Shown: positions 1 through 38,492 of the stretch, in pieces
Layout of the letters: each line of letters starts with the position of its first letter
Numbering within the stretch: position 1 is the stretch's first letter
NCBI GenBank assembly: GCA_964458915.1
Contig: CAYWKY010000001.1
Location: 1-38,492 of the forward strand
Origin: an uncultured Faecalibacterium sp.
Lineage (GTDB): Bacteria > Bacillota > Clostridia > Oscillospirales > Acutalibacteraceae
Reading direction: 5' to 3'
Length of the DNA stretch: 38,492 nt
Translations under genes and position numbers: made by a program
Notes under the pieces: model-generated
The model's input: only the letters and a program-made list of their open reading frames with translations
What the model was told of the DNA's origin: nothing
Databases searched by the model: none

Positions 1-2
1 AG

Positions 3-3000
3 TTCCTCCTTGACCTCTTTGGCGGTATCAGTGTTTACACTCTTCCCGTTTGGAGCATGTTCCTTGAGTCAATGTTTGCAGACATGGGTCTTGACCTTAC
101 AAATGGTTTCGACGGTATCCTCAATATGCTCATGCAGGCGACAAAGACGGATCAAGCGACTTATAACGCTGAACAGGCAAAACCCGAAGCAGATCGAGCT
201 GCGTTCCTAATGAAAGCGGTTCTTGACAATAAGGGTAATAAGGTTTATGACCTTTATAATAAAGACGGAACTGTTAAGCAGTATGGAGTTGACACAGCTG
301 CACTCGCTAAACAGTACCCCGATGGTTTACCTAACGGTGAATATACTGCTCTGAGAGAAGAACCTTATAGAGATAGTGACGGTAACTACTATTACAAGCT
401 TGGTCTTCTTACACAAACTCTCTTTAGCACCGGTGCAAAGGGCTGCAACGAAGGCTATCTTGAGGTTCTTACATTCAATAAAAAGGGTGTTGGTACAGTT
501 GACTTTAGCGTACCCGTTAACCGTATCGCAGCTATGGGTACTGTTACTGAAAAGACCATAAACGGTGTTAAGAGCACCTGGACAGGATACCATATTAATG
601 CTGACCCCGGTGACGTTATCCTTTCACTGTTTAGATGGCTTCTTAACGACGGTGTCCTCGCTAAGCTTACTCCGCTTCTTAACGGTATGCTCAGCGACGG
701 TTCATCAAGCGTAACAATTATTGATACAATCGTTCCCATTCTTGACGGTCAGGCTGACACACTTATGGCTGTTCTTATCTCACTTCTCAATAACTACACA
801 GTTAACGGCTTTGAGTATAAGGATACATTTAAAGACGGCAAAATGACATGGCGTGAGCTTGGCACAAAGGCAGGTCAGTTCGTTCTCGGTGAGTATCTCA
901 CAAGCTCACTTTCTGACGAAGAAACAGCCGGTGTTAATGATACCGACGAAAAGAGACTCGCTAAGGTTGACAGAGCTATTAAGAATATTGATGATCTTAT
1001 CAATGATCTTCTTCCCACACTTCTTCCTATAGTTCTTCCCATGGTTGAGGGTTCTATCCCCGCTGATCTTAAGGGTATTCTTGAACCTCTTAAGAATGTT
1101 GAAAAGGGCGACACTCTCGCTAACATAGTTGCTGATGTTATCACAACAGATGACCTTATGCAGTATCTTATTAAGATGCTCTTTGGTACTCATGAGCAAA
1201 AGACAGAAAAAGATAAAGACGGCAACGATGTTCCCGTTTGGAAGAAGAACGATGCCGGTAAATATGTTGACGAAAACGGCAACGAAGTAACTGAAGGCAC
1301 AGTACCTGTTCTTGACACAGGTCTGTTAGGCAATATCCTCAGCATGGATATTATTTCAAACCTTCTTCCTGCTCTTGCAGACTTCGACATCGACCTTCGT
1401 CCCAGCTCATTCTATAGTGCAGCTGAAACTCACTTTAACAATGGCGGCAGCGCAATTAAGGGTTGGCTTGATGCTTGTATGCAGGCAGCTAATGTTACAG
1501 AAATTAATAAGCTTGAATGGAAAGATGTTAAATACATCGCAGGTACAAAATGGTTCAACCTTAAAGATTCAACTGCTGAAATTAAAGTTGATGCATTCTT
1601 CGATGTAATCGAAACACTTCTCACTCCCCTTGATCCCCTGCTTTCATACATTCTCAGCGGTCAGAGCATCACACTCTTTGACGAGCTGACACTCCAGGGC
1701 GGTAAGGGCTATCAGACATCAGTTGTTATGCTTATCGAAGCTCTCGGCTACGGTAGTGTTAATATTGATGCTACTTACAAAACATCAATGAGTGAGCAAC
1801 AATACTACACCTATGTTTACGGTACAGCAGAACCCACAGCGCCTGCGGGTCACAGAACTTGGAAAACCGTAAACTCACCTCTCGCTCCGCTGTTCACAAC
1901 ACTTAGAGCTTTCCTCGTTGGTGACGGCGAAACACTCGGTGTCCTTGAGAGTCCTCTTACAGTTCTTCTCTCAAAGCTTCCCAACATTGCATATCTTATG
2001 TATATGTATGACACTGATGAGCTTGATCCGACAGGTGCAAATCACTACAAGCAGACTAATAACCTTGCTCAGGCTATTAAGAACCTTATCGCTCCCGTAC
2101 TCTCACTGCTCGACATCATCGACCCGATTCTTGCAAGAGCACTTGAGCTTGATATAGGCGGATTGCTTGACCAATACTTGAACATTGAAAATATTGTAAA
2201 TGAGCTTCTTACAGGTCTTATCAACGCTGACAAGACTGATGGCGACAAGACAGAAGTTGTTGTTTCTCACTTCGTTGACTTTGGCGCACTTGCAATTTAC
2301 GGCGCAACACCTTATAAGAACGCTCCCTCAAATGTTGTTGTTAATGGTACGGCTTATGGTACATTCACATATTTCCAAGGCTCACCTGCAAAGGCATTTA
2401 TCACACTTATGAGATCTATCGTTTCAGATGATCTTATTAACATGTTCGCTGACCTGTTCATGAGAGTCTACACAGCTGTTGAGGAGGGCGAGACAGTTAC
2501 TCCCGAAATGGCTGCTGACCGTGACAGAGTTCGTACTATAGTTAAGGCAATTGCCAGCCGTGCAAAAAATACTCTTACTGTAAACGGTGAATACAACGGT
2601 ACCAGCGTCGATATTATCACAGGTATCCTTGTTGACGTACTCACTGACTATGTACCCGGCCAAGGCGTAGATATGTTCTACAAGAAGATGGCTGATAGCT
2701 TAGATAAGAGCGACGCACTTCTTAAGGATACTATGGATAAGTACGGCATAGTACACCAGGGTTATAACTGGAATGATGTTTCTAAGGATGACAAGGATAA
2801 TGTTCTCTTCACAAAAGACGATGTTAACAATACTCTTGAAGGCATCGACAGTGTTCTCGAAAAGGCTATTCCCGACATCTTAAACATTCTCATTAAAAAT
2901 AATATGCTCGATCTCTCATCTCTTGGCATTGAGCTTGAGGCCGGAGACACAAGCACAGTTACACTTTATCAGCTTTTGACAAAGATTGTTGAAAAATATG

Positions 3001-6000
3001 CTTTCACTGATAGCATCATGACAACAATTGTTAACTTGCTTTGCGGCATATTCGGCGGCAGCGTCGGTGATTTCCTCCCGATCGTTGCAGATGCAGGTAT
3101 CGACATCACTGCTGTTACTCTTTATAAGAAAGCAGCAACAAATAGCGGTCTTCGTCAGTACATGGCTTACAATATTGCAGGCGGTGTTGACGAAAACGGT
3201 AAGATTACTGTTGACGGCAAAAAGCGTGACATCACTTGGGCTGACATTTATGATGCTCACAGCTATCAGAAGTACGTTTATGACGAAAACGGTAACATCA
3301 AGGAAGAAAACGGCAAGCCCGTTATGTCTTTCGACACTAAGGTTAAGTTAGACGAGAACGGCAAGCAGGTTACAGATGCAGATGGCAACCTTGTTCTCGT
3401 ACCCGACACAACTAAGCCGAAGAAGGCACTTATCACCGGCATTTATAATCAGGTTGCAAATGATAAGGGTGAGTTTAAGTACACCTATAAAGACGGCAAA
3501 GAAACAAAAGACTATTACAGCAAATATGAGCATCTTGAGTCATTCGCTGTAAAGGGCAAAGATGAAGACGGCAAGGAAGTTTACACTAAGTATACTCTTA
3601 AGCCGGTTTATGCAGAGCCAAGCGAAACTAACACAGCTAAGTGGACTTGGAACTTCGAGTCAGTGGCAAACGCTAACTTCTACGCTAAGGTTAGCTACTT
3701 CATCACTCAGCTTTGGGAAATCCTCGGCTGTCTTGAAGATATTCTTGAAGCTATCTTCTTTGGCGCAAGCTCAAATAAGGCAGTTAAGCTCTTTGACACA
3801 TTAAATATCGAAGGTCAGGATAGCTATGAAGAAGTTATGCTTCCCTTGCTTCGTGGCTTCGGTCTTGATGCAATCCTTTCACACCTTAACACAACTAAGG
3901 TTAAGGGTGATAACAGCAAGACATTACTCCAGCAGCTCAACGAAAAGCGTCATGAGCTTTATGGCGATGTAGCAGACATTCCCGATCGCCTCATTATGGA
4001 CAATGACGGTATGAAGGAAGCTTGCGATTACACTGCTGAAAACGGCTATGACATGAGCGCATTCCTTGAAACAAATATTAACTATATCTTGTTCTTCATC
4101 GAAATTCTTGCTTCATATCCTGTTACAACTCTTCTTACAGCTCTTCCGACACTCGCTTACTTTATCGCAGGCGACGGTCTTAACGAAATCCTTACAAACC
4201 TTCTTACATTCGTAACAGTGCTCACCGACAGACTTGGCCCAATCGTAAAGGTTGATGTTAACTCTCTCGGCGGTGGTCTTATCGACTACTTAGGCACAAA
4301 CGACTGGTCATCATTCCAGAAGGCATTCACAAAGCATATCACTGTAGACGACAAGGGTAACGTCACTGAAACAGAGATAGATGTATCCTTCACACAGGCT
4401 ATTATCTCCTTTGTTGCAAACATCAAGTTTGACCTTGCAGGACTTCTCAAGAAGGATGCACCGTACGTTCGTACTGTAACATACTTCATTAATCATGATG
4501 TTGAAGAGCAAGCTTGGGCAATGATTAATGCTAAGCCCGATGATGCTAAGGTACTCGAAGCAGCTCGTACTCTTCGTGCTAACGCAGTTACAGATTGGCT
4601 TAAGCAAATCGCAGCTCTCGCTGAACCCTTCGGTGAGCAGTACACCGATGCTGACGGTAACACTCATAATATTCCTGAAGCTTATCAGAACTATGTAAAG
4701 ATTGACGCTGCAAACGGTCAGCTCACAGTTAACAAGGCTGATGTCTTCATGTTCGTGATTGACTTCATCTTTGAAAACACAACAATTAAGGAAGTTCTTG
4801 GCGCACTTCTCGGTTATGACATCACAGATGAAAACGAAAGTGACGCAGCTCTCCTTGACGAACTTATAACAAACATCTTCAAAAACCCGGATTCACTCGT
4901 TAAGCTTATAGTTGCTCTGTTTAACGGCTATACAGTTCCAGGCGCAACAACAGTTGTTTTGGATAAAATTGACGAACATCACTATAACTTCTACGACGAT
5001 GACGGCAACACAACATATAAGGATGTTCTTGAGCAGATTCAAGCAGGCACCTACGCAGGTTCCGAAATCTCAAGAGCTAAGACATCCTACGCTATCGACA
5101 ACCTTGACAAGCTCGTTGGTACAGTTCTCAACCTCTTCAAGAAGGATCTTGTAAAAGAGGGTGGACTCTTCCACGGCATATTCGACGAAAACGACGACAT
5201 TAGCCTTAAGGCAGCTGTTAACGGTCTTCTTGAAGATATGCTCTTCACAGACGACATGATTAACGACCTTCTCGGTATGCTTGTAGGTCTTCTTGCCGGC
5301 GAAGGCACTGCTGACATTATCGGCATTGTAACTGATATTCTCAACAGCGCAACCGGTATTGACATTTCACCTAAGGCATTCGCTAACAACGACACTCTTA
5401 AGCAGATTATTCTTAAGGCTGACGGCAAAACAGCTAAGACTTGGTCTGAAATCGCTAAGGAAAACACTAAGTACGCCTTTACTTATGTAACCGGTAAAGA
5501 TGACCAGGGTAAGGACATTACCGCTACATGGTATGATGTACAGACTGCTTCTACAGTTACAATCGATGGTAAGTCTTATGATCTTGACCCTGTTTGGAAT
5601 CAGAAGCAGGCTCAGAATGCAGATAAGGAGTATGAATATTTCTACTATGCTACTGAGAACGATAAGAAAGACGACAATAAGACATCTTACTTCGACAAAG
5701 AGCAGAACAAGACTACAGTAACTATTGAGGGTACAGAATATACACTCACAGCAGTTATGGTTGACGACAAAACAAGCCAGAAGACAGCTGTTAAGTTTGA
5801 CAAAGAGTGGAATATTGTTGTCGAGGCAACAGATACCGATGAGAGCGGAAAGATTGATCAAGCTGAAATCGATGCAGCAACAGCTCAGTCACGCTTGAAC
5901 TTCGTTACTATTCTTTGGGATGTTCTTCAGCCTCTCGCTCCTGTTCTTGAGGTATTCCTCACAGGCGCAGAACTCACAATTTATGACGAAATCACATTCC

Positions 6001-9000
6001 GTGGCTTTAAGGGCTACTCCGGCGTAATTCTTCCCATAATTGAAGCTCTCGGCGTACCCGTACTCACAAAGACAGACGGAACTAAGTACCTTGATAATTC
6101 AAAATATTATAAGACTCAGGAAGCTTACGAAGCAGCAGTTAATGCTAAAGGTAGCGACAAGCAGGTTCTTCTTCAGTCAATCACAGATGCACTCTTTGCT
6201 CTTGTAGATTCACTTTGCGACAGACCTGTTTCAACTATCGCAACTATTCTTCCTTATCTGTCAAGATTCATTGAAAGTGACGGTCTTGACACTATCGTTG
6301 CAAACCTTCTTTCACCTGTTACAGCTTTGACAGATATGATTAAGGACATTTATGACCTTGACCTTATCGGCTTACTTAAGGGTGTTCTTCAAGGTCTTGC
6401 AGGCTCAAGCGATGACCAGGCAGTTGAAACTGCTGCAGAATATGCAACTCAGCAGCTCACTATGGTTCAGGCAACAAACACAAGCACAGGTATCCAGCTT
6501 AAGGATAATAGCCAGACTCGTGCAGCTGACACCCAAAGCGGTGTTGACACAAGCAAGCTCACATTCATGGATATTATTTGGAAGATCCTTGAAAATGTTA
6601 AGATCAAAGTTAACGACACAACAACTATTGCTCTTTCAAATATCATTAGCCAAAACCTGTTCCATGTTCTTGCATCTTGCGCTTGGTTCGATGGCGACAA
6701 TACCGGTGCATTACACATCAAGGATGTTGAGTATGACGAGAACAACATCAACGACAGTAAGGTTATTAATGTTGCACTTGAAGGCGAGAACTACGCTCAA
6801 TATTATGTTGACCGTGAAACTGTTCTCCTTGCAGTTCTCGACACACTTGTCTTCCAGACCGGCGTTCGTGACCTTATTGCAGGCTTCTTAGGCGACTATG
6901 ACTTCTCAGCAGCCGGCCTCGCAGGTCTTGAGGCAGATCCTAATAAGACACTCGACACTGATTATCTCATTCCTGCACTTCTCTATGGTGTATTCACCGA
7001 CGGTGAAGCTCTTGAAAGACTTCTTATTGACCTTCTTTCATGGTACGATGTAGAGTATGCTCCGGCGAGAGTTTCTACAAGTATCGAAGGCATCACTAAC
7101 GATCTTCCCGCAGCTAACTGGGAGACATCAGGTATCGACAAGAATGAGCTTGAGAAGCTTCCTGAACAGCTCGATAATCTTATTGCAGCAGTTCTTCCTC
7201 TCGTAATTGAGCTTCTTCCCACCTTCGGCGTTAAGCTCAACCTTGAAACAGGTGGAGCAACATCAATCGAAGGTATTGTTGAAAACCTTATCGCTTCACT
7301 GTTTAAAGACACTGAAAAGGCTGACGGCCTTGCTACAACTCTCTTTGAGCTTCTTGTTAATCTCTTCGGCGGTAGCAAGCTCGACGGTACCTTAAGCTTG
7401 ATTTATGAGCTTACAGGTGGCGACGAATCAGCAATTAACCTTACTCTTGATTACTTCAAAGCTTCTTCTGAGGCAGTTGCAACATATTTTGCAGACTGCA
7501 AGACTTGGGAAGATGCATATAAGAAGTACAACAATAAGGTTGCTTTCACAGGTCAAAAAGTAACTTATACTGATGCAGATAACGTCGAGCATAAGGATGC
7601 TCCTGTTGCTAACGATGGCACATTCCTTTATGTAACTGACGAGTACAATAATCCTGTTGCAGAATATGCACTTGACAAAGATAACAATAAAATTCCCGTT
7701 TACGCTAACGGTAACTTTATAACAGACGACTACGGTAACAAGTGGTACACCACAGCCGGCACAGCTACAGAAGGCGAGCAGCCTCTTAAGGACACATATG
7801 TTGTTAAGACTGCTGAAGGCAAGGTTGTTTACCAGTATAAGTACGCAGTTCAGCTGACTATTACAAACAGCTTTGGTGCTACAGATTACGACAAGACAAT
7901 GGCACTTCTCGGTGACATTATTACACCCTTTGTTCCCGTATTCAGACTTCTTCTTGTTGAAAGCGGTGATCTGGTTCTTCTCGACGGTATCACAATTTCA
8001 GCCGGTGACGGTTACGACCGCTTCATTATCCCTGTTGCTGAAATGCTCGGTATCACAGTTGAAAACGACAAGAACGCAGTTGCTGCCTTCGACAACGCTG
8101 AATTCGGCGATTGGTTTGTTGGCTGTATCGTTAAGCTCATTCACAAGATTGTTAGCGCACCTGTTCAAACAATCGTTGATCTTATCCCCAGCCTTTCATA
8201 CTTCATCGTATCAAACGGTCTTGCTCAGAGCGTTGAGCAGTTCCTCGCTCCCTTACTTACACTCGTTGACATGGTTAACGACATCACAGCTAAGGAGCAT
8301 ACAATCACTGGCAGAGAAGAGCCTCTTGTAGCTCTCAACATCTATGAGCTTCTTGTTGATTTACTTGACGGCATTGTAACACTTCCCGAAGGTACTGACA
8401 CAGCAGGCGAAGTTATCACAGCTCTTCTCACAGCAGATGGCCTTGAAAACCTTATCATGGGTCTTGCTAAGGACGCAGAGGGTAACACTAAGCTCGGCTT
8501 CATTGATGGAATCTTCGCTGAGATTGTTACGAAGACTTGTGCAACAGCTGAAGTTAAAACAATGCGTTACTTTGGCGCAACTCAAAGAGGTGGCTCAAGA
8601 TATATCCAAGGTATTAAGACTTCAAGAGCAGTTACAGTTATCAACTTGATTTCTGAAATGGTACTCGCTGAAGACGGTCTCATCTTCGATATTCTTAACC
8701 TTCTCAATGTTAACCTCGATGATGACAAGAATGCAACAATCAAAACTGTAATCGATGGCATTACAGGCGACAAGAGATATTGCGTACTTCAGGTACTTCT
8801 CAACTACTTCAACCACTATGATGTTGAAAATGACCTTATTGAATATCTCTCATTCGATAAGCAGGACTACGATTATTCTAACTATACAACAGGTACAACC
8901 CTTACAGCTCGTAAGGTTAGAAGAGCAATTAAGAAGCTTGACCAGGCTATCCTCGCTTTGATTCCTGAGATTCTTCCCATGCTCGAAAATGTTGATATTC

Positions 9001-12000
9001 TTAAGGACGCTTTAGCTTCACTTAAGAAGCCTGACGGAACATATACCGGTGTAACACTCAACCAGGTTATCGAGGCTATACTCACTGACCTTGCCTTTAA
9101 CGATGACACTATGAACAGCCTTGTTGGTCTTGTTGTAGGTCTTCTCGGCGGTGAGGGTATCTCAGATACACTTGACAGTATTGCTCCTGTTCTGGCTAAG
9201 ATCGAAATCGACCTTACACCTGCAACTATTGCAGATAATGCTCCTGATACAGCAGTTGCATCATTTATAAATGCTGCTATTGCTGCTACAACTAGCGAAA
9301 CTGTTACACGCGCAGATGTTAGCTGGTCCGACATCGCTAAATACTACTCTGACAATAGATATTACTATATTGACACAGTAGTTGACACTAAGGATACAGA
9401 TGACACATCTGATGATGTAACAACATATGTAATTAAAGAGTACTTTGACAATGATAAATACGAAAACGCAAGCACACAGACTATCACCGTAAACGGTAAT
9501 GGCGTAGAAAAGGTTCTTTACAACCTTGTTATCGAAACCGATACAGACGGTAAGATAGTTTGGGACGGCGCAGAAGGCGGTACACCTAAGTTTAAGAAAG
9601 ACGATAAGGGTGCTACAATTTCAGCCGGCACTAAGGTTCTTGGCGCAACAACATACACCTGGGGTATCTCAGAGGCTGACAGTTTTGAGGCTAAGAAAGA
9701 CAAGTTCATTTCAGAGCTTTGGGCAATCCTTAAGGCAGTTGAACCTGTTCTTAACTTCCTGCTCAGAGGCGACAATATTACACTTAAGTCAACTGTTAAA
9801 GATGAAAACGGCAACGACAAAGAGGTAGACGCTATCACCATTAAGGGTGGTCAAGGCTACAGATATGCTCTTTATCCCCTTCTTCAGGCTCTTGCAGCTG
9901 ACCAGATGAATAATACTCTCGTTGACGCTTCAGCATATGAGTCAGGCAAGGGTAACTATATTACAATTTCAGCTATTTTCGACGGTATCTTCAACATTGT
10001 TGAAAACCTTGAAAATGGTCCCTTCGAGTATATCCTTACTCTTCTTCCCTCATTGTCATACTTCCTTTCATCTGACGGCTTAAGAATATTCGTTGAGAAT
10101 CTTCTCTCACCTGTATTCGCACTTCTCGATGTTGCAGAGCCGGCAGTAGGCGCACTTCTTGATGACCTTCTTGGCGGTCTTCTCAGTCCTCTTGTTGACG
10201 ATTACATGCCGAGCTTCGGTGAGGAAGTAGAGAATAAGCGTCCGACAAATGACAATAAGACACCTGAAGATCCATCAGATGACTACAAGGAATACACCCT
10301 TGACGAAATCATGCAGATCGCAGGCGCAGACGGTAGCAACCTTGTTAAGATTATCAATAAGGTTGTTGGCGGACTCCTTGTTAAGACTCCTGAAGGCGAA
10401 ACAGCTCAGGTTATTGAGATTCTTCCCGCTAACTTCTTCAAGGATTATGTAGCTCACGCTGTAGAAATCAGCAGAGACGAAGGCGCTAAGCAGTACTATG
10501 AGCTTCAAGTAAATGGTACAAATAAGATAATCTACATGGCTCAGGCTGACTATAACGAAGAGACTATGGCTTCACTTTACACTATAAAAGCTACTCGTTA
10601 TGCAGTTAGCAGCTGGAACGTAGATATTGCCGATTCACTGGTTTACCTTCTCCAGAGCGTTGTTTCTGAGGATCTCCTCAAAGTCTTCGCTAAGGACTAC
10701 GGTACTGATAAGTGGAATGATAAGCTCAGCAAGAATGACCTTATTACAGTAATTCTTAACAACCTTATCAACGGCAAGAACAACGGTCTTACAATCACAG
10801 ACATTCTCGTTTCACTCTTCGAAGGTTACGAAATCAGCTACAGCCCGCTTAACGGTATTTATATCGAAGGCGTTGGCAAGCATGATGGCTACTCAAATAC
10901 ATCTGATCTTGCAGGAAAGCTTGACAATGTTATTAATGAGGCTCTTCCCGTACTCCTTCCGATGCTTATAAAGAATCCTGCAGAGGGTTCACTCGCTGAC
11001 ACACTTCTTAAGGCTATGAAGGATTATGACTCAAGCGCAGAGGGTGCCGGAACTTCAATCGAAGCTCTCCTCGATGCACTTGTTAACTCCTTCTTAACTG
11101 ATGATATGGTTCGTGGCGTTCTCGAAATGCTTATCGGCGTTCTCGGCAACAGCACAATCGACATGGTTCTCGGCCTTGTTAAGATCGGTGAAAACAAACT
11201 CACAGCTGACGAGTATCTCGCAGAGATCAAAAATCACTTCACTCGTGAGGGTCTCACCGAAGACCAAAAGGCAGCATATGCAGCAGCTCTTAACGCACTC
11301 ACCACAATTATCGGTGGCAGCGATTCATGGACTGATGTTGCTAAGAAGTACACAAGATACGAATACACCTACATCATTACACCTGCTTCAGGCGACAATA
11401 AAGCTGTAACAGGCACATATTATGACGCAGACAGTAAGCTTAACGGTACCAAGAAGACTATTGGTGGCAAAGAGTATACACTTGCAGCAGCATATGAAGT
11501 AGTTGACGGTAAGTCTGTTCATAAGACAGCTATTAAGCTTGACGAGAACCTTACCTTCGGCATCAAAGATGCTACAGATAAGCTTGATGCACTCATTAAG
11601 GCATTCACAGTTATTCTTGAACCCTTGACAGCAGTTCTTCAACTTGTTCTCCAGGGCAAGACAGTTACACTTCTCTCAAGCAACGGCCAATATGTCGGTG
11701 ACTTTGATGCTGATATAACAGGCGCAACTGACAACGACGATAGAGCTGAAGAAATAGAAGCTGGTGTTATCGTTGGCGACGGTTATATCGAACTTCGTGG
11801 TTCAAAGGGCTATGACGAAGGTCTCCTTGCTCTCGCTGAAGCAATCTTCGGTCAGATTAAGGGTACAGCTCTTGCAGCTCAGATTCCTGACGGTGCTACA
11901 TTCAATGCTTACACCAACATTGAGGATATTCTCGGTGCAGTTGTTAACATGATTATGGCTCTCGTTGACGGTCTCGCTCAGGGCCCCATTGAGTTCCTTT

Positions 12001-15000
12001 CAAACCACCTTGCAGGACTCCTCTACTTCGTAGCAAGCGACAATCTTGCAAATCTCGTTGACAATGTGCTTGCACTTGCAAACGGTCTGTTTAAGGTGCT
12101 TTCACCCTTGACAGGCACAGACGACCTTCTTTCAATGCTCGGTCTTGACCTTAGCATTCTCAAGCTCGACAAGCTTCTCGATATGCTCAATAAGCTTATC
12201 CAGAATCCCAAGGACTATGAGGTAACAGTTGCTAACGGTAAAGCAACTTATGTAAACGACAAGAAAGAAACAGTCGAAATTAAAGATACTTCTAAGATCT
12301 TTGACAAAGAAATAACTGATAAAAATAATAACAAAAAGACTATCAAGGCTATCACAGTCAATACAGGTCTTGACTTCACTATCACTAAGGATATGCTCAC
12401 AGGTCTTGTTGCTGCAATGGGCGAATATACTACATTCGACTCACTCAGAACATCAGCAACATCAGCTCTCCTTGATAAGGACGGCAACGCTGTTGATACA
12501 AACGGCAACCCGCTTACAGGTGACGCAATTCTTAGTAAGAAGATTACAACAGTTGTTGGTTGTGACCACTCACTCTACGGTCTTCTTAACTTCGTTCTCA
12601 CAGATGAGATCCTCGGTCAATTCATAAGTGTTGATGAGACTGACACTGATAACATCCTCAACGATGTTATCAAGGCTCTCACAGCTGACGACGCTGCTAA
12701 GGGTATTGTAGATCTCCTTGGTACTCTTACAACTGAGTACCTTGTTGAGTACGCAGTAATCTTCGCAGAAGAAGGCGAAAATGCGTTTAAGAAGATTCCT
12801 GTACTCTATGCCGGTGATGAAAACGGTCATACTGTTACAAGAGACACAACTCTTAACGCTATCACTAACCTTGACAACTTAATTAATCCTATCTTTGAGA
12901 TTACAGGTCTTGGTTCACTTCAGGATCTCGTTGGCGGTCTTGTATTCACCGACGATATGGTTAACATGATCGTTGGCCTAATCGCAGGTCTCTTCTCAGG
13001 TCTCAACAGCGACACAATGTCACTCATTGACACTATTGCCGGTATTCTCGGTGAAGAAATCGACATTAGCGTTGAAACCTATAAGAATAACGAAACTCTC
13101 GCAGACTTCTTCGGTGAAGCTACGACTTGGGCTGAAGTTGCTGAGAAATATACTAAGTATGTTTACACCTACACCAGCGTCGATAAGGACGGCAAGGAAG
13201 TTGTTAACACAGTATATCTCGCTGATGCAAACGCAACTGAGTACAAAGTAAGCGACAACGAAACCTATACACTTACAAAGGTTTACGAGCAGAAGACAGA
13301 TAGCACAGGCACTCTCGTATACAATGTAAACGGTACTGAAACAGCACTTAATGATGTTAAGAAAGACACAGATGGTACCTACTACATCGAGAAAGATGGC
13401 GCAAATGTTATCGTTACTCCCGTTTATACAGATAAGCGTGCTACTAAGGTCGTTTATGATTACGCTTGGGGTATGGATAAGCTCACTGATACTGTTGAAA
13501 ACAATGTAGTGACTTACTCAAAGATGTATAAGCAAATCGATAAGTTTGTTGCAATCCTTACAGGCTTACTCAAGCCCGTAGACTTCATTCTTGAAGTTCT
13601 TCTCGCCGGTGGTACCGACGATGGTGACGCTACAAATTGCGACTCAATCGGCGCATTTGGCGAAATCAACATCATGGGCGGTTCAGGTTACAACTATGCG
13701 ATTATCCCGCTTCTTGAAACTCTGGGCGTACCTAACGAAATGATTAAGACTCAGACTGAATATGAAGCAACATTTGCTAATCAGGGCGCACTTGGCTATA
13801 TCCTTGAAACACTTCTCAAGTATATTGCTGATGGTCTTAACCAGCCTATGAGCTTCGTAATCAACCTTGTAACAAATCTCGTTTACTCAATGGCTAACGG
13901 CGACGGCTTAACTAAGCTTATCGGCAACCTTATAGCTCCTGTTTCAGAGCTTCTCAGAGCTGTCGAAGGCGTTCTTCCCGTTGCAATTGAAATTAACCTT
14001 CTCAACATCTTCGCAGAAGATACAACCAAAAACCCGATAATCAACTTCTATCTTGGTGATAGCGTTGCTTCTCACGGCGCACAGGTAGGTCTTAAGATTG
14101 ACCTTAGCCTTGCAACCTTTGAGCAGCTTATCACAGCAGCAGTAGGTAAGTTCGCAAACGGTCTTGACCTTGAATTTGACCTTAAGACATTCGTTCAGAG
14201 TGCTGTTGCAACTAATGCGGATGGTTCTATTAAGTATGTTGCTTCTATGACATCCACAGCTTACGATAAGGTAAATCCTGAAGGTAAGGAATGGAGAGAT
14301 AGAATCGTAGTTGATAAGGCAGACGCACTTGTAGCGTTCCTTGACATGATCGTTACTAAGGAATTTGTTGACACTCTCCTTAAGGACGTTCTCAAAGTTG
14401 AGCTTGACGAAAACGGTTATATTCCTGCTCTTGCTAACTTGAGCGAAGATCTCGCTAAGCTTGTAAGAGACGCTATGGATGACCCGTCAACAGTTGTAGA
14501 CGTTGTTATTAAGCTCCTTGCAGCTGACTACACCGTTAACGACGTTAAGGTACTCTTCGACGCACTCACAGGCGCTTCTTACAACTACGAGACAGAGGGC
14601 GTAACAAAGAATAAAGTTGAGTTAGCTCTCAATAAGCTTGATGCAGTTATCAACAACGCTATCAAGCCGGTGTTCAATATCCTTGGCGGTATGAACAATA
14701 TGCCCGAAATCGTGACAGAGCTTGCAGAAGCTGTTAAGAATGACGACAACGCATCAATCGGCAGTGTTGTTGACTACGCTCTTGAAACAATGCTCTTCAC
14801 AGACGATATGATTAATACTCTGTTCAGCCTTATCGTTAACTTGCTCGCAGGCATTGATGCTAAGACATTCAAGACCATTAACGATATTACTACAGAGGTT
14901 CTCAAACTTGACATTACACCCGAAGGCTTCGCAAAAGCTATGGACGCAGCTCTCGAAGGCACCGAACAGGGCGCAGTATCAGCATACATTATGAGCTTCA

Positions 15001-18000
15001 AGAACGGCGACAAGGCTCTCACATGGTCCGACATCGCACTTTCCAAGAACTACTATGTATACGAATGCACTATCCCTGCTGCTGATAACGGCGGTAAGGA
15101 GAAGAAATTCGAGGTTACTTACCTGACTCAGGGTGTTACAAGCCACGAAATCGACGGCAAAGCTTATCCCATTGTTCCAGTTTATGAGAAAGATGGCGTA
15201 ACTCAAAAGACAAAGGCTGTCCTCGACTATAATTGGGGCATTGCAGAAGCTGAAAACAAGCAAGAGAAATTCATTAATACACTTCTTGAAATCCTTGCTC
15301 CGTTCAGCCCGATCCTCGACTGGTTGTTCAGAGGTGAATCCATCACTCTCATCTATGAAGGCTTCTCACTCGATGGCGGTAACGCATACGACAACGTACT
15401 TGTACCTCTCGCTAAGGCTCTTGGCGAAGACATCAGAACAAACAAACAAATTGGCACAGATAAGAACGTAATTTACTGCGTTGGCGAGCTTCTCAACGGT
15501 ATTCTTAGTATCGTAGACAGACTTGCAGATGCACCTGTTCAGACAATTATCGACGTTGTTGTTGGTCTTAGCTACTTCATCGCTTCCGACGGTATAGCTG
15601 AGACAGTTAAGGGACTTCTCGCTCCCATCTTCGGTCTTTTGACAACTGTTGAGTCCATCGCTGACATGAATGATATTGATGATCTTCTTGAAAATCTTCT
15701 CCATATCAAACTGCCCGGCGGTAAGATGCTCACAGTAACTAACATTATTAATATTGCAGGCGAGCATGGTGAAGGCCTTGTTGCAATGCTTAACGAGCTT
15801 CTCGGTACAGTTACCATTGAAGACGAACTCGGCAACGTAGCAACATTCAACCTTCTTCCTGAGGACTTCTTCCTCCAGATTGCTAACTACGGTATTGTTA
15901 ATGCAACTCAAACACCTCTCACTGAGGGTCAAATGGGCTATGACTATCAGCCCAGACAAATTAGCGTAACCGATTGGGACATCGATACAGCAGACGCTCT
16001 TATGTATATCCTTTCAACAGTTTGCTCCGACAGCTTCTTAAAGGTACTTTGCAACCTTCTTAAGGCTGACGCAAACAGCTCTGTTGGTCAAATCGTAGTT
16101 GGTCTTGCCGGTAAGCAGGATAACATCGTTGATATTATCATCACATTGCTTACTGATTACAAAGTAACCTACTCCGATTATAACCGTGGCGATATAAATA
16201 AGACTCCTGTTACTCACATCAAACCGATGGATGAGGAATCACTCCAAGCTGCTCTTTCAGCTCTCGATAGTATTATCCCGGCTGTTGTTGGTATCTTCGG
16301 TCTTGACGCTGATTCACTTCAGAGCTTGTTAGGTGAGCTTCTCCAGGGTCTCGATATAGGTAACATGCTCATGGATATGCTTGTTCCCTTACTCGCAAGT
16401 ATGGACCTTGATGAGATAATCGGTTATGTAAATGACCTTACTAACTTGAACCTTGATATAAGCACATATGCATTCTGCCATGACACCTTCGATTCTAAGC
16501 TTGACAGCTTCATAGCTTCCGCTGTTGACACTGACAAGAACGGCAAGATCTCATGGAAAGAGCTCGAAGCTAAATATACCCAGTATGTATACGAATATAC
16601 TGTTGATGGTAAGAAAGAGACTTACTACAGCTATGACGATAACCTTGAAACCGCAACAATCGGTGAAGGTACAGCTGCTAAGACAGTTAATCTTACAAAG
16701 GTTATGGAAGACGTAACTGTTAACGAAACCACAACAAAGGTACACAAGAAGGAAATGCACTCAACATTTGATTGGGAGTTTGACTACACTACAAACTTCG
16801 ACGGACTTGTTGATTTCGTTTGCGACCTTCTCTATCCTCTTGATAGCGTTCTCGGTCTTCTTCTTACCGGTGAACAGGTAATCATTCTTGAAGATAAGAA
16901 TGCTGAAGAGCGTGAAGATATTCGCATCAACGGCGGCAGAGGCTACAACTTCGCAATTATCCCGCTTCTCGAAGCATTCGGCATCGAAGCTATTAGCGAA
17001 GAAGATTACATTGAGCTGGCTAAGACAGAAGGTCATCTCCATTATATCCTTGATGCAATCGTATCCAAGGTTACAAACGACCTTCTTAAGCATCCTGTTC
17101 AGACTCTACTCGGTATGCTGGCTAACCTGTTCTACTTCATTGGTACAAACGGCATTAACTATGTTGCTGAGAACCTTCTCGCATTCGCAAATATCTTGCT
17201 CGAAAAGGTAGCTCCTGTTTATAAGATCGGTATCTCAATCGACCTTAGTGAGCTTAACAAGACAAACGGCGCAGTTCTTAAGACAACATTTGATTCTAAG
17301 TATGCTGATTCACTTCCGGCAGGCATTAATATCAATTGTCGCGCTTCTGATCTCACAGCTCTCATCGCTGACCTTATCAGCGGTATTCAGATCGACCTTG
17401 ATGGCGATGGAATTAAGGATGACCTTGGTCTTGAGCTTAATCTCGACTGGAATGCTCTTGCAGCTAAGATGGCTAAGGTTGACGAAAACGGCGATATTAT
17501 TAAGCATCAGACCGCACAGGTTACAACCGAAGGCACTCGTGCTACTTGGTACAACATTGAGGGTGATGTTGAAGATACCTTCACAACTCTCATTGACACA
17601 ATCTTGACAGAAGATAACGCTTACGCAATCTCGAAGCTTCTTGAAAATCTTCTCAAGAATGTTGAGTTGCCTGACGGCTCTGACGGCGGTATCGACGTAG
17701 TTAGTATCATTAACGATATTATCTATGATCCTAACGGCATTAAGGAGCTTCTCGCAGCAGTAGTTCTTCTTCTCAGCGGTACTTACTCAACTGAAGCTCT
17801 CCCGACTGTATACAATGTCTTTAAGGCACTGTCATACTTCGTTGGTGAGACAGCCGGAGACAAAGATAAGCTTAACAAGGCTATTAGCAGACTTGACACT
17901 ATCATAGTTCGTGAAGTTCCTGAACTTCTTCCCATGTTCATCGACTCCACATCAGCAACGGGTATTCTCAAGACACTTCTTGATGCTGCTAATGCATCTG

Positions 18001-21000
18001 ATAGCCTTTACGGCATGGTTGAATACATTCTCGGTGAGCTTGTATTCACAACAAAGAACTTTGAAACAATTATAAACGCAGTCATTAAGGCAATTGCAAA
18101 CTTCTTAACAGAAGACCTTGTTGGAATCCTTAAAGACCTTCTGGGCATCGACCTTGCACCTCAGGCCTTCGCTAAGGCAACAGGCAACACAGCTCTTATC
18201 AGCTATGTTGGTACAAGCAAGACATGGAAAGACGCTTGGCTTGCTCATAGCACAGAAACTACTGACGGCAAGGATCGTGTAGCAACAGCCTACAACTGGG
18301 GTGTAAATAATCAGGATACATTTGTTGATGCTATTCTTCAGTTTATTACTCCGTTGAATCCTGTTCTTGACTTCCTGCTTTGCGGTAAGGAATTAACTCT
18401 GCTTGACGAAATCAAGTTACCCGGCGGTTACGCTTATAACGGCGCTCTTGTTCCGCTGTTTAAGGCATTCGGTGTAGATCTTGCTTCGGCAACATCTTCC
18501 TCAGACGCTCTTGACAAGCTTGTAACCGGTCTTATCGGTACAAACGGTCTCGTTGGCAAGCTCACAACAGCTCCTCTTGAGACAATTCTTGAACTCGTTG
18601 CAGGTATCAGCTACCTGTTAGCAAACGACAACCTTGAGCCGATTATTAAGAATCTCCTCACTCCTGTCTTTGCAATTCTTGAATTACTTGAGCCTGTTAT
18701 CAGCAGAAAACAGCTTGACGATATTCTCACAGGTCTCATCGGTATGAGCCTTACAGAAATCATCGAAATTGGTAACAACGGCGGTGCAAACCTTGTTGCT
18801 CTTCTCAACAAGCTTATCGGCGGACTTAAGGTTAAGGACGATCAGGGCAATGTTGTTGACACAACTGACGTTCTTGCTCCCGACTTCTTCATTGAGCTTT
18901 CACGCTATGCTATCGTTGATGAAGTATACGAAGGTGACGTTAAGTACGACAAGCCTTCCGACGTTATCAGCAAAACTCCTGCAACTTCATGGAATGTTGA
19001 TGCAGCAGAAACACTTATGTACATCCTCGACAAGGTTCTTGACGATACATTCCTCAAGACACTTGCCGGCATAATCAAACCTGACGCAAGCGCAGACGAC
19101 ACTCTTACTTCGATTCTCGTTTCACTTGCAAACAAGGAAATTGAACTTGTAGATGTACTTCTTAAGCTCCTTGACAAATACACAATCACTTATACAAGAA
19201 TTCCGCAGTCCAATCTTGACAACAGTGTCAAGGCAGATTACAGCGCATTCGGTGAAAATGCAACTGATGTTAAGAATTCACTTCCCGGCGCTATGACAGC
19301 CCTCGATGCACTTCTTACAACAGTTCTCGGTCTTCTTGGTACCGATAGCGACCTTGGTGCTCTCGTTGACGGTCTTCTTAAGAACGCAGACCTTGGCAAT
19401 CTCATTATGAATGCTCTTGTTCCCGTTCTTGCAAAAACTGACCTTGATTCAATCATCAAGTATGTCAACGATCTTACTAACCTTAACCTCAATATTAACC
19501 CGCAGGCATTCGCTAACGATAAGTTTGGCTCTAAGCTTAAAAACTTTATCGGCGACGCTACGACATGGGCTGAGTTAGAGGCTAAGTACGCTATGTATGT
19601 TTACACTTACACCGATGGTGGCAAGGCTGTAAACTACTTATCGAATGATGCTAACCTTAATGGCACGACGATTACAATCGGTGAAGGCGATAAGGCTAAG
19701 GTAGTTACTCTCACAGCTGCTATGGTAGATGTAACAGCTGAAGATGGCACAACTTCATCAGTACAGAAGAAACAGATGAACGCTCAGTTTAACTGGAACC
19801 TCAACACTCTTGAAGATGTTGTGAACTTCGCTTGCGACCTTCTCCTTCCTCTCGATGTAGTATTTGAAGTACTTCTCAGCGGTAAGCAGATTATCGCTCT
19901 TGAAGACGGTGACTCTATAAGACGTGCAGATATTCGCATTAACGGTGGTTACGGCTATAACTACGCTCTCGTTCCTCTTCTTGAGGCTCTTGGCGCAACA
20001 CCTGTTGACCAGGCAACCTACGACAGAGAAATCGACAGCAAGTATCATGGCTCATCACTTAAGTATATCCTTGACACAATCGTTGGCAGAGTAGACGAAA
20101 TTCTCGCTGCTCCCATTAGCCAGGTATTCGGTCTCATCGCTAACTTGTTCTACTTCGTTGGTTCAGAAGGTATCAATACTTTCGTACTCAACCTTGTAGC
20201 TCCTGTAACAGAGCTTCTCGACGCAGTTTGCAAGGTATATCCGATCAGCATCCAGGTTGGTATTGTTGACGGCGCATTCAAGTTCGACACAGACTTTACA
20301 GGTACTAAGGGTCTTGAACCCGGCTTCAAGTTTGATCTTAAGGCTGATGACCTCAACGCACTTCTTGGCTCACTTCTCAGTGGCATCAAGGTAAATGACA
20401 AGCCTCTCGGTCTTACTCTTGACCTCGATTGGCTCAGCCTTGCCGCTCAGATGGCTAAGAGAGACGCAGACGGCAACATCATCTATAAAGATTCTGCTAT
20501 GGTTTACGGCTATGCAGACTCAACTATGAAGGGCGACGGCAACGATCCTTATAAGAACATCGAAGGCGATCCCGCTAACACATTGGTAGCTCTTCTCGGT
20601 GCAATTCTCACCGACAAGAACGTAGCTGTTATTAAAGAGCTTGTTCTCGGACTTCTCGGTGACACTAACCTTGACCCGACAATCGAAGGTCTTATCAATG
20701 ATGTTCTCAGCAATAAGAACGCACTCATTAACCTTATCGGTACTCTCGTAATCATTCTCACCGGCGAATATAATGTTACAACTCTTGAAATGGCATTCTT
20801 ATTCTTCGGCGTTAAGGATTACAATCTTGATAGAGCAGACGAAGCTATCGAAGCTCTCGATAGACTCATTGGTAAAGCAGTTCCCGTTATCCTCCCGCTT
20901 ATTGCCGGCGATAACGTAGAGGAAGGCTCACTTATGGATACTCTGCTTCAGGCTTCTAAGAATGTACCCGCAGGTACACCTGTTCTCAAGCACATCGTTG

Positions 21001-22196
21001 ACACACTTCTCAACGATATGGTATTCACAGATTCAATGATGAAGACTATCACCGATATGCTCATTAAGCTCCTCGGTGTAAACCTCAAAGCTGATCTTGT
21101 TGATACTCTCGGTGACCTTCTCGGCATCGACCTTACTCCGACAGCATTCGCTACTGCAAGCGGTAACGCTCAGCTTCAGGCTTATGTAAATGTTGGTACA
21201 GGCACAGGTACAGACGGCGCAATCACTTGGGCTGATGTACTCGCTGCTCACAGCACTAAGGACGAGAACGGCAACATCACTGCTATTGATCCTGTATTTA
21301 CCGGTGTTAACACTAAGGAAAGCTTCCTCGGTGCTGTCTATGACCTTCTTACTCCTCTTGAGAGTGTTCTCGCATTCTTGCTCACAGGCGGTGACCTTGA
21401 AATCGCTAAGGGCATGGGCGTTGACAACGTAAAACTTAAGGGTAACGCAGGTTATGACAACGCTATTAAGTATCTCTTCAAGGCTCTCGGTCTTGAGGAA
21501 ATGGGCGCAACATGGGTTGAGGCAACAGATGCAGTTGATGCACTCAGCAACACTGTTGATTACATCTTCACTCTTGTTGATACTCTTTGCAGCGCTCCCT
21601 TCGATACACTACTCGTTCTTCTTGGTAACTTGAGCTTCTTCATCGCAAATGGCGGTGTTGAGGTACTCATCAACAACCTTGTATCACCTGTTCTTTCACT
21701 TGTTGATGCACTTTCAGGCACAATTTCAAGAGAACAGCTTGACGCACTTCTTGCTTCACTTACAAAGAACGATATGCTCACCATCAGCGGTATCCTCGGT
21801 ATCGCAGGTGACCACGGCGAAGCTCTTGTAGAGCTTATCAACGGCTTACTTCCCGATCTCAAAGTTGAGGGTAAGGACGGTACCGTTCACGTAATCAAGG
21901 CTCTCAAGGAAGACTTCTTCATCGAACTTGCTAAGGCAGCAATTAAGGTTGACGTACCTAAGAACCCGGCTCTTAACGCCGAAGTTACTAAGTGGCACGT
22001 TGAAACAGGCGACACACTTATGTTCATCCTTGACACAGTTCTTACTAAGGACTTCCTTAACATTCTTTGCACTGCACTCGGTATCAACGCAAAGAATGAA
22101 CAGGGCGAGGAAAATCAGATTTATAACATCCTCATGTCACTCGTTGACAAGGAAGAGGAAATTCTTGACCTTCTCATTGACCTGCTTGCTAAGTGA
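3..22196 (+). CDS. Giant modular repeat protein, 5' part. The frame is open to the left window edge and ends at a TGA created by the 385-bp duplication junction.
   Basis: The frame is uninterrupted for more than 22 kb (7379 codons from ATG 57). There is no in-frame stop between nt 3 and 57. Residues encoded at about 57-1140 align with the C-terminal half of later modules, so the real start is upstream of the window. Codon bias is strong and uniform. Twelve copies of the conserved core G-G-x-G-Y-x-x-A-(I/L)-(I/V)-P-L-L-E-A-L-G occur in this part. No known family recognised. Confidence 0.9.
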   Translation, partial: FLLDLFGGISVYTLPVWSMFLESMFADMGLDLTNGFDGILNMLMQATKTDQATYNAEQAKPEADRAAFLMKAVLDNKGNKVYDLYNKDGTVKQYGVDTAALAKQYPDGLPNGEYTALREEPYRDSDGNYYYKLGLLTQTLFSTGAKGCNEGYLEVLTFNKKGVGTVDFSVPVNRIAAMGTVTEKTINGVKSTWTGYHINADPGDVILSLFRWLLNDGVLAKLTPLLNGMLSDGSSSVTIIDTIVPILDGQADTLMAVLISLLNNYTVNGFEYKDTFKDGKMTWRELGTKAGQFVLGEYLTSSLSDEETAGVNDTDEKRLAKVDRAIKNIDDLINDLLPTLLPIVLPMVEGSIPADLKGILEPLKNVEKGDTLANIVADVITTDDLMQYLIKMLFGTHEQKTEKDKDGNDVPVWKKNDAGKYVDENGNEVTEGTVPVLDTGLLGNILSMDIISNLLPALADFDIDLRPSSFYSAAETHFNNGGSAIKGWLDACMQAANVTEINKLEWKDVKYIAGTKWFNLKDSTAEIKVDAFFDVIETLLTPLDPLLSYILSGQSITLFDELTLQGGKGYQTSVVMLIEALGYGSVNIDATYKTSMSEQQYYTYVYGTAEPTAPAGHRTWKTVNSPLAPLFTTLRAFLVGDGETLGVLESPLTVLLSKLPNIAYLMYMYDTDELDPTGANHYKQTNNLAQAIKNLIAPVLSLLDIIDPILARALELDIGGLLDQYLNIENIVNELLTGLINADKTDGDKTEVVVSHFVDFGALAIYGATPYKNAPSNVVVNGTAYGTFTYFQGSPAKAFITLMRSIVSDDLINMFADLFMRVYTAVEEGETVTPEMAADRDRVRTIVKAIASRAKNTLTVNGEYNGTSVDIITGILVDVLTDYVPGQGVDMFYKKMADSLDKSDALLKDTMDKYGIVHQGYNWNDVSKDDKDNVLFTKDDVNNTLEGIDSVLEKAIPDILNILIKNNMLDLSSLGIELEAGDTSTVTLYQLLTKIVEKYAFTDSIMTTIVNLLCGIFGGSVGDFLPIVADAGIDITAVTLYKKAATNSGLRQYMAYNIAGGVDENGKITVDGKKRDITWADIYDAHSYQKYVYDENGNIKEENGKPVMSFDTKVKLDENGKQVTDADGNLVLVPDTTKPKKALITGIYNQVANDKGEFKYTYKDGKETKDYYSKYEHLESFAVKGKDEDGKEVYTKYTLKPVYAEPSETNTAKWTWNFESVANANFYAKVSYFITQLWEILGCLEDILEAIFFGASSNKAVKLFDTLNIEGQDSYEEVMLPLLRGFGLDAILSHLNTTKVKGDNSKTLLQQLNEKRHELYGDVADIPDRLIMDNDGMKEACDYTAENGYDMSAFLETNINYILFFIEILASYPVTTLLTALPTLAYFIAGDGLNEILTNLLTFVTVLTDRLGPIVKVDVNSLGGGLIDYLGTNDWSSFQKAFTKHITVDDKGNVTETEIDVSFTQAIISFVANIKFDLAGLLKKDAPYVRTVTYFINHDVEEQAWAMINAKPDDAKVLEAARTLRANAVTDWLKQIAALAEPFGEQYTDADGNTHNIPEAYQNYVKIDAANGQLTVNKADVFMFVIDFIFENTTIKEVLGALLGYDITDENESDAALLDELITNIFKNPDSLVKLIVALFNGYTVPGATTVVLDKIDEHHYNFYDDDGNTTYKDVLEQIQAGTYAGSEISRAKTSYAIDNLDKLVGTVLNLFKKDLVKEGGLFHGIFDENDDISLKAAVNGLLEDMLFTDDMINDLLGMLVGLLAGEGTADIIGIVTDILNSATGIDISPKAFANNDTLKQIILKADGKTAKTWSEIAKENTKYAFTYVTGKDDQGKDITATWYDVQTASTVTIDGKSYDLDPVWNQKQAQNADKEYEYFYYATENDKKDDNKTSYFDKEQNKTTVTIEGTEYTLTAVMVDDKTSQKTAVKFDKEWNIVVEATDTDESGKIDQAEIDAATAQSRLNFVTILWDVLQPLAPVLEVFLTGAELTIYDEITFRGFKGYSGVILPIIEALGVPVLTKTDGTKYLDNSKYYKTQEAYEAAVNAKGSDKQVLLQSITDALFALVDSLCDRPVSTIATILPYLSRFIESDGLDTIVANLLSPVTALTDMIKDIYDLDLIGLLKGVLQGLAGSSDDQAVETAAEYATQQLTMVQATNTSTGIQLKDNSQTRAADTQSGVDTSKLTFMDIIWKILENVKIKVNDTTTIALSNIISQNLFHVLASCAWFDGDNTGALHIKDVEYDENNINDSKVINVALEGENYAQYYVDRETVLLAVLDTLVFQTGVRDLIAGFLGDYDFSAAGLAGLEADPNKTLDTDYLIPALLYGVFTDGEALERLLIDLLSWYDVEYAPARVSTSIEGITNDLPAANWETSGIDKNELEKLPEQLDNLIAAVLPLVIELLPTFGVKLNLETGGATSIEGIVENLIASLFKDTEKADGLATTLFELLVNLFGGSKLDGTLSLIYELTGGDESAINLTLDYFKASSEAVATYFADCKTWEDAYKKYNNKVAFTGQKVTYTDADNVEHKDAPVANDGTFLYVTDEYNNPVAEYALDKDNNKIPVYANGNFITDDYGNKWYTTAGTATEGEQPLKDTYVVKTAEGKVVYQYKYAVQLTITNSFGATDYDKTMALLGDIITPFVPVFRLLLVESGDLVLLDGITISAGDGYDRFIIPVAEMLGITVENDKNAVAAFDNAEFGDWFVGCIVKLIHKIVSAPVQTIVDLIPSLSYFIVSNGLAQSVEQFLAPLLTLVDMVNDITAKEHTITGREEPLVALNIYELLVDLLDGIVTLPEGTDTAGEVITALLTADGLENLIMGLAKDAEGNTKLGFIDGIFAEIVTKTCATAEVKTMRYFGATQRGGSRYIQGIKTSRAVTVINLISEMVLAEDGLIFDILNLLNVNLDDDKNATIKTVIDGITGDKRYCVLQVLLNYFNHYDVENDLIEYLSFDKQDYDYSNYTTGTTLTARKVRRAIKKLDQAILALIPEILPMLENVDILKDALASLKKPDGTYTGVTLNQVIEAILTDLAFNDDTMNSLVGLVVGLLGGEGISDTLDSIAPVLAKIEIDLTPATIADNAPDTAVASFINAAIAATTSETVTRADVSWSDIAKYYSDNRYYYIDTVVDTKDTDDTSDDVTTYVIKEYFDNDKYENASTQTITVNGNGVEKVLYNLVIETDTDGKIVWDGAEGGTPKFKKDDKGATISAGTKVLGATTYTWGISEADSFEAKKDKFISELWAILKAVEPVLNFLLRGDNITLKSTVKDENGNDKEVDAITIKGGQGYRYALYPLLQALAADQMNNTLVDASAYESGKGNYITISAIFDGIFNIVENLENGPFEYILTLLPSLSYFLSSDGLRIFVENLLSPVFALLDVAEPAVGALLDDLLGGLLSPLVDDYMPSFGEEVENKRPTNDNKTPEDPSDDYKEYTLDEIMQIAGADGSNLVKIINKVVGGLLVKTPEGETAQVIEILPANFFKDYVAHAVEISRDEGAKQYYELQVNGTNKIIYMAQADYNEETMASLYTIKATRYAVSSWNVDIADSLVYLLQSVVSEDLLKVFAKDYGTDKWNDKLSKNDLITVILNNLINGKNNGLTITDILVSLFEGYEISYSPLNGIYIEGVGKHDGYSNTSDLAGKLDNVINEALPVLLPMLIKNPAEGSLADTLLKAMKDYDSSAEGAGTSIEALLDALVNSFLTDDMVRGVLEMLIGVLGNSTIDMVLGLVKIGENKLTADEYLAEIKNHFTREGLTEDQKAAYAAALNALTTIIGGSDSWTDVAKKYTRYEYTYIITPASGDNKAVTGTYYDADSKLNGTKKTIGGKEYTLAAAYEVVDGKSVHKTAIKLDENLTFGIKDATDKLDALIKAFTVILEPLTAVLQLVLQGKTVTLLSSNGQYVGDFDADITGATDNDDRAEEIEAGVIVGDGYIELRGSKGYDEGLLALAEAIFGQIKGTALAAQIPDGATFNAYTNIEDILGAVVNMIMALVDGLAQGPIEFLSNHLAGLLYFVASDNLANLVDNVLALANGLFKVLSPLTGTDDLLSMLGLDLSILKLDKLLDMLNKLIQNPKDYEVTVANGKATYVNDKKETVEIKDTSKIFDKEITDKNNNKKTIKAITVNTGLDFTITKDMLTGLVAAMGEYTTFDSLRTSATSALLDKDGNAVDTNGNPLTGDAILSKKITTVVGCDHSLYGLLNFVLTDEILGQFISVDETDTDNILNDVIKALTADDAAKGIVDLLGTLTTEYLVEYAVIFAEEGENAFKKIPVLYAGDENGHTVTRDTTLNAITNLDNLINPIFEITGLGSLQDLVGGLVFTDDMVNMIVGLIAGLFSGLNSDTMSLIDTIAGILGEEIDISVETYKNNETLADFFGEATTWAEVAEKYTKYVYTYTSVDKDGKEVVNTVYLADANATEYKVSDNETYTLTKVYEQKTDSTGTLVYNVNGTETALNDVKKDTDGTYYIEKDGANVIVTPVYTDKRATKVVYDYAWGMDKLTDTVENNVVTYSKMYKQIDKFVAILTGLLKPVDFILEVLLAGGTDDGDATNCDSIGAFGEINIMGGSGYNYAIIPLLETLGVPNEMIKTQTEYEATFANQGALGYILETLLKYIADGLNQPMSFVINLVTNLVYSMANGDGLTKLIGNLIAPVSELLRAVEGVLPVAIEINLLNIFAEDTTKNPIINFYLGDSVASHGAQVGLKIDLSLATFEQLITAAVGKFANGLDLEFDLKTFVQSAVATNADGSIKYVASMTSTAYDKVNPEGKEWRDRIVVDKADALVAFLDMIVTKEFVDTLLKDVLKVELDENGYIPALANLSEDLAKLVRDAMDDPSTVVDVVIKLLAADYTVNDVKVLFDALTGASYNYETEGVTKNKVELALNKLDAVINNAIKPVFNILGGMNNMPEIVTELAEAVKNDDNASIGSVVDYALETMLFTDDMINTLFSLIVNLLAGIDAKTFKTINDITTEVLKLDITPEGFAKAMDAALEGTEQGAVSAYIMSFKNGDKALTWSDIALSKNYYVYECTIPAADNGGKEKKFEVTYLTQGVTSHEIDGKAYPIVPVYEKDGVTQKTKAVLDYNWGIAEAENKQEKFINTLLEILAPFSPILDWLFRGESITLIYEGFSLDGGNAYDNVLVPLAKALGEDIRTNKQIGTDKNVIYCVGELLNGILSIVDRLADAPVQTIIDVVVGLSYFIASDGIAETVKGLLAPIFGLLTTVESIADMNDIDDLLENLLHIKLPGGKMLTVTNIINIAGEHGEGLVAMLNELLGTVTIEDELGNVATFNLLPEDFFLQIANYGIVNATQTPLTEGQMGYDYQPRQISVTDWDIDTADALMYILSTVCSDSFLKVLCNLLKADANSSVGQIVVGLAGKQDNIVDIIITLLTDYKVTYSDYNRGDINKTPVTHIKPMDEESLQAALSALDSIIPAVVGIFGLDADSLQSLLGELLQGLDIGNMLMDMLVPLLASMDLDEIIGYVNDLTNLNLDISTYAFCHDTFDSKLDSFIASAVDTDKNGKISWKELEAKYTQYVYEYTVDGKKETYYSYDDNLETATIGEGTAAKTVNLTKVMEDVTVNETTTKVHKKEMHSTFDWEFDYTTNFDGLVDFVCDLLYPLDSVLGLLLTGEQVIILEDKNAEEREDIRINGGRGYNFAIIPLLEAFGIEAISEEDYIELAKTEGHLHYILDAIVSKVTNDLLKHPVQTLLGMLANLFYFIGTNGINYVAENLLAFANILLEKVAPVYKIGISIDLSELNKTNGAVLKTTFDSKYADSLPAGININCRASDLTALIADLISGIQIDLDGDGIKDDLGLELNLDWNALAAKMAKVDENGDIIKHQTAQVTTEGTRATWYNIEGDVEDTFTTLIDTILTEDNAYAISKLLENLLKNVELPDGSDGGIDVVSIINDIIYDPNGIKELLAAVVLLLSGTYSTEALPTVYNVFKALSYFVGETAGDKDKLNKAISRLDTIIVREVPELLPMFIDSTSATGILKTLLDAANASDSLYGMVEYILGELVFTTKNFETIINAVIKAIANFLTEDLVGILKDLLGIDLAPQAFAKATGNTALISYVGTSKTWKDAWLAHSTETTDGKDRVATAYNWGVNNQDTFVDAILQFITPLNPVLDFLLCGKELTLLDEIKLPGGYAYNGALVPLFKAFGVDLASATSSSDALDKLVTGLIGTNGLVGKLTTAPLETILELVAGISYLLANDNLEPIIKNLLTPVFAILELLEPVISRKQLDDILTGLIGMSLTEIIEIGNNGGANLVALLNKLIGGLKVKDDQGNVVDTTDVLAPDFFIELSRYAIVDEVYEGDVKYDKPSDVISKTPATSWNVDAAETLMYILDKVLDDTFLKTLAGIIKPDASADDTLTSILVSLANKEIELVDVLLKLLDKYTITYTRIPQSNLDNSVKADYSAFGENATDVKNSLPGAMTALDALLTTVLGLLGTDSDLGALVDGLLKNADLGNLIMNALVPVLAKTDLDSIIKYVNDLTNLNLNINPQAFANDKFGSKLKNFIGDATTWAELEAKYAMYVYTYTDGGKAVNYLSNDANLNGTTITIGEGDKAKVVTLTAAMVDVTAEDGTTSSVQKKQMNAQFNWNLNTLEDVVNFACDLLLPLDVVFEVLLSGKQIIALEDGDSIRRADIRINGGYGYNYALVPLLEALGATPVDQATYDREIDSKYHGSSLKYILDTIVGRVDEILAAPISQVFGLIANLFYFVGSEGINTFVLNLVAPVTELLDAVCKVYPISIQVGIVDGAFKFDTDFTGTKGLEPGFKFDLKADDLNALLGSLLSGIKVNDKPLGLTLDLDWLSLAAQMAKRDADGNIIYKDSAMVYGYADSTMKGDGNDPYKNIEGDPANTLVALLGAILTDKNVAVIKELVLGLLGDTNLDPTIEGLINDVLSNKNALINLIGTLVIILTGEYNVTTLEMAFLFFGVKDYNLDRADEAIEALDRLIGKAVPVILPLIAGDNVEEGSLMDTLLQASKNVPAGTPVLKHIVDTLLNDMVFTDSMMKTITDMLIKLLGVNLKADLVDTLGDLLGIDLTPTAFATASGNAQLQAYVNVGTGTGTDGAITWADVLAAHSTKDENGNITAIDPVFTGVNTKESFLGAVYDLLTPLESVLAFLLTGGDLEIAKGMGVDNVKLKGNAGYDNAIKYLFKALGLEEMGATWVEATDAVDALSNTVDYIFTLVDTLCSAPFDTLLVLLGNLSFFIANGGVEVLINNLVSPVLSLVDALSGTISREQLDALLASLTKNDMLTISGILGIAGDHGEALVELINGLLPDLKVEGKDGTVHVIKALKEDFFIELAKAAIKVDVPKNPALNAEVTKWHVETGDTLMFILDTVLTKDFLNILCTALGINAKNEQGEENQIYNILMSLVDKEEEILDLLIDLLAK

Positions 22197-24750
22197 CCAC
22201 GGCGAAGCTCTTGTAGAGCTTATCAACGGCTTACTTCCCGATCTCAAAGTTGAGGGTAAGGACGGTACCGTTCACGTAATCAAGGCTCTCAAGGAAGACT
22301 TCTTCATCGAACTTGCTAAGGCAGCAATTAAGGTTGACGTACCTAAGAACCCGGCTCTTAACGCCGAAGTTACTAAGTGGCACGTTGAAACAGGCGACAC
22401 ACTTATGTTCATCCTTGACACAGTTCTTACTAAGGACTTCCTTAACATTCTTTGCACTGCACTCGGTATCAACGCAAAGAATGAACAGGGCGAGGAAAAT
22501 CAGATTTATAACATCCTCATGTCACTCGTTGACAAGGAAGAGGAAATTCTTGACCTTCTCATTGACCTGCTTGCTAAGTACTTAGTTGAATATAAGGCTT
22601 ATAAGCAGCAGCCCATTGACAAGACTCAGATGACCTCAGAGAGTACAAACGAACAGTTTAACAGCATTGTTTCTAACCTTGACGCTCTTATCCCGACAAT
22701 CCTTAGCCTTGTTGGTCTTAAGGATTCAGAGGGCAAGGACGTAACAAGCCTTGAAGATCTTATCAATGGCTTCCTTAACGACTCAATTGCTGATATGCTC
22801 GTTGGCATGATCGCAGAGCTTCTCTCCGGTCTTAAAGCTGAGGATATAGATCCTATTCTCGGTTATGTACGCTCACTCACAAATCTCACCGACCTTGACA
22901 TAGCTCCCAAGGCATTCGCAAATGACTTCTTTGGCTCAAAGGTTAAGCAGTTCTTTGCTGATACAGCTGCGGCAGCAAATACAACAATCGACAAGCTCAC
23001 ATGGGCTCAGGTTTGGACACTTAACAGCCATGAGGTTACTGACGCTGAAGGCAAGGTAACTCGTGAATTTAACGGTTACAACTGGGGCGTTAAGAGTCTT
23101 CGCGACCTTATCAACCTTGTTTGCGACTTCATCAAGCCTCTTGATTGCGTACTCGCAGTACTCATTCAGGGTGGTCAGGTAGAATCAGAGTTTATCGCTA
23201 GCGGTAAAACATCAGTTGGTAAGCCAATCAGCGCTCTTGACGAAATCAACATCATGGGCGGTATGGGTTACAACTATGCAATCTTACCTCTTCTTGAACT
23301 CCTCGGCGTTGACGCTATGAGTCAGGATACATTCGATGCAACAGTACTCGAAAATAACGGTAGCGTTCTTTATCCGATACTTGATATGCTCGACACAGCT
23401 ATCTACGGCTCAATTGATTCAAATGGCAACAGACAGGACGACGGCATACTTAAGAACCCGATCAACTGGCTCACAAGTATCCTCGCTAACCTTTGCTACG
23501 TTCTCGGTAACGACGATATTACAACTATCGTTGACAACCTCATCGCTCCTGTTAACCAGCTTATCGCTAAGGTTGACAAGATAATCCCCATCGCTATTGA
23601 AATTAACCTCGGTTATATCAATACCGATAAGAAAGTTGTCCAGATGTACCTCGGTACTGAGCATCCGGGCATTGAATCCGGTATCCACATTATCGTTAAG
23701 GGCGACGACATCGCAGCATTGCTCGAAAATCTCCTTGCAACACTTGAGATTGAGGGTAAGGCTCTCGGCATTAAGGTTGACCTTGATTGGCTCGCACTTG
23801 TCGGTAAGGCAGGTAAGGACGCTAACGGTGACGGTAAGGTTGACTTCAGCAAGACAAGACTCGACGATAAGTTCGACATCTTCAACGGCACAACCTACAG
23901 CACAATCGTTGGCGACCCGGCTGACACCTTCGTAACACTTCTTGATGTTGTTATAGGTGAAAAGGGTGAAGACGGCAAGACTAACATCGATAGAATCCTC
24001 GAAGCTCTCGGCGTTGAACTCAGCCCCGAAATCAAGGATATTATCGACCAGGTAGTTGAAGATCCTTCAAAGATCATCGACCTTATCGCAGGTCTTCTCG
24101 GCGAAACAACCTATCAGCCTGTACAGAACAGACCTATCGCTGTTACCGGCGAAGATTATAGAGGCTATCTGACCTTCACAGAGCAAAACGCTGACATAAT
24201 CGCTAACAACCTTGACGCACTTATAGTTGACATTCTCAACGCAGCAGGCGTTGGTTCACTCAGAGGTCTTCTTGCACCGTATATTTCAAACAAGACTGTT
24301 AACCAGCTTCTTGATATGATTATCGGTCTGCTTGCAGGCGACTCAGTAGGACCTATCCTTGAAACAGTTGCAAGCCTCAACCTTGGCATTGAGATTCCGC
24401 TTACTCTTAAGTCATTCTCAGCTAAGATCAGCGAGCTTGCTAAGACAAGAAGCTACCTTAAGGGCATCGCTGCTCACCTTGAAAAGGCTGTTAAAGCCGG
24501 TGGCGACAACGCTAACTGGTCAAATGTAACTTCACTTCAGGAAGCTAACATTAATTGGGAAGTTACCGACGGTAACACCAACCAGTTCACACGTGCACTT
24601 GCAGGCTTCTTAACACCGCTTAACGATCTGTTTGAGCTTCTGCTTATCGGCGAAAGCACAGGCATTAAGCTTGACCTGTTAGGTATCGCTCAAATCGGTG
24701 GCGGTAACGGATATGATTACGCAATCATCCCGCTTCTCGAAGCTCTCGGC
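1698..24750 (+). repeat. Protein-level array of 14 diverged modules within the giant gene (not a DNA-identical repeat)
   Basis: Conserved cores (GGxGY..PLLEALG type) lie at 1698-1748, 3810-3863, 6000-6053, 7998-8051, 9843-9896, 11796-11852, 13674-13727, 15372-15425, 16929-16982, 18420-18473, 19941-19994, 21438-21491, 23254-23307 and 24697-24750. Each is followed about 40-60 aa later by a (L/I)-P-x-L-x-Y-F-x-x-S-(D/N)-G-L-x-x-x-V-x-N-L-L-x-P-V motif. Each is preceded by an F-T-D-D-M-(I/V)-N-x-L-x-x-L-(I/V)-G-L-L-x-G type helix. Confidence 0.85.
21808..22579 (+). repeat. Exact head-to-tail tandem duplication, unit 385 bp (2 copies plus 2 nt), inside the giant gene
   Basis: nt 21808-22194 appear identical by eye to nt 22193-22579 (offset 385). 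The identical shadow ORFs 21887..22087 and 22272..22472 confirm the offset. 385 is 3x128+1, so the reading frame shifts. The junction reads aag|tga, placing TGA at 22194-22196. There is a 2-nt GT microhomology at the junction. Confidence 0.95.
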
Positions 24751-25776
24751 TTCCCCGCAGAACAAGTTCTCACTCACAGACAGTTTATGACCGCTGTTGA
24801 GAAAGACGAGACTCAGCTTCTCGGCTACCTCCTTAACAAGGTTGCAGAGCTTGTTAATAAGATCCTTGACAGACCTATTGATACAATTCTCGGACTCCTT
24901 CCGAATCTTGCATACTTCTTCTCAAATGAAGGCTTACTGCTTACAGTTAAGAACCTCATTGCTCCGATCTACACAGTACTCATCACAGTAACAAATGTTC
25001 TTGGTGTTAATATTGAAAGCTATCTCAAGCTTGAAGAACTTCTTCACAGCATTGACCTTGGCATCGTAGTTGGTGAGAGCAAGTATGACTTCAGAATTCC
25101 TGTAATCGATTGGCATAAGCTTGCTACTAAGGGTGGCGACAAGGCTCAGGAGGTTAACACCTCACGTTCCTATGAAGCTAACTCCTATGTACAGGAAATG
25201 AAGGCTGATGAATATGCAGCTTACACTAAGGCTAATCCGGATGCAGCTCACAAGACAACTCAGAAGCATATCGTAGCCGATAAGGGCGATACACTTACTG
25301 TTATACTTGCATGGGTATTCGATATGTTCGGTGACGCACACAACAGAGAGGCACTTGTTCAGTGGATCGTAGACTTCTTCGATCTTAAGAGTGGTGCTGA
25401 AGAAACTGTAAGATATGCAATTAACCAGCTCTTCAACCAGGCTGAGATGAACAACTCAACTGATATTCTTGTATCAGCTCTTATGATTGCTCTCGGCGTA
25501 GGCGTTGGTGTTGACAAGGCTATTATGGGCGACATCAAGTCAATCGTTGAAATCTATCGCCAGCTCTTCGGAGCAATCGGTGACGGTTCAGGTTCAATCT
25601 ACGGTTCAATCGCATCCGCAATGGAAGAACTTACCGGCGTTTGGTACGATACAATCGGTACACCTGAAGAAGGCGATGACGTTAAGGACGAAGTTGAAGA
25701 AAACCTCAACTGGTTCCAGAGACTCTTTAAGAAGATTAAGGAATTCTTCCAGAAGATTTTCGGTATCTTTGGTTAA
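22195..25776 (+). CDS. 3' remainder of the same giant gene, shifted +1 by the duplication. It carries the last two modules plus a unique C-terminal tail. If the duplication is real, this piece is effectively a pseudogene fragment.
   Basis: From nt 22195 the translation reads DHGEALVELING..., identical to copy 1, then continues YLVEYKAYKQQ... to TAA at 25774-25776. The tracked ORF start at 21928 (MLRQQLRL...) is an out-of-frame reading of copy 1, not a real N-terminus. Deleting one 385-bp copy joins 57..25776 into 25335 nt, which is 8444 codons plus stop. Confidence 0.85.
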   Translation, partial: DHGEALVELINGLLPDLKVEGKDGTVHVIKALKEDFFIELAKAAIKVDVPKNPALNAEVTKWHVETGDTLMFILDTVLTKDFLNILCTALGINAKNEQGEENQIYNILMSLVDKEEEILDLLIDLLAKYLVEYKAYKQQPIDKTQMTSESTNEQFNSIVSNLDALIPTILSLVGLKDSEGKDVTSLEDLINGFLNDSIADMLVGMIAELLSGLKAEDIDPILGYVRSLTNLTDLDIAPKAFANDFFGSKVKQFFADTAAAANTTIDKLTWAQVWTLNSHEVTDAEGKVTREFNGYNWGVKSLRDLINLVCDFIKPLDCVLAVLIQGGQVESEFIASGKTSVGKPISALDEINIMGGMGYNYAILPLLELLGVDAMSQDTFDATVLENNGSVLYPILDMLDTAIYGSIDSNGNRQDDGILKNPINWLTSILANLCYVLGNDDITTIVDNLIAPVNQLIAKVDKIIPIAIEINLGYINTDKKVVQMYLGTEHPGIESGIHIIVKGDDIAALLENLLATLEIEGKALGIKVDLDWLALVGKAGKDANGDGKVDFSKTRLDDKFDIFNGTTYSTIVGDPADTFVTLLDVVIGEKGEDGKTNIDRILEALGVELSPEIKDIIDQVVEDPSKIIDLIAGLLGETTYQPVQNRPIAVTGEDYRGYLTFTEQNADIIANNLDALIVDILNAAGVGSLRGLLAPYISNKTVNQLLDMIIGLLAGDSVGPILETVASLNLGIEIPLTLKSFSAKISELAKTRSYLKGIAAHLEKAVKAGGDNANWSNVTSLQEANINWEVTDGNTNQFTRALAGFLTPLNDLFELLLIGESTGIKLDLLGIAQIGGGNGYDYAIIPLLEALGFPAEQVLTHRQFMTAVEKDETQLLGYLLNKVAELVNKILDRPIDTILGLLPNLAYFFSNEGLLLTVKNLIAPIYTVLITVTNVLGVNIESYLKLEELLHSIDLGIVVGESKYDFRIPVIDWHKLATKGGDKAQEVNTSRSYEANSYVQEMKADEYAAYTKANPDAAHKTTQKHIVADKGDTLTVILAWVFDMFGDAHNREALVQWIVDFFDLKSGAEETVRYAINQLFNQAEMNNSTDILVSALMIALGVGVGVDKAIMGDIKSIVEIYRQLFGAIGDGSGSIYGSIASAMEELTGVWYDTIGTPEEGDDVKDEVEENLNWFQRLFKKIKEFFQKIFGIFG

Positions 25777-25817
25777 GTCACACGGTGATTGTAAAAGTCA
25801 CAACTGAATAAAAAATT

Positions 25818-25850
25818 CTCCCCATCTCAATTGAGGTGGGGAGTTTTTTT
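25818..25850. terminator. Rho-independent, probably bidirectional, terminator after the giant gene
   Basis: An 11-bp stem pairs ctccccatctc (25818-25828) with gaggtggggag (25833-25843), including one G-U pair. The loop is aatt and T7 follows (25844-25850). An A-rich run precedes the stem (aataaaaaatt), so the reverse strand also reads as hairpin plus U-tract. The site lies between convergent genes. Confidence 0.8.
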
Positions 25851-25877
25851 GGTATGTAACAGGGGAAGTGGGTAAAT

Positions 25878-25924
25878 GGGGACAGGTACATTTTGTGTTC
25901 TACAACACAAAAGTACCTGTCCCC
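25878..25924. repeat. Long inverted repeat / hairpin (12 bp + bulged A + 9 bp stem, loop ctac)
   Basis: ggggacaggtacattttgtgtt (25878-25899) pairs with aacacaaaagtacctgtcccc (25904-25924). There is no clear U-tract on either strand. It sits 19 nt downstream of the stop of the - strand membrane protein gene and is followed by a tandem 9-mer, ctgtggttt x2 (25924-25941). Confidence 0.7.
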
Positions 25925-25942
25925 TGTGGTTTCTGTGGTTTC

Positions 25943-26488
25943 TCAACCTAATTTATATACATATACTAAAAACGAAATCACAAAAAATATAGTGGAATAT
26001 ATCATAACAATAAGAGCTAAGTTTTTAATTGTTTTAAGCTCTATAGTTGAATTTGCTAATTCCTCCGGTGAAGCATTTTCATGATATTCGTTTCTGGCTT
26101 CAAGTATATCTTTAACTGAGCATGATATAACGATTATATCCAGAATAAAAATTATCATTAAGACAAACAATGAGAGAGCGAAGCCAACAAACTCATCGTT
26201 ATACAAGTTATCAATTGTATGAAGTATTTTTATTACAGGTAATGCCGCAGTTAAAGCAGTAAAAAAGGGTACCTTAAAAAAGATTTTTAGAAAGCTTTCG
26301 TTTATGATATATTTATATTTTGCAACGGGGCTTAGCGTTGACAAGTCAATAGTCGGCGCAGTGGTCTTCGGCATTTTCTCTCTCTTTGGCTTATCGTTAA
26401 ATGCCCATATAGCTATGCCGCTGTATATTAACAGCTCTATTAAATCAAAGAGTATGCCTATATCCTTGCTTGAGCTTTTCTTTGCCAT
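25943..26488 (-). CDS. Small integral membrane protein (about 4 predicted TM helices), function unknown
   Basis: 181-aa ORF with four hydrophobic stretches (IGILFDLIELLIYSGIAIWAF, FFKVPFFTALTAALPVIKIL, FVGFALSLFVLMIIFILDIIVISCSV, LALIVMIYSTIFFVISFLVYVY). AAGGAG lies 7 nt upstream of the ATG (26495-26500 on the - strand). The gene is AT-rich. No family recognised. Confidence 0.65.
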   Translation of the reverse strand: MAKKSSSKDIGILFDLIELLIYSGIAIWAFNDKPKREKMPKTTAPTIDLSTLSPVAKYKYIINESFLKIFFKVPFFTALTAALPVIKILHTIDNLYNDEFVGFALSLFVLMIIFILDIIVISCSVKDILEARNEYHENASPEELANSTIELKTIKNLALIVMIYSTIFFVISFLVYVYKLG

Positions 26489-26513
26489 AATAACACTCCT
26501 TATTTTTTATGCT

Positions 26514-26542
26514 ATAATAGCACAACCTTCCCTCTTTGTCTA
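26514..26542 (-). promoter_or_regulatory. Putative sigma-A type promoter for the membrane protein gene
   Basis: On the - strand: TAGACA (26542-26537), a 17-nt spacer, then TATTAT (26519-26514), about 25 nt upstream of the ATG. Sequence pattern only. Confidence 0.3.
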
Positions 26543-26582
26543 TACTGTTTTTTGGACTGTATCCTTTGAAGCCTTGGGAAAA

Positions 26583-29500
26583 TTATTTGTTTTCCTGAGT
26601 TCTTCCCATAACCTCAATCATATCCTTAATGCCGTCAACAGGGCTTCTGCCTTTGAGCCTGAAAACAACATAGGGTGCAGCTCCTGCGGCTTTAACCATT
26701 CCTTTGCCTGCCATATTGCCGGCTATTTCTACAATTCGCTCCGGCGGCAATTCGTTAAGATAGGCTATGATGCTGTCCTTATCCTGCTTTATCTCGTATA
26801 TGCCAAGGTTTGCCGCATAAGCTCGAAGCAGTGCCACATCAACAAGGCCCTTAACCGCCTTAGGCGGTTCACCAAAACGGTCAATAAGCTCGTCCATTAC
26901 GTCCATAGCATCTTCGCCTGTTTGGATAGATGCGATTCGTTTATACATAAATATTCTGTTTTTAACAGAGTCAATATAATCTTCGGGAATGTGTGCGTCA
27001 ACGCTGATGTCAACAACACATTCTCTTTTTTCTTTGACTTCTTCGCCGGTTTTCTCTTCTTCAATAGCTTCGCCTAAAAGCTGAAGGTACATATCATAGC
27101 CTACAGCTTCCATATGACCGTGCTGTTGTGAGCCTAAAATATTACCTGCACCTCTTATTTCAAGGTCACGCTGTGCAATTCTGAAGCCTGAACCAAATTG
27201 AGTGAACTCTTTAATAGCGCCAAGTCGCCTTTGAGCGATTTCGCTAAGTGCCTTTTGAGCGTTATAAGTGAAGTAGGCGAAGGCGCGTCTTTGGCTTCTG
27301 CCCACGCGACCTCTTATTTGGTGAAGTTGGGCAAGACCTAATCTGTCTGCGTCTTCAATAATAAGGGTGTTTGCGTTAGGTACGTCTACACCTGTTTCTA
27401 TAATAGTGGTGCAAACAAGAATATTTATCTCGTTTTCAAGCAGCTGTCTCCAAACCTCGCTTAGCTCCTCCTCGCTCATTTTGCCGTGACCGATGCCGAT
27501 TTTTGCGTCGGGGATAAGATCTTTGATTTGCGCCGCTGTTTTTTCAATAGTGTCAACCTTGTTGTGAAGATAATAAACCTGACCGCCTCTTCTAAGCTCT
27601 CTTTCCATAGCTTCGCTGAGTACCGCCATATTATGCGGCAGGACATAGGTTTGCACAGGATGTCTGCCCACAGGTGGAATCTCCAAAACCGACATATCTC
27701 TTATGCCTGCCATTGCCATGTTAAGGGTACGTGGGATAGGTGTAGCTGAAAGGGTCAAAACGTCCACCAAGGGGAATTTTTCCTTAAGCTTTTCTTTTTG
27801 AGCCACACCGAAACGCTGTTCCTCGTCAACGATTAGCAGACCTAAATCCTTAAAGGTTACACTTTTGGCAATAAGGGAATGAGTTCCCACTATTATGTCT
27901 ATGCTGCCTTGCTTTAAGCGCTTTTTGATTTTTGTGCGCTGAGTTGGTGTTCTAAAGCGTGAAATCATTTCAATTTCAACGGGGAAACCGTCAAAGCGTT
28001 TTTTTATGGTTTGATAATGCTGAAAAGCTAAGATAGTTGTGGGTACGAGAATAGCGCACTGCTTGCCGTCGGCTATGCACTTAAAGGCGGCTCGCAAGGC
28101 TACCTCAGTTTTGCCGAAGCCAACATCGCCGCAAAGGAGTCTATCCATAGGCGCATTTCTTTCCATGTCTCGCTTTATTTCATTGACAGCTTCTATTTGG
28201 TCATCGGTTTCCTCAAACTCAAAGCGACGCTCAAAGTCGTTTTGCATATCAATATCCGGCGAAAAAGCGTAGCCGGGGGTGTTCATTCTCTTTTGATATA
28301 TTTTTGTCAGCTCTGCCGCCATATCCTTTACGGCAGCTTTTACTCTTTTTTGAGTCTTTTTCCACTCGTCAGAGCCTAAACGGTTGAGCTTAACCGCCTT
28401 GTCGCTATCCTTTGGCGAAATATATTTGCTGATTAAATCCAGCTGAGTTACAGGCAGATAAAGCACATCTGTGCCACGGTAGTTGATTTTAATAAAGTCT
28501 TTTACTGCCGAGTCAACCTTCATGGTTTTTATGCCGTCAAAAACACCTATGCCGTAAATAGCGTGAACAATATAGTCCCCATTTGATATTTCCTCTAAGG
28601 AGGTTATTCCCTTGCCCTTTTTAAATTTTTTCTTTGGCTTTGCTGCTGTGTTGCCTGAGTTTTTGCCATAGGTAAAAAGGGTGAAGGAAAGGGAGTTATA
28701 TTCAAATCCTGAGCTTACAGTGCCGGCAAGAACACTTACACTGCCTTTGGGAAACTCGCCGGGTACAACAGGAAAATAGTGGGAAGAAAAGCCTTCGCTT
28801 TCTAAGTCATAAGACAGCTCTTTTGCGCTTTTTTCTGTGCCTGCCATAACAACAACGCTATATTTTCTTTTAATTAGAGGCTCAATATCCTCTGTCAGAT
28901 AGCTTAAAGTGCCGTCCCAACGGGCAAGCTGACCGGCTGTAACACTCACAAGCTCTTTAACGGGAATATCAAAAGAGCCTCGTGTCAGGTTATCCATGAA
29001 AATTGCACCATGCTTTGTGTAGCGGGAAGTGATTTCATTCCATGTAAGAGAATATGTGTCAATGCCCTTTGTCAGCACACCGTCCTCAAACATAGTACGC
29101 ACATCCTCTAAAAGAAGCTGATGCACTGAGGTGTATTTCTGCGCCGTTAAAGCACTTTCACAGACAAAGAGCAATCCGTCGTCAAGATAGTCGAAAACTG
29201 TACTAAGCTGCTCATAGGCTAAATCTAAATAGCGATCGCTTGCGCTGACATTAATATAGCGAGAAAGCTTTTCTATATCCTCGTTTATTGAGGCTTTGAC
29301 TTTGACGCTGCCTTTGCCCTTAACGGTTAAAACAAAGCTTTCTAACTTGGCTTTCATATCCTCGGCGCTGTCAAACAAAACCTCCATTGCCGGGGTGATG
29401 CTCACCTCGTCGAGAATATCAGTTCGTCTTTGTGTGTCCAGGTCAAAAAGGGAAATGGAATCTATAGTGTCGCCCCAAAATTCCAATCGCACAGGAGAAG

Positions 29501-30059
29501 AATATGAGGGCGGGAATATATCGATTATGCCGCCTCTTATTGAGAACTGTCCGGTACCCTCAACCTGGTCGGCTCTGACATAGCCTGCCGATAAAAGGGT
29601 ACGAATTATATTATGCTGCGATATATCCTCGCCGTTTGCCACAGTTAAAGTACGCTTTTTTAGCTCGTTTTTCGGCAAGGTCAGCTGCATTGCCGCCTCA
29701 ATGGAGCAAAGCACATATTTGCACCGACCGTTTAACATTTTTGTTAAAACACCTAATCGGCGCTGCTCAAACTCTCTGGACTGAGTATCGGAGGGCCTGA
29801 AATTATAGTCTCTTGCAGGGTAAACCACTGCATCTGAGGAAAAGGTGTTAATATCGTCGCACATTTTGCTGGCTGTGCCCTCATCGGGGCAAATTATAAG
29901 GCTCGTTTTGTTAAGCTCTTCGCAAAGCGACGATATATAGTGAGCCTTATGAACAGGCGTTAAGCCAATAACTCCCATAGGTACTCTGCCGCCTTTAACA
30001 GCCGAGAGTATACTCATATATTCGGCACTCTTCATGAGCACAGATGAAAAACCTGACAT
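26583..30059 (-). CDS. mfd: Transcription-repair coupling factor Mfd
   Basis: 1158 aa. It has a UvrB-homology N-terminal region and an RNAP-interaction region (DYIVHAIYGIGVF). The superfamily-2 translocase motifs are GDVGFGKTEVA (Walker A), DEEQRFGV (DExx box), LTLSATPIPRT and QLHQIRGRVGRS, with a TRCF C-terminal domain. An RBS (agaggtg) lies upstream of the ATG at 30059. Confidence 0.95.
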   Translation of the reverse strand: MSGFSSVLMKSAEYMSILSAVKGGRVPMGVIGLTPVHKAHYISSLCEELNKTSLIICPDEGTASKMCDDINTFSSDAVVYPARDYNFRPSDTQSREFEQRRLGVLTKMLNGRCKYVLCSIEAAMQLTLPKNELKKRTLTVANGEDISQHNIIRTLLSAGYVRADQVEGTGQFSIRGGIIDIFPPSYSSPVRLEFWGDTIDSISLFDLDTQRRTDILDEVSITPAMEVLFDSAEDMKAKLESFVLTVKGKGSVKVKASINEDIEKLSRYINVSASDRYLDLAYEQLSTVFDYLDDGLLFVCESALTAQKYTSVHQLLLEDVRTMFEDGVLTKGIDTYSLTWNEITSRYTKHGAIFMDNLTRGSFDIPVKELVSVTAGQLARWDGTLSYLTEDIEPLIKRKYSVVVMAGTEKSAKELSYDLESEGFSSHYFPVVPGEFPKGSVSVLAGTVSSGFEYNSLSFTLFTYGKNSGNTAAKPKKKFKKGKGITSLEEISNGDYIVHAIYGIGVFDGIKTMKVDSAVKDFIKINYRGTDVLYLPVTQLDLISKYISPKDSDKAVKLNRLGSDEWKKTQKRVKAAVKDMAAELTKIYQKRMNTPGYAFSPDIDMQNDFERRFEFEETDDQIEAVNEIKRDMERNAPMDRLLCGDVGFGKTEVALRAAFKCIADGKQCAILVPTTILAFQHYQTIKKRFDGFPVEIEMISRFRTPTQRTKIKKRLKQGSIDIIVGTHSLIAKSVTFKDLGLLIVDEEQRFGVAQKEKLKEKFPLVDVLTLSATPIPRTLNMAMAGIRDMSVLEIPPVGRHPVQTYVLPHNMAVLSEAMERELRRGGQVYYLHNKVDTIEKTAAQIKDLIPDAKIGIGHGKMSEEELSEVWRQLLENEINILVCTTIIETGVDVPNANTLIIEDADRLGLAQLHQIRGRVGRSQRRAFAYFTYNAQKALSEIAQRRLGAIKEFTQFGSGFRIAQRDLEIRGAGNILGSQQHGHMEAVGYDMYLQLLGEAIEEEKTGEEVKEKRECVVDISVDAHIPEDYIDSVKNRIFMYKRIASIQTGEDAMDVMDELIDRFGEPPKAVKGLVDVALLRAYAANLGIYEIKQDKDSIIAYLNELPPERIVEIAGNMAGKGMVKAAGAAPYVVFRLKGRSPVDGIKDMIEVMGRTQENK

Positions 30060-30168
30060 AAAGCTGACACCTCTTTCTTTTTAGCTTATCTTATTATTAT
30101 ATTATAAAACCGATTTAAAATAAAGGGGATAAAAGATTTTTTAACCTAAAAATAAAGTTTTTCTCCTT
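30060..30168. promoter_or_regulatory. AT-rich divergent intergenic region between mfd and the phage-derived module (promoters not resolved)
   Basis: 109 nt, AT-rich, between divergently oriented genes. A weak + strand candidate is ttagct (30081-30086), 16 nt, tataaa (30103-30108). No operator-like palindrome recognised. Confidence 0.35.
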
Positions 30169-30729
30169 TTGTTGCGAAAAAGCGGAAACTTAAGTAGGAC
30201 TACGCCATATTGTTGGGAGGCAAAACCCAAACTGAAAACGAAAGGAGCAATTAACATTAAAGAGTTAACTTCAAAAGAAAGGCTGTTTTGCACTTATTAC
30301 AGCCTGAACAGAAACCCAAGAGAGGCCGCTGTAAAATCCGGATATATGTTCCCGGAAAAATCTGCTTTGCGACTGCTGAAAAGAAAGGAAATAGCTGAAG
30401 AAATCGCTCGAATTGACAAGCAACGAAGGGCCACTGACAATGATGTTGCCTTAGGCTTTGCACGACTCGCCTTCGGCTGTGTCAGCGACGCAATTTCTTT
30501 GGCTTTCAAAGAGGATGTGACCGAAAGTGATATTGAAAAAATGGATCTTTTTAATATCGCTGAAATCAAAAGGAAAAAGGGCGGAGATATTGAAATTAAG
30601 TTTTTCGATCGCCTTAAGGCTTTAGAGAAGCTGACAGGTATAACCGCTGTCACACAGGAAAAGGAAAGCTCTATTTTTTCAGCTATAGAGAAAGGTGCTC
30701 TGGCTCTCGCAGATGAAAAGAGTGAGTAA
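30169..30729 (+). CDS. terS: Terminase small subunit (Terminase_2-like). The true start is probably downstream of the tracked TTG.
   Basis: The motif LTSKERLFCTYYSLNRNPREAAVKSGYMFPEKSALRLLKRKEIAEEI matches the classic terS pattern (LT-x-K-x-x-F-x-x-x-Y ... A-A-x-x-(A/S)-G-Y). It sits immediately upstream of terL. Start candidates are TTG 30169 (no RBS), CTG 30232 (GGGAGG 11 nt upstream) and ATT 30256 (AAAGGAG 8 nt upstream). Confidence 0.8.
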   Translation: MLRKSGNLSRTTPYCWEAKPKLKTKGAINIKELTSKERLFCTYYSLNRNPREAAVKSGYMFPEKSALRLLKRKEIAEEIARIDKQRRATDNDVALGFARLAFGCVSDAISLAFKEDVTESDIEKMDLFNIAEIKRKKGGDIEIKFFDRLKALEKLTGITAVTQEKESSIFSAIEKGALALADEKSE

Positions 30730-31987
30730 GGCACAATATGAGTTTTTCTCTAAAAAGCAACTGATAGCCCTGTCTTGGTGGCATAAGAATTCACCCTACA
30801 GCCACTACGATGCCATTATTTGCGACGGTGCAGTCAGAAGCGGAAAAACCACCTGTATGGCTCTTTCCTTTGTCACATGGGCATTTTATGAGTTTCAAGA
30901 CACTTCCTTTGCACTTTGCGGCAAAACTGTCACAGCTCTTAAAAGGAATATAGTTGTTCCACTTTTAAGCACACTAAGAGAGCTTGGTTTTGATTGTAAA
31001 GAGAAGCTGTCACAAAACCTGATTATTATTTCCTATGGCAAAAGAAGCAACAGATTTTATCTTTTCGGCGGTAAGGACGAAGGCTCTGCCGCACTGATTC
31101 AAGGCATGACCTTGGGCGGTGTTCTTCTTGACGAAGTGGCTTTAATGCCTCGCTCCTTTTGTGAGCAGGCACTTGCAAGATGCTCGTTGCCTCACTCGAA
31201 ATTTTGGTTCAACTGCAACCCGGAAAACCCTATGCACTGGTTTTATGAGCAGTGGATAAAAAAGGCTGAGGAAAAAAACTGTCTTTATCTTCACTTTTTA
31301 ATGGCTGATAATCCTTCCTTGAGCGAAGATATTATAAGACGGTATGAAAGTCTTTACAGCGGCACATTTTATGAACGCTTTGTTTTGGGCAAGTGGGTTG
31401 CAGTTGACGGTCTTGTCTACCCTGAAAACGCAAAGGGCAAATATATTGAAAAGCCTCCCGTCAATTGTTTTGACAAATATTATGTCTCTTGCGATTATGG
31501 CACAGTGAACCCCACATCTATGGGATTGTGGGGTCTTCACGGCGGTGTGTGGTACCGCTTCGACGAATTTTATTTTTCCTCAAAGCTTGAGGGCAGACAG
31601 CTCACAGACGAGGAGTATTATGAAAAGCTTTTAGCTTTCACTGATAATCTGAGCATAGAGGCGGTGATAATAGACCCCTCCGCCGCCTCTTTTATAGAGT
31701 GTATCCGCCGTCACGGTAAATTTAGAACCATTAAAGCGAAAAACGATGTGACAGACGGTATTCGCAAGGTTCAAAGCGCTTTCAGACAAGGGCAAATAAT
31801 AGTTTCACCTGTTTGCAAAGCCGCAATAAAGGAATTTTCTCTTTATCGCTGGGACGAAAGCGCAGGAAAGGATGTGCCGAAAAAGGAAAACGATCACGCA
31901 ATGGACGAAATAAGATATTTCGTTTCAACTATTCTGTCACAGGAAAAACAAGAGGACTTCTTTGTTATTTCCGCACAGAGGTCCTAA
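30695..31987 (+). CDS. terL: Terminase large subunit (PBSX / Terminase_3-like)
   Basis: Walker A is DGAVRSGKTT and Walker B is GGVLLDEVALM. The C-terminal RNase H-like nuclease shows acidic motifs (VSCDYGTVNP, VIIDPSAASF, NDHAMDEIRYF). The gene overlaps the terS stop. The start is GTG 30695 or ATG 30713. Confidence 0.88.
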   Translation: MLWLSQMKRVSKAQYEFFSKKQLIALSWWHKNSPYSHYDAIICDGAVRSGKTTCMALSFVTWAFYEFQDTSFALCGKTVTALKRNIVVPLLSTLRELGFDCKEKLSQNLIIISYGKRSNRFYLFGGKDEGSAALIQGMTLGGVLLDEVALMPRSFCEQALARCSLPHSKFWFNCNPENPMHWFYEQWIKKAEEKNCLYLHFLMADNPSLSEDIIRRYESLYSGTFYERFVLGKWVAVDGLVYPENAKGKYIEKPPVNCFDKYYVSCDYGTVNPTSMGLWGLHGGVWYRFDEFYFSSKLEGRQLTDEEYYEKLLAFTDNLSIEAVIIDPSAASFIECIRRHGKFRTIKAKNDVTDGIRKVQSAFRQGQIIVSPVCKAAIKEFSLYRWDESAGKDVPKKENDHAMDEIRYFVSTILSQEKQEDFFVISAQRS

Positions 31988-32003
31988 GAGAAAGGAGATT
32001 ATT

Positions 32004-33161
32004 TTGGCAATAGGTAAGCATAAAAAACAGCCTATAACTCAATCGGCGCTGGCAGTACCGCAAACAGGCAAAGTGGCTCACCCGTTTTTAAGCCTTGGCT
32101 CATATACACCTGAGAGAGCCTGCGATGCGGCTTTATATCGCTGCCTTCGTGAAGCCATACCCGTTATTGATGCGGCGATAATGAAAACCGTCAGGCTTTT
32201 AGGCTCATTTCAGGTTATTTGTCAGGACAAGCAAGCCGAAGCCCCACTTAATGAGTTTTTGCAAAATGTCAATGTGGGCGGTACCCGACAAGGTGTTGAA
32301 TCTTTTATTTCCACCTATTTTGAGCAGCTTTTAACCTATGGCACTGCCGTTGGCGAAATGGTTATAGGCGCAGGCACTGTCACCCACCTTTATAACAGCG
32401 ACCTGTCCGATGTTTCGCTAAGCTATGGCGACTCCCCCTTAGATGTGCGTGTTTCCTCCCTTAACAGGGACGGAAGCTTTACGCCGGTGAAATATCCTGC
32501 GCTGATTCTTTTAACTGCCCACAACCCTGAGCCGGGCAAGCTTTACGGCACATCTATTTTAAAAGGGTTGCCTTTTGTCAGCGATATTCTTTTGAAGATT
32601 TACAACACTGTGGGAATCAACTGGGAGCGCCTTGGCAATGTCCGCTTCGCTGTAACCTATAAGCCACAAAACGATGCCGTTGACAAGGCATATGCCAAAG
32701 AGCGTGCTATGCAGGTGGCAACGGAGTGGAGCCGTACCATGCAAAGCGGTTCCACTGTCAGAGATTTTGTTGCCGTTGGCGATGTGAACATAAAAACCAT
32801 AGGCGCTGACAATCAGATTCTTGACAGTGATGTCCCCGTCAGACAGCTTCTTGAGCAAATTGTGGCGAAAATGGGTATTCCGCCCTTTTTGTTAGGTCTT
32901 AGCTGGTCAACAACAGAGCGTATGAGCAGTCAGCAGGCTGACATTCTGACTAGTGAAATTGATTTTTATCGCCGTGAGTTGACCCCGGTGATAAGAAAAA
33001 TCTGCCATATGTTTTTGCGGCTTAACGGTTTTGACACAGGCTTCACCGTTGAGTGGGACGATGTAACCTTACAGGATATTTGCGAAATTTCAAAGAGCAA
33101 CTATTACGATGCTCAAGCAAAACAAATTCTTTCACAGTTAGGAGGAAATGAGACTGAATAA
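32004..33161 (+). CDS. Portal protein (about 385 aa, HK97-size class)
   Basis: It sits directly after terL and has portal-typical size. I prefer the TTG start at 32004 (AAAGGAG plus a 6-nt spacer) over the tracked 31962 start, which overlaps the end of terL. The assignment rests mainly on synteny. Confidence 0.7.
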   Translation: MAIGKHKKQPITQSALAVPQTGKVAHPFLSLGSYTPERACDAALYRCLREAIPVIDAAIMKTVRLLGSFQVICQDKQAEAPLNEFLQNVNVGGTRQGVESFISTYFEQLLTYGTAVGEMVIGAGTVTHLYNSDLSDVSLSYGDSPLDVRVSSLNRDGSFTPVKYPALILLTAHNPEPGKLYGTSILKGLPFVSDILLKIYNTVGINWERLGNVRFAVTYKPQNDAVDKAYAKERAMQVATEWSRTMQSGSTVRDFVAVGDVNIKTIGADNQILDSDVPVRQLLEQIVAKMGIPPFLLGLSWSTTERMSSQQADILTSEIDFYRRELTPVIRKICHMFLRLNGFDTGFTVEWDDVTLQDICEISKSNYYDAQAKQILSQLGGNETE

Positions 33162-34101
33162 CAATCAATTATCCTTAGAAAAAGAGCTGGAAATGATAAA
33201 TAATTACACTCGAAGACCTTTAGAAGAAAAGGACGTATATATTTTCACCCTTACTCTTTGCGACAATGAGGTTGACAGAGACTTCGAGTGCTTCACCAAG
33301 GAATCCCTTCTCGCTTTAAAGCAGTTATTTGTGGGCAAGACGGGAATTTCCGACCACAGTATGCGCTCAAAGGATCAAAGTGCAAGAATATTCCGCTGCT
33401 ATATTGAGCAGGACGACAACAAGCTCACCTCATATGGCGAGAAATATATGGCTGTTAAAGCGAGAGCTTATATGCTAAGAACCGACAGCAACGCCGAGCT
33501 TATAGCCGCCATTGACGGCGGAATCAAAAAAGAGGTCAGTGTCAGCTGTAGTGCCTCGGACAGTATTTGCAGCATTTGTTCAAAGAGTATGCGCTCCAAC
33601 GAATGTTCTCACATTAAAGGCAGGGTCTATAAGGGCAAGACCTGCTACGCAAGGCTGGAGAACATAACAGATGCCTATGAGTGGTCCTTTGTCGCCGTAC
33701 CCGCCCAGCGACAGGCAGGGGTCAGCAAGGCTTTTGAAATAAAAAAGAAAAGCAATCTTCAATCAAAGGATATTATTAAGTCCATATCCGGCGGCGCTAT
33801 TTTAACTTCGCAGGACGCAAAGGAAATAGCCGATTATATTATCAAGCTGGAAAAGGCTGCCGAGGAGGGCGAAAATTACAAAAAGCAGCTCATTTGCGAC
33901 ATAACACGCTATTCTTTAATAATTATGCCCGGTGTCAGCTCAAAGCAATTCGCTCAGGGCTGTGTCAACATGAACACGGCAGACCTTGAAAAGCTTAAAG
34001 ACGATATGGAAAAGCAGGCGAACACTATTGTACCCCTTTCCATTCAGCTAAAGCCCTGCCAAGAGAAAAAAAGAGAAATTAACACTGATTTTATAATTTA
34101 A
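33148..34101 (+). CDS. Putative prohead protease fused to a scaffold-like C-terminal region
   Basis: It lies between the portal and capsid genes. The N-terminal half resembles the HK97-type (S78) pattern: GISDH ... AELIAAIDGGIKKEVSVSCS, giving candidate His and Ser about 60 aa apart. The C-terminal third is charged and coiled-coil-like (KLEKAAEEGENYKKQL, LEKLKDDMEKQANT). The start overlaps the portal stop. Confidence 0.55.
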   Translation: MRLNNNQLSLEKELEMINNYTRRPLEEKDVYIFTLTLCDNEVDRDFECFTKESLLALKQLFVGKTGISDHSMRSKDQSARIFRCYIEQDDNKLTSYGEKYMAVKARAYMLRTDSNAELIAAIDGGIKKEVSVSCSASDSICSICSKSMRSNECSHIKGRVYKGKTCYARLENITDAYEWSFVAVPAQRQAGVSKAFEIKKKSNLQSKDIIKSISGGAILTSQDAKEIADYIIKLEKAAEEGENYKKQLICDITRYSLIIMPGVSSKQFAQGCVNMNTADLEKLKDDMEKQANTIVPLSIQLKPCQEKKREINTDFII

Positions 34102-34115
34102 GGAGGATTTTTATT

Positions 34116-34457
34116 ATGTACCCCAAACTTAACGGCTTTAACACAAAAGAGGTTACTCTTTACACAGATTCAAAAATCAAAGTCGGCTCTACAGTGATGC
34201 TTGAAGCAAATTGCAAAGCTGTTTTACCGGCTTCAGATGCAAAATTCTGCGGCGTTTGCACAGATGCAAGAGGCAACTATATTACCGTCGCTCTTTCAGG
34301 CTTCGTTCAGTTGCCATATACCGGCACCGCACCCACAGTAGGCTATAACAATCTCGCTTGCGACGGAAACGGCAACGCTAAAGTTAGCGAAAAGGGCAGA
34401 GAAATTCTCGTTGCCGAGGTTGACACCACAAACAAAACAATATCAATTATTCTCTAA
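34116..34457 (+). CDS. Small head protein (decoration / gpD-position, DUF2190-like?)
   Basis: 113 aa with a strong RBS (AAGGAGG plus 9 nt). It lies between the scaffold and major capsid genes, as gpD does in lambda-type layouts. The call is based on position only. Confidence 0.35.
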   Translation: MYPKLNGFNTKEVTLYTDSKIKVGSTVMLEANCKAVLPASDAKFCGVCTDARGNYITVALSGFVQLPYTGTAPTVGYNNLACDGNGNAKVSEKGREILVAEVDTTNKTISIIL

Positions 34458-34478
34458 TAAAACGGGAGGTAAAATAAC

Positions 34479-35480
34479 ATGACATTCGACAACATTAAAC
34501 TTGAAAAAGGACTTTACGGCACGGGCAAATCCTTCACTCAGGCTCTTGAAAGCATTGACCCAAGCGAAAATTATATTGGCACTGCTTTAGAGGGTCTTGA
34601 CGCATATCAGCGTCAGCTTAAGCGTTTCGACATTAAGGTCAGCGGCAGAAACAGCGACACAATCGAAAAGTTTTTTAAGACCTCAGACTCAGCGGCTCTT
34701 TTCCCGGAATATGTTTCAAGAGCTGTCGCTCAAGGCATTGAGCAAACTGATTTAGTGTCTAAAATAATTGCCACAACCACAACTATTGAGGGCATGGATT
34801 ATCGTACCATAGCTTCAATCCCCGGCGATGAGCATATGCCTAAGGTGGTTAATGAGGGCGCAGTTATCCCCGAAACAAAAATAACCACTCAGGAAAACCT
34901 TGTTAAGCTTCACAAGCGAGGCAGAATTTTATCCGCTTCCTATGAGGCTATTCGCTTCCAGCGCCTTGACCTTTTCACTGTCACTCTCAAGCAAATCGGT
35001 GCTGCCATTGCAAGAGCTCAGTTAGGCGACGCTATTTCAGTTCTCAAAAACGGTGACGGCAACGGCAATGCCGCCGAGAAAATTTCACTTTCCGGCTCAT
35101 CAATGAGCTATAACGACCTTGTGGACTTCTGGAACAAGTTTTCTCCATATAACCTTTCAACTATTATCGCTTCGCCTGATATGCTTTCACAAATTCTTAA
35201 AATGAGCGAATTTAGAGACGCTTATACAGGTCTCGACTTTCACGCAAGCGGAAAGCTTGTCACTCCCTTTGGTGCAGAGCTTTATAAAAGCAGTGAGCTT
35301 AACAGCAAGGAGCTTCTCGGTCTTGACAAGAGCTGCGCTTTGGAAAAGGTTGTTTCCGACTCTGTTATTACAGAATACGACAAGCTTATTGACCGCCAGC
35401 TTGAAAGAGCATCTATTACAGCTATTGCAGGCTTTGCTAAAATTTACGGCGACGCATCTAAGCTTCTCGCCGTCGCCTAA
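34479..35480 (+). CDS. Major capsid protein, HK97 fold (no delta domain)
   Basis: 333 aa with an RBS (GGGAGG plus 9 nt). The central pattern VVNEGAVIPETKIT..NLVKLHKRGRILSASYEAIRFQRLDLFTVTLKQIGAAIARAQLGDAISVLKNGDG resembles the Phage_capsid family signature. The synteny also fits. Confidence 0.75.
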   Translation: MTFDNIKLEKGLYGTGKSFTQALESIDPSENYIGTALEGLDAYQRQLKRFDIKVSGRNSDTIEKFFKTSDSAALFPEYVSRAVAQGIEQTDLVSKIIATTTTIEGMDYRTIASIPGDEHMPKVVNEGAVIPETKITTQENLVKLHKRGRILSASYEAIRFQRLDLFTVTLKQIGAAIARAQLGDAISVLKNGDGNGNAAEKISLSGSSMSYNDLVDFWNKFSPYNLSTIIASPDMLSQILKMSEFRDAYTGLDFHASGKLVTPFGAELYKSSELNSKELLGLDKSCALEKVVSDSVITEYDKLIDRQLERASITAIAGFAKIYGDASKLLAVA

Positions 35481-35492
35481 GGGTGATAAGCT

Positions 35493-35855
35493 ATGATAAC
35501 TGTCAGCGATGTTTATTCGGCTCTTTGCGCCTATGAAACATCAAAGGAACACACCGGTGAGGAGCTGTTTCCCTGCTGTGAAAGGGGTCTTGCCTGGGTC
35601 AAGGCAAGACTCAAGGAGGGTACAGACGAAAACGACCCGCTTATAACACAAACGGCGGCTGCCATTGCTGATTTCTATTTTTTTATAAGACGATTCAGCG
35701 ACACAGACAGCTACGAAAGCTATAAAGCCGGCGATATGACTGTTAAAAGAAACCCGGAAAAGGAAATGAGACTTGCAATTGAAAAGCGTGCCCTTGCAAT
35801 AGCGGAGGCAAGCTCAATTTTAAAAGACGGAGGCTTTTACTGCTGTGGCAAATAA
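35493..35855 (+). CDS. Putative head-tail connector (gp6-like position)
   Basis: 120 aa, first gene after the capsid gene, helical and acidic, typical adaptor size. Position-based call. Confidence 0.4.
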   Translation: MITVSDVYSALCAYETSKEHTGEELFPCCERGLAWVKARLKEGTDENDPLITQTAAAIADFYFFIRRFSDTDSYESYKAGDMTVKRNPEKEMRLAIEKRALAIAEASSILKDGGFYCCGK

Positions 35856-36186
35856 AGTGTTAAAAAACAAGCTTTTTGACAAATACGGGCTTAAAATGTC
35901 CTATATATCTGCCACAGACAGGGAAAGCTACGATTTCTTCGCCTTTTTGCAGCCTTTAAGGTATAAAAACAAGCTATATCTCAGCGGAGTACCAACAGAG
36001 CTGGGATATGACGGACTTAATAAATATCTTCTTATTTGTGACCCGTCTATTGATTTAAAGAGTATAGACGGGATAAATTATCGCCTTGGTTTTAACGGCA
36101 GCTATTTTGGGGTTGACCACCATGAGATAGTTTATAAAATGTGCCGACCGCTTTATATGTGGGCCATAGTTCATAGGGAGGGCTAA
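35845..36186 (+). CDS. Hypothetical neck/head-closure-size protein
   Basis: 113 aa with a GTG start that overlaps the preceding stop (GGAGG 11 nt upstream). No motif recognised. Confidence 0.4.
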   Translation: MANKVLKNKLFDKYGLKMSYISATDRESYDFFAFLQPLRYKNKLYLSGVPTELGYDGLNKYLLICDPSIDLKSIDGINYRLGFNGSYFGVDHHEIVYKMCRPLYMWAIVHREG

Positions 36187-36187
36187 G

Positions 36188-36580
36188 ATGATTTTTTCAA
36201 CAAATCTAATAACAAGCCTAATTGAATATATTAACCAGGACGATAAGCTCTCGCTTTTGGGTAAGGCAATAAGAGCCTATGACACTGAGGGCTTGCCCGT
36301 ACCGATAAGAGAGACCTATTTATCCTTTTCCTGCAAAGAAAACTCCGTCATTTTCTCGGACACAGGCGAAACTAATGAAATTACCGTCAAGCTCAACTGC
36401 TTTTCACCTTTGAGTAAAGCTGCCTATGGCGCACATAGTATAGCGGAAAAGGTGACCGCCGGGCTTTGTAAAGGCTTTGGCACAAGCATAACAGCCTTTA
36501 GCGTTGGCGACACAGAGTATGACGACGATATTAAAAGCTACAAAATAACAGCCATAATAAAATTCAAGTATGTTTCGTGA
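36188..36580 (+). CDS. Hypothetical neck / tail-completion-like protein (last gene of the module)
   Basis: 130 aa with an RBS (AGGGAGG plus 5 nt). The start is 1 nt after the previous stop. Its size and N-terminal pattern (L..L..Y...D..L..L.G.IRAYD....P.P) are reminiscent of DUF3168/gp10-type neck proteins. Weak call. Confidence 0.4.
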   Translation: MIFSTNLITSLIEYINQDDKLSLLGKAIRAYDTEGLPVPIRETYLSFSCKENSVIFSDTGETNEITVKLNCFSPLSKAAYGAHSIAEKVTAGLCKGFGTSITAFSVGDTEYDDDIKSYKITAIIKFKYVS

Positions 36581-36607
36581 GCAGATAAAATAGAATAAAC
36601 CAATTAA

Positions 36608-36645
36608 GGGAGCATTTGGCATTAATTTGTCGGGTGCTCCCTTTT
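36608..36645 (+). terminator. Possible terminator ending the phage-derived module
   Basis: The stem gggagca (36608-36614) pairs with tgctccc (36635-36641) and can be extended to 9 bp. It is followed by tttt. The 20-nt loop is large, so this is a weak call. Confidence 0.4.
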
Positions 36646-36667
36646 GTCATTTGCCAAAAGCTAAAAG

Positions 36668-36696
36668 TTGATTTTTTTGCTCTAATATAGTATAAT
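36668..36696 (+). promoter_or_regulatory. Near-consensus sigma-A promoter for obg
   Basis: TTGATT (36668-36673), a 17-nt spacer, then TATAAT (36691-36696). It lies 45 nt upstream of the obg ATG. The RBS AAGGAGG is at 36726-36732. Confidence 0.6.
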
Positions 36697-36740
36697 GAAC
36701 CGATTAGGTAAAACTATGTATAAAAAAGGAGGCAGACACA

Positions 36741-38012
36741 ATGTTTATAGATAAAGCCGTAATTAAAATTAAAGCCGGTGACGGTGGCAACGGCGCTGTT
36801 GCTTTTCACCGTGAAAAATATGTAGCTTCCGGCGGACCTGACGGCGGTGACGGCGGTAAGGGTGGCGATATTGTCTTTGAGGTTGACGATAATTTATCCA
36901 CACTGGCGGATTTTAAATATAAAAGAAAATATAAAGCGCCTAACGGTATGGACGGACAAGGCGGAAGACGAAACGGAAAAAAAGGTGAGGATCTTGTTAT
37001 AAGAGTTCCCAGAGGTACTATTATCAGGGAAAAAGAAAGCGGTACACTTATGGCGGATATGTCTGACGACGATTCCTTTATTGCTGCAAAGGGTGGCAGA
37101 GGCGGTTGGGGTAACAGCCATTTCGCAACACCCACAAGACAGACACCGCGTTTCGCAAAGGGCGGCACGCCAGGCGAGGAATGGGAGGTTGTTCTTGAAT
37201 TAAAGCTTCTTGCCGATGTGGGACTTTTAGGCTTCCCCAATGTGGGCAAATCCAGCTTTATTTCTGTTGTCAGCCAAGCTAAGCCTATTATTGCCGACTA
37301 TCATTTCACAACAATAACCCCGGTTTTAGGTGTGGTTTCAATGGGCGAAGGCAACTCCTTTGTTATCGCTGATATACCCGGCCTTATTGAGGGTGCAAGC
37401 GAGGGTATCGGTTTGGGTCACGCTTTTTTAAGACATGTTGACAGATGCAGAATGCTCGTTCATATTGTTGACGTTGCAGGTAGCGAGGGCAGAGACCCGA
37501 AAGAGGATTTTGAGAAAATCAATCTTGAGCTTGAAAGATTTAATCCGGAGCTTGCTCAAAGACCCCAAATAGTTGTGGGCAACAAAATTGACCTTGCAAG
37601 CGAGGAGCAAAGAGAAGAATTTAAAAGCTATATTGAAAATCAAGGCTATAAATATTTCGAGATGTGTGCGCCTATTACTATGGGTACAAAAGAGGTTATC
37701 GACGCTGTTGCGGCTATGCTCAGTACCCTGCCGCCGGTAAAACGCTACGAGAGCGAAGAAATTCCCATGGAAACTCTTCTTTCAAAGCAAAACACAGGCT
37801 TTACAATCGAGGTGGAGGACGACGTTTATATTGTTGAAGCGCCTTGGCTTATTAAAATTATTTGCCGTACCGACCTTGATGACTATGAATCCTTGCAATA
37901 TTTCCAGCGTGTACTTATTTCCAGCGGAATCATTGACGCTCTGAGAGAAAAGGGCATACAAGAAGGGGATATAGTCAGCATATACGATTATGAATTTGAG
38001 TTTATGAACTAA
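36741..38012 (+). CDS. obg: GTPase Obg/CgtA
   Basis: It has the Gly-rich Obg fold N-terminus (GGDGGNGAVAFHREKYV..GGPDGGDGGKGGD). GTPase motifs are G1 GFPNVGKSS, G3 DIPGLIEGA and G4 GNKID. The C-terminal OCT-like extension is typical of Firmicutes. Confidence 0.95.
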   Translation: MFIDKAVIKIKAGDGGNGAVAFHREKYVASGGPDGGDGGKGGDIVFEVDDNLSTLADFKYKRKYKAPNGMDGQGGRRNGKKGEDLVIRVPRGTIIREKESGTLMADMSDDDSFIAAKGGRGGWGNSHFATPTRQTPRFAKGGTPGEEWEVVLELKLLADVGLLGFPNVGKSSFISVVSQAKPIIADYHFTTITPVLGVVSMGEGNSFVIADIPGLIEGASEGIGLGHAFLRHVDRCRMLVHIVDVAGSEGRDPKEDFEKINLELERFNPELAQRPQIVVGNKIDLASEEQREEFKSYIENQGYKYFEMCAPITMGTKEVIDAVAAMLSTLPPVKRYESEEIPMETLLSKQNTGFTIEVEDDVYIVEAPWLIKIICRTDLDDYESLQYFQRVLISSGIIDALREKGIQEGDIVSIYDYEFEFMN

Positions 38013-38032
38013 AAAATCTAAAGGATTATTAT

Positions 38033-38422
38033 ATGGAAAGATTTGTAAATTCTAAGTGTAACCCTAAAACCTTAAGTCCGCTGAATCTTGCCTTTGTTGG
38101 GGACACGGTTTTTGACCTTTTTGTCAGAGAAAGTCTTGTCTGTCAGGCTAACAGACCTGTTAATAAGCTTCATCAGCAGTCAACTAAAATGGTTAAAGCC
38201 GGCGCACAGGCTGAGGCGGCAAAGAAAATTCTTCCTATTTTAACTGAGGAGGAATTAAGTGTATTTAAGCGTGGCAGAAATGCCCATACTAATCACAAAG
38301 CGAAAAACGCCAGCGAGGGAGATTATCACTATGCTACAGCAGTTGAAGCACTTTTCGGCTATTTGTATCTTTCAGGTGACATCGACCGATTAAGAGAGCT
38401 GTTTGGAATTATAGCGGAATGA
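38033..38422 (+). CDS. mrnC: Mini-ribonuclease III
   Basis: 129 aa with LNLAFVGDTVFDLFVRE, KRGRNAHTNHKAKNAS and EALFGYLYLSG, matching the Mini-RNase III signature. It starts 20 nt after obg and is probably co-transcribed with it. Confidence 0.88.
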   Translation: MERFVNSKCNPKTLSPLNLAFVGDTVFDLFVRESLVCQANRPVNKLHQQSTKMVKAGAQAEAAKKILPILTEEELSVFKRGRNAHTNHKAKNASEGDYHYATAVEALFGYLYLSGDIDRLRELFGIIAE

Positions 38423-38492
38423 GAGTGAGGCTGTGCTGTGTAGGATGATTTCATTCTCACGCTTTGAATGTGCAATTAGTAATGTGCAATTA

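Follow-up and report, generated by a model that had tools for sequence, protein, structure and literature searches.

Positions 1 to 25776 of the window, the whole 38,492-nucleotide stretch of DNA analysed here, make up two thirds of it and encode most of one real protein of ~9,660 aa and ~1.05 MDa, the product of a single gene that is intact in a near-identical strain. The gene comes from an uncultured, Acutalibacteraceae-like gut bacterium of the order Oscillospirales. It is a member of a sizeable, wholly unannotated superfamily of gut Oscillospirales rather than a singleton. On balance we favor reading its product as a Sec-exported, C-terminally tethered giant surface fibre with an Ebh-like layout built from new parts, a function that we infer from the features described below.

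Extent and integrity of the gene

A single frame is open on the + strand from base 1 to base 25776, and the sole break in it is a perfect 385-bp tandem duplication. This is the arrangement that an earlier note on this DNA had described, and the ORF coordinates (57..22196, +, 7,379 aa; 21928..25776, +) agree with it.

1..22196, + strand: first reading frame of the giant gene (frame 3, open from base 3); first in-window ATG at 57, stop codon at 22194-22196, one codon inside duplication copy 2
21808..22192, + strand: 385-bp tandem duplication, copy 1
22193..22577, + strand: copy 2 of the 385-bp duplication, the same in every base as copy 1 and moving the frame by +1
22195..25776, + strand: rest of the giant gene in its own frame, aa 7252-8444 and stop
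25818..25853, + strand: intrinsic-terminator-like hairpin of 11 bp (7 GC), then T7, 42 nt 3' of the stop codon

With one duplicate copy deleted, the reading frame that starts at ATG 57 and ends with the stop codon 25774-25776 encodes 8,444 aa (919.6 kDa, pI 4.3), in line with the length and the roughly 0.9 MDa claimed before. The product contains 12.2% Leu, 9.0% Asp, 8.5% Ala, 8.2% Thr, 1.3% Arg, 0.7% His, and 0.33% Cys, which fits a protein previously described as rich in D/E/T/L/N/K/G and poor in R/H/C. The gene had also been suspected to continue upstream. Indeed, in an independent assembly that is 99.8-99.9% identical (Logan contig L082), it is called whole with 9,660 aa, and ~1,216 codons of the gene thus lie upstream of the window. 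We also scanned JGI metagenome contigs for exact matches that would extend the window strain upstream, and there were none. The orthologue P0034 (7,429 aa) is colinear with the window protein over ~7,300 residues (7,598 alignment columns, 57.5% identity), and two relatives are complete single ORFs with both ends (P0036, 7,632 aa; P0038, 5,829 aa).

Internal repeats make assembly error-prone, and the duplication is one clear assembly-type anomaly, so that the long frame could in principle have been stitched together from shorter paralogues during assembly, or else be a non-coding accident. We consider this highly improbable. The independent assembly keeps the identical module order at 99.8% identity, the colinearity of orthologues extends beyond 7,000 residues, and the probability of 7,397 stop-free codons arising by chance is ~1e-183 (at ~0.055 stops per random codon). 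The 14 modules described below share pairwise identities of 20-49% at the protein level and are too diverged for mis-joining of reads between them to be likely. The chimeric or accidental frame is thus effectively refuted, and the single-gene model, for which mis-assembled paralogues had been named as a threat, is upheld by the colinearity of P0034, by more than 60 genomes at the duplication junction, and by the intact gene in L082.

In the window sequence as given, the giant gene is frame-shifted. Either the duplication arose during assembly, or it is a mutation that the window strain acquired very recently. Its copies are 100% identical, its length leaves a remainder of 1 when divided by 3, and the junction microhomology is just 2 nt (GT). 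If it is real, the window strain carries a fresh pseudogene or truncation allele in which translation ends at 22196 and a product of 7,379 aa (plus the upstream part), short of its final 1,065 residues and of the anchor tail, would be made and shed. We judge this to be possible but rather unlikely. The duplication is present in the sequence at hand, family genes are split in other assemblies (3,189 + 5,466 aa in L001, 6,112 + 4,291 aa in L002, 3,636 + 6,322 aa in L080), and ebh is naturally truncated among Staphylococcus aureus strains (PMC4856396). However, identical copies with 2 nt of junction homology are equally what an uncollapsed contig overlap looks like, the near-identical strain (L082) has one copy of the 385-bp unit and an intact frame, and the junction region is colinear in more than 60 species-level genomes, with an insertion there in no orthologue. 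A truncation would concern the window allele alone and is compatible with our explanation for the family.

A large family of modules without a described relative

Self-BLAST, alignment, and HMM analysis divide the window protein into 14 complete, diverged modules of 470-750 aa each, preceded by the tail of an earlier module. The landmarks LDxLI, TW, GGxGY...PLLEALG, and NLxYF..DGL..NLLAPV are present in its tandem ~500-aa modules.

1..953, + strand: C-terminal portion of a preceding module, aa 1-299 (module HMM match 146-284)
954..2810, + strand: module 1, aa 300-918
2811..5066, + strand: module 2, aa 919-1670, with a long Tyr/Thr/Lys-rich insert
5067..7133, + strand: module 3, aa 1671-2359 (module HMM)
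7134..8903, + strand: module 4, aa 2360-2949 (module HMM)
8904..10883, + strand: module 5, aa 2950-3609 (module HMM)
10884..12836, + strand: module 6, aa 3610-4260 (module HMM)
12837..14603, + strand: module 7, aa 4261-4849 (module HMM)
14604..16229, + strand: module 8, aa 4850-5391, B-type of a ~1,010-aa two-module super-repeat
16230..17858, + strand: module 9, aa 5392-5934, A-type
16527..16562, + strand: canonical EF-hand-type loop DTDKNGKISWKE, aa 5491-5502 (sub-threshold Pfam EF-hand_5)
17859..19268, + strand: module 10, aa 5935-6404, B-type, without the beta insert
19269..20822, + strand: module 11, aa 6405-6922, A-type, modelled with AlphaFold2
19590..19778, + strand: Tyr/Thr-rich insert of module 11, aa 6512-6574, predicted seven-stranded beta sheet
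20823..22644, + strand: module 12, aa 6923-7401 (one duplicate copy removed), B-type, houses the duplication
22645..24177, + strand: module 13, aa 7402-7912, A-type (module HMM)
24178..25773, + strand: module 14, aa 7913-8444, terminal variant (module HMM)

As the earlier note had proposed, an A-type module was modelled: from a shallow alignment (31 rows, 14 of them from the window protein), AlphaFold2 returned a model of module 11 with a mean pLDDT of 80.8 and a pTM of 0.76, in which helices are combined with a Tyr/Thr-rich beta-sheet insert. The modules are thus predicted to be alpha/beta units of ~500 aa, and the 14 repeats together with this model confirm an impression, gained by eye, of long diverged modules mixing helices with Tyr/Thr-rich strands. 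Compared with P0034, the inserts have 48% identity and 8.6% gaps versus 62% and 1.8% for the module core, and are thus faster-evolving.

We searched ten overlapping chunks of the window protein, full-length relatives, and C-terminal ends against Pfam and NCBIfam and found nothing above cut-off. The sole recurring sub-threshold Pfam signal was an EF-hand loop; the copy in module 9 occupies a position that reads TWAEV in other modules. Profiles of the module and the C-terminal domain, as well as an N-terminal alignment, had no match among PDB sequences. In Foldseek comparisons, the module model had no PDB match at E<=0.001 (best E 0.9, TM <=0.12) and a best E of 0.28 in BFVD. The N-terminal region of a relative likewise had no PDB match at E<=0.001, just generic helical-rod similarity (Exo70, the Munc13 MUN domain) at E>=0.02. 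The module is therefore without a match to a described family or solved structure, with folds compared across PDB and BFVD, and a remote relationship may have been missed. A confident model without a match suggests a new fold. The family had been called unrecognized before, and the profile checks on its modules, like the fold comparisons, leave that description standing.

Specific candidates fared no better. A regex scan of the window protein found no Walker A, HExxH, RTX nonapeptide, or LPXTG motif, and no other catalytic motif was seen; Pfam and NCBIfam gave no match to cohesin, dockerin, SLH, or CWB2, isolated EF-hand-like loops aside, and Pfam none to Ig, MucBP, or Flg_new domains. The same absences (Walker A, HExxH, RTX, a C-terminal LPXTG, SLH, cohesin, Ig) had been reported from inspection by eye. 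FIVAR, GA-module, and DUF1542 repeats had no Pfam match at E<=1 in the ten chunks. Foldseek of the module and of the relative's N-terminal region against PDB found no large-toxin fold (Tc TcA, large clostridial toxins) or helical shell or delivery fold at E<=0.001. We thus rejected an RTX/T1SS adhesin (no nonapeptide, no Pfam match) and a cellulosomal scaffoldin or S-layer protein (no cohesin, dockerin, SLH, or CWB2).

A survey of homologues, also suggested earlier, places the gene among many. The module profile matches 669 representative clusters (defined at 50% identity) at E<=1e-3. These are giants, typically of 2,000-7,700+ aa with 3-17 module matches per relative, and none has been named beyond "hypothetical protein." The C-terminal domain is encoded in full at more than 60 loci of species-level genomes.

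Predicted export and the C-terminal tail

In an alignment to P0023, residue 2 of the window protein pairs with residue 1229. Relatives that are colinear with the window protein from their own residue 1229 onward start with MKVGKKVLSCVLAIMMIVSSVSVCFSVLGA, a Sec-type signal peptide, and such a peptide is found in most full-length superfamily members. Judging from these relatives, which are at most 55% identical, the missing N-terminus would begin with a Sec signal peptide, and ~650 aa of helical region would come next. Such a signal peptide would make the protein an exported one.

The opposite end holds the most conserved part of the protein.

24874..25638, + strand: C-terminal domain (55% mean column identity, ten relatives)
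25639..25704, + strand: linker VWYDTIGTPEEGDDVKDEVEEN, second half acidic
25705..25773, + strand: C-terminal tail LNWFQRLFKKIKEFFQKIFGIFG, Lys/Phe amphipathic helix

Among the ten relatives, the TSR and DKGD motifs of the C-terminal domain are invariant. An 18-mer of the tail has a hydrophobic moment of 0.79, in the top 0.01% of the protein. In alignment, the window protein conforms to a consensus in which an acidic linker is followed at the extreme C-terminus by SLNWFQ-(K/R)-x-I-K-x-I-K-x-FF-x-K-(I/L)-F. This tail also closes unrelated signal-peptide proteins of related genomes, which have Flg_new, MucBP, or fn3 domains and no giant module. Full-length relatives have two endings, either a Lys/Phe amphipathic tail as in the window protein or a transmembrane helix and lysine cluster. 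In the latter paralogues, a true transmembrane helix and a KKKK cluster take the tail position; 12 among the paralogues listed end in a transmembrane helix and a Lys/Arg cluster, some after a Thr/Pro/Asn/Gly-rich linker. One subfamily ends differently, in ...LVELLQSLAG. The window-encoded part has no transmembrane segment (maximum 19-residue Kyte-Doolittle mean 1.88, all candidates with charged residues), and the tail itself is too polar for a transmembrane helix. Neither LPXTG_anchor nor the other CTERM sorting models of NCBIfam match the window C-terminus, and a sortase substrate was rejected, there being no LPXTG-like motif or sorting-model match. Escherichia coli PBP5 is an exported protein kept on the outer face of the membrane by a C-terminal amphipathic helix of ~18 residues (PMC2909392).

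We propose that the C-terminal domain, together with the acidic linker and the amphipathic Lys/Phe helix that follow it, may hold this end of the protein on the outside of the cytoplasmic membrane, and that the identical tail may stand in for LPXTG on ordinary adhesin-type proteins (Flg_new, MucBP) of the same genomes. The chain of modules would form a long acidic fibre that crosses the wall and reaches past it, with the fast-evolving Tyr/Thr-rich beta inserts as likely contact surfaces. Such a fibre could act as an adhesin, a spacer, or a surface coat.

The tail could alternatively bind anionic wall polymers, mediate oligomerization, or be a cleaved sorting signal. An exported but unanchored protein, released as a matrix or biofilm scaffold or as a toxin-like effector, might use it for oligomerization, for wall-polymer binding, or for recognition and cleavage by a processing enzyme. 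The lack of a transmembrane segment, of a known sorting signal in the tail, and of a uniform ending across subfamilies speak for such a release, which we nevertheless regard as unlikely: paralogues with the same module end in classical transmembrane and KKKK anchors, the tail is found on MucBP/Flg_new proteins, whose domain types are typical of wall-attached adhesins, and neither sequence nor fold reveals a toxin, enzyme, or pore-forming domain. A cluster of head and packaging genes located 4.4 kb downstream (30169-36580) raises the thought that the giant gene is part of a neighboring phage-like element and could code for a giant tail fibre, for instance, or for an injected protein. However, mfd and the terminator separate the two, neither 50,697 phage records nor BFVD yielded a match to the module, and orthologues at 60 loci have unrelated, non-phage neighbors. 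There is thus hardly any probability left for a phage origin, and a tail fibre was rejected. The neighborhood survey, another suggestion of the earlier note, found no conserved downstream neighbor that could hint at a pathway across the 60 loci, the best cluster being a generic ABC ATPase at 19/60 loci. The module also had no match in plasmid collections.

Comparison with other giant surface proteins

The tethered fibre that we favor resembles known giants in layout. Ebh and Embp, giant surface proteins of staphylococci with a size of ~1.1 MDa, consist of dozens of tandem, largely helical repeat units of ~126 aa, thought to form a long rod. Like them, the window protein is a Firmicute protein of ~1 MDa with an N-terminal export signal predicted from relatives, tandem repeats, and a C-terminus predicted to lie at the cytoplasmic membrane. 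In contrast to them, it has no FIVAR, GA, or DUF1542 repeats, its unit is alpha/beta and 470-750 aa long, its putative anchor is not a transmembrane segment but an amphipathic helix, and taxon (Oscillospirales) and module family differ. Ebh itself (~1.1 MDa) has its C-terminus anchored in the membrane, and its role is ill-defined (steric shielding, envelope integrity, matrix binding); strains often carry a truncated gene (PMC4856396). With LPXTG/sortase adhesins (MucBP, Flg_new, Ig-like) the giant protein shares the character of a (putatively) Sec-exported, acidic, Cys-poor, repetitive Firmicute surface protein, and MucBP/Flg_new proteins of the same genomes share its C-terminal tail, but it lacks LPXTG or a related motif, a transmembrane segment with basic tail, and Ig, MucBP, and Flg_new domains. 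The tail, a putative membrane anchor, is comparable in length to the anchors of the Sec-exported PBP5/PBP6 and has a very high hydrophobic moment; there is no sequence relationship, and here the organism is monoderm and the cargo 1 MDa.

Our searches of the literature on giant proteins of Oscillospiraceae/Acutalibacteraceae brought up just the RCC1-type and S-layer/MBG-type giants, which are different families. Both were surveyed from metagenomes: the former are from Oscillospiraceae (bioRxiv 10.1101/2023.11.21.568195), the latter, with S-layer/MBG domains, from 'Hodor' megaplasmids (bioRxiv 10.64898/2026.02.21.707213). Both resemble the window protein as repetitive, multi-thousand-residue proteins of gut Clostridia with a signal peptide (in our case judged from relatives) and a predicted surface location. 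Yet they are composed of known Pfam domains (RCC1, Listeria-Bacteroides repeat, YG/MBG, S-layer), of which the window protein has none, and unlike the 'Hodor' giants its module is absent from plasmid collections.

Megadalton proteins are rare and costly, and here a whole superfamily, from an order common in human and ruminant guts, is without a name, a Pfam model, or a structural relative. The tail common to MucBP/Flg_new proteins suggests surface attachment outside current sorting-signal models; if so, pipelines label such surface proteins "hypothetical" and miss their localization. More tentatively, the ~500-residue module may be a new fold, and the acidic linker, SLNWFQ motif, and Lys/Phe helix a new, sortase-independent C-terminal tag with which Acutalibacteraceae and related gut Clostridia anchor a whole set of surface proteins. 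Its users would then range from megadalton fibres through paralogues of 2-7 kaa to ordinary MucBP/Flg_new adhesins, and common uncultured gut anaerobes would wear megadalton fibres as a coat not seen before, with a mechanism of attachment that is new as well. With the profiles of module and tail built here, members of the family could be annotated. The present case also illustrates how routinely metagenome assemblies break giant genes.

One giant gene and its 385-bp duplication

ORF calling divided the giant gene into two frames, which meet at a perfect tandem repeat.

Features of the giant gene in the window
57-22196, +, ORF of 7,379 aa
21928-25776, +, second ORF, the downstream part of the giant gene
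21808-22192 and 22193-22577, the two copies of the 385-bp tandem repeat

Frame 3 of the + strand is open from window base 3, and the duplication is its sole break: because 385 equals 3 x 128 + 1, the reading frame shifts and a stop is generated at 22194-22196. Deleting one copy joins ATG 57 to the stop at 25774-25776 in a single frame of 8,444 aa, whose product has a computed mass of 919.6 kDa and a pI of 4.3. An earlier note had described just such a frame, running from the window edge to 25776, broken by the duplication alone and encoding 8,444 aa or about 0.9 MDa, and our ORFs and reconstituted product bear this out. The chance probability of this open frame is ~1e-183, given 0.055 stops per random codon. 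The composition (L 12.2, D 9.0, A 8.5, T 8.2, R 1.3, H 0.7, and C 0.33%) matches a protein that the note had called rich in D, E, T, L, N, K, and G and poor in R, H, and C. Located 42 nt 3' of the stop is a strong hairpin that resembles a terminator and has a T7 run.

By exact look-up of the window's Mfd protein, we found a near-identical 48,065-bp contig, L082, in an independent assembly (Logan, SRR19576302; contig SRR19576302_2036). Over 20 kb it matches the window at 99.8-99.9% identity, and its giant gene, expected at roughly 8,003-36,985 of the record, is called as one 9,660-aa product, which therefore has 1,216 residues upstream of the window's Met. In agreement with this, window residue 2 aligns to residue 1229 of P0023, the closest N-terminal relative. 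The giant gene is thus a single gene of ~9,660 codons, and the continuation upstream that the note had proposed is found.

The note had also raised the possibility that the locus was mis-assembled from shorter paralogues. The intact gene in L082 argues against such a chimera, and the reconstituted junction (aa 7150-7550) is colinear in alignments of more than 60 species-level genomes. Over 7,598 alignment columns, the whole window protein and its 7,429-aa orthologue P0034 are colinear (57.5% identity), and two single-ORF relatives, P0036 (7,632 aa) and P0038 (5,829 aa), are complete with signal peptide and C-terminal tail. These findings together indicate a real gene and rule out a chimera of paralogues. 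Positions 14278-14664 of L082 align to both window copies of the 385-bp unit, and L082 therefore contains a single copy; the duplication is specific to the window sequence. Its origin is either a contig overlap left uncollapsed or a mutation that arose very recently. The perfect identity of the copies and a junction homology of just 2 nt fit an overlap, and they likewise fit a recent mutation. Orthologues at three other loci are split as well, each at a different position.

Split giant orthologues
L001, 177-26401, two adjoining ORFs of 3,189 and 5,466 aa
L002, 1-22876, two adjoining ORFs of 6,112 and 4,291 aa
L080, 5933-26843, two adjoining ORFs of 3,636 and 6,322 aa

Breaks are thus common in these giant genes, whatever their cause, and reflect either frequent assembly errors or common truncation alleles.

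An undescribed module in a large superfamily

Self-comparison, alignment, and HMM analysis define 14 complete modules of 470-752 aa in the window protein, preceded by the tail of an earlier one. Pairs of modules share 20-49% identity, in line with the long diverged modules of the note, and modules 8-14 switch between two types, giving a super-repeat of ~1,010 aa.

Modules of the window protein (aa)
1-299, tail of an earlier module
300, 919, 1671, 2360, 2950, 3610, 4261, starts of modules 1-7
4850, 5392, 5935, 6405, 6923, 7402, 7913, starts of modules 8-14

Landmarks kept across modules are LDxLI, an invariant Trp in TWAEV, GGxGY...PLLEALG, and NLxYF..DGL..NLLAPV. The near-invariant residues (D, W, P, G, G, Y, L, Y, and N) gave no hint of catalysis. 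We modeled module 11 with AlphaFold2 using a 31-row alignment of modules (mean pLDDT 80.8, pTM 0.76). The model starts with an N-terminal helical part, followed by a seven-stranded sheet from a Tyr/Thr-rich insert and a long helix, and continues with the GGxGY hairpin, a helical bundle, a second small sheet, and a C-terminal helical part. Helical segments mixed with Tyr/Thr-rich strands, which had been read from the sequence by eye, are thus seen in the predicted structure. The beta insert is found in some modules and is missing from others. In comparison with P0034, identity is 48% for insert residues (8.6% gapped) and 62% for core residues (1.8% gapped).

Isolated EF-hand- or dockerin-like calcium loops occur in a few modules, and one of them replaces the degenerate TWAEV of other modules.

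Calcium-loop-like motifs in the window
16527-16562, canonical EF-hand loop DTDKNGKISWKE, in one module, at the TW position
~23818-23847, DANGDGKVDF
~5832-5867, DTDESGKIDQAE

These loops hint that part of the module may derive from a helix-loop-helix calcium-binding unit.

Word-indexed searches returned just 33 proteins, all unnamed or 'hypothetical' and without a Pfam domain, from MAGs labelled Ruminococcus, Oscillospiraceae, Acutalibacteraceae, or Clostridia. When a module profile was compared with 1.84 billion representatives, 669 clusters matched at E<=1e-3, of which 392 also passed E<=1e-30; nearly all clusters are 2,000-7,700 aa in length or are fragments. The giant protein hence belongs to a large unannotated superfamily. 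Module and tail are both undescribed, and the window-encoded part holds at least 14 complete copies of the module. The case that it has no described relative, as the note had suspected, is strong at the level of HMMER and Foldseek, in a comparison that is not exhaustive and that covered PDB and BFVD for folds. A motif search of the window protein returned no Walker A, HExxH, RTX nonapeptide, or LPXTG, as noted before. The protein lacks the defining features of a sortase substrate, RTX adhesin, scaffoldin, S-layer protein, or large toxin, and its placement outside the usual adhesin classes holds.

Protein ends, a portable tail, and a proposed surface role

Most full-length superfamily members start with a Sec signal peptide. 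The typical Sec signal MKVGKKVLSCVLAIMMIVSSVSVCFSVLGA opens the relatives aligned to the window's first residues, and a conserved region of ~650 aa comes next. AlphaFold predicts mostly long helices with few short strands for this region (pLDDT 81, pTM 0.54), which resembles helical rods in a generic way only. From these N termini we infer that the giant protein is exported via Sec.

Conservation peaks in the last 300 residues (mean column identity 55% across ten relatives), which close with an acidic linker and the tail LNWFQRLFKKIKEFFQKIFGIFG. Treated as a helix, this tail reaches a hydrophobic moment of 0.79 over 18 residues, placing it in the top 0.01% of the protein's 18-mers. No transmembrane-grade segment is found within the window-encoded part. 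Full-length superfamily members show four kinds of C terminus.

C-terminal ends
Type 1, Lys/Phe amphipathic tail, ...APNGFIKFFQKIADFFKKI... or the window's SLNWFQ form
Type 2, classical transmembrane helix then KKKK, in some with a Thr/Pro/Asn/Gly-rich linker before it
Type 3, ...LVELLQSLAG
Type 4, hydrophobic, ...FMPIIRWVLRLFG

Using the C-terminal alignment as query, we scanned one genome per species and obtained 77 loci, more than 60 with the full C-terminal domain. Most loci belong to Acutalibacteraceae MAGs, recovered from the guts of ruminants, deer, humans (Hadza among them), and other hosts. The top match is just 74-75% identical, and the window's species is therefore missing from the scanned representatives. 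Eleven examined loci (within L066-L078) matched the last 25-35 residues only. Ten of these encode signal-peptide proteins of 1,450-1,970 aa, and the eleventh, L069, has a 411-aa frame without recognizable signal. All 11 proteins end in ...VPDVEESLNWFQKIIKAIKDFFAKLFGKK, and none matches the giant module. The tail ESLNWFQKIIKAIKDFFAKLFG occupies the last ~90 nt of the L066-L078 ORFs and ends near locus position 10,080. Listeria-Bacteroides repeats were present in all five tail-only proteins scanned with Pfam (E 1e-23 to 8e-30), some of which also carry MucBP or fn3-like domains, and several tail-only loci share a MAG with giant-gene loci. A short C-terminal element is thus common to unrelated exported proteins, some with domain types typical of adhesins anchored in the wall. 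Paralogues carry a TM-plus-basic anchor in place of the tail. Because the tail sits on unrelated exported proteins and is replaced at the same place by such an anchor, it is best explained as a putative anchoring or sorting tag. None of the NCBIfam sorting-domain models recognizes it.

The giant protein is thus most likely one of the giant Gram-positive surface proteins that are tethered at the C terminus, with an undescribed module and an undescribed tail as its parts. Sec would export it, and the amphipathic tail would tether its C terminus at the outer face of the membrane, as suggested by the TM-bearing paralogues, the portability of the tail, and the precedent of PBP5, an exported protein held by a C-terminal amphipathic helix (PMC2909392). 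A long acidic fiber, of presumed shape and length, may then project from the cell, with the variable beta inserts as possible contact surfaces. Among known proteins, staphylococcal Ebh comes nearest in layout; it is a ~1.1-MDa protein whose C terminus is anchored in the membrane, whose function is uncertain, and which is often truncated in strains (PMC4856396). The FIVAR, GA, and DUF1542 repeats of Ebh are absent from the giant protein by Pfam, and we thus reject membership in that family. Tentatively, we propose that the module is a new fold and that the tail is a new anchoring tag, independent of sortase, which serves an entire family of gut bacteria; the odds lean somewhat against this.

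Surroundings of the giant genes and the rest of the window

Giant-gene loci share no conserved downstream neighbor, and the genes upstream in one relative are ordinary metabolism genes. At L081, a very large gene (1-3594, a 2,441-aa product running off the locus, with weak Flg_new matches) lies ~6.4 kb upstream of a relative's giant gene, with five genes between them. Large surface-protein genes may cluster in these genomes.

Other features of the window
25943-26488, -, 181-aa ORF with several hydrophobic segments
26583-30059, -, mfd
30169-36580, +, compact phage-like head/packaging cluster
36741-38012, +, obg

The 181-aa ORF is the immediate downstream neighbor of the giant gene and converges on it; it matches nothing in Pfam or PHROG, and L082, the near-identical contig, has it among its gene calls too. 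Besides small and large terminases, the phage-like cluster encodes a portal (phrog_30703, E 3e-129) and a major head protein (phrog_3922, E 2e-98), with phrog_16951, one virion structural protein, and three small ORFs making up the rest. It contains no tail, lysis, integrase, or replication genes. A prophage remnant, a head-only satellite, and a GTA-like element are its possible identities. Its head protein is ~60% identical to uncultured human-faecal phage contigs. The right end of the window (36741-38492) carries the housekeeping genes obg and mini-ribonuclease III, which together with mfd identify the window as chromosomal DNA of a Firmicute (~43-44% GC).

Follow-up and report, generated by a model that had tools for sequence, protein, structure and literature searches.

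Is the exact 385-bp repeat inside the giant gene of this contig a mutation carried by the sampled bacterium, a reversible switch or a product of assembly? An earlier note had left all three explanations open, and our comparisons narrow them to a private recent event or an artefact, with a switching role unsupported. On balance we lean modestly towards a real, non-programmed truncating duplication that would be revertible by the loss of one copy. The window referred to below is the whole stretch of DNA analysed (38,492 nt).

Structure of the duplication

The features that define the duplication are as follows.
21808..22192, + strand: copy 1 of the 385-nt unit, in the native frame; residues 7251-7379 (window numbering), within module 13
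22193..22577, + strand: copy 2 of the unit, sharing its frame with the rest of the gene downstream
22194..22196, + strand: TGA stop across the copy 1/copy 2 junction (AAG/TGA)
22578..22579, + strand: GT, as at the start of the unit; junction microhomology that makes the breakpoint ambiguous by 2 nt

Copy 1 and copy 2 were 100% identical by direct string comparison and a repeat search, and for the whole window Tandem Repeats Finder reported a single array (21808-22579, period 385, 2.0 copies, 100% matches, 0 indels), which corroborates the exact tandem duplication described earlier. An exact repeat of this length cannot be due to chance. Beyond the unit, identity reaches 0 nt leftward and 2 nt (GT) rightward, and no other exact DNA repeat of substantial length occurs in the window, the remainder being 24- to 85-nt motif echoes of 60 to 89% identity between protein modules. 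The junction reads CTGCTTGCTAAG on the side of copy 1 and TGACCACGGCGAAG on the side of copy 2. With a length of 3n+1, the unit causes a +1 frameshift, and the reported stop at 22196 is indeed present. The GT overlap had been taken as a signature of illegitimate recombination, but this is an over-reading, since a match of at least 2 nt occurs by chance at 1/16 and the microhomology is therefore weak evidence either way. No repeat, hairpin or other formation-promoting feature was found at the endpoints, where just 2 nt overlap and DNA folding gave z-scores between -0.4 and -1.1.

The locus in conspecifics and relatives

All seven conspecific contigs, which come from seven other samples and have 98.6-99.9% identical DNA, contained exactly one copy and no junction. 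Five of these were Logan contigs, each from a different run (99.8-99.9%), and the other two were ENA MEGAHIT contigs (98.6-99.3%). The junction 40-mer was found in 0/7 of the set, a result of limited power because minority variants are invisible in consensus contigs. A junction 24-mer was not found in JGI metagenome contigs. In related Acutalibacteraceae/Oscillospiraceae MAGs, 31/31 orthologous loci were open through the junction site and for about 2.8 kb further, and eight homologous protein fragments aligned without gaps over the junction, via a conserved K-YLVEYK motif. By these comparisons, the single-copy gene is clearly the ancestral state and the norm and, because every one of the conspecific contigs and orthologous loci is single copy, the duplicated allele is private, derived and very young, unless it is an artefact.

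The youth of the event is also reflected in the full identity of the copies and in the lack of any nonsynonymous derived change downstream of the stop, where no more than two derived substitutions, each of them synonymous, separate the window lineage from the others. Compared with the nearest strain, 12 of the 16 differences in the giant gene are synonymous. Across 54 other loci of the giant gene family, about 665 kb in all, no other exact tandem duplication was found.

The giant gene and its predicted truncated product

Outside the repeat itself, the following features bear on the products of the locus.
3..22196, + strand: upstream reading frame of the giant gene (ORF1), 5' end cut by the window edge; ends at the junction stop; 7,379 aa from ATG 57 in the window
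22154..22158, + strand: AGAGG, a putative Shine-Dalgarno-like motif 6 nt 5' of the TTG at 22165; core shared with the mfd gene of the window
22165..25776, + strand: downstream ORF P0001 (ORF2), 1,203 codons; 10 out-of-frame codons, then native residues 7252-8444; intact, with no further lesions
25708..25773, + strand: part coding for the C-terminal 22 aa, NWFQRLFKKIKEFFQKIFGIFG; amphipathic helix, more conserved than any other element of the protein, absent from the upstream product
25818..25850, + strand: intrinsic-terminator-like hairpin and T-run directly 3' of the giant gene, as read from the sequence

Deletion of one copy in silico gave an uninterrupted frame ending at 25776, in agreement with the earlier claim that the loss of one copy would restore the gene exactly. 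The length of 8444 codons given there for the intact gene, on the other hand, is an effect of the window edge: the frame is open back to position 3, the giant gene exceeds the left edge of the window, and in conspecific contigs the intact, roughly 29-kb gene encodes 9,660 or 9,666 aa. Because the intact gene is of this length (9,660 aa) in conspecific contigs, the full truncated product would be about 8,595 aa.

Downstream of the junction lie 1,065 residues, so the predicted loss of this C-terminal part with its amphipathic tail holds. The modules affected had been given as 13 and 14. According to the module HMM, the break falls mid-module and the lost part comprises only the final 144 aa of module 13 (7085-7523), module 14 in full (7552-8028), a further, partial module not previously listed (8045-8346) and the tail. 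The tail, LNWFQRLIKKIKEFF.KIF, hardly varies across the orthologs (28/28), and its hydrophobic moment of 0.80 corresponds to the 99.99th percentile within the giant protein; this helix probably serves to anchor the protein at, or direct it to, the cell envelope. The N-termini of full-length relatives are classic signal peptides, from which we infer that the giant protein is exported; the N-terminus of the window's own gene lies beyond the window, and the signal peptide is known from the relatives alone. Searches of Pfam and the PDB gave no match to the giant protein. The duplication itself is ordinary, and the uncharacterised giant protein family that it strikes is the more interesting object.

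ORF2 begins, at its TTG, 29 nt before the ORF1 stop. Its product carries no signal peptide, and no other record of this product was found. Translation of ORF2 could be possible from what would be a fortuitous Shine-Dalgarno-TTG combination, giving a product that misses the export signal. Because the downstream ORF is without an export signal, the phenotype of the allele would most likely be loss of function or an "unanchored" protein.

Origin of the duplication

We infer that the junction is present in real DNA. In the reading that we favour, the sampled strain, or a large part of its population, would carry a very recent 385-bp tandem duplication, produced in a single illegitimate-joining or template-switching event with an overlap of just 2 nt, inside the gene for a giant, exported and modular protein. 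The shifted frame would run into the TGA at the junction, and the signal-peptide-bearing product would end without two-plus modules and the near-invariant C-terminal helix. Exact reversion could occur through recombination or slippage between the two copies, but such reversibility is generic to tandem duplications and is no dedicated switch. Bacterial tandem duplications with 0-3 bp of junction overlap are documented and real, and non-homologous tandem duplications with 0-4 bp of overlap in bacterial experimental evolution have been attributed to template switching or end joining (bioRxiv 10.64898/2026.05.22.727201). [quoted passage not shown]

A lesser, though still serious, possibility is that the genome is single-copy and that the second copy was made in assembly, scaffolding, gap closing or contig merging, for example by overlapping contigs being joined end to end or by an assembly-graph loop being wrongly traversed. 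As in false duplications in draft assemblies, the copies are perfectly identical and directly adjoining, the allele appears in one assembly only as against the single copy in 7 conspecific contigs and 31 orthologs, and a conserved, otherwise intact gene under purifying selection is broken, yet shows no downstream decay; an artefact would look alike. Random joins also yield a 2-nt overlap, and the junction fits a chance join; in a Salmonella study, the only duplication junctions verified by experiment were those overlapping by at least 11 bp (PMC3411829). Against an artefact, and unlike such false duplications, the duplication has no gap, Ns, contig-end position or nearby DNA repeat able to confuse an assembler (none above about 20-30 exact nt in the surrounding DNA), the unit length matches no usual k-mer size, and independent assemblies otherwise align colinearly with the contig, differing by SNPs and one 1-bp intergenic indel. 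De Bruijn graph assemblers are not known to emit novel junction k-mers unless these are contained in reads, and with repeats their usual error is collapse and not creation, behaviour that speaks against an invented junction.

It is unlikely that the duplication is one state of an adaptive, reversible ON/OFF (anchored/unanchored) switch, in which one-copy and two-copy forms would alternate as bet-hedging. The gene is exactly restored by losing one copy, its 29 kb are a very large target for duplications, and its product probably belongs to the surface or exported proteins, a class usually under phase variation. There is also a precedent in Streptococcus pneumoniae, where the type 3 capsule gene cap3A shows tandem-duplication phase variation with ON/OFF switching in culture, duplication being OFF and reversion ON (Waite et al. 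2001, summarised in PMC11163986). As in cap3A, an exact tandem duplication within the ORF would turn the giant gene off and its precise loss would restore it. However, cap3A duplications arise repeatedly and their switching was seen in culture, whereas the giant gene has one private allele, known from sequence alone, with no recurrence in 7 conspecific samples, 31 species, the JGI contigs or the other loci of its family. The featureless endpoints also argue against frequent formation, which would be a rare random event, leaving reversion as the only fast step. The units in cap3A are 11-239 bp, shorter than the 385 bp found here.

Least probable is a functional gene fission into two cooperating polypeptides of about 8,595 and 1,203 aa with a 129-aa segment common to both: ORF2 is intact, its TTG has AGAGG at the 6-nt spacing of genuine window genes, and its start shortly before the ORF1 stop makes translational coupling conceivable, but the two parts would end up in different compartments because ORF2 lacks a signal peptide and the relatives are exported via an N-terminal signal, the break sits mid-module, and none of the 31 orthologous loci is split at this site.

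A comparable split is known from ebh, a giant surface-protein gene that in Staphylococcus aureus Mu50 and N315 is divided by a strain-specific frameshift into ebhA and ebhB (PMC3868527). Both are giant-protein genes of about 30 kb that are intact in most strains and cut by a frameshift into two ORFs in particular strains. The empty Pfam and PDB searches, however, revealed no kinship of the giant protein with Ebh in sequence or fold, and its tail is an amphipathic helix and not a transmembrane segment, in contrast to Ebh. The ebh lesion has been described as a "permanent" frameshift, whereas the duplication in the giant gene is perfectly revertible.

The duplication and the interrupted gene

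The coding sequence of the giant gene holds an exact direct tandem duplication that destroys its reading frame. Positions 21808-22192 and 22193-22577 were identical across all 385 nt, both in a repeat search and in a direct comparison, and the identity of the copies extends 0 nt leftwards and 2 nt (GT) rightwards. The earlier note had claimed an exact 385-bp duplication that is the only DNA-identical repeat in the window, and both statements held: TRF returned a sole tandem array in the 38.5 kb (period 385, 2 copies), and the 385-nt unit was the only long exact repeat of any kind. The duplication is real at the sequence level and was correctly described; its borders are as follows.

Borders of the 385-nt unit (plus strand; the slash marks the border)
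Left outer boundary, flank/copy 1, at 21808: …GGTATCGCAG/GTGACCACGG…
Novel junction, copy 1/copy 2, at 22192/22193: …GACCTGCTTGCTAAG/TGACCACGGCGAAGCTC…
Right outer boundary, copy 2/flank, at 22577: …CTTGCTAAGT/ACTTAGTTGAA…

At the junction, the codons of the upstream frame are …GCT AAG TGA, which places a stop at 22194-22196. Removal of one copy in silico gave a single frame open to 25776, 1,065 residues past the junction, and this de-duplicated frame matches that of single-copy contigs of the same species and of orthologs. Frame analysis thus reproduced the claimed junction stop with the loss of the last 1,065 aa, as well as the claimed restoration of an intact gene when one copy is lost.

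The gene is longer than the 8,444 codons previously assigned to it, a count taken from the first in-window ATG. The frame stays open as far back as window position 3, and the gene is one 9,660-aa ORF in four conspecific Logan contigs and is 9,666 aa long in one ENA contig; it is therefore about 29 kb in length, with a cut product of about 8,595 aa. The downstream ORF (P0001, or ORF2; 1,203 aa, from the gene caller) begins at TTG 22165, within copy 1 and in the downstream frame, with an AGAGG 6 nt 5' of the TTG whose core is identical to the SD of mfd in the window. Its first 10 codons are out of frame, and native residues 7252-8444 of the de-duplicated part come after them. The two ORFs of this record are one gene, with an intact form of 9,660 codons, and the practical value of this result is as a warning for annotation.

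The single-copy state in related genomes and the age of the lesion

Eight homologous protein fragments (40-51% identity in the junction region) align gap-free over the de-duplicated junction, with the motif LL.KYLVEYK.Y conserved through the site and with K7379 and Y7380 adjoining in 8/8. A scan of GTDB species representatives gave 31 orthologous loci at 30-75% identity, from Acutalibacteraceae/Oscillospiraceae MAGs of animal and human guts. In every one of them the frame, already open more than 10 kb upstream, passes uninterrupted through the site, and wherever the sequence extends it continues about 2.8 kb past the site, as far as it does in the de-duplicated window.

Conspecific contigs of other samples were retrieved through exact-protein look-ups of neighbouring genes. 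The five site-spanning Logan contigs (SRR19576302, SRR17221340, SRR19576313, SRR22923233 and SRR22923244), 99.8-99.9% identical to the window, each carry exactly one copy of the unit (100% identical) with both outer boundaries present, and none contains the junction 40-mer. Both ENA MEGAHIT contigs, ERZ27271044 and ERZ27271040 (98.6-99.3% identical), are likewise single-copy. The junction was thus found in 0/7 conspecific contigs, which as consensus contigs have low power for minority variants, and a junction 24-mer had no match in JGI metagenome contigs. None of the retrieved conspecific contigs was 100% identical to the window. No record of the ORF2 product was found elsewhere by protein search and exact look-up, and no other exact tandem duplication was present in about 665 kb from 54 other loci fetched. 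Because the contigs are single-copy, the junction k-mer is absent, ORF2 is unrecorded and other duplications are lacking, the two-copy allele is private to this assembly; the comparison with related genomes proposed earlier left 31/31 orthologous loci and 7/7 conspecific contigs without the duplication.

The copies being 100% identical, the disruption is younger than any detectable divergence. The giant gene differs from that of the nearest strain at 16 sites, 12 of them synonymous. With the ENA lineage as the outgroup for polarising substitutions, 10 substitutions in 9.1 kb are derived in the window lineage; they are evenly spread, and only 2 of them lie downstream of the stop, both synonymous. 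The 1,203 downstream codons are intact and without further lesions, and with these two silent changes as the only derived ones there, a decaying frameshift pseudogene was rejected. A SNP cluster at 21179-21650, upstream of the unit, was considered as a mutational shower or a chimeric strain join; its 6 sites split 3:3 between the window and Logan lineages, and it is therefore not tied to the duplication.

Origin of the duplication and competing explanations

The lesion is of an ordinary class, an intragenic tandem duplication leading to a frameshift, or else it is an artefact, and we lean towards a real, one-off duplication. If real, it would have formed by illegitimate joining or template switching and not by RecA-mediated unequal exchange, since there is no flanking homology beyond 2 nt and there are no notable hairpins at the endpoints. 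Direct repeats of tens of base pairs or more are missing from the boundaries (0 nt left, 2 nt right), which rejects a homology-flanked, RecA-formed duplication of the repeat-unit-repeat-unit-repeat type, and structure-driven slippage at the endpoints is unsupported by DNA folding z-scores of -0.4 to -1.1. A phage origin of the region was rejected as well, with no match for positions 20000-26000 in a megablast search against phage records. The GT microhomology had been put forward as typical of illegitimate recombination or replication slippage. The overlap is indeed present, but it does not discriminate, because overlaps of 0-3 bp are documented in real bacterial duplications (bioRxiv 10.64898/2026.05.22.727201) and yet random joins also give 2 nt; the junctions verified in one Salmonella study all had 11 bp or more of overlap (PMC3411829).

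An assembly artefact, in which the second copy would be false, is possible though on the whole unlikely. The allele is unique to one assembly and a gene under selection is disrupted, both of which speak for an error, but the surroundings are clean and repeat-free (the duplication is the window's sole long exact repeat), Ns are absent, and the duplicate does not sit at a gap, a contig join or a misleading repeat. Moreover, graph assemblers need reads containing the junction k-mers to produce a junction.

An adaptive, dedicated ON/OFF switch had been raised as one explanation and is improbable, as the junction does not recur in the conspecific or JGI contigs and no feature that promotes its formation was found. 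A simple-sequence-repeat contingency locus, working by slipped-strand mispairing, would need many units of 1-10 nt, whereas TRF shows only period 385 in 2 copies. A known case of duplication phase variation is that of cap3A, the type 3 capsule gene of S. pneumoniae (PMC11163986). As in cap3A, an exact tandem duplication within the ORF kills the frame here and removal of one copy regenerates an intact, conserved gene; unlike in cap3A, recurrent independent duplications or mixed ON/OFF populations were not found, in a comparison of low power for minority variants. Two 385-bp tandem copies are expected to revert through recombination or slippage. We give little credence to the reading that the two-copy allele is real and coexists with one-copy cells, so that random, exactly reversible duplications toggle between an anchored full-length protein and a truncated (released or absent) one. 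If true, a contingency mechanism of the cap3A kind would operate in uncultured gut Clostridia, on a family without known fold or function. The locus also offers a clean test case for the presence, in populations of gut bacteria, of revertible knock-outs in their largest surface-protein genes.

Functional fission of the gene into two working polypeptides is very improbable. The upstream product would be without the tail and the ORF2 product without an export signal, so a protein that works in two pieces is less likely than a loss of function or a release from the cell.

The giant protein family and its genomic surroundings

The break falls in the middle of module 13 of a protein that has, within the window, about 15 divergent helical modules of 440-590 aa each and a net charge of -598. 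The C-terminal 22 residues (NWFQRLFKKIKEFFQKIFGIFG) are nearly invariant in 28/28 orthologs whose end is in view, are conserved far above the rest of the protein, and constitute an amphipathic helix whose hydrophobic moment, 0.80, is at the 99.99th percentile among all of the protein's 18-mers. This helix lies past the junction stop, in agreement with the suggestion that a membrane-targeting-like tail is lost. No transmembrane-like segment was seen (no Kyte-Doolittle 19-residue mean above 1.9). A module profile search gave 645 clusters when grouped at 50% identity, many with lengths of 2,000-7,700 aa, and full-length relatives begin with typical signal peptides (e.g., MKLGKKVLSCVLAIMMIVTSVSVCFTSFAVSA) and end in the same amphipathic tail. 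The proteins of the family are giant, from 2,000 to over 9,600 aa, highly acidic and equipped with signal peptides, and their helical modules are about 450-500 aa long. To look for the missing N-terminus, proteins were searched with the first 700 aa and JGI loci with the first 500 aa; neither search gave a match, and the signal peptide of this gene is therefore deduced from its relatives only. We infer from these sequence features that the protein is exported and that the conserved tail anchors or targets it. A natural truncation allele sparing everything but the tail would help in learning what the tail does.

Nothing in Pfam reached the gathering cut-off on the 8,444 aa, or rose above threshold in distant relatives or in the N-terminal 1,300 aa of two full-length relatives. 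Module 13 was modelled with AF2 (pLDDT 74.7); Foldseek matched the model to no PDB structure (best E 0.47), and a profile search against PDB sequences came back empty. The population-genetic pattern resembles that of ebh, a staphylococcal giant gene of 33 kb that is split into ebhA and ebhB in particular strains (PMC3868527). The hallmarks of Ebh/Embp are FIVAR/GA-type helical repeats, a YSIRK signal and a C-terminal transmembrane anchor; with no significant Pfam match, no transmembrane-like segment and no Foldseek hit, an Ebh/Embp-type protein was rejected, and the likeness is one of architecture only. The giant gene family is a larger point than the duplication and merits a study of its own. 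Three of its orthologs in other species (loci L010, L017 and L022) contain paralogous modules, 3.2-3.6 kb apart, that share short exact DNA repeats of 30-90 nt, suggestive of a recent duplication of modules, or of gene conversion, inside the gene.

The window is chromosomal (mfd, obg, rnc), and its own proteins carry an NCBI source label. The giant gene is followed by its own terminator hairpin, a 181-aa gene and mfd on the minus strand, a phage head/packaging set, obg and mini-RNase III; the giant gene-mfd synteny is not conserved in the orthologous loci of other species.

Features downstream of the giant gene
25880-25926, intergenic, between the convergent giant gene and 181-aa gene: long near-perfect hairpin, GGGGACAGGTAC…GTACCTGTCCCC
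25943-26488, minus strand: 181-aa ORF with no Pfam or PHROG match
30169-36580, plus strand, between mfd and obg: phage head/packaging genes (small and large terminase, portal, phrog_16951, virion protein, major head protein, three small ORFs)

Genes for a tail, lysis or an integrase were not seen with the phage set, which may be a domesticated, GTA-like or satellite-like element, since it is kept in all of the conspecific contigs that were retrieved. Among the Logan contigs (k=31), many stop at 25904-25909, probably through a palindrome-induced assembly break, and strain differences at 25856, 25865, 25891 and 25906 cluster in and around the hairpin. The 181-aa ORF is identical in 12 contigs of the species and may be variable or decaying, since shorter ORFs (78 aa and 87 aa) are called in its place in a more divergent lineage (loci L043-L045).

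Follow-up and report, generated by a model that had tools for sequence, protein, structure and literature searches.

A conserved nine-gene capsid and DNA-packaging operon beside mfd in gut Clostridia, possibly half of a gene-transfer-agent-like particle system

The window, a stretch of 38,492 nucleotides of DNA, carries between the host genes mfd and obg an operon that encodes a full procapsid set (portal, protease-scaffold and HK97-type capsid protein), the proteins for filling it with DNA (TerS and a PBSX-family TerL), and at least one adaptor together with a terminator-fold ring protein for the portal vertex. In many species this phage-derived module occupies a fixed chromosomal site, where strong purifying selection maintains it, and its inheritance looks vertical. 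Since it has been maintained intact over a very long time, it is most likely part of a particle system resembling gene transfer agents (GTAs) and not a dead prophage. The specific reading preferred here, that the operon is the domesticated, vertically inherited capsid half of a GTA-like (viriform) particle system of Acutalibacteraceae, has about an even chance of being correct.

Gene content and layout of the operon

Nine contiguous open reading frames occupy positions 30169-36580 on the + strand, with no internal stops and with tightly packed junctions that are overlapping or short (Table 1). The operon begins at terS, straight after the mfd intergenic region; the mfd start lies 109 nt upstream of the module and obg begins 160 nt downstream. 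The original prediction, which described nine intact frames between mfd and obg with core genes within about 110-160 nt on either side, is borne out in these respects, and its calls of terS, terL, portal and capsid are upheld by profile searches (PF03592, PF03237/TIGR01547, phrog_30703 and PF25209, respectively). After the operon terminator there is an obg promoter-like site, TTGATT-17-TATAAT, at 36668-36696. The upstream 26 kb of the window consist of a giant gene and a 181-aa ORF without family matches.

Table 1. Features of the locus, with the evidence for each and, for module genes, the dN/dS range of the window against nine orthologous modules (dS about 1 or more, i.e. saturated)
Feature	Coordinates	Strand	Evidence or remark	dN/dS
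mfd	26583..30059	-	TIGR00580, 1043 bits; left boundary, outside element	
Operon leader/promoter region	30060..30255	+	Alignments of 17 and 28 type-A leaders; inverted-repeat scan	
terS (small terminase subunit)	30256..30729	+	PF03592 3.5e-15; phrog_2606/51; probable ATT start	0.07-0.16
TerL, PBSX family	30713..31987	+	PF03237 8e-15; phrog_2 4e-46; TIGR01547 2.9e-55	0.03-0.10
Portal	31962..33161	+	phrog_30703 3e-129	
Prohead protease-scaffold fusion	33148..34101	+	AlphaFold model, BFVD structure matches	
Small beta-rich virion protein	34116..34457	+	phrog_4588 'virion structural protein' 1.5e-21	0.20-0.34
Major capsid protein, HK97-type, Phage_capsid_4	34479..35480	+	PF25209 3e-17; phrog_3922 2e-98	0.08-0.14
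Head-tail adaptor	35493..35855	+	Assigned via family homologues	0.05-0.14
Small conserved neck-region protein, 113 aa	35845..36186	+	Conserved in all module types	0.01-0.16
Tail-terminator-fold protein, last operon gene	36188..36580	+	AlphaFold model and Foldseek	0.07-0.15
Intrinsic transcription terminator	36606..36653	+	16-pair stem, then T-rich tail; closes operon	
obg	36741..38012	+	NF008955, 546 bits; right boundary, outside element	

The terS frame is open upstream as far as TTG 30169, where the gene had been predicted to start. The start is most likely ATT 30256, behind the ribosome-binding site GAAAGGAG at 30240-30247. At the position behind the same site, 29 type-A loci (L010 and L011 among them being the same element) have ATA in 13 cases, ATC in six, ATT in three, ATG in five and another codon in two, and in five type-A loci an in-frame stop lies zero to one codons upstream of this position. 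In the window's clade, terS is probably initiated at AUA, AUU or AUC, with a minority of ATG. The leader also holds a conserved box, CTACGCCATATTGTTGGGAGG, at 30200-30220, and a hairpin followed by a T-run. This hairpin is conserved in relatives, with perfect arms of 7-13 bp and covarying outer bases, and is present in the window as a degenerate copy (CTTTT 30166-30170 and AAAAG 30178-30182).

TerS retains the N-terminal Terminase_2 region (Pfam), TerL scores 188 bits against the PBSX-family model TIGR01547 (cut-off 105), and the portal reaches 36.9 bits against PF04860, slightly below the cut-off. The protease-scaffold protein, whose family comprises 1914 clusters at 50% identity, has no match in PDB, Pfam or NCBIfam; its AlphaFold model (pLDDT 88.7) matches BFVD models that are annotated as prohead serine protease or COG3740 head maturation protease (E 4e-21 to 1e-7). 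The protease domain covers residues ~10-190, in which H70 and S131 are invariant and a Cys/His insertion is present, and the C-terminal helices 221-294 would act as scaffold. The small beta-rich protein possibly serves in capsid decoration, and has no BLAST match in L049, L052, L053, L056, L065, L068, L012 or the C-type loci. The major capsid protein has no NCBIfam match and at least 8000 homologues.

On the neck side, nine of the 26 aligned homologues of the adaptor match phrog_541 'head-tail adaptor' (best E 5e-5), and the window's own protein has no family match. The 113-aa protein, which is without matches in Pfam, PHROGs, NCBIfam or PDB sequences, carries the motif PLRYKNK.YL, invariant across all module types; its position suggests a stopper or head-closure protein. 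For the last gene, the AlphaFold model (pLDDT 87.6) gives 34 Foldseek matches in PDB at E<=1e-3, nearly all of them neck or tail-terminator chains. RcGTA 6tba_4A is the best (TM 0.69), and the others include lambda gpU 3fzb (TM 0.65), T5 p142, lambda tail cap 8iyd, SPP1 gp17 and the collars of diffocin, pyocin and monocin. By this model the product of 36188-36580 is predicted to have the alpha/beta tail-terminator fold (gpU / gp17 / p142). A terminator fold normally caps a tube and is classically a tail-side part. The module is therefore head, neck and terminator; the earlier description of it as head-only stands as regards tube, baseplate, lysis, integrase, replication and repressor genes, but not as regards this last gene. 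The last gene is also the most variable part of the module, with forms of 130, 145 or 279 aa. The window's version and the last gene in C-type modules are homologues (hhalign 89.5%, E 2e-6), and it shows weak similarity to the 279-aa B-type gene over the N-terminal half of the latter. An extra domain of ~140 aa is present in the terminator-like protein of B-type modules and of two A-type ones (L069 and L079).

Conservation, inheritance and relatives

At least 393 GTDB species have a relative of the capsid protein, and the 80 closest loci were fetched, all of which come from gut genomes of Acutalibacteraceae or Oscillospiraceae. In nearly all 80 the tail-less module stands by itself as an operon flanked by host genes on the opposite strand, its neighbours including mfd, MgtE, ABC transporters, GH31/GH92, MatE and PSP1. 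Conservation at the mfd-obg position, raised in the original prediction, holds for the mfd side, since 20 of the 31 type-A loci have mfd adjacent to the module or at most 4 kb away (many of the loci without mfd end before the neighbour gene); this linkage is kept down to ~65% mfd identity. It fails for the obg side, where obg is the neighbour only in contigs of the window's own species and relatives have an fn3 protein or MatE. An identical layout is found in same-species metagenome contigs in seven places by capsid look-up and in three by RNase III-like look-up, the two sets sharing at least one contig.

All nine genes have dN/dS of 0.03-0.34 against nine orthologous modules, at dS of about 1 or more (saturated), with the small beta-rich virion protein highest; the comparison for mfd gives 0.05-0.07. 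The suggestion that the module is maintained and not decaying is supported by this strong purifying selection. Module distances track those of mfd in 17 species (Mantel r 0.85, 0/2000 permutations), these being 17 of the 20 mfd-linked type-A loci. Maintenance is not universal, since in the L010/L011 lineage TerL is fused to the portal and the protease is truncated.

The 38.5 kb window and the 10 kb past its right end showed no tube, sheath, tape-measure, baseplate or lysis genes, and no integrase, replication or repressor genes. Tail, baseplate and lysis genes are absent from ~30 kb upstream and 12 kb downstream of the module in the window's species, and from +/-10 kb around any A-, B- or C-type genome locus (~80 genomes); Baseplate_J scans gave no match. 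The module is not bracketed by a tRNA gene or att-like direct repeats. Integrase, replication and repressor families are absent among the annotated recurrent neighbour families of related loci, and the annotated recurrent flanks are host genes.

Distant D-type relatives have baseplate genes directly downstream of the head genes, and occupy fixed chromosomal sites without an integrase. In Caproicibacterium (complete 2.9 Mb record CP135996.1) the D-type element is a ~10 kb operon between DegV and HflX, and likewise on a contig with the Thermocaproicibacter melissae capsid protein; neither has an integrase, tube, sheath or tape-measure gene. The D-type baseplate genes (LysM, hub, wedge and Baseplate_J) are XkdP-, XkdQ-, XkdS- and XkdT-like. 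In a tree of TerL, portal and major capsid protein, built by NJ only and midpoint-rooted, the baseplate-bearing elements fall outside the three tail-less types (A, B and C).

Comparison with known particle systems

The closest analogue is FpGTA of Faecalibacterium prausnitzii, from a sister family (Borodovich et al., Nat Commun 2026, PMC12946183). Like FpGTA, the window element is found in Oscillospirales of the same habitat, as a chromosomal head and packaging operon without integrase or replication genes and with no long tail encoded beside the head genes. In FpGTA, the head operon, which is near-ubiquitous within a genus, lies 125 kb from an operon for baseplate, fibre, holin and endolysin, and the particles are 40 nm capsids without visible tails that contain 8.4-8.9 kb of DNA (PMC12946183). 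GTA-like packaging has been reported in other Oscillospirales without an identified locus (PMC12946183), and for Acutalibacteraceae DNA in VLP fractions the literature is indirect. The capsid lineages differ, FpGTA having a capsid protein annotated as N4-gp56 family with a Prp-like neighbour, whereas the window has a PF25209/HK97-type capsid with a serine prohead protease-scaffold. Assignment of the window module to the FpGTA lineage was rejected on its PF25209 capsid and on the serine prohead protease upstream of the small protein. FpGTA operon I is ~10 kb with 10 ORFs, compared with 6.4 kb and nine ORFs in the window, and its TerS is said to lack a DNA-binding domain, in contrast to the window TerS with its N-terminal Terminase_2 region. 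FpGTA is known from particles, proteome, packaged DNA and a second operon, whereas the window element is known from genes alone.

RcGTA of Alphaproteobacteria, which has a multilocus 'genome', resembles the window module in being domesticated, vertically inherited and under purifying selection. It also has an adaptor-stopper-terminator neck, from which the fold match to the last gene (6tba chain 4A) comes. After the neck its main cluster runs on through genes for tube, tape-measure and baseplate; the window operon stops at the terminator. The two belong to different phyla and have no sequence-level relationship. PBSX of Bacillus subtilis has a TerL of the same family (TIGR01547) and packages host DNA; the D-type outgroup elements, though not the window operon, have baseplate genes resembling its XkdP, XkdQ, XkdS and XkdT. 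PBSX is a single ~28 kb cluster with sheath, tube, tape-measure, lysis and repressor genes, all missing from the window locus. Two features of a GTA or domesticated viriform are present here: phage-derived genes for structure and packaging with none for integration, excision or replication, and a conserved locus that passes on vertically and is kept by purifying selection.

The capsid-forming PICIs (cf-PICIs) are 10-18 kb mobile islands with integrase, replication and regulation modules (10.1101/2025.02.11.637232). Each encodes a terS, terL, portal, protease, capsid, adaptor and connector of its own and neither tail nor lysis genes, and the capsids are made without tails (Alqurainy et al. 2023; He et al. 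2025 preprint). The window operon has such a packaging module of its own, with the HNH gene that often accompanies it in cf-PICIs absent, and has no lysis genes and no complete tail module, the terminator being its one tail-side gene. It has no integrase, recombinase or GIY-YIG endonuclease, and no replication and regulation module (repressor, AlpA). Its fixed site, vertical inheritance and own terminator-fold protein are unlike cf-PICIs.

Possible functions of the operon

Among the three readings offered in the original prediction, the domesticated, GTA-like capsid locus fits best, with FpGTA as its published analogue. The operon would be expressed by a subpopulation upon some signal, with the AUH start codon keeping TerS translation low. 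Headful packaging of host DNA by the terminase would follow, and closure of the capsids would fall to the adaptor, the 113-aa protein and the terminator ring. Release and any adsorption or delivery device would come in trans, most likely from an unlinked chromosomal baseplate and lysis operon like those of FpGTA and RcGTA, because the nearest outgroup carries LysM, hub, wedge and Baseplate_J after the same head genes. As TerS keeps its N-terminal region, unlike the FpGTA TerS, packaging could be site-initiated and not random. A further proposal, tentative and somewhat improbable, is that this is a host-owned, family-wide capsid-and-terminase machine that has given up making a tail of its own, its heads using foreign tails, tailocin-like structures or none. 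If true, such a machine would represent a new GTA lineage and a new host-controlled transduction architecture in abundant gut Clostridia, with an unusual built-in throttle in the AUA/AUU/AUC initiation of TerS.

A cf-PICI-like mode of tail piracy, operating from a fixed chromosomal site, is unlikely. In this scheme a helper phage, resident or infecting, would induce the operon, the element's own capsids would join helper tails in the cell or after release, and helper lysis would free them; since the element has no means of excision or replication, its packaging would begin in place and take adjacent host DNA along, as happens in lateral transduction. The gene set is that of a cf-PICI packaging module without tail or lysis genes (definition in 10.1101/2025.02.11.637232), no tail genes lie near any tail-less locus, TerS retains its N-terminal region, and a preprint likens similar clusters in Butyricicoccaceae and Pelethomonas to capsid-forming satellites. 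The variable, tail-facing last gene moreover recalls the adaptor/connector swapping that sets tail specificity in cf-PICIs. However, the missing integrase, replication and regulation modules speak against piracy, as they do, along with the fixed position and apparently vertical inheritance, against the minimal cf-PICI that had been suggested. A fixed site and deep co-divergence with mfd are unlike a mobile satellite, outgroup relatives own baseplate genes, and an element-encoded terminator is unexpected because helper tails already bear their own.

It is less probable still that the nine genes make the whole particle, a terminator-capped, tail-less capsid with a use other than injection-type delivery, such as releasing DNA in protected form for natural transformation or biofilm, or hindering infecting phages through competition for, or misdirection of, their packaging and tails. 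In ~80 genomes the operon has no other phage-like gene linked to it, a strong terminator ends it, FpGTA particles had no identifiable tails, and the extra ~140-aa domain (B-type, L069, L079) could be a minimal distal structure; but no system is known to work so, the terminator fold would normally have a tube to cap, and the baseplate-bearing relatives argue for an ancestral adsorption device. A decaying prophage remnant that has recently lost its tail, lysis and lysogeny modules is highly improbable. The genes are a subset of a tailed-phage genome, the L010/L011 lineage shows the fusion and truncation described above, and the leader hairpin of the window is degenerate compared with relatives. 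Against this, the same reduced gene set is found in at least 80 species with a full prophage at the site in none, and no att repeats flank the window module. The recent deletion proposed in the original prediction is contradicted by the related genomes examined and by selection that is purifying and not relaxed, with dN/dS of all nine genes low even at saturated dS, and by the retained linkage and co-divergence with mfd.

Gene content and boundaries

The phage-derived module between mfd and obg is a complete and selected gene set that covers assembly and maturation of the procapsid, packaging of DNA and closure of the portal; it is free of mobility and tail genes, occupies a fixed site and descends vertically. 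The original prediction of an intact module was borne out, as its nine ORFs contain no internal stops and are joined by short or overlapping junctions. The core-gene flanks also lie as close as predicted, with gaps of 109 nt on the mfd side and 160 nt on the obg side. Base composition of the module is similar to that of the surrounding DNA. No tRNA gene was found in the window, an Rfam scan of the window gave no match, and a search for direct (att-like) repeats bracketing the module found none. The order mfd-module-obg recurs in contigs from other metagenome samples, selected by an identical capsid protein or an identical downstream RNase III-like protein, and one of these runs 10 kb further right through housekeeping genes only.

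Positions of features in the window and in related loci fetched for comparison (L-numbers)
Feature	Locus	Position	Strand	Remarks
Giant gene	window	57-25776		upstream of mfd
Giant gene, ORF 1	window	57-22196		7379 aa
Giant gene, ORF 2	window	21928-25776		1282 aa; frame differs from ORF 1
181-aa ORF	window	25943-26488	minus	between giant gene and mfd
mfd	window	26583-30059	minus	TIGR00580, 1043 bits; left boundary
Type-A leader	window	30160-30220
Module	window	30169-36580	plus	nine ORFs
terS RBS-start region	window	30240-30258		probable start codon ATT at 30256
Small virion protein	window	34116-34457	plus	113 aa; phrog_4588 'virion structural protein'
Second 113-aa protein	window	35845-36186	plus
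Intrinsic terminator	window	36606-36643		16-pair; directly after last ORF
obg promoter-like site	window	36668-36696		after terminator
obg	window	36741-38012		NF008955, 546 bits; right boundary
D-type operon	L125	5755-16059		~10 kb; Caproicibacterium CP135996.1 (complete 2.9 Mb record)
D-type operon	L126	5705-15787		~10 kb; 165 kb metagenome contig with capsid protein named for Thermocaproicibacter melissae
TerL-portal fusion and truncated protease	L010	6599-9986
TerL-portal fusion and truncated protease	L011	545-3932
B-type module	L020	5588-11434
Long last gene, A-type	L069	11710-12522
Long last gene, A-type	L079	11712-12524
Gene trio	L012	16768-18158	plus	~4.7 kb downstream of type-A module
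Region with ~34-aa gene	L009	4900-5318	minus	between mfd and terS

Profile searches upheld the predicted terS, terL, portal and capsid assignments. TerS matched PF03592 (3.5e-15), TerL matched PF03237, phrog_2 and TIGR01547 'PBSX family' (188 bits; cut-off 105), the portal matched phrog_30703 (3e-129), and the capsid protein matched PF25209 as well as phrog_3922 (2e-98). The 317-aa protein had no match in Pfam (E up to 10), NCBIfam or PDB chain sequences, and a PDB fold search with its AlphaFold model (pLDDT 88.7) found none either. The model matches many BFVD models annotated as prohead serine protease or COG3740 head maturation protease (E 4e-21 to 1e-7), BFVD being the sole source of this identification; H70 and S131 are invariant in 45 homologues. 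Since residues 221-294 form long helices, we read the protein as a prohead protease fused to a putative scaffold. The small virion protein is missing in several related modules.

The 120-aa protein had no meaningful match to PDB chains by sequence profile and none in Pfam at E up to 10; a match to phrog_541 'head-tail adaptor' comes from nine of 26 homologues and not from the window protein itself. The second 113-aa protein likewise gave no meaningful PDB-chain match and nothing in Pfam at E up to 10, and its role as a stopper stays a guess because a PHROGs scan of its homologues gave no consistent family. A tail-terminator fold is seen in the model (pLDDT 87.6) of the 130-aa protein encoded last, which matches lambda gpU, T5 p142, SPP1 gp17, 6tba_4A from the alphaproteobacterial gene transfer agent RcGTA, and the collars of diffocin, pyocin and monocin. 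Taken with the other gene identities, the module therefore comprises head, packaging and neck genes plus a single ring protein of a kind that classically belongs to the tail side, and it lacks a tube; the head-only description has to be amended for this ring.

Upstream of mfd, the 181-aa ORF is kept in same-species contigs and matched nothing in Pfam or NCBIfam. The giant gene, split in the window, is a single call of 9660 aa in a same-species contig (L002), with an implied start ~3.2 kb before the window, and Pfam found no domains in the parts tested. Frameshifts or sequencing errors may be present in the window copy.

Distribution, inheritance and baseplate-bearing relatives

Database homologues of the capsid protein number at least 8000, with relatives in at least 393 GTDB species (one genome each); the best 80 of the 393 are all gut MAGs labelled Acutalibacteraceae, Oscillospiraceae, Ca. 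Fimenecus, Acutalibacter or 'Clostridia bacterium'. When the nine window proteins were mapped onto all fetched loci, gene order was identical throughout, and three tail-less versions were set apart by the last gene, which encodes the 130-aa terminator in type A (the window's type), a 279-aa protein in type B and a 145-aa protein in type C. By profile-profile comparison, the 145-aa and 130-aa proteins are homologous (89.5%, E 2e-6), and the 279-aa protein aligns with the 130-aa one colinearly and weakly through its N-terminal half (37%, E 3.6e-4). Last proteins of ~270-280 aa, terminator-like with an extra C-terminal domain of ~140 aa, are found in B-type modules (L020; L070-L123) and in two of type A (L069, L079). 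Some IMG/VR B-type loci have a sigma/HTH regulator, endolysin and holin after the 279-aa gene.

In genome loci the module is a lone operon (L090 excepted) among ordinary host genes, mostly on the opposite strand, which include mfd, MgtE, ABC transporters with MarR, nitroreductase, GH31, GH92, MatE, an fn3 protein, MFS, PSP1 and a tRNA synthetase. The annotated recurrent neighbour families include no integrase, replication or repressor genes, and the genome loci of types A, B and C are all free of baseplate genes over +/-10 kb. One type-A locus (L012) is followed by a trio encoding proteins of 276 aa and 81 aa and a holin (Phage_holin_6_1), which might be a detached lysis cassette. GenBank MT835508.1 'Bacteriophage sp.' is a chromosomal fragment carrying the module and not a phage. 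Other MT83xxxx 'Bacteriophage sp.' records and many IMG/VR UViGs (L013-L044) are also bacterial chromosomal fragments with the head module, flanked by host genes such as MarR, ABC transporters, MCRA, TetR and MgtC. The virome origin of such GenBank records was set aside as evidence of packaging because scaffolds may be deposited only for their capsid genes.

Conservation and dN/dS in relatives, which the original prediction had proposed to examine, were followed for all nine genes. Between the window and nine orthologous type-A modules (dS ~1 or saturated), dN/dS is 0.03-0.34, highest in the small virion protein, and 0.05-0.07 for mfd. In 20 of 31 type-A loci mfd adjoins the module or lies within 4 kb of it, many of the others ending before the neighbour. 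Pairwise distances of mfd and of TerL+portal+MCP, reaching about 0.33-0.35 in both, correlate among the 17 species with usable sequences of both (Mantel r 0.85; reached by 0 of 2000 permutations). The pattern looks like long vertical co-inheritance and rules out the recent deletion remnant that had been offered as one reading. Decay does occur in places, since two loci from independent samples (L010, L011) have TerL and portal fused in frame (815 aa) and an N-truncated protease; in this lineage the module seems to be in decay or to have been remodelled.

More distant relatives (type D, capsid protein 55-60% identical) carry, downstream of the head genes, a LysM protein, baseplate hub, gp25-like wedge, Baseplate_J and Mu gp48-like protein. 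The two D-type elements in the table, from two genera, are located between DegV and HflX/argG and have no integrase, lysis, tube, sheath or tape-measure genes. The D-type operon is a candidate podovirus-like gene transfer agent (GTA) whose hosts are cultured or culture-related bacteria. An NJ tree of TerL+portal+MCP, rooted at the midpoint, places type D outside the clade that unites every tail-less module (types A, B and C) and shows type A as monophyletic. Unlinked baseplate operons were sought through Baseplate_J: pattern-based scans were empty, the alignment being too divergent to yield a usable pattern, and no relatives came from scanning IMG/VR and JGI metagenomes with single proteins. 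With the baseplate-bearing version in cultured relatives (Caproicibacterium, Caproiciproducens, Thermocaproicibacter), a natural series runs from head and baseplate to head and terminator only, so that loss or outsourcing of the tail by a domesticated particle can be studied.

Known systems and proposed mechanism

Capsid-forming phage satellites (cf-PICIs) are, by definition, islands of 10-18 kb that carry integrase, replication and regulation modules; they also have an exclusive packaging module and lack lysis and tail genes (10.1101/2025.02.11.637232). The module shares only the last two features, and the proposal of a minimal cf-PICI fails on this comparison. The closest analogue is the Faecalibacterium prausnitzii GTA (FpGTA), whose head/packaging operon is near-ubiquitous in Faecalibacterium, whose second operon (baseplate, fibre, RBP, holin, endolysin) lies 125 kb away, and whose particles have 40 nm capsids, no identifiable tails and 8.4-8.9 kb of DNA (PMC12946183). 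The FpGTA capsid protein is of the 'N4-gp56 family' and has a Prp-like neighbour (PMC12946183). In contrast, the window's capsid protein does not match the N4-gp56 NCBIfam model; the module therefore belongs to another lineage, and direct homology to FpGTA was rejected.

The operon would yield DNA-filled capsids closed by the adaptor, the 113-aa protein at 35845-36186 and the terminator ring, AUH initiation would keep TerS scarce, and release and any adsorption device would be supplied in trans. An unlinked chromosomal baseplate/lysis locus ranks first as the source of the missing functions, at about an even chance; it agrees with the precedents of FpGTA and RcGTA and with the outgroups of type D. 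Release and adsorption through borrowed phage tails come second and are unlikely, and a truly tail-less particle with another role is more doubtful still. Last stands a decaying remnant, for which the fused TerL-portal and truncated protease of L010 and L011 speak; it is highly improbable given the long vertical co-inheritance with mfd, which excludes recent deletion.

Capsid-packaged Oscillospirales DNA is abundant in gut VLP fractions, and the responsible loci have yet to be determined for most taxa (PMC12946183; 10.64898/2026.07.08.737213). GTA-like packaging was reported in other Oscillospirales with no locus found for them (PMC12946183), and a 2026 preprint describes similar head-plus-lysis clusters in Butyricicoccaceae and Pelethomonas and Acutalibacteraceae DNA in VLP fractions (10.64898/2026.07.08.737213). 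The operon is a concrete and readily recognised candidate locus for such packaging, and many records labelled 'incomplete prophage', or 'phage' in IMG/VR or GenBank, would be reclassified as chromosomal GTA-like loci.

Start codon and leader of terS

Type-A terS starts 7-9 nt after a conserved GAAAGGAG, and the RBS in the window's clade is strong and conserved. Across 29 loci (L009-L012, L045-L079; the window's own ATT left out), the start codon is ATA in 13, ATC in 6, ATT in 3 and ATG in 5. The conserved TerS N-terminus KELTSKE.LFC begins exactly at the AUH codon position, and in five type-A loci an in-frame stop 0-1 codons upstream means that no upstream start is possible there. Types B and C use ATG, TTG or GTG. 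Owing to the non-AUG start and the upstream stops, gene callers extend terS upstream or cut it to 133 aa.

Alignment of 28 type-A leaders revealed an inverted repeat of 7-13 bp with covarying outer arm bases, followed by a T-run and then by a conserved TAT(T/A)(A/G)GT-GGGAGG box. The repeat and T-run resemble a terminator or an attenuator; the window has a degenerate, 5 bp version of this hairpin. RNAalifold found no structure in hand-cut leader slices, which were poorly registered, so that direct reading is the sole basis for the hairpin. Most type-A relatives (L009; L045-L060) have a ~34-aa minus-strand gene (MKEFLEKYWDEIVA...) between mfd and terS; this gene, absent from the window, comes with a perfect TTGACA-17-TATAAT promoter.
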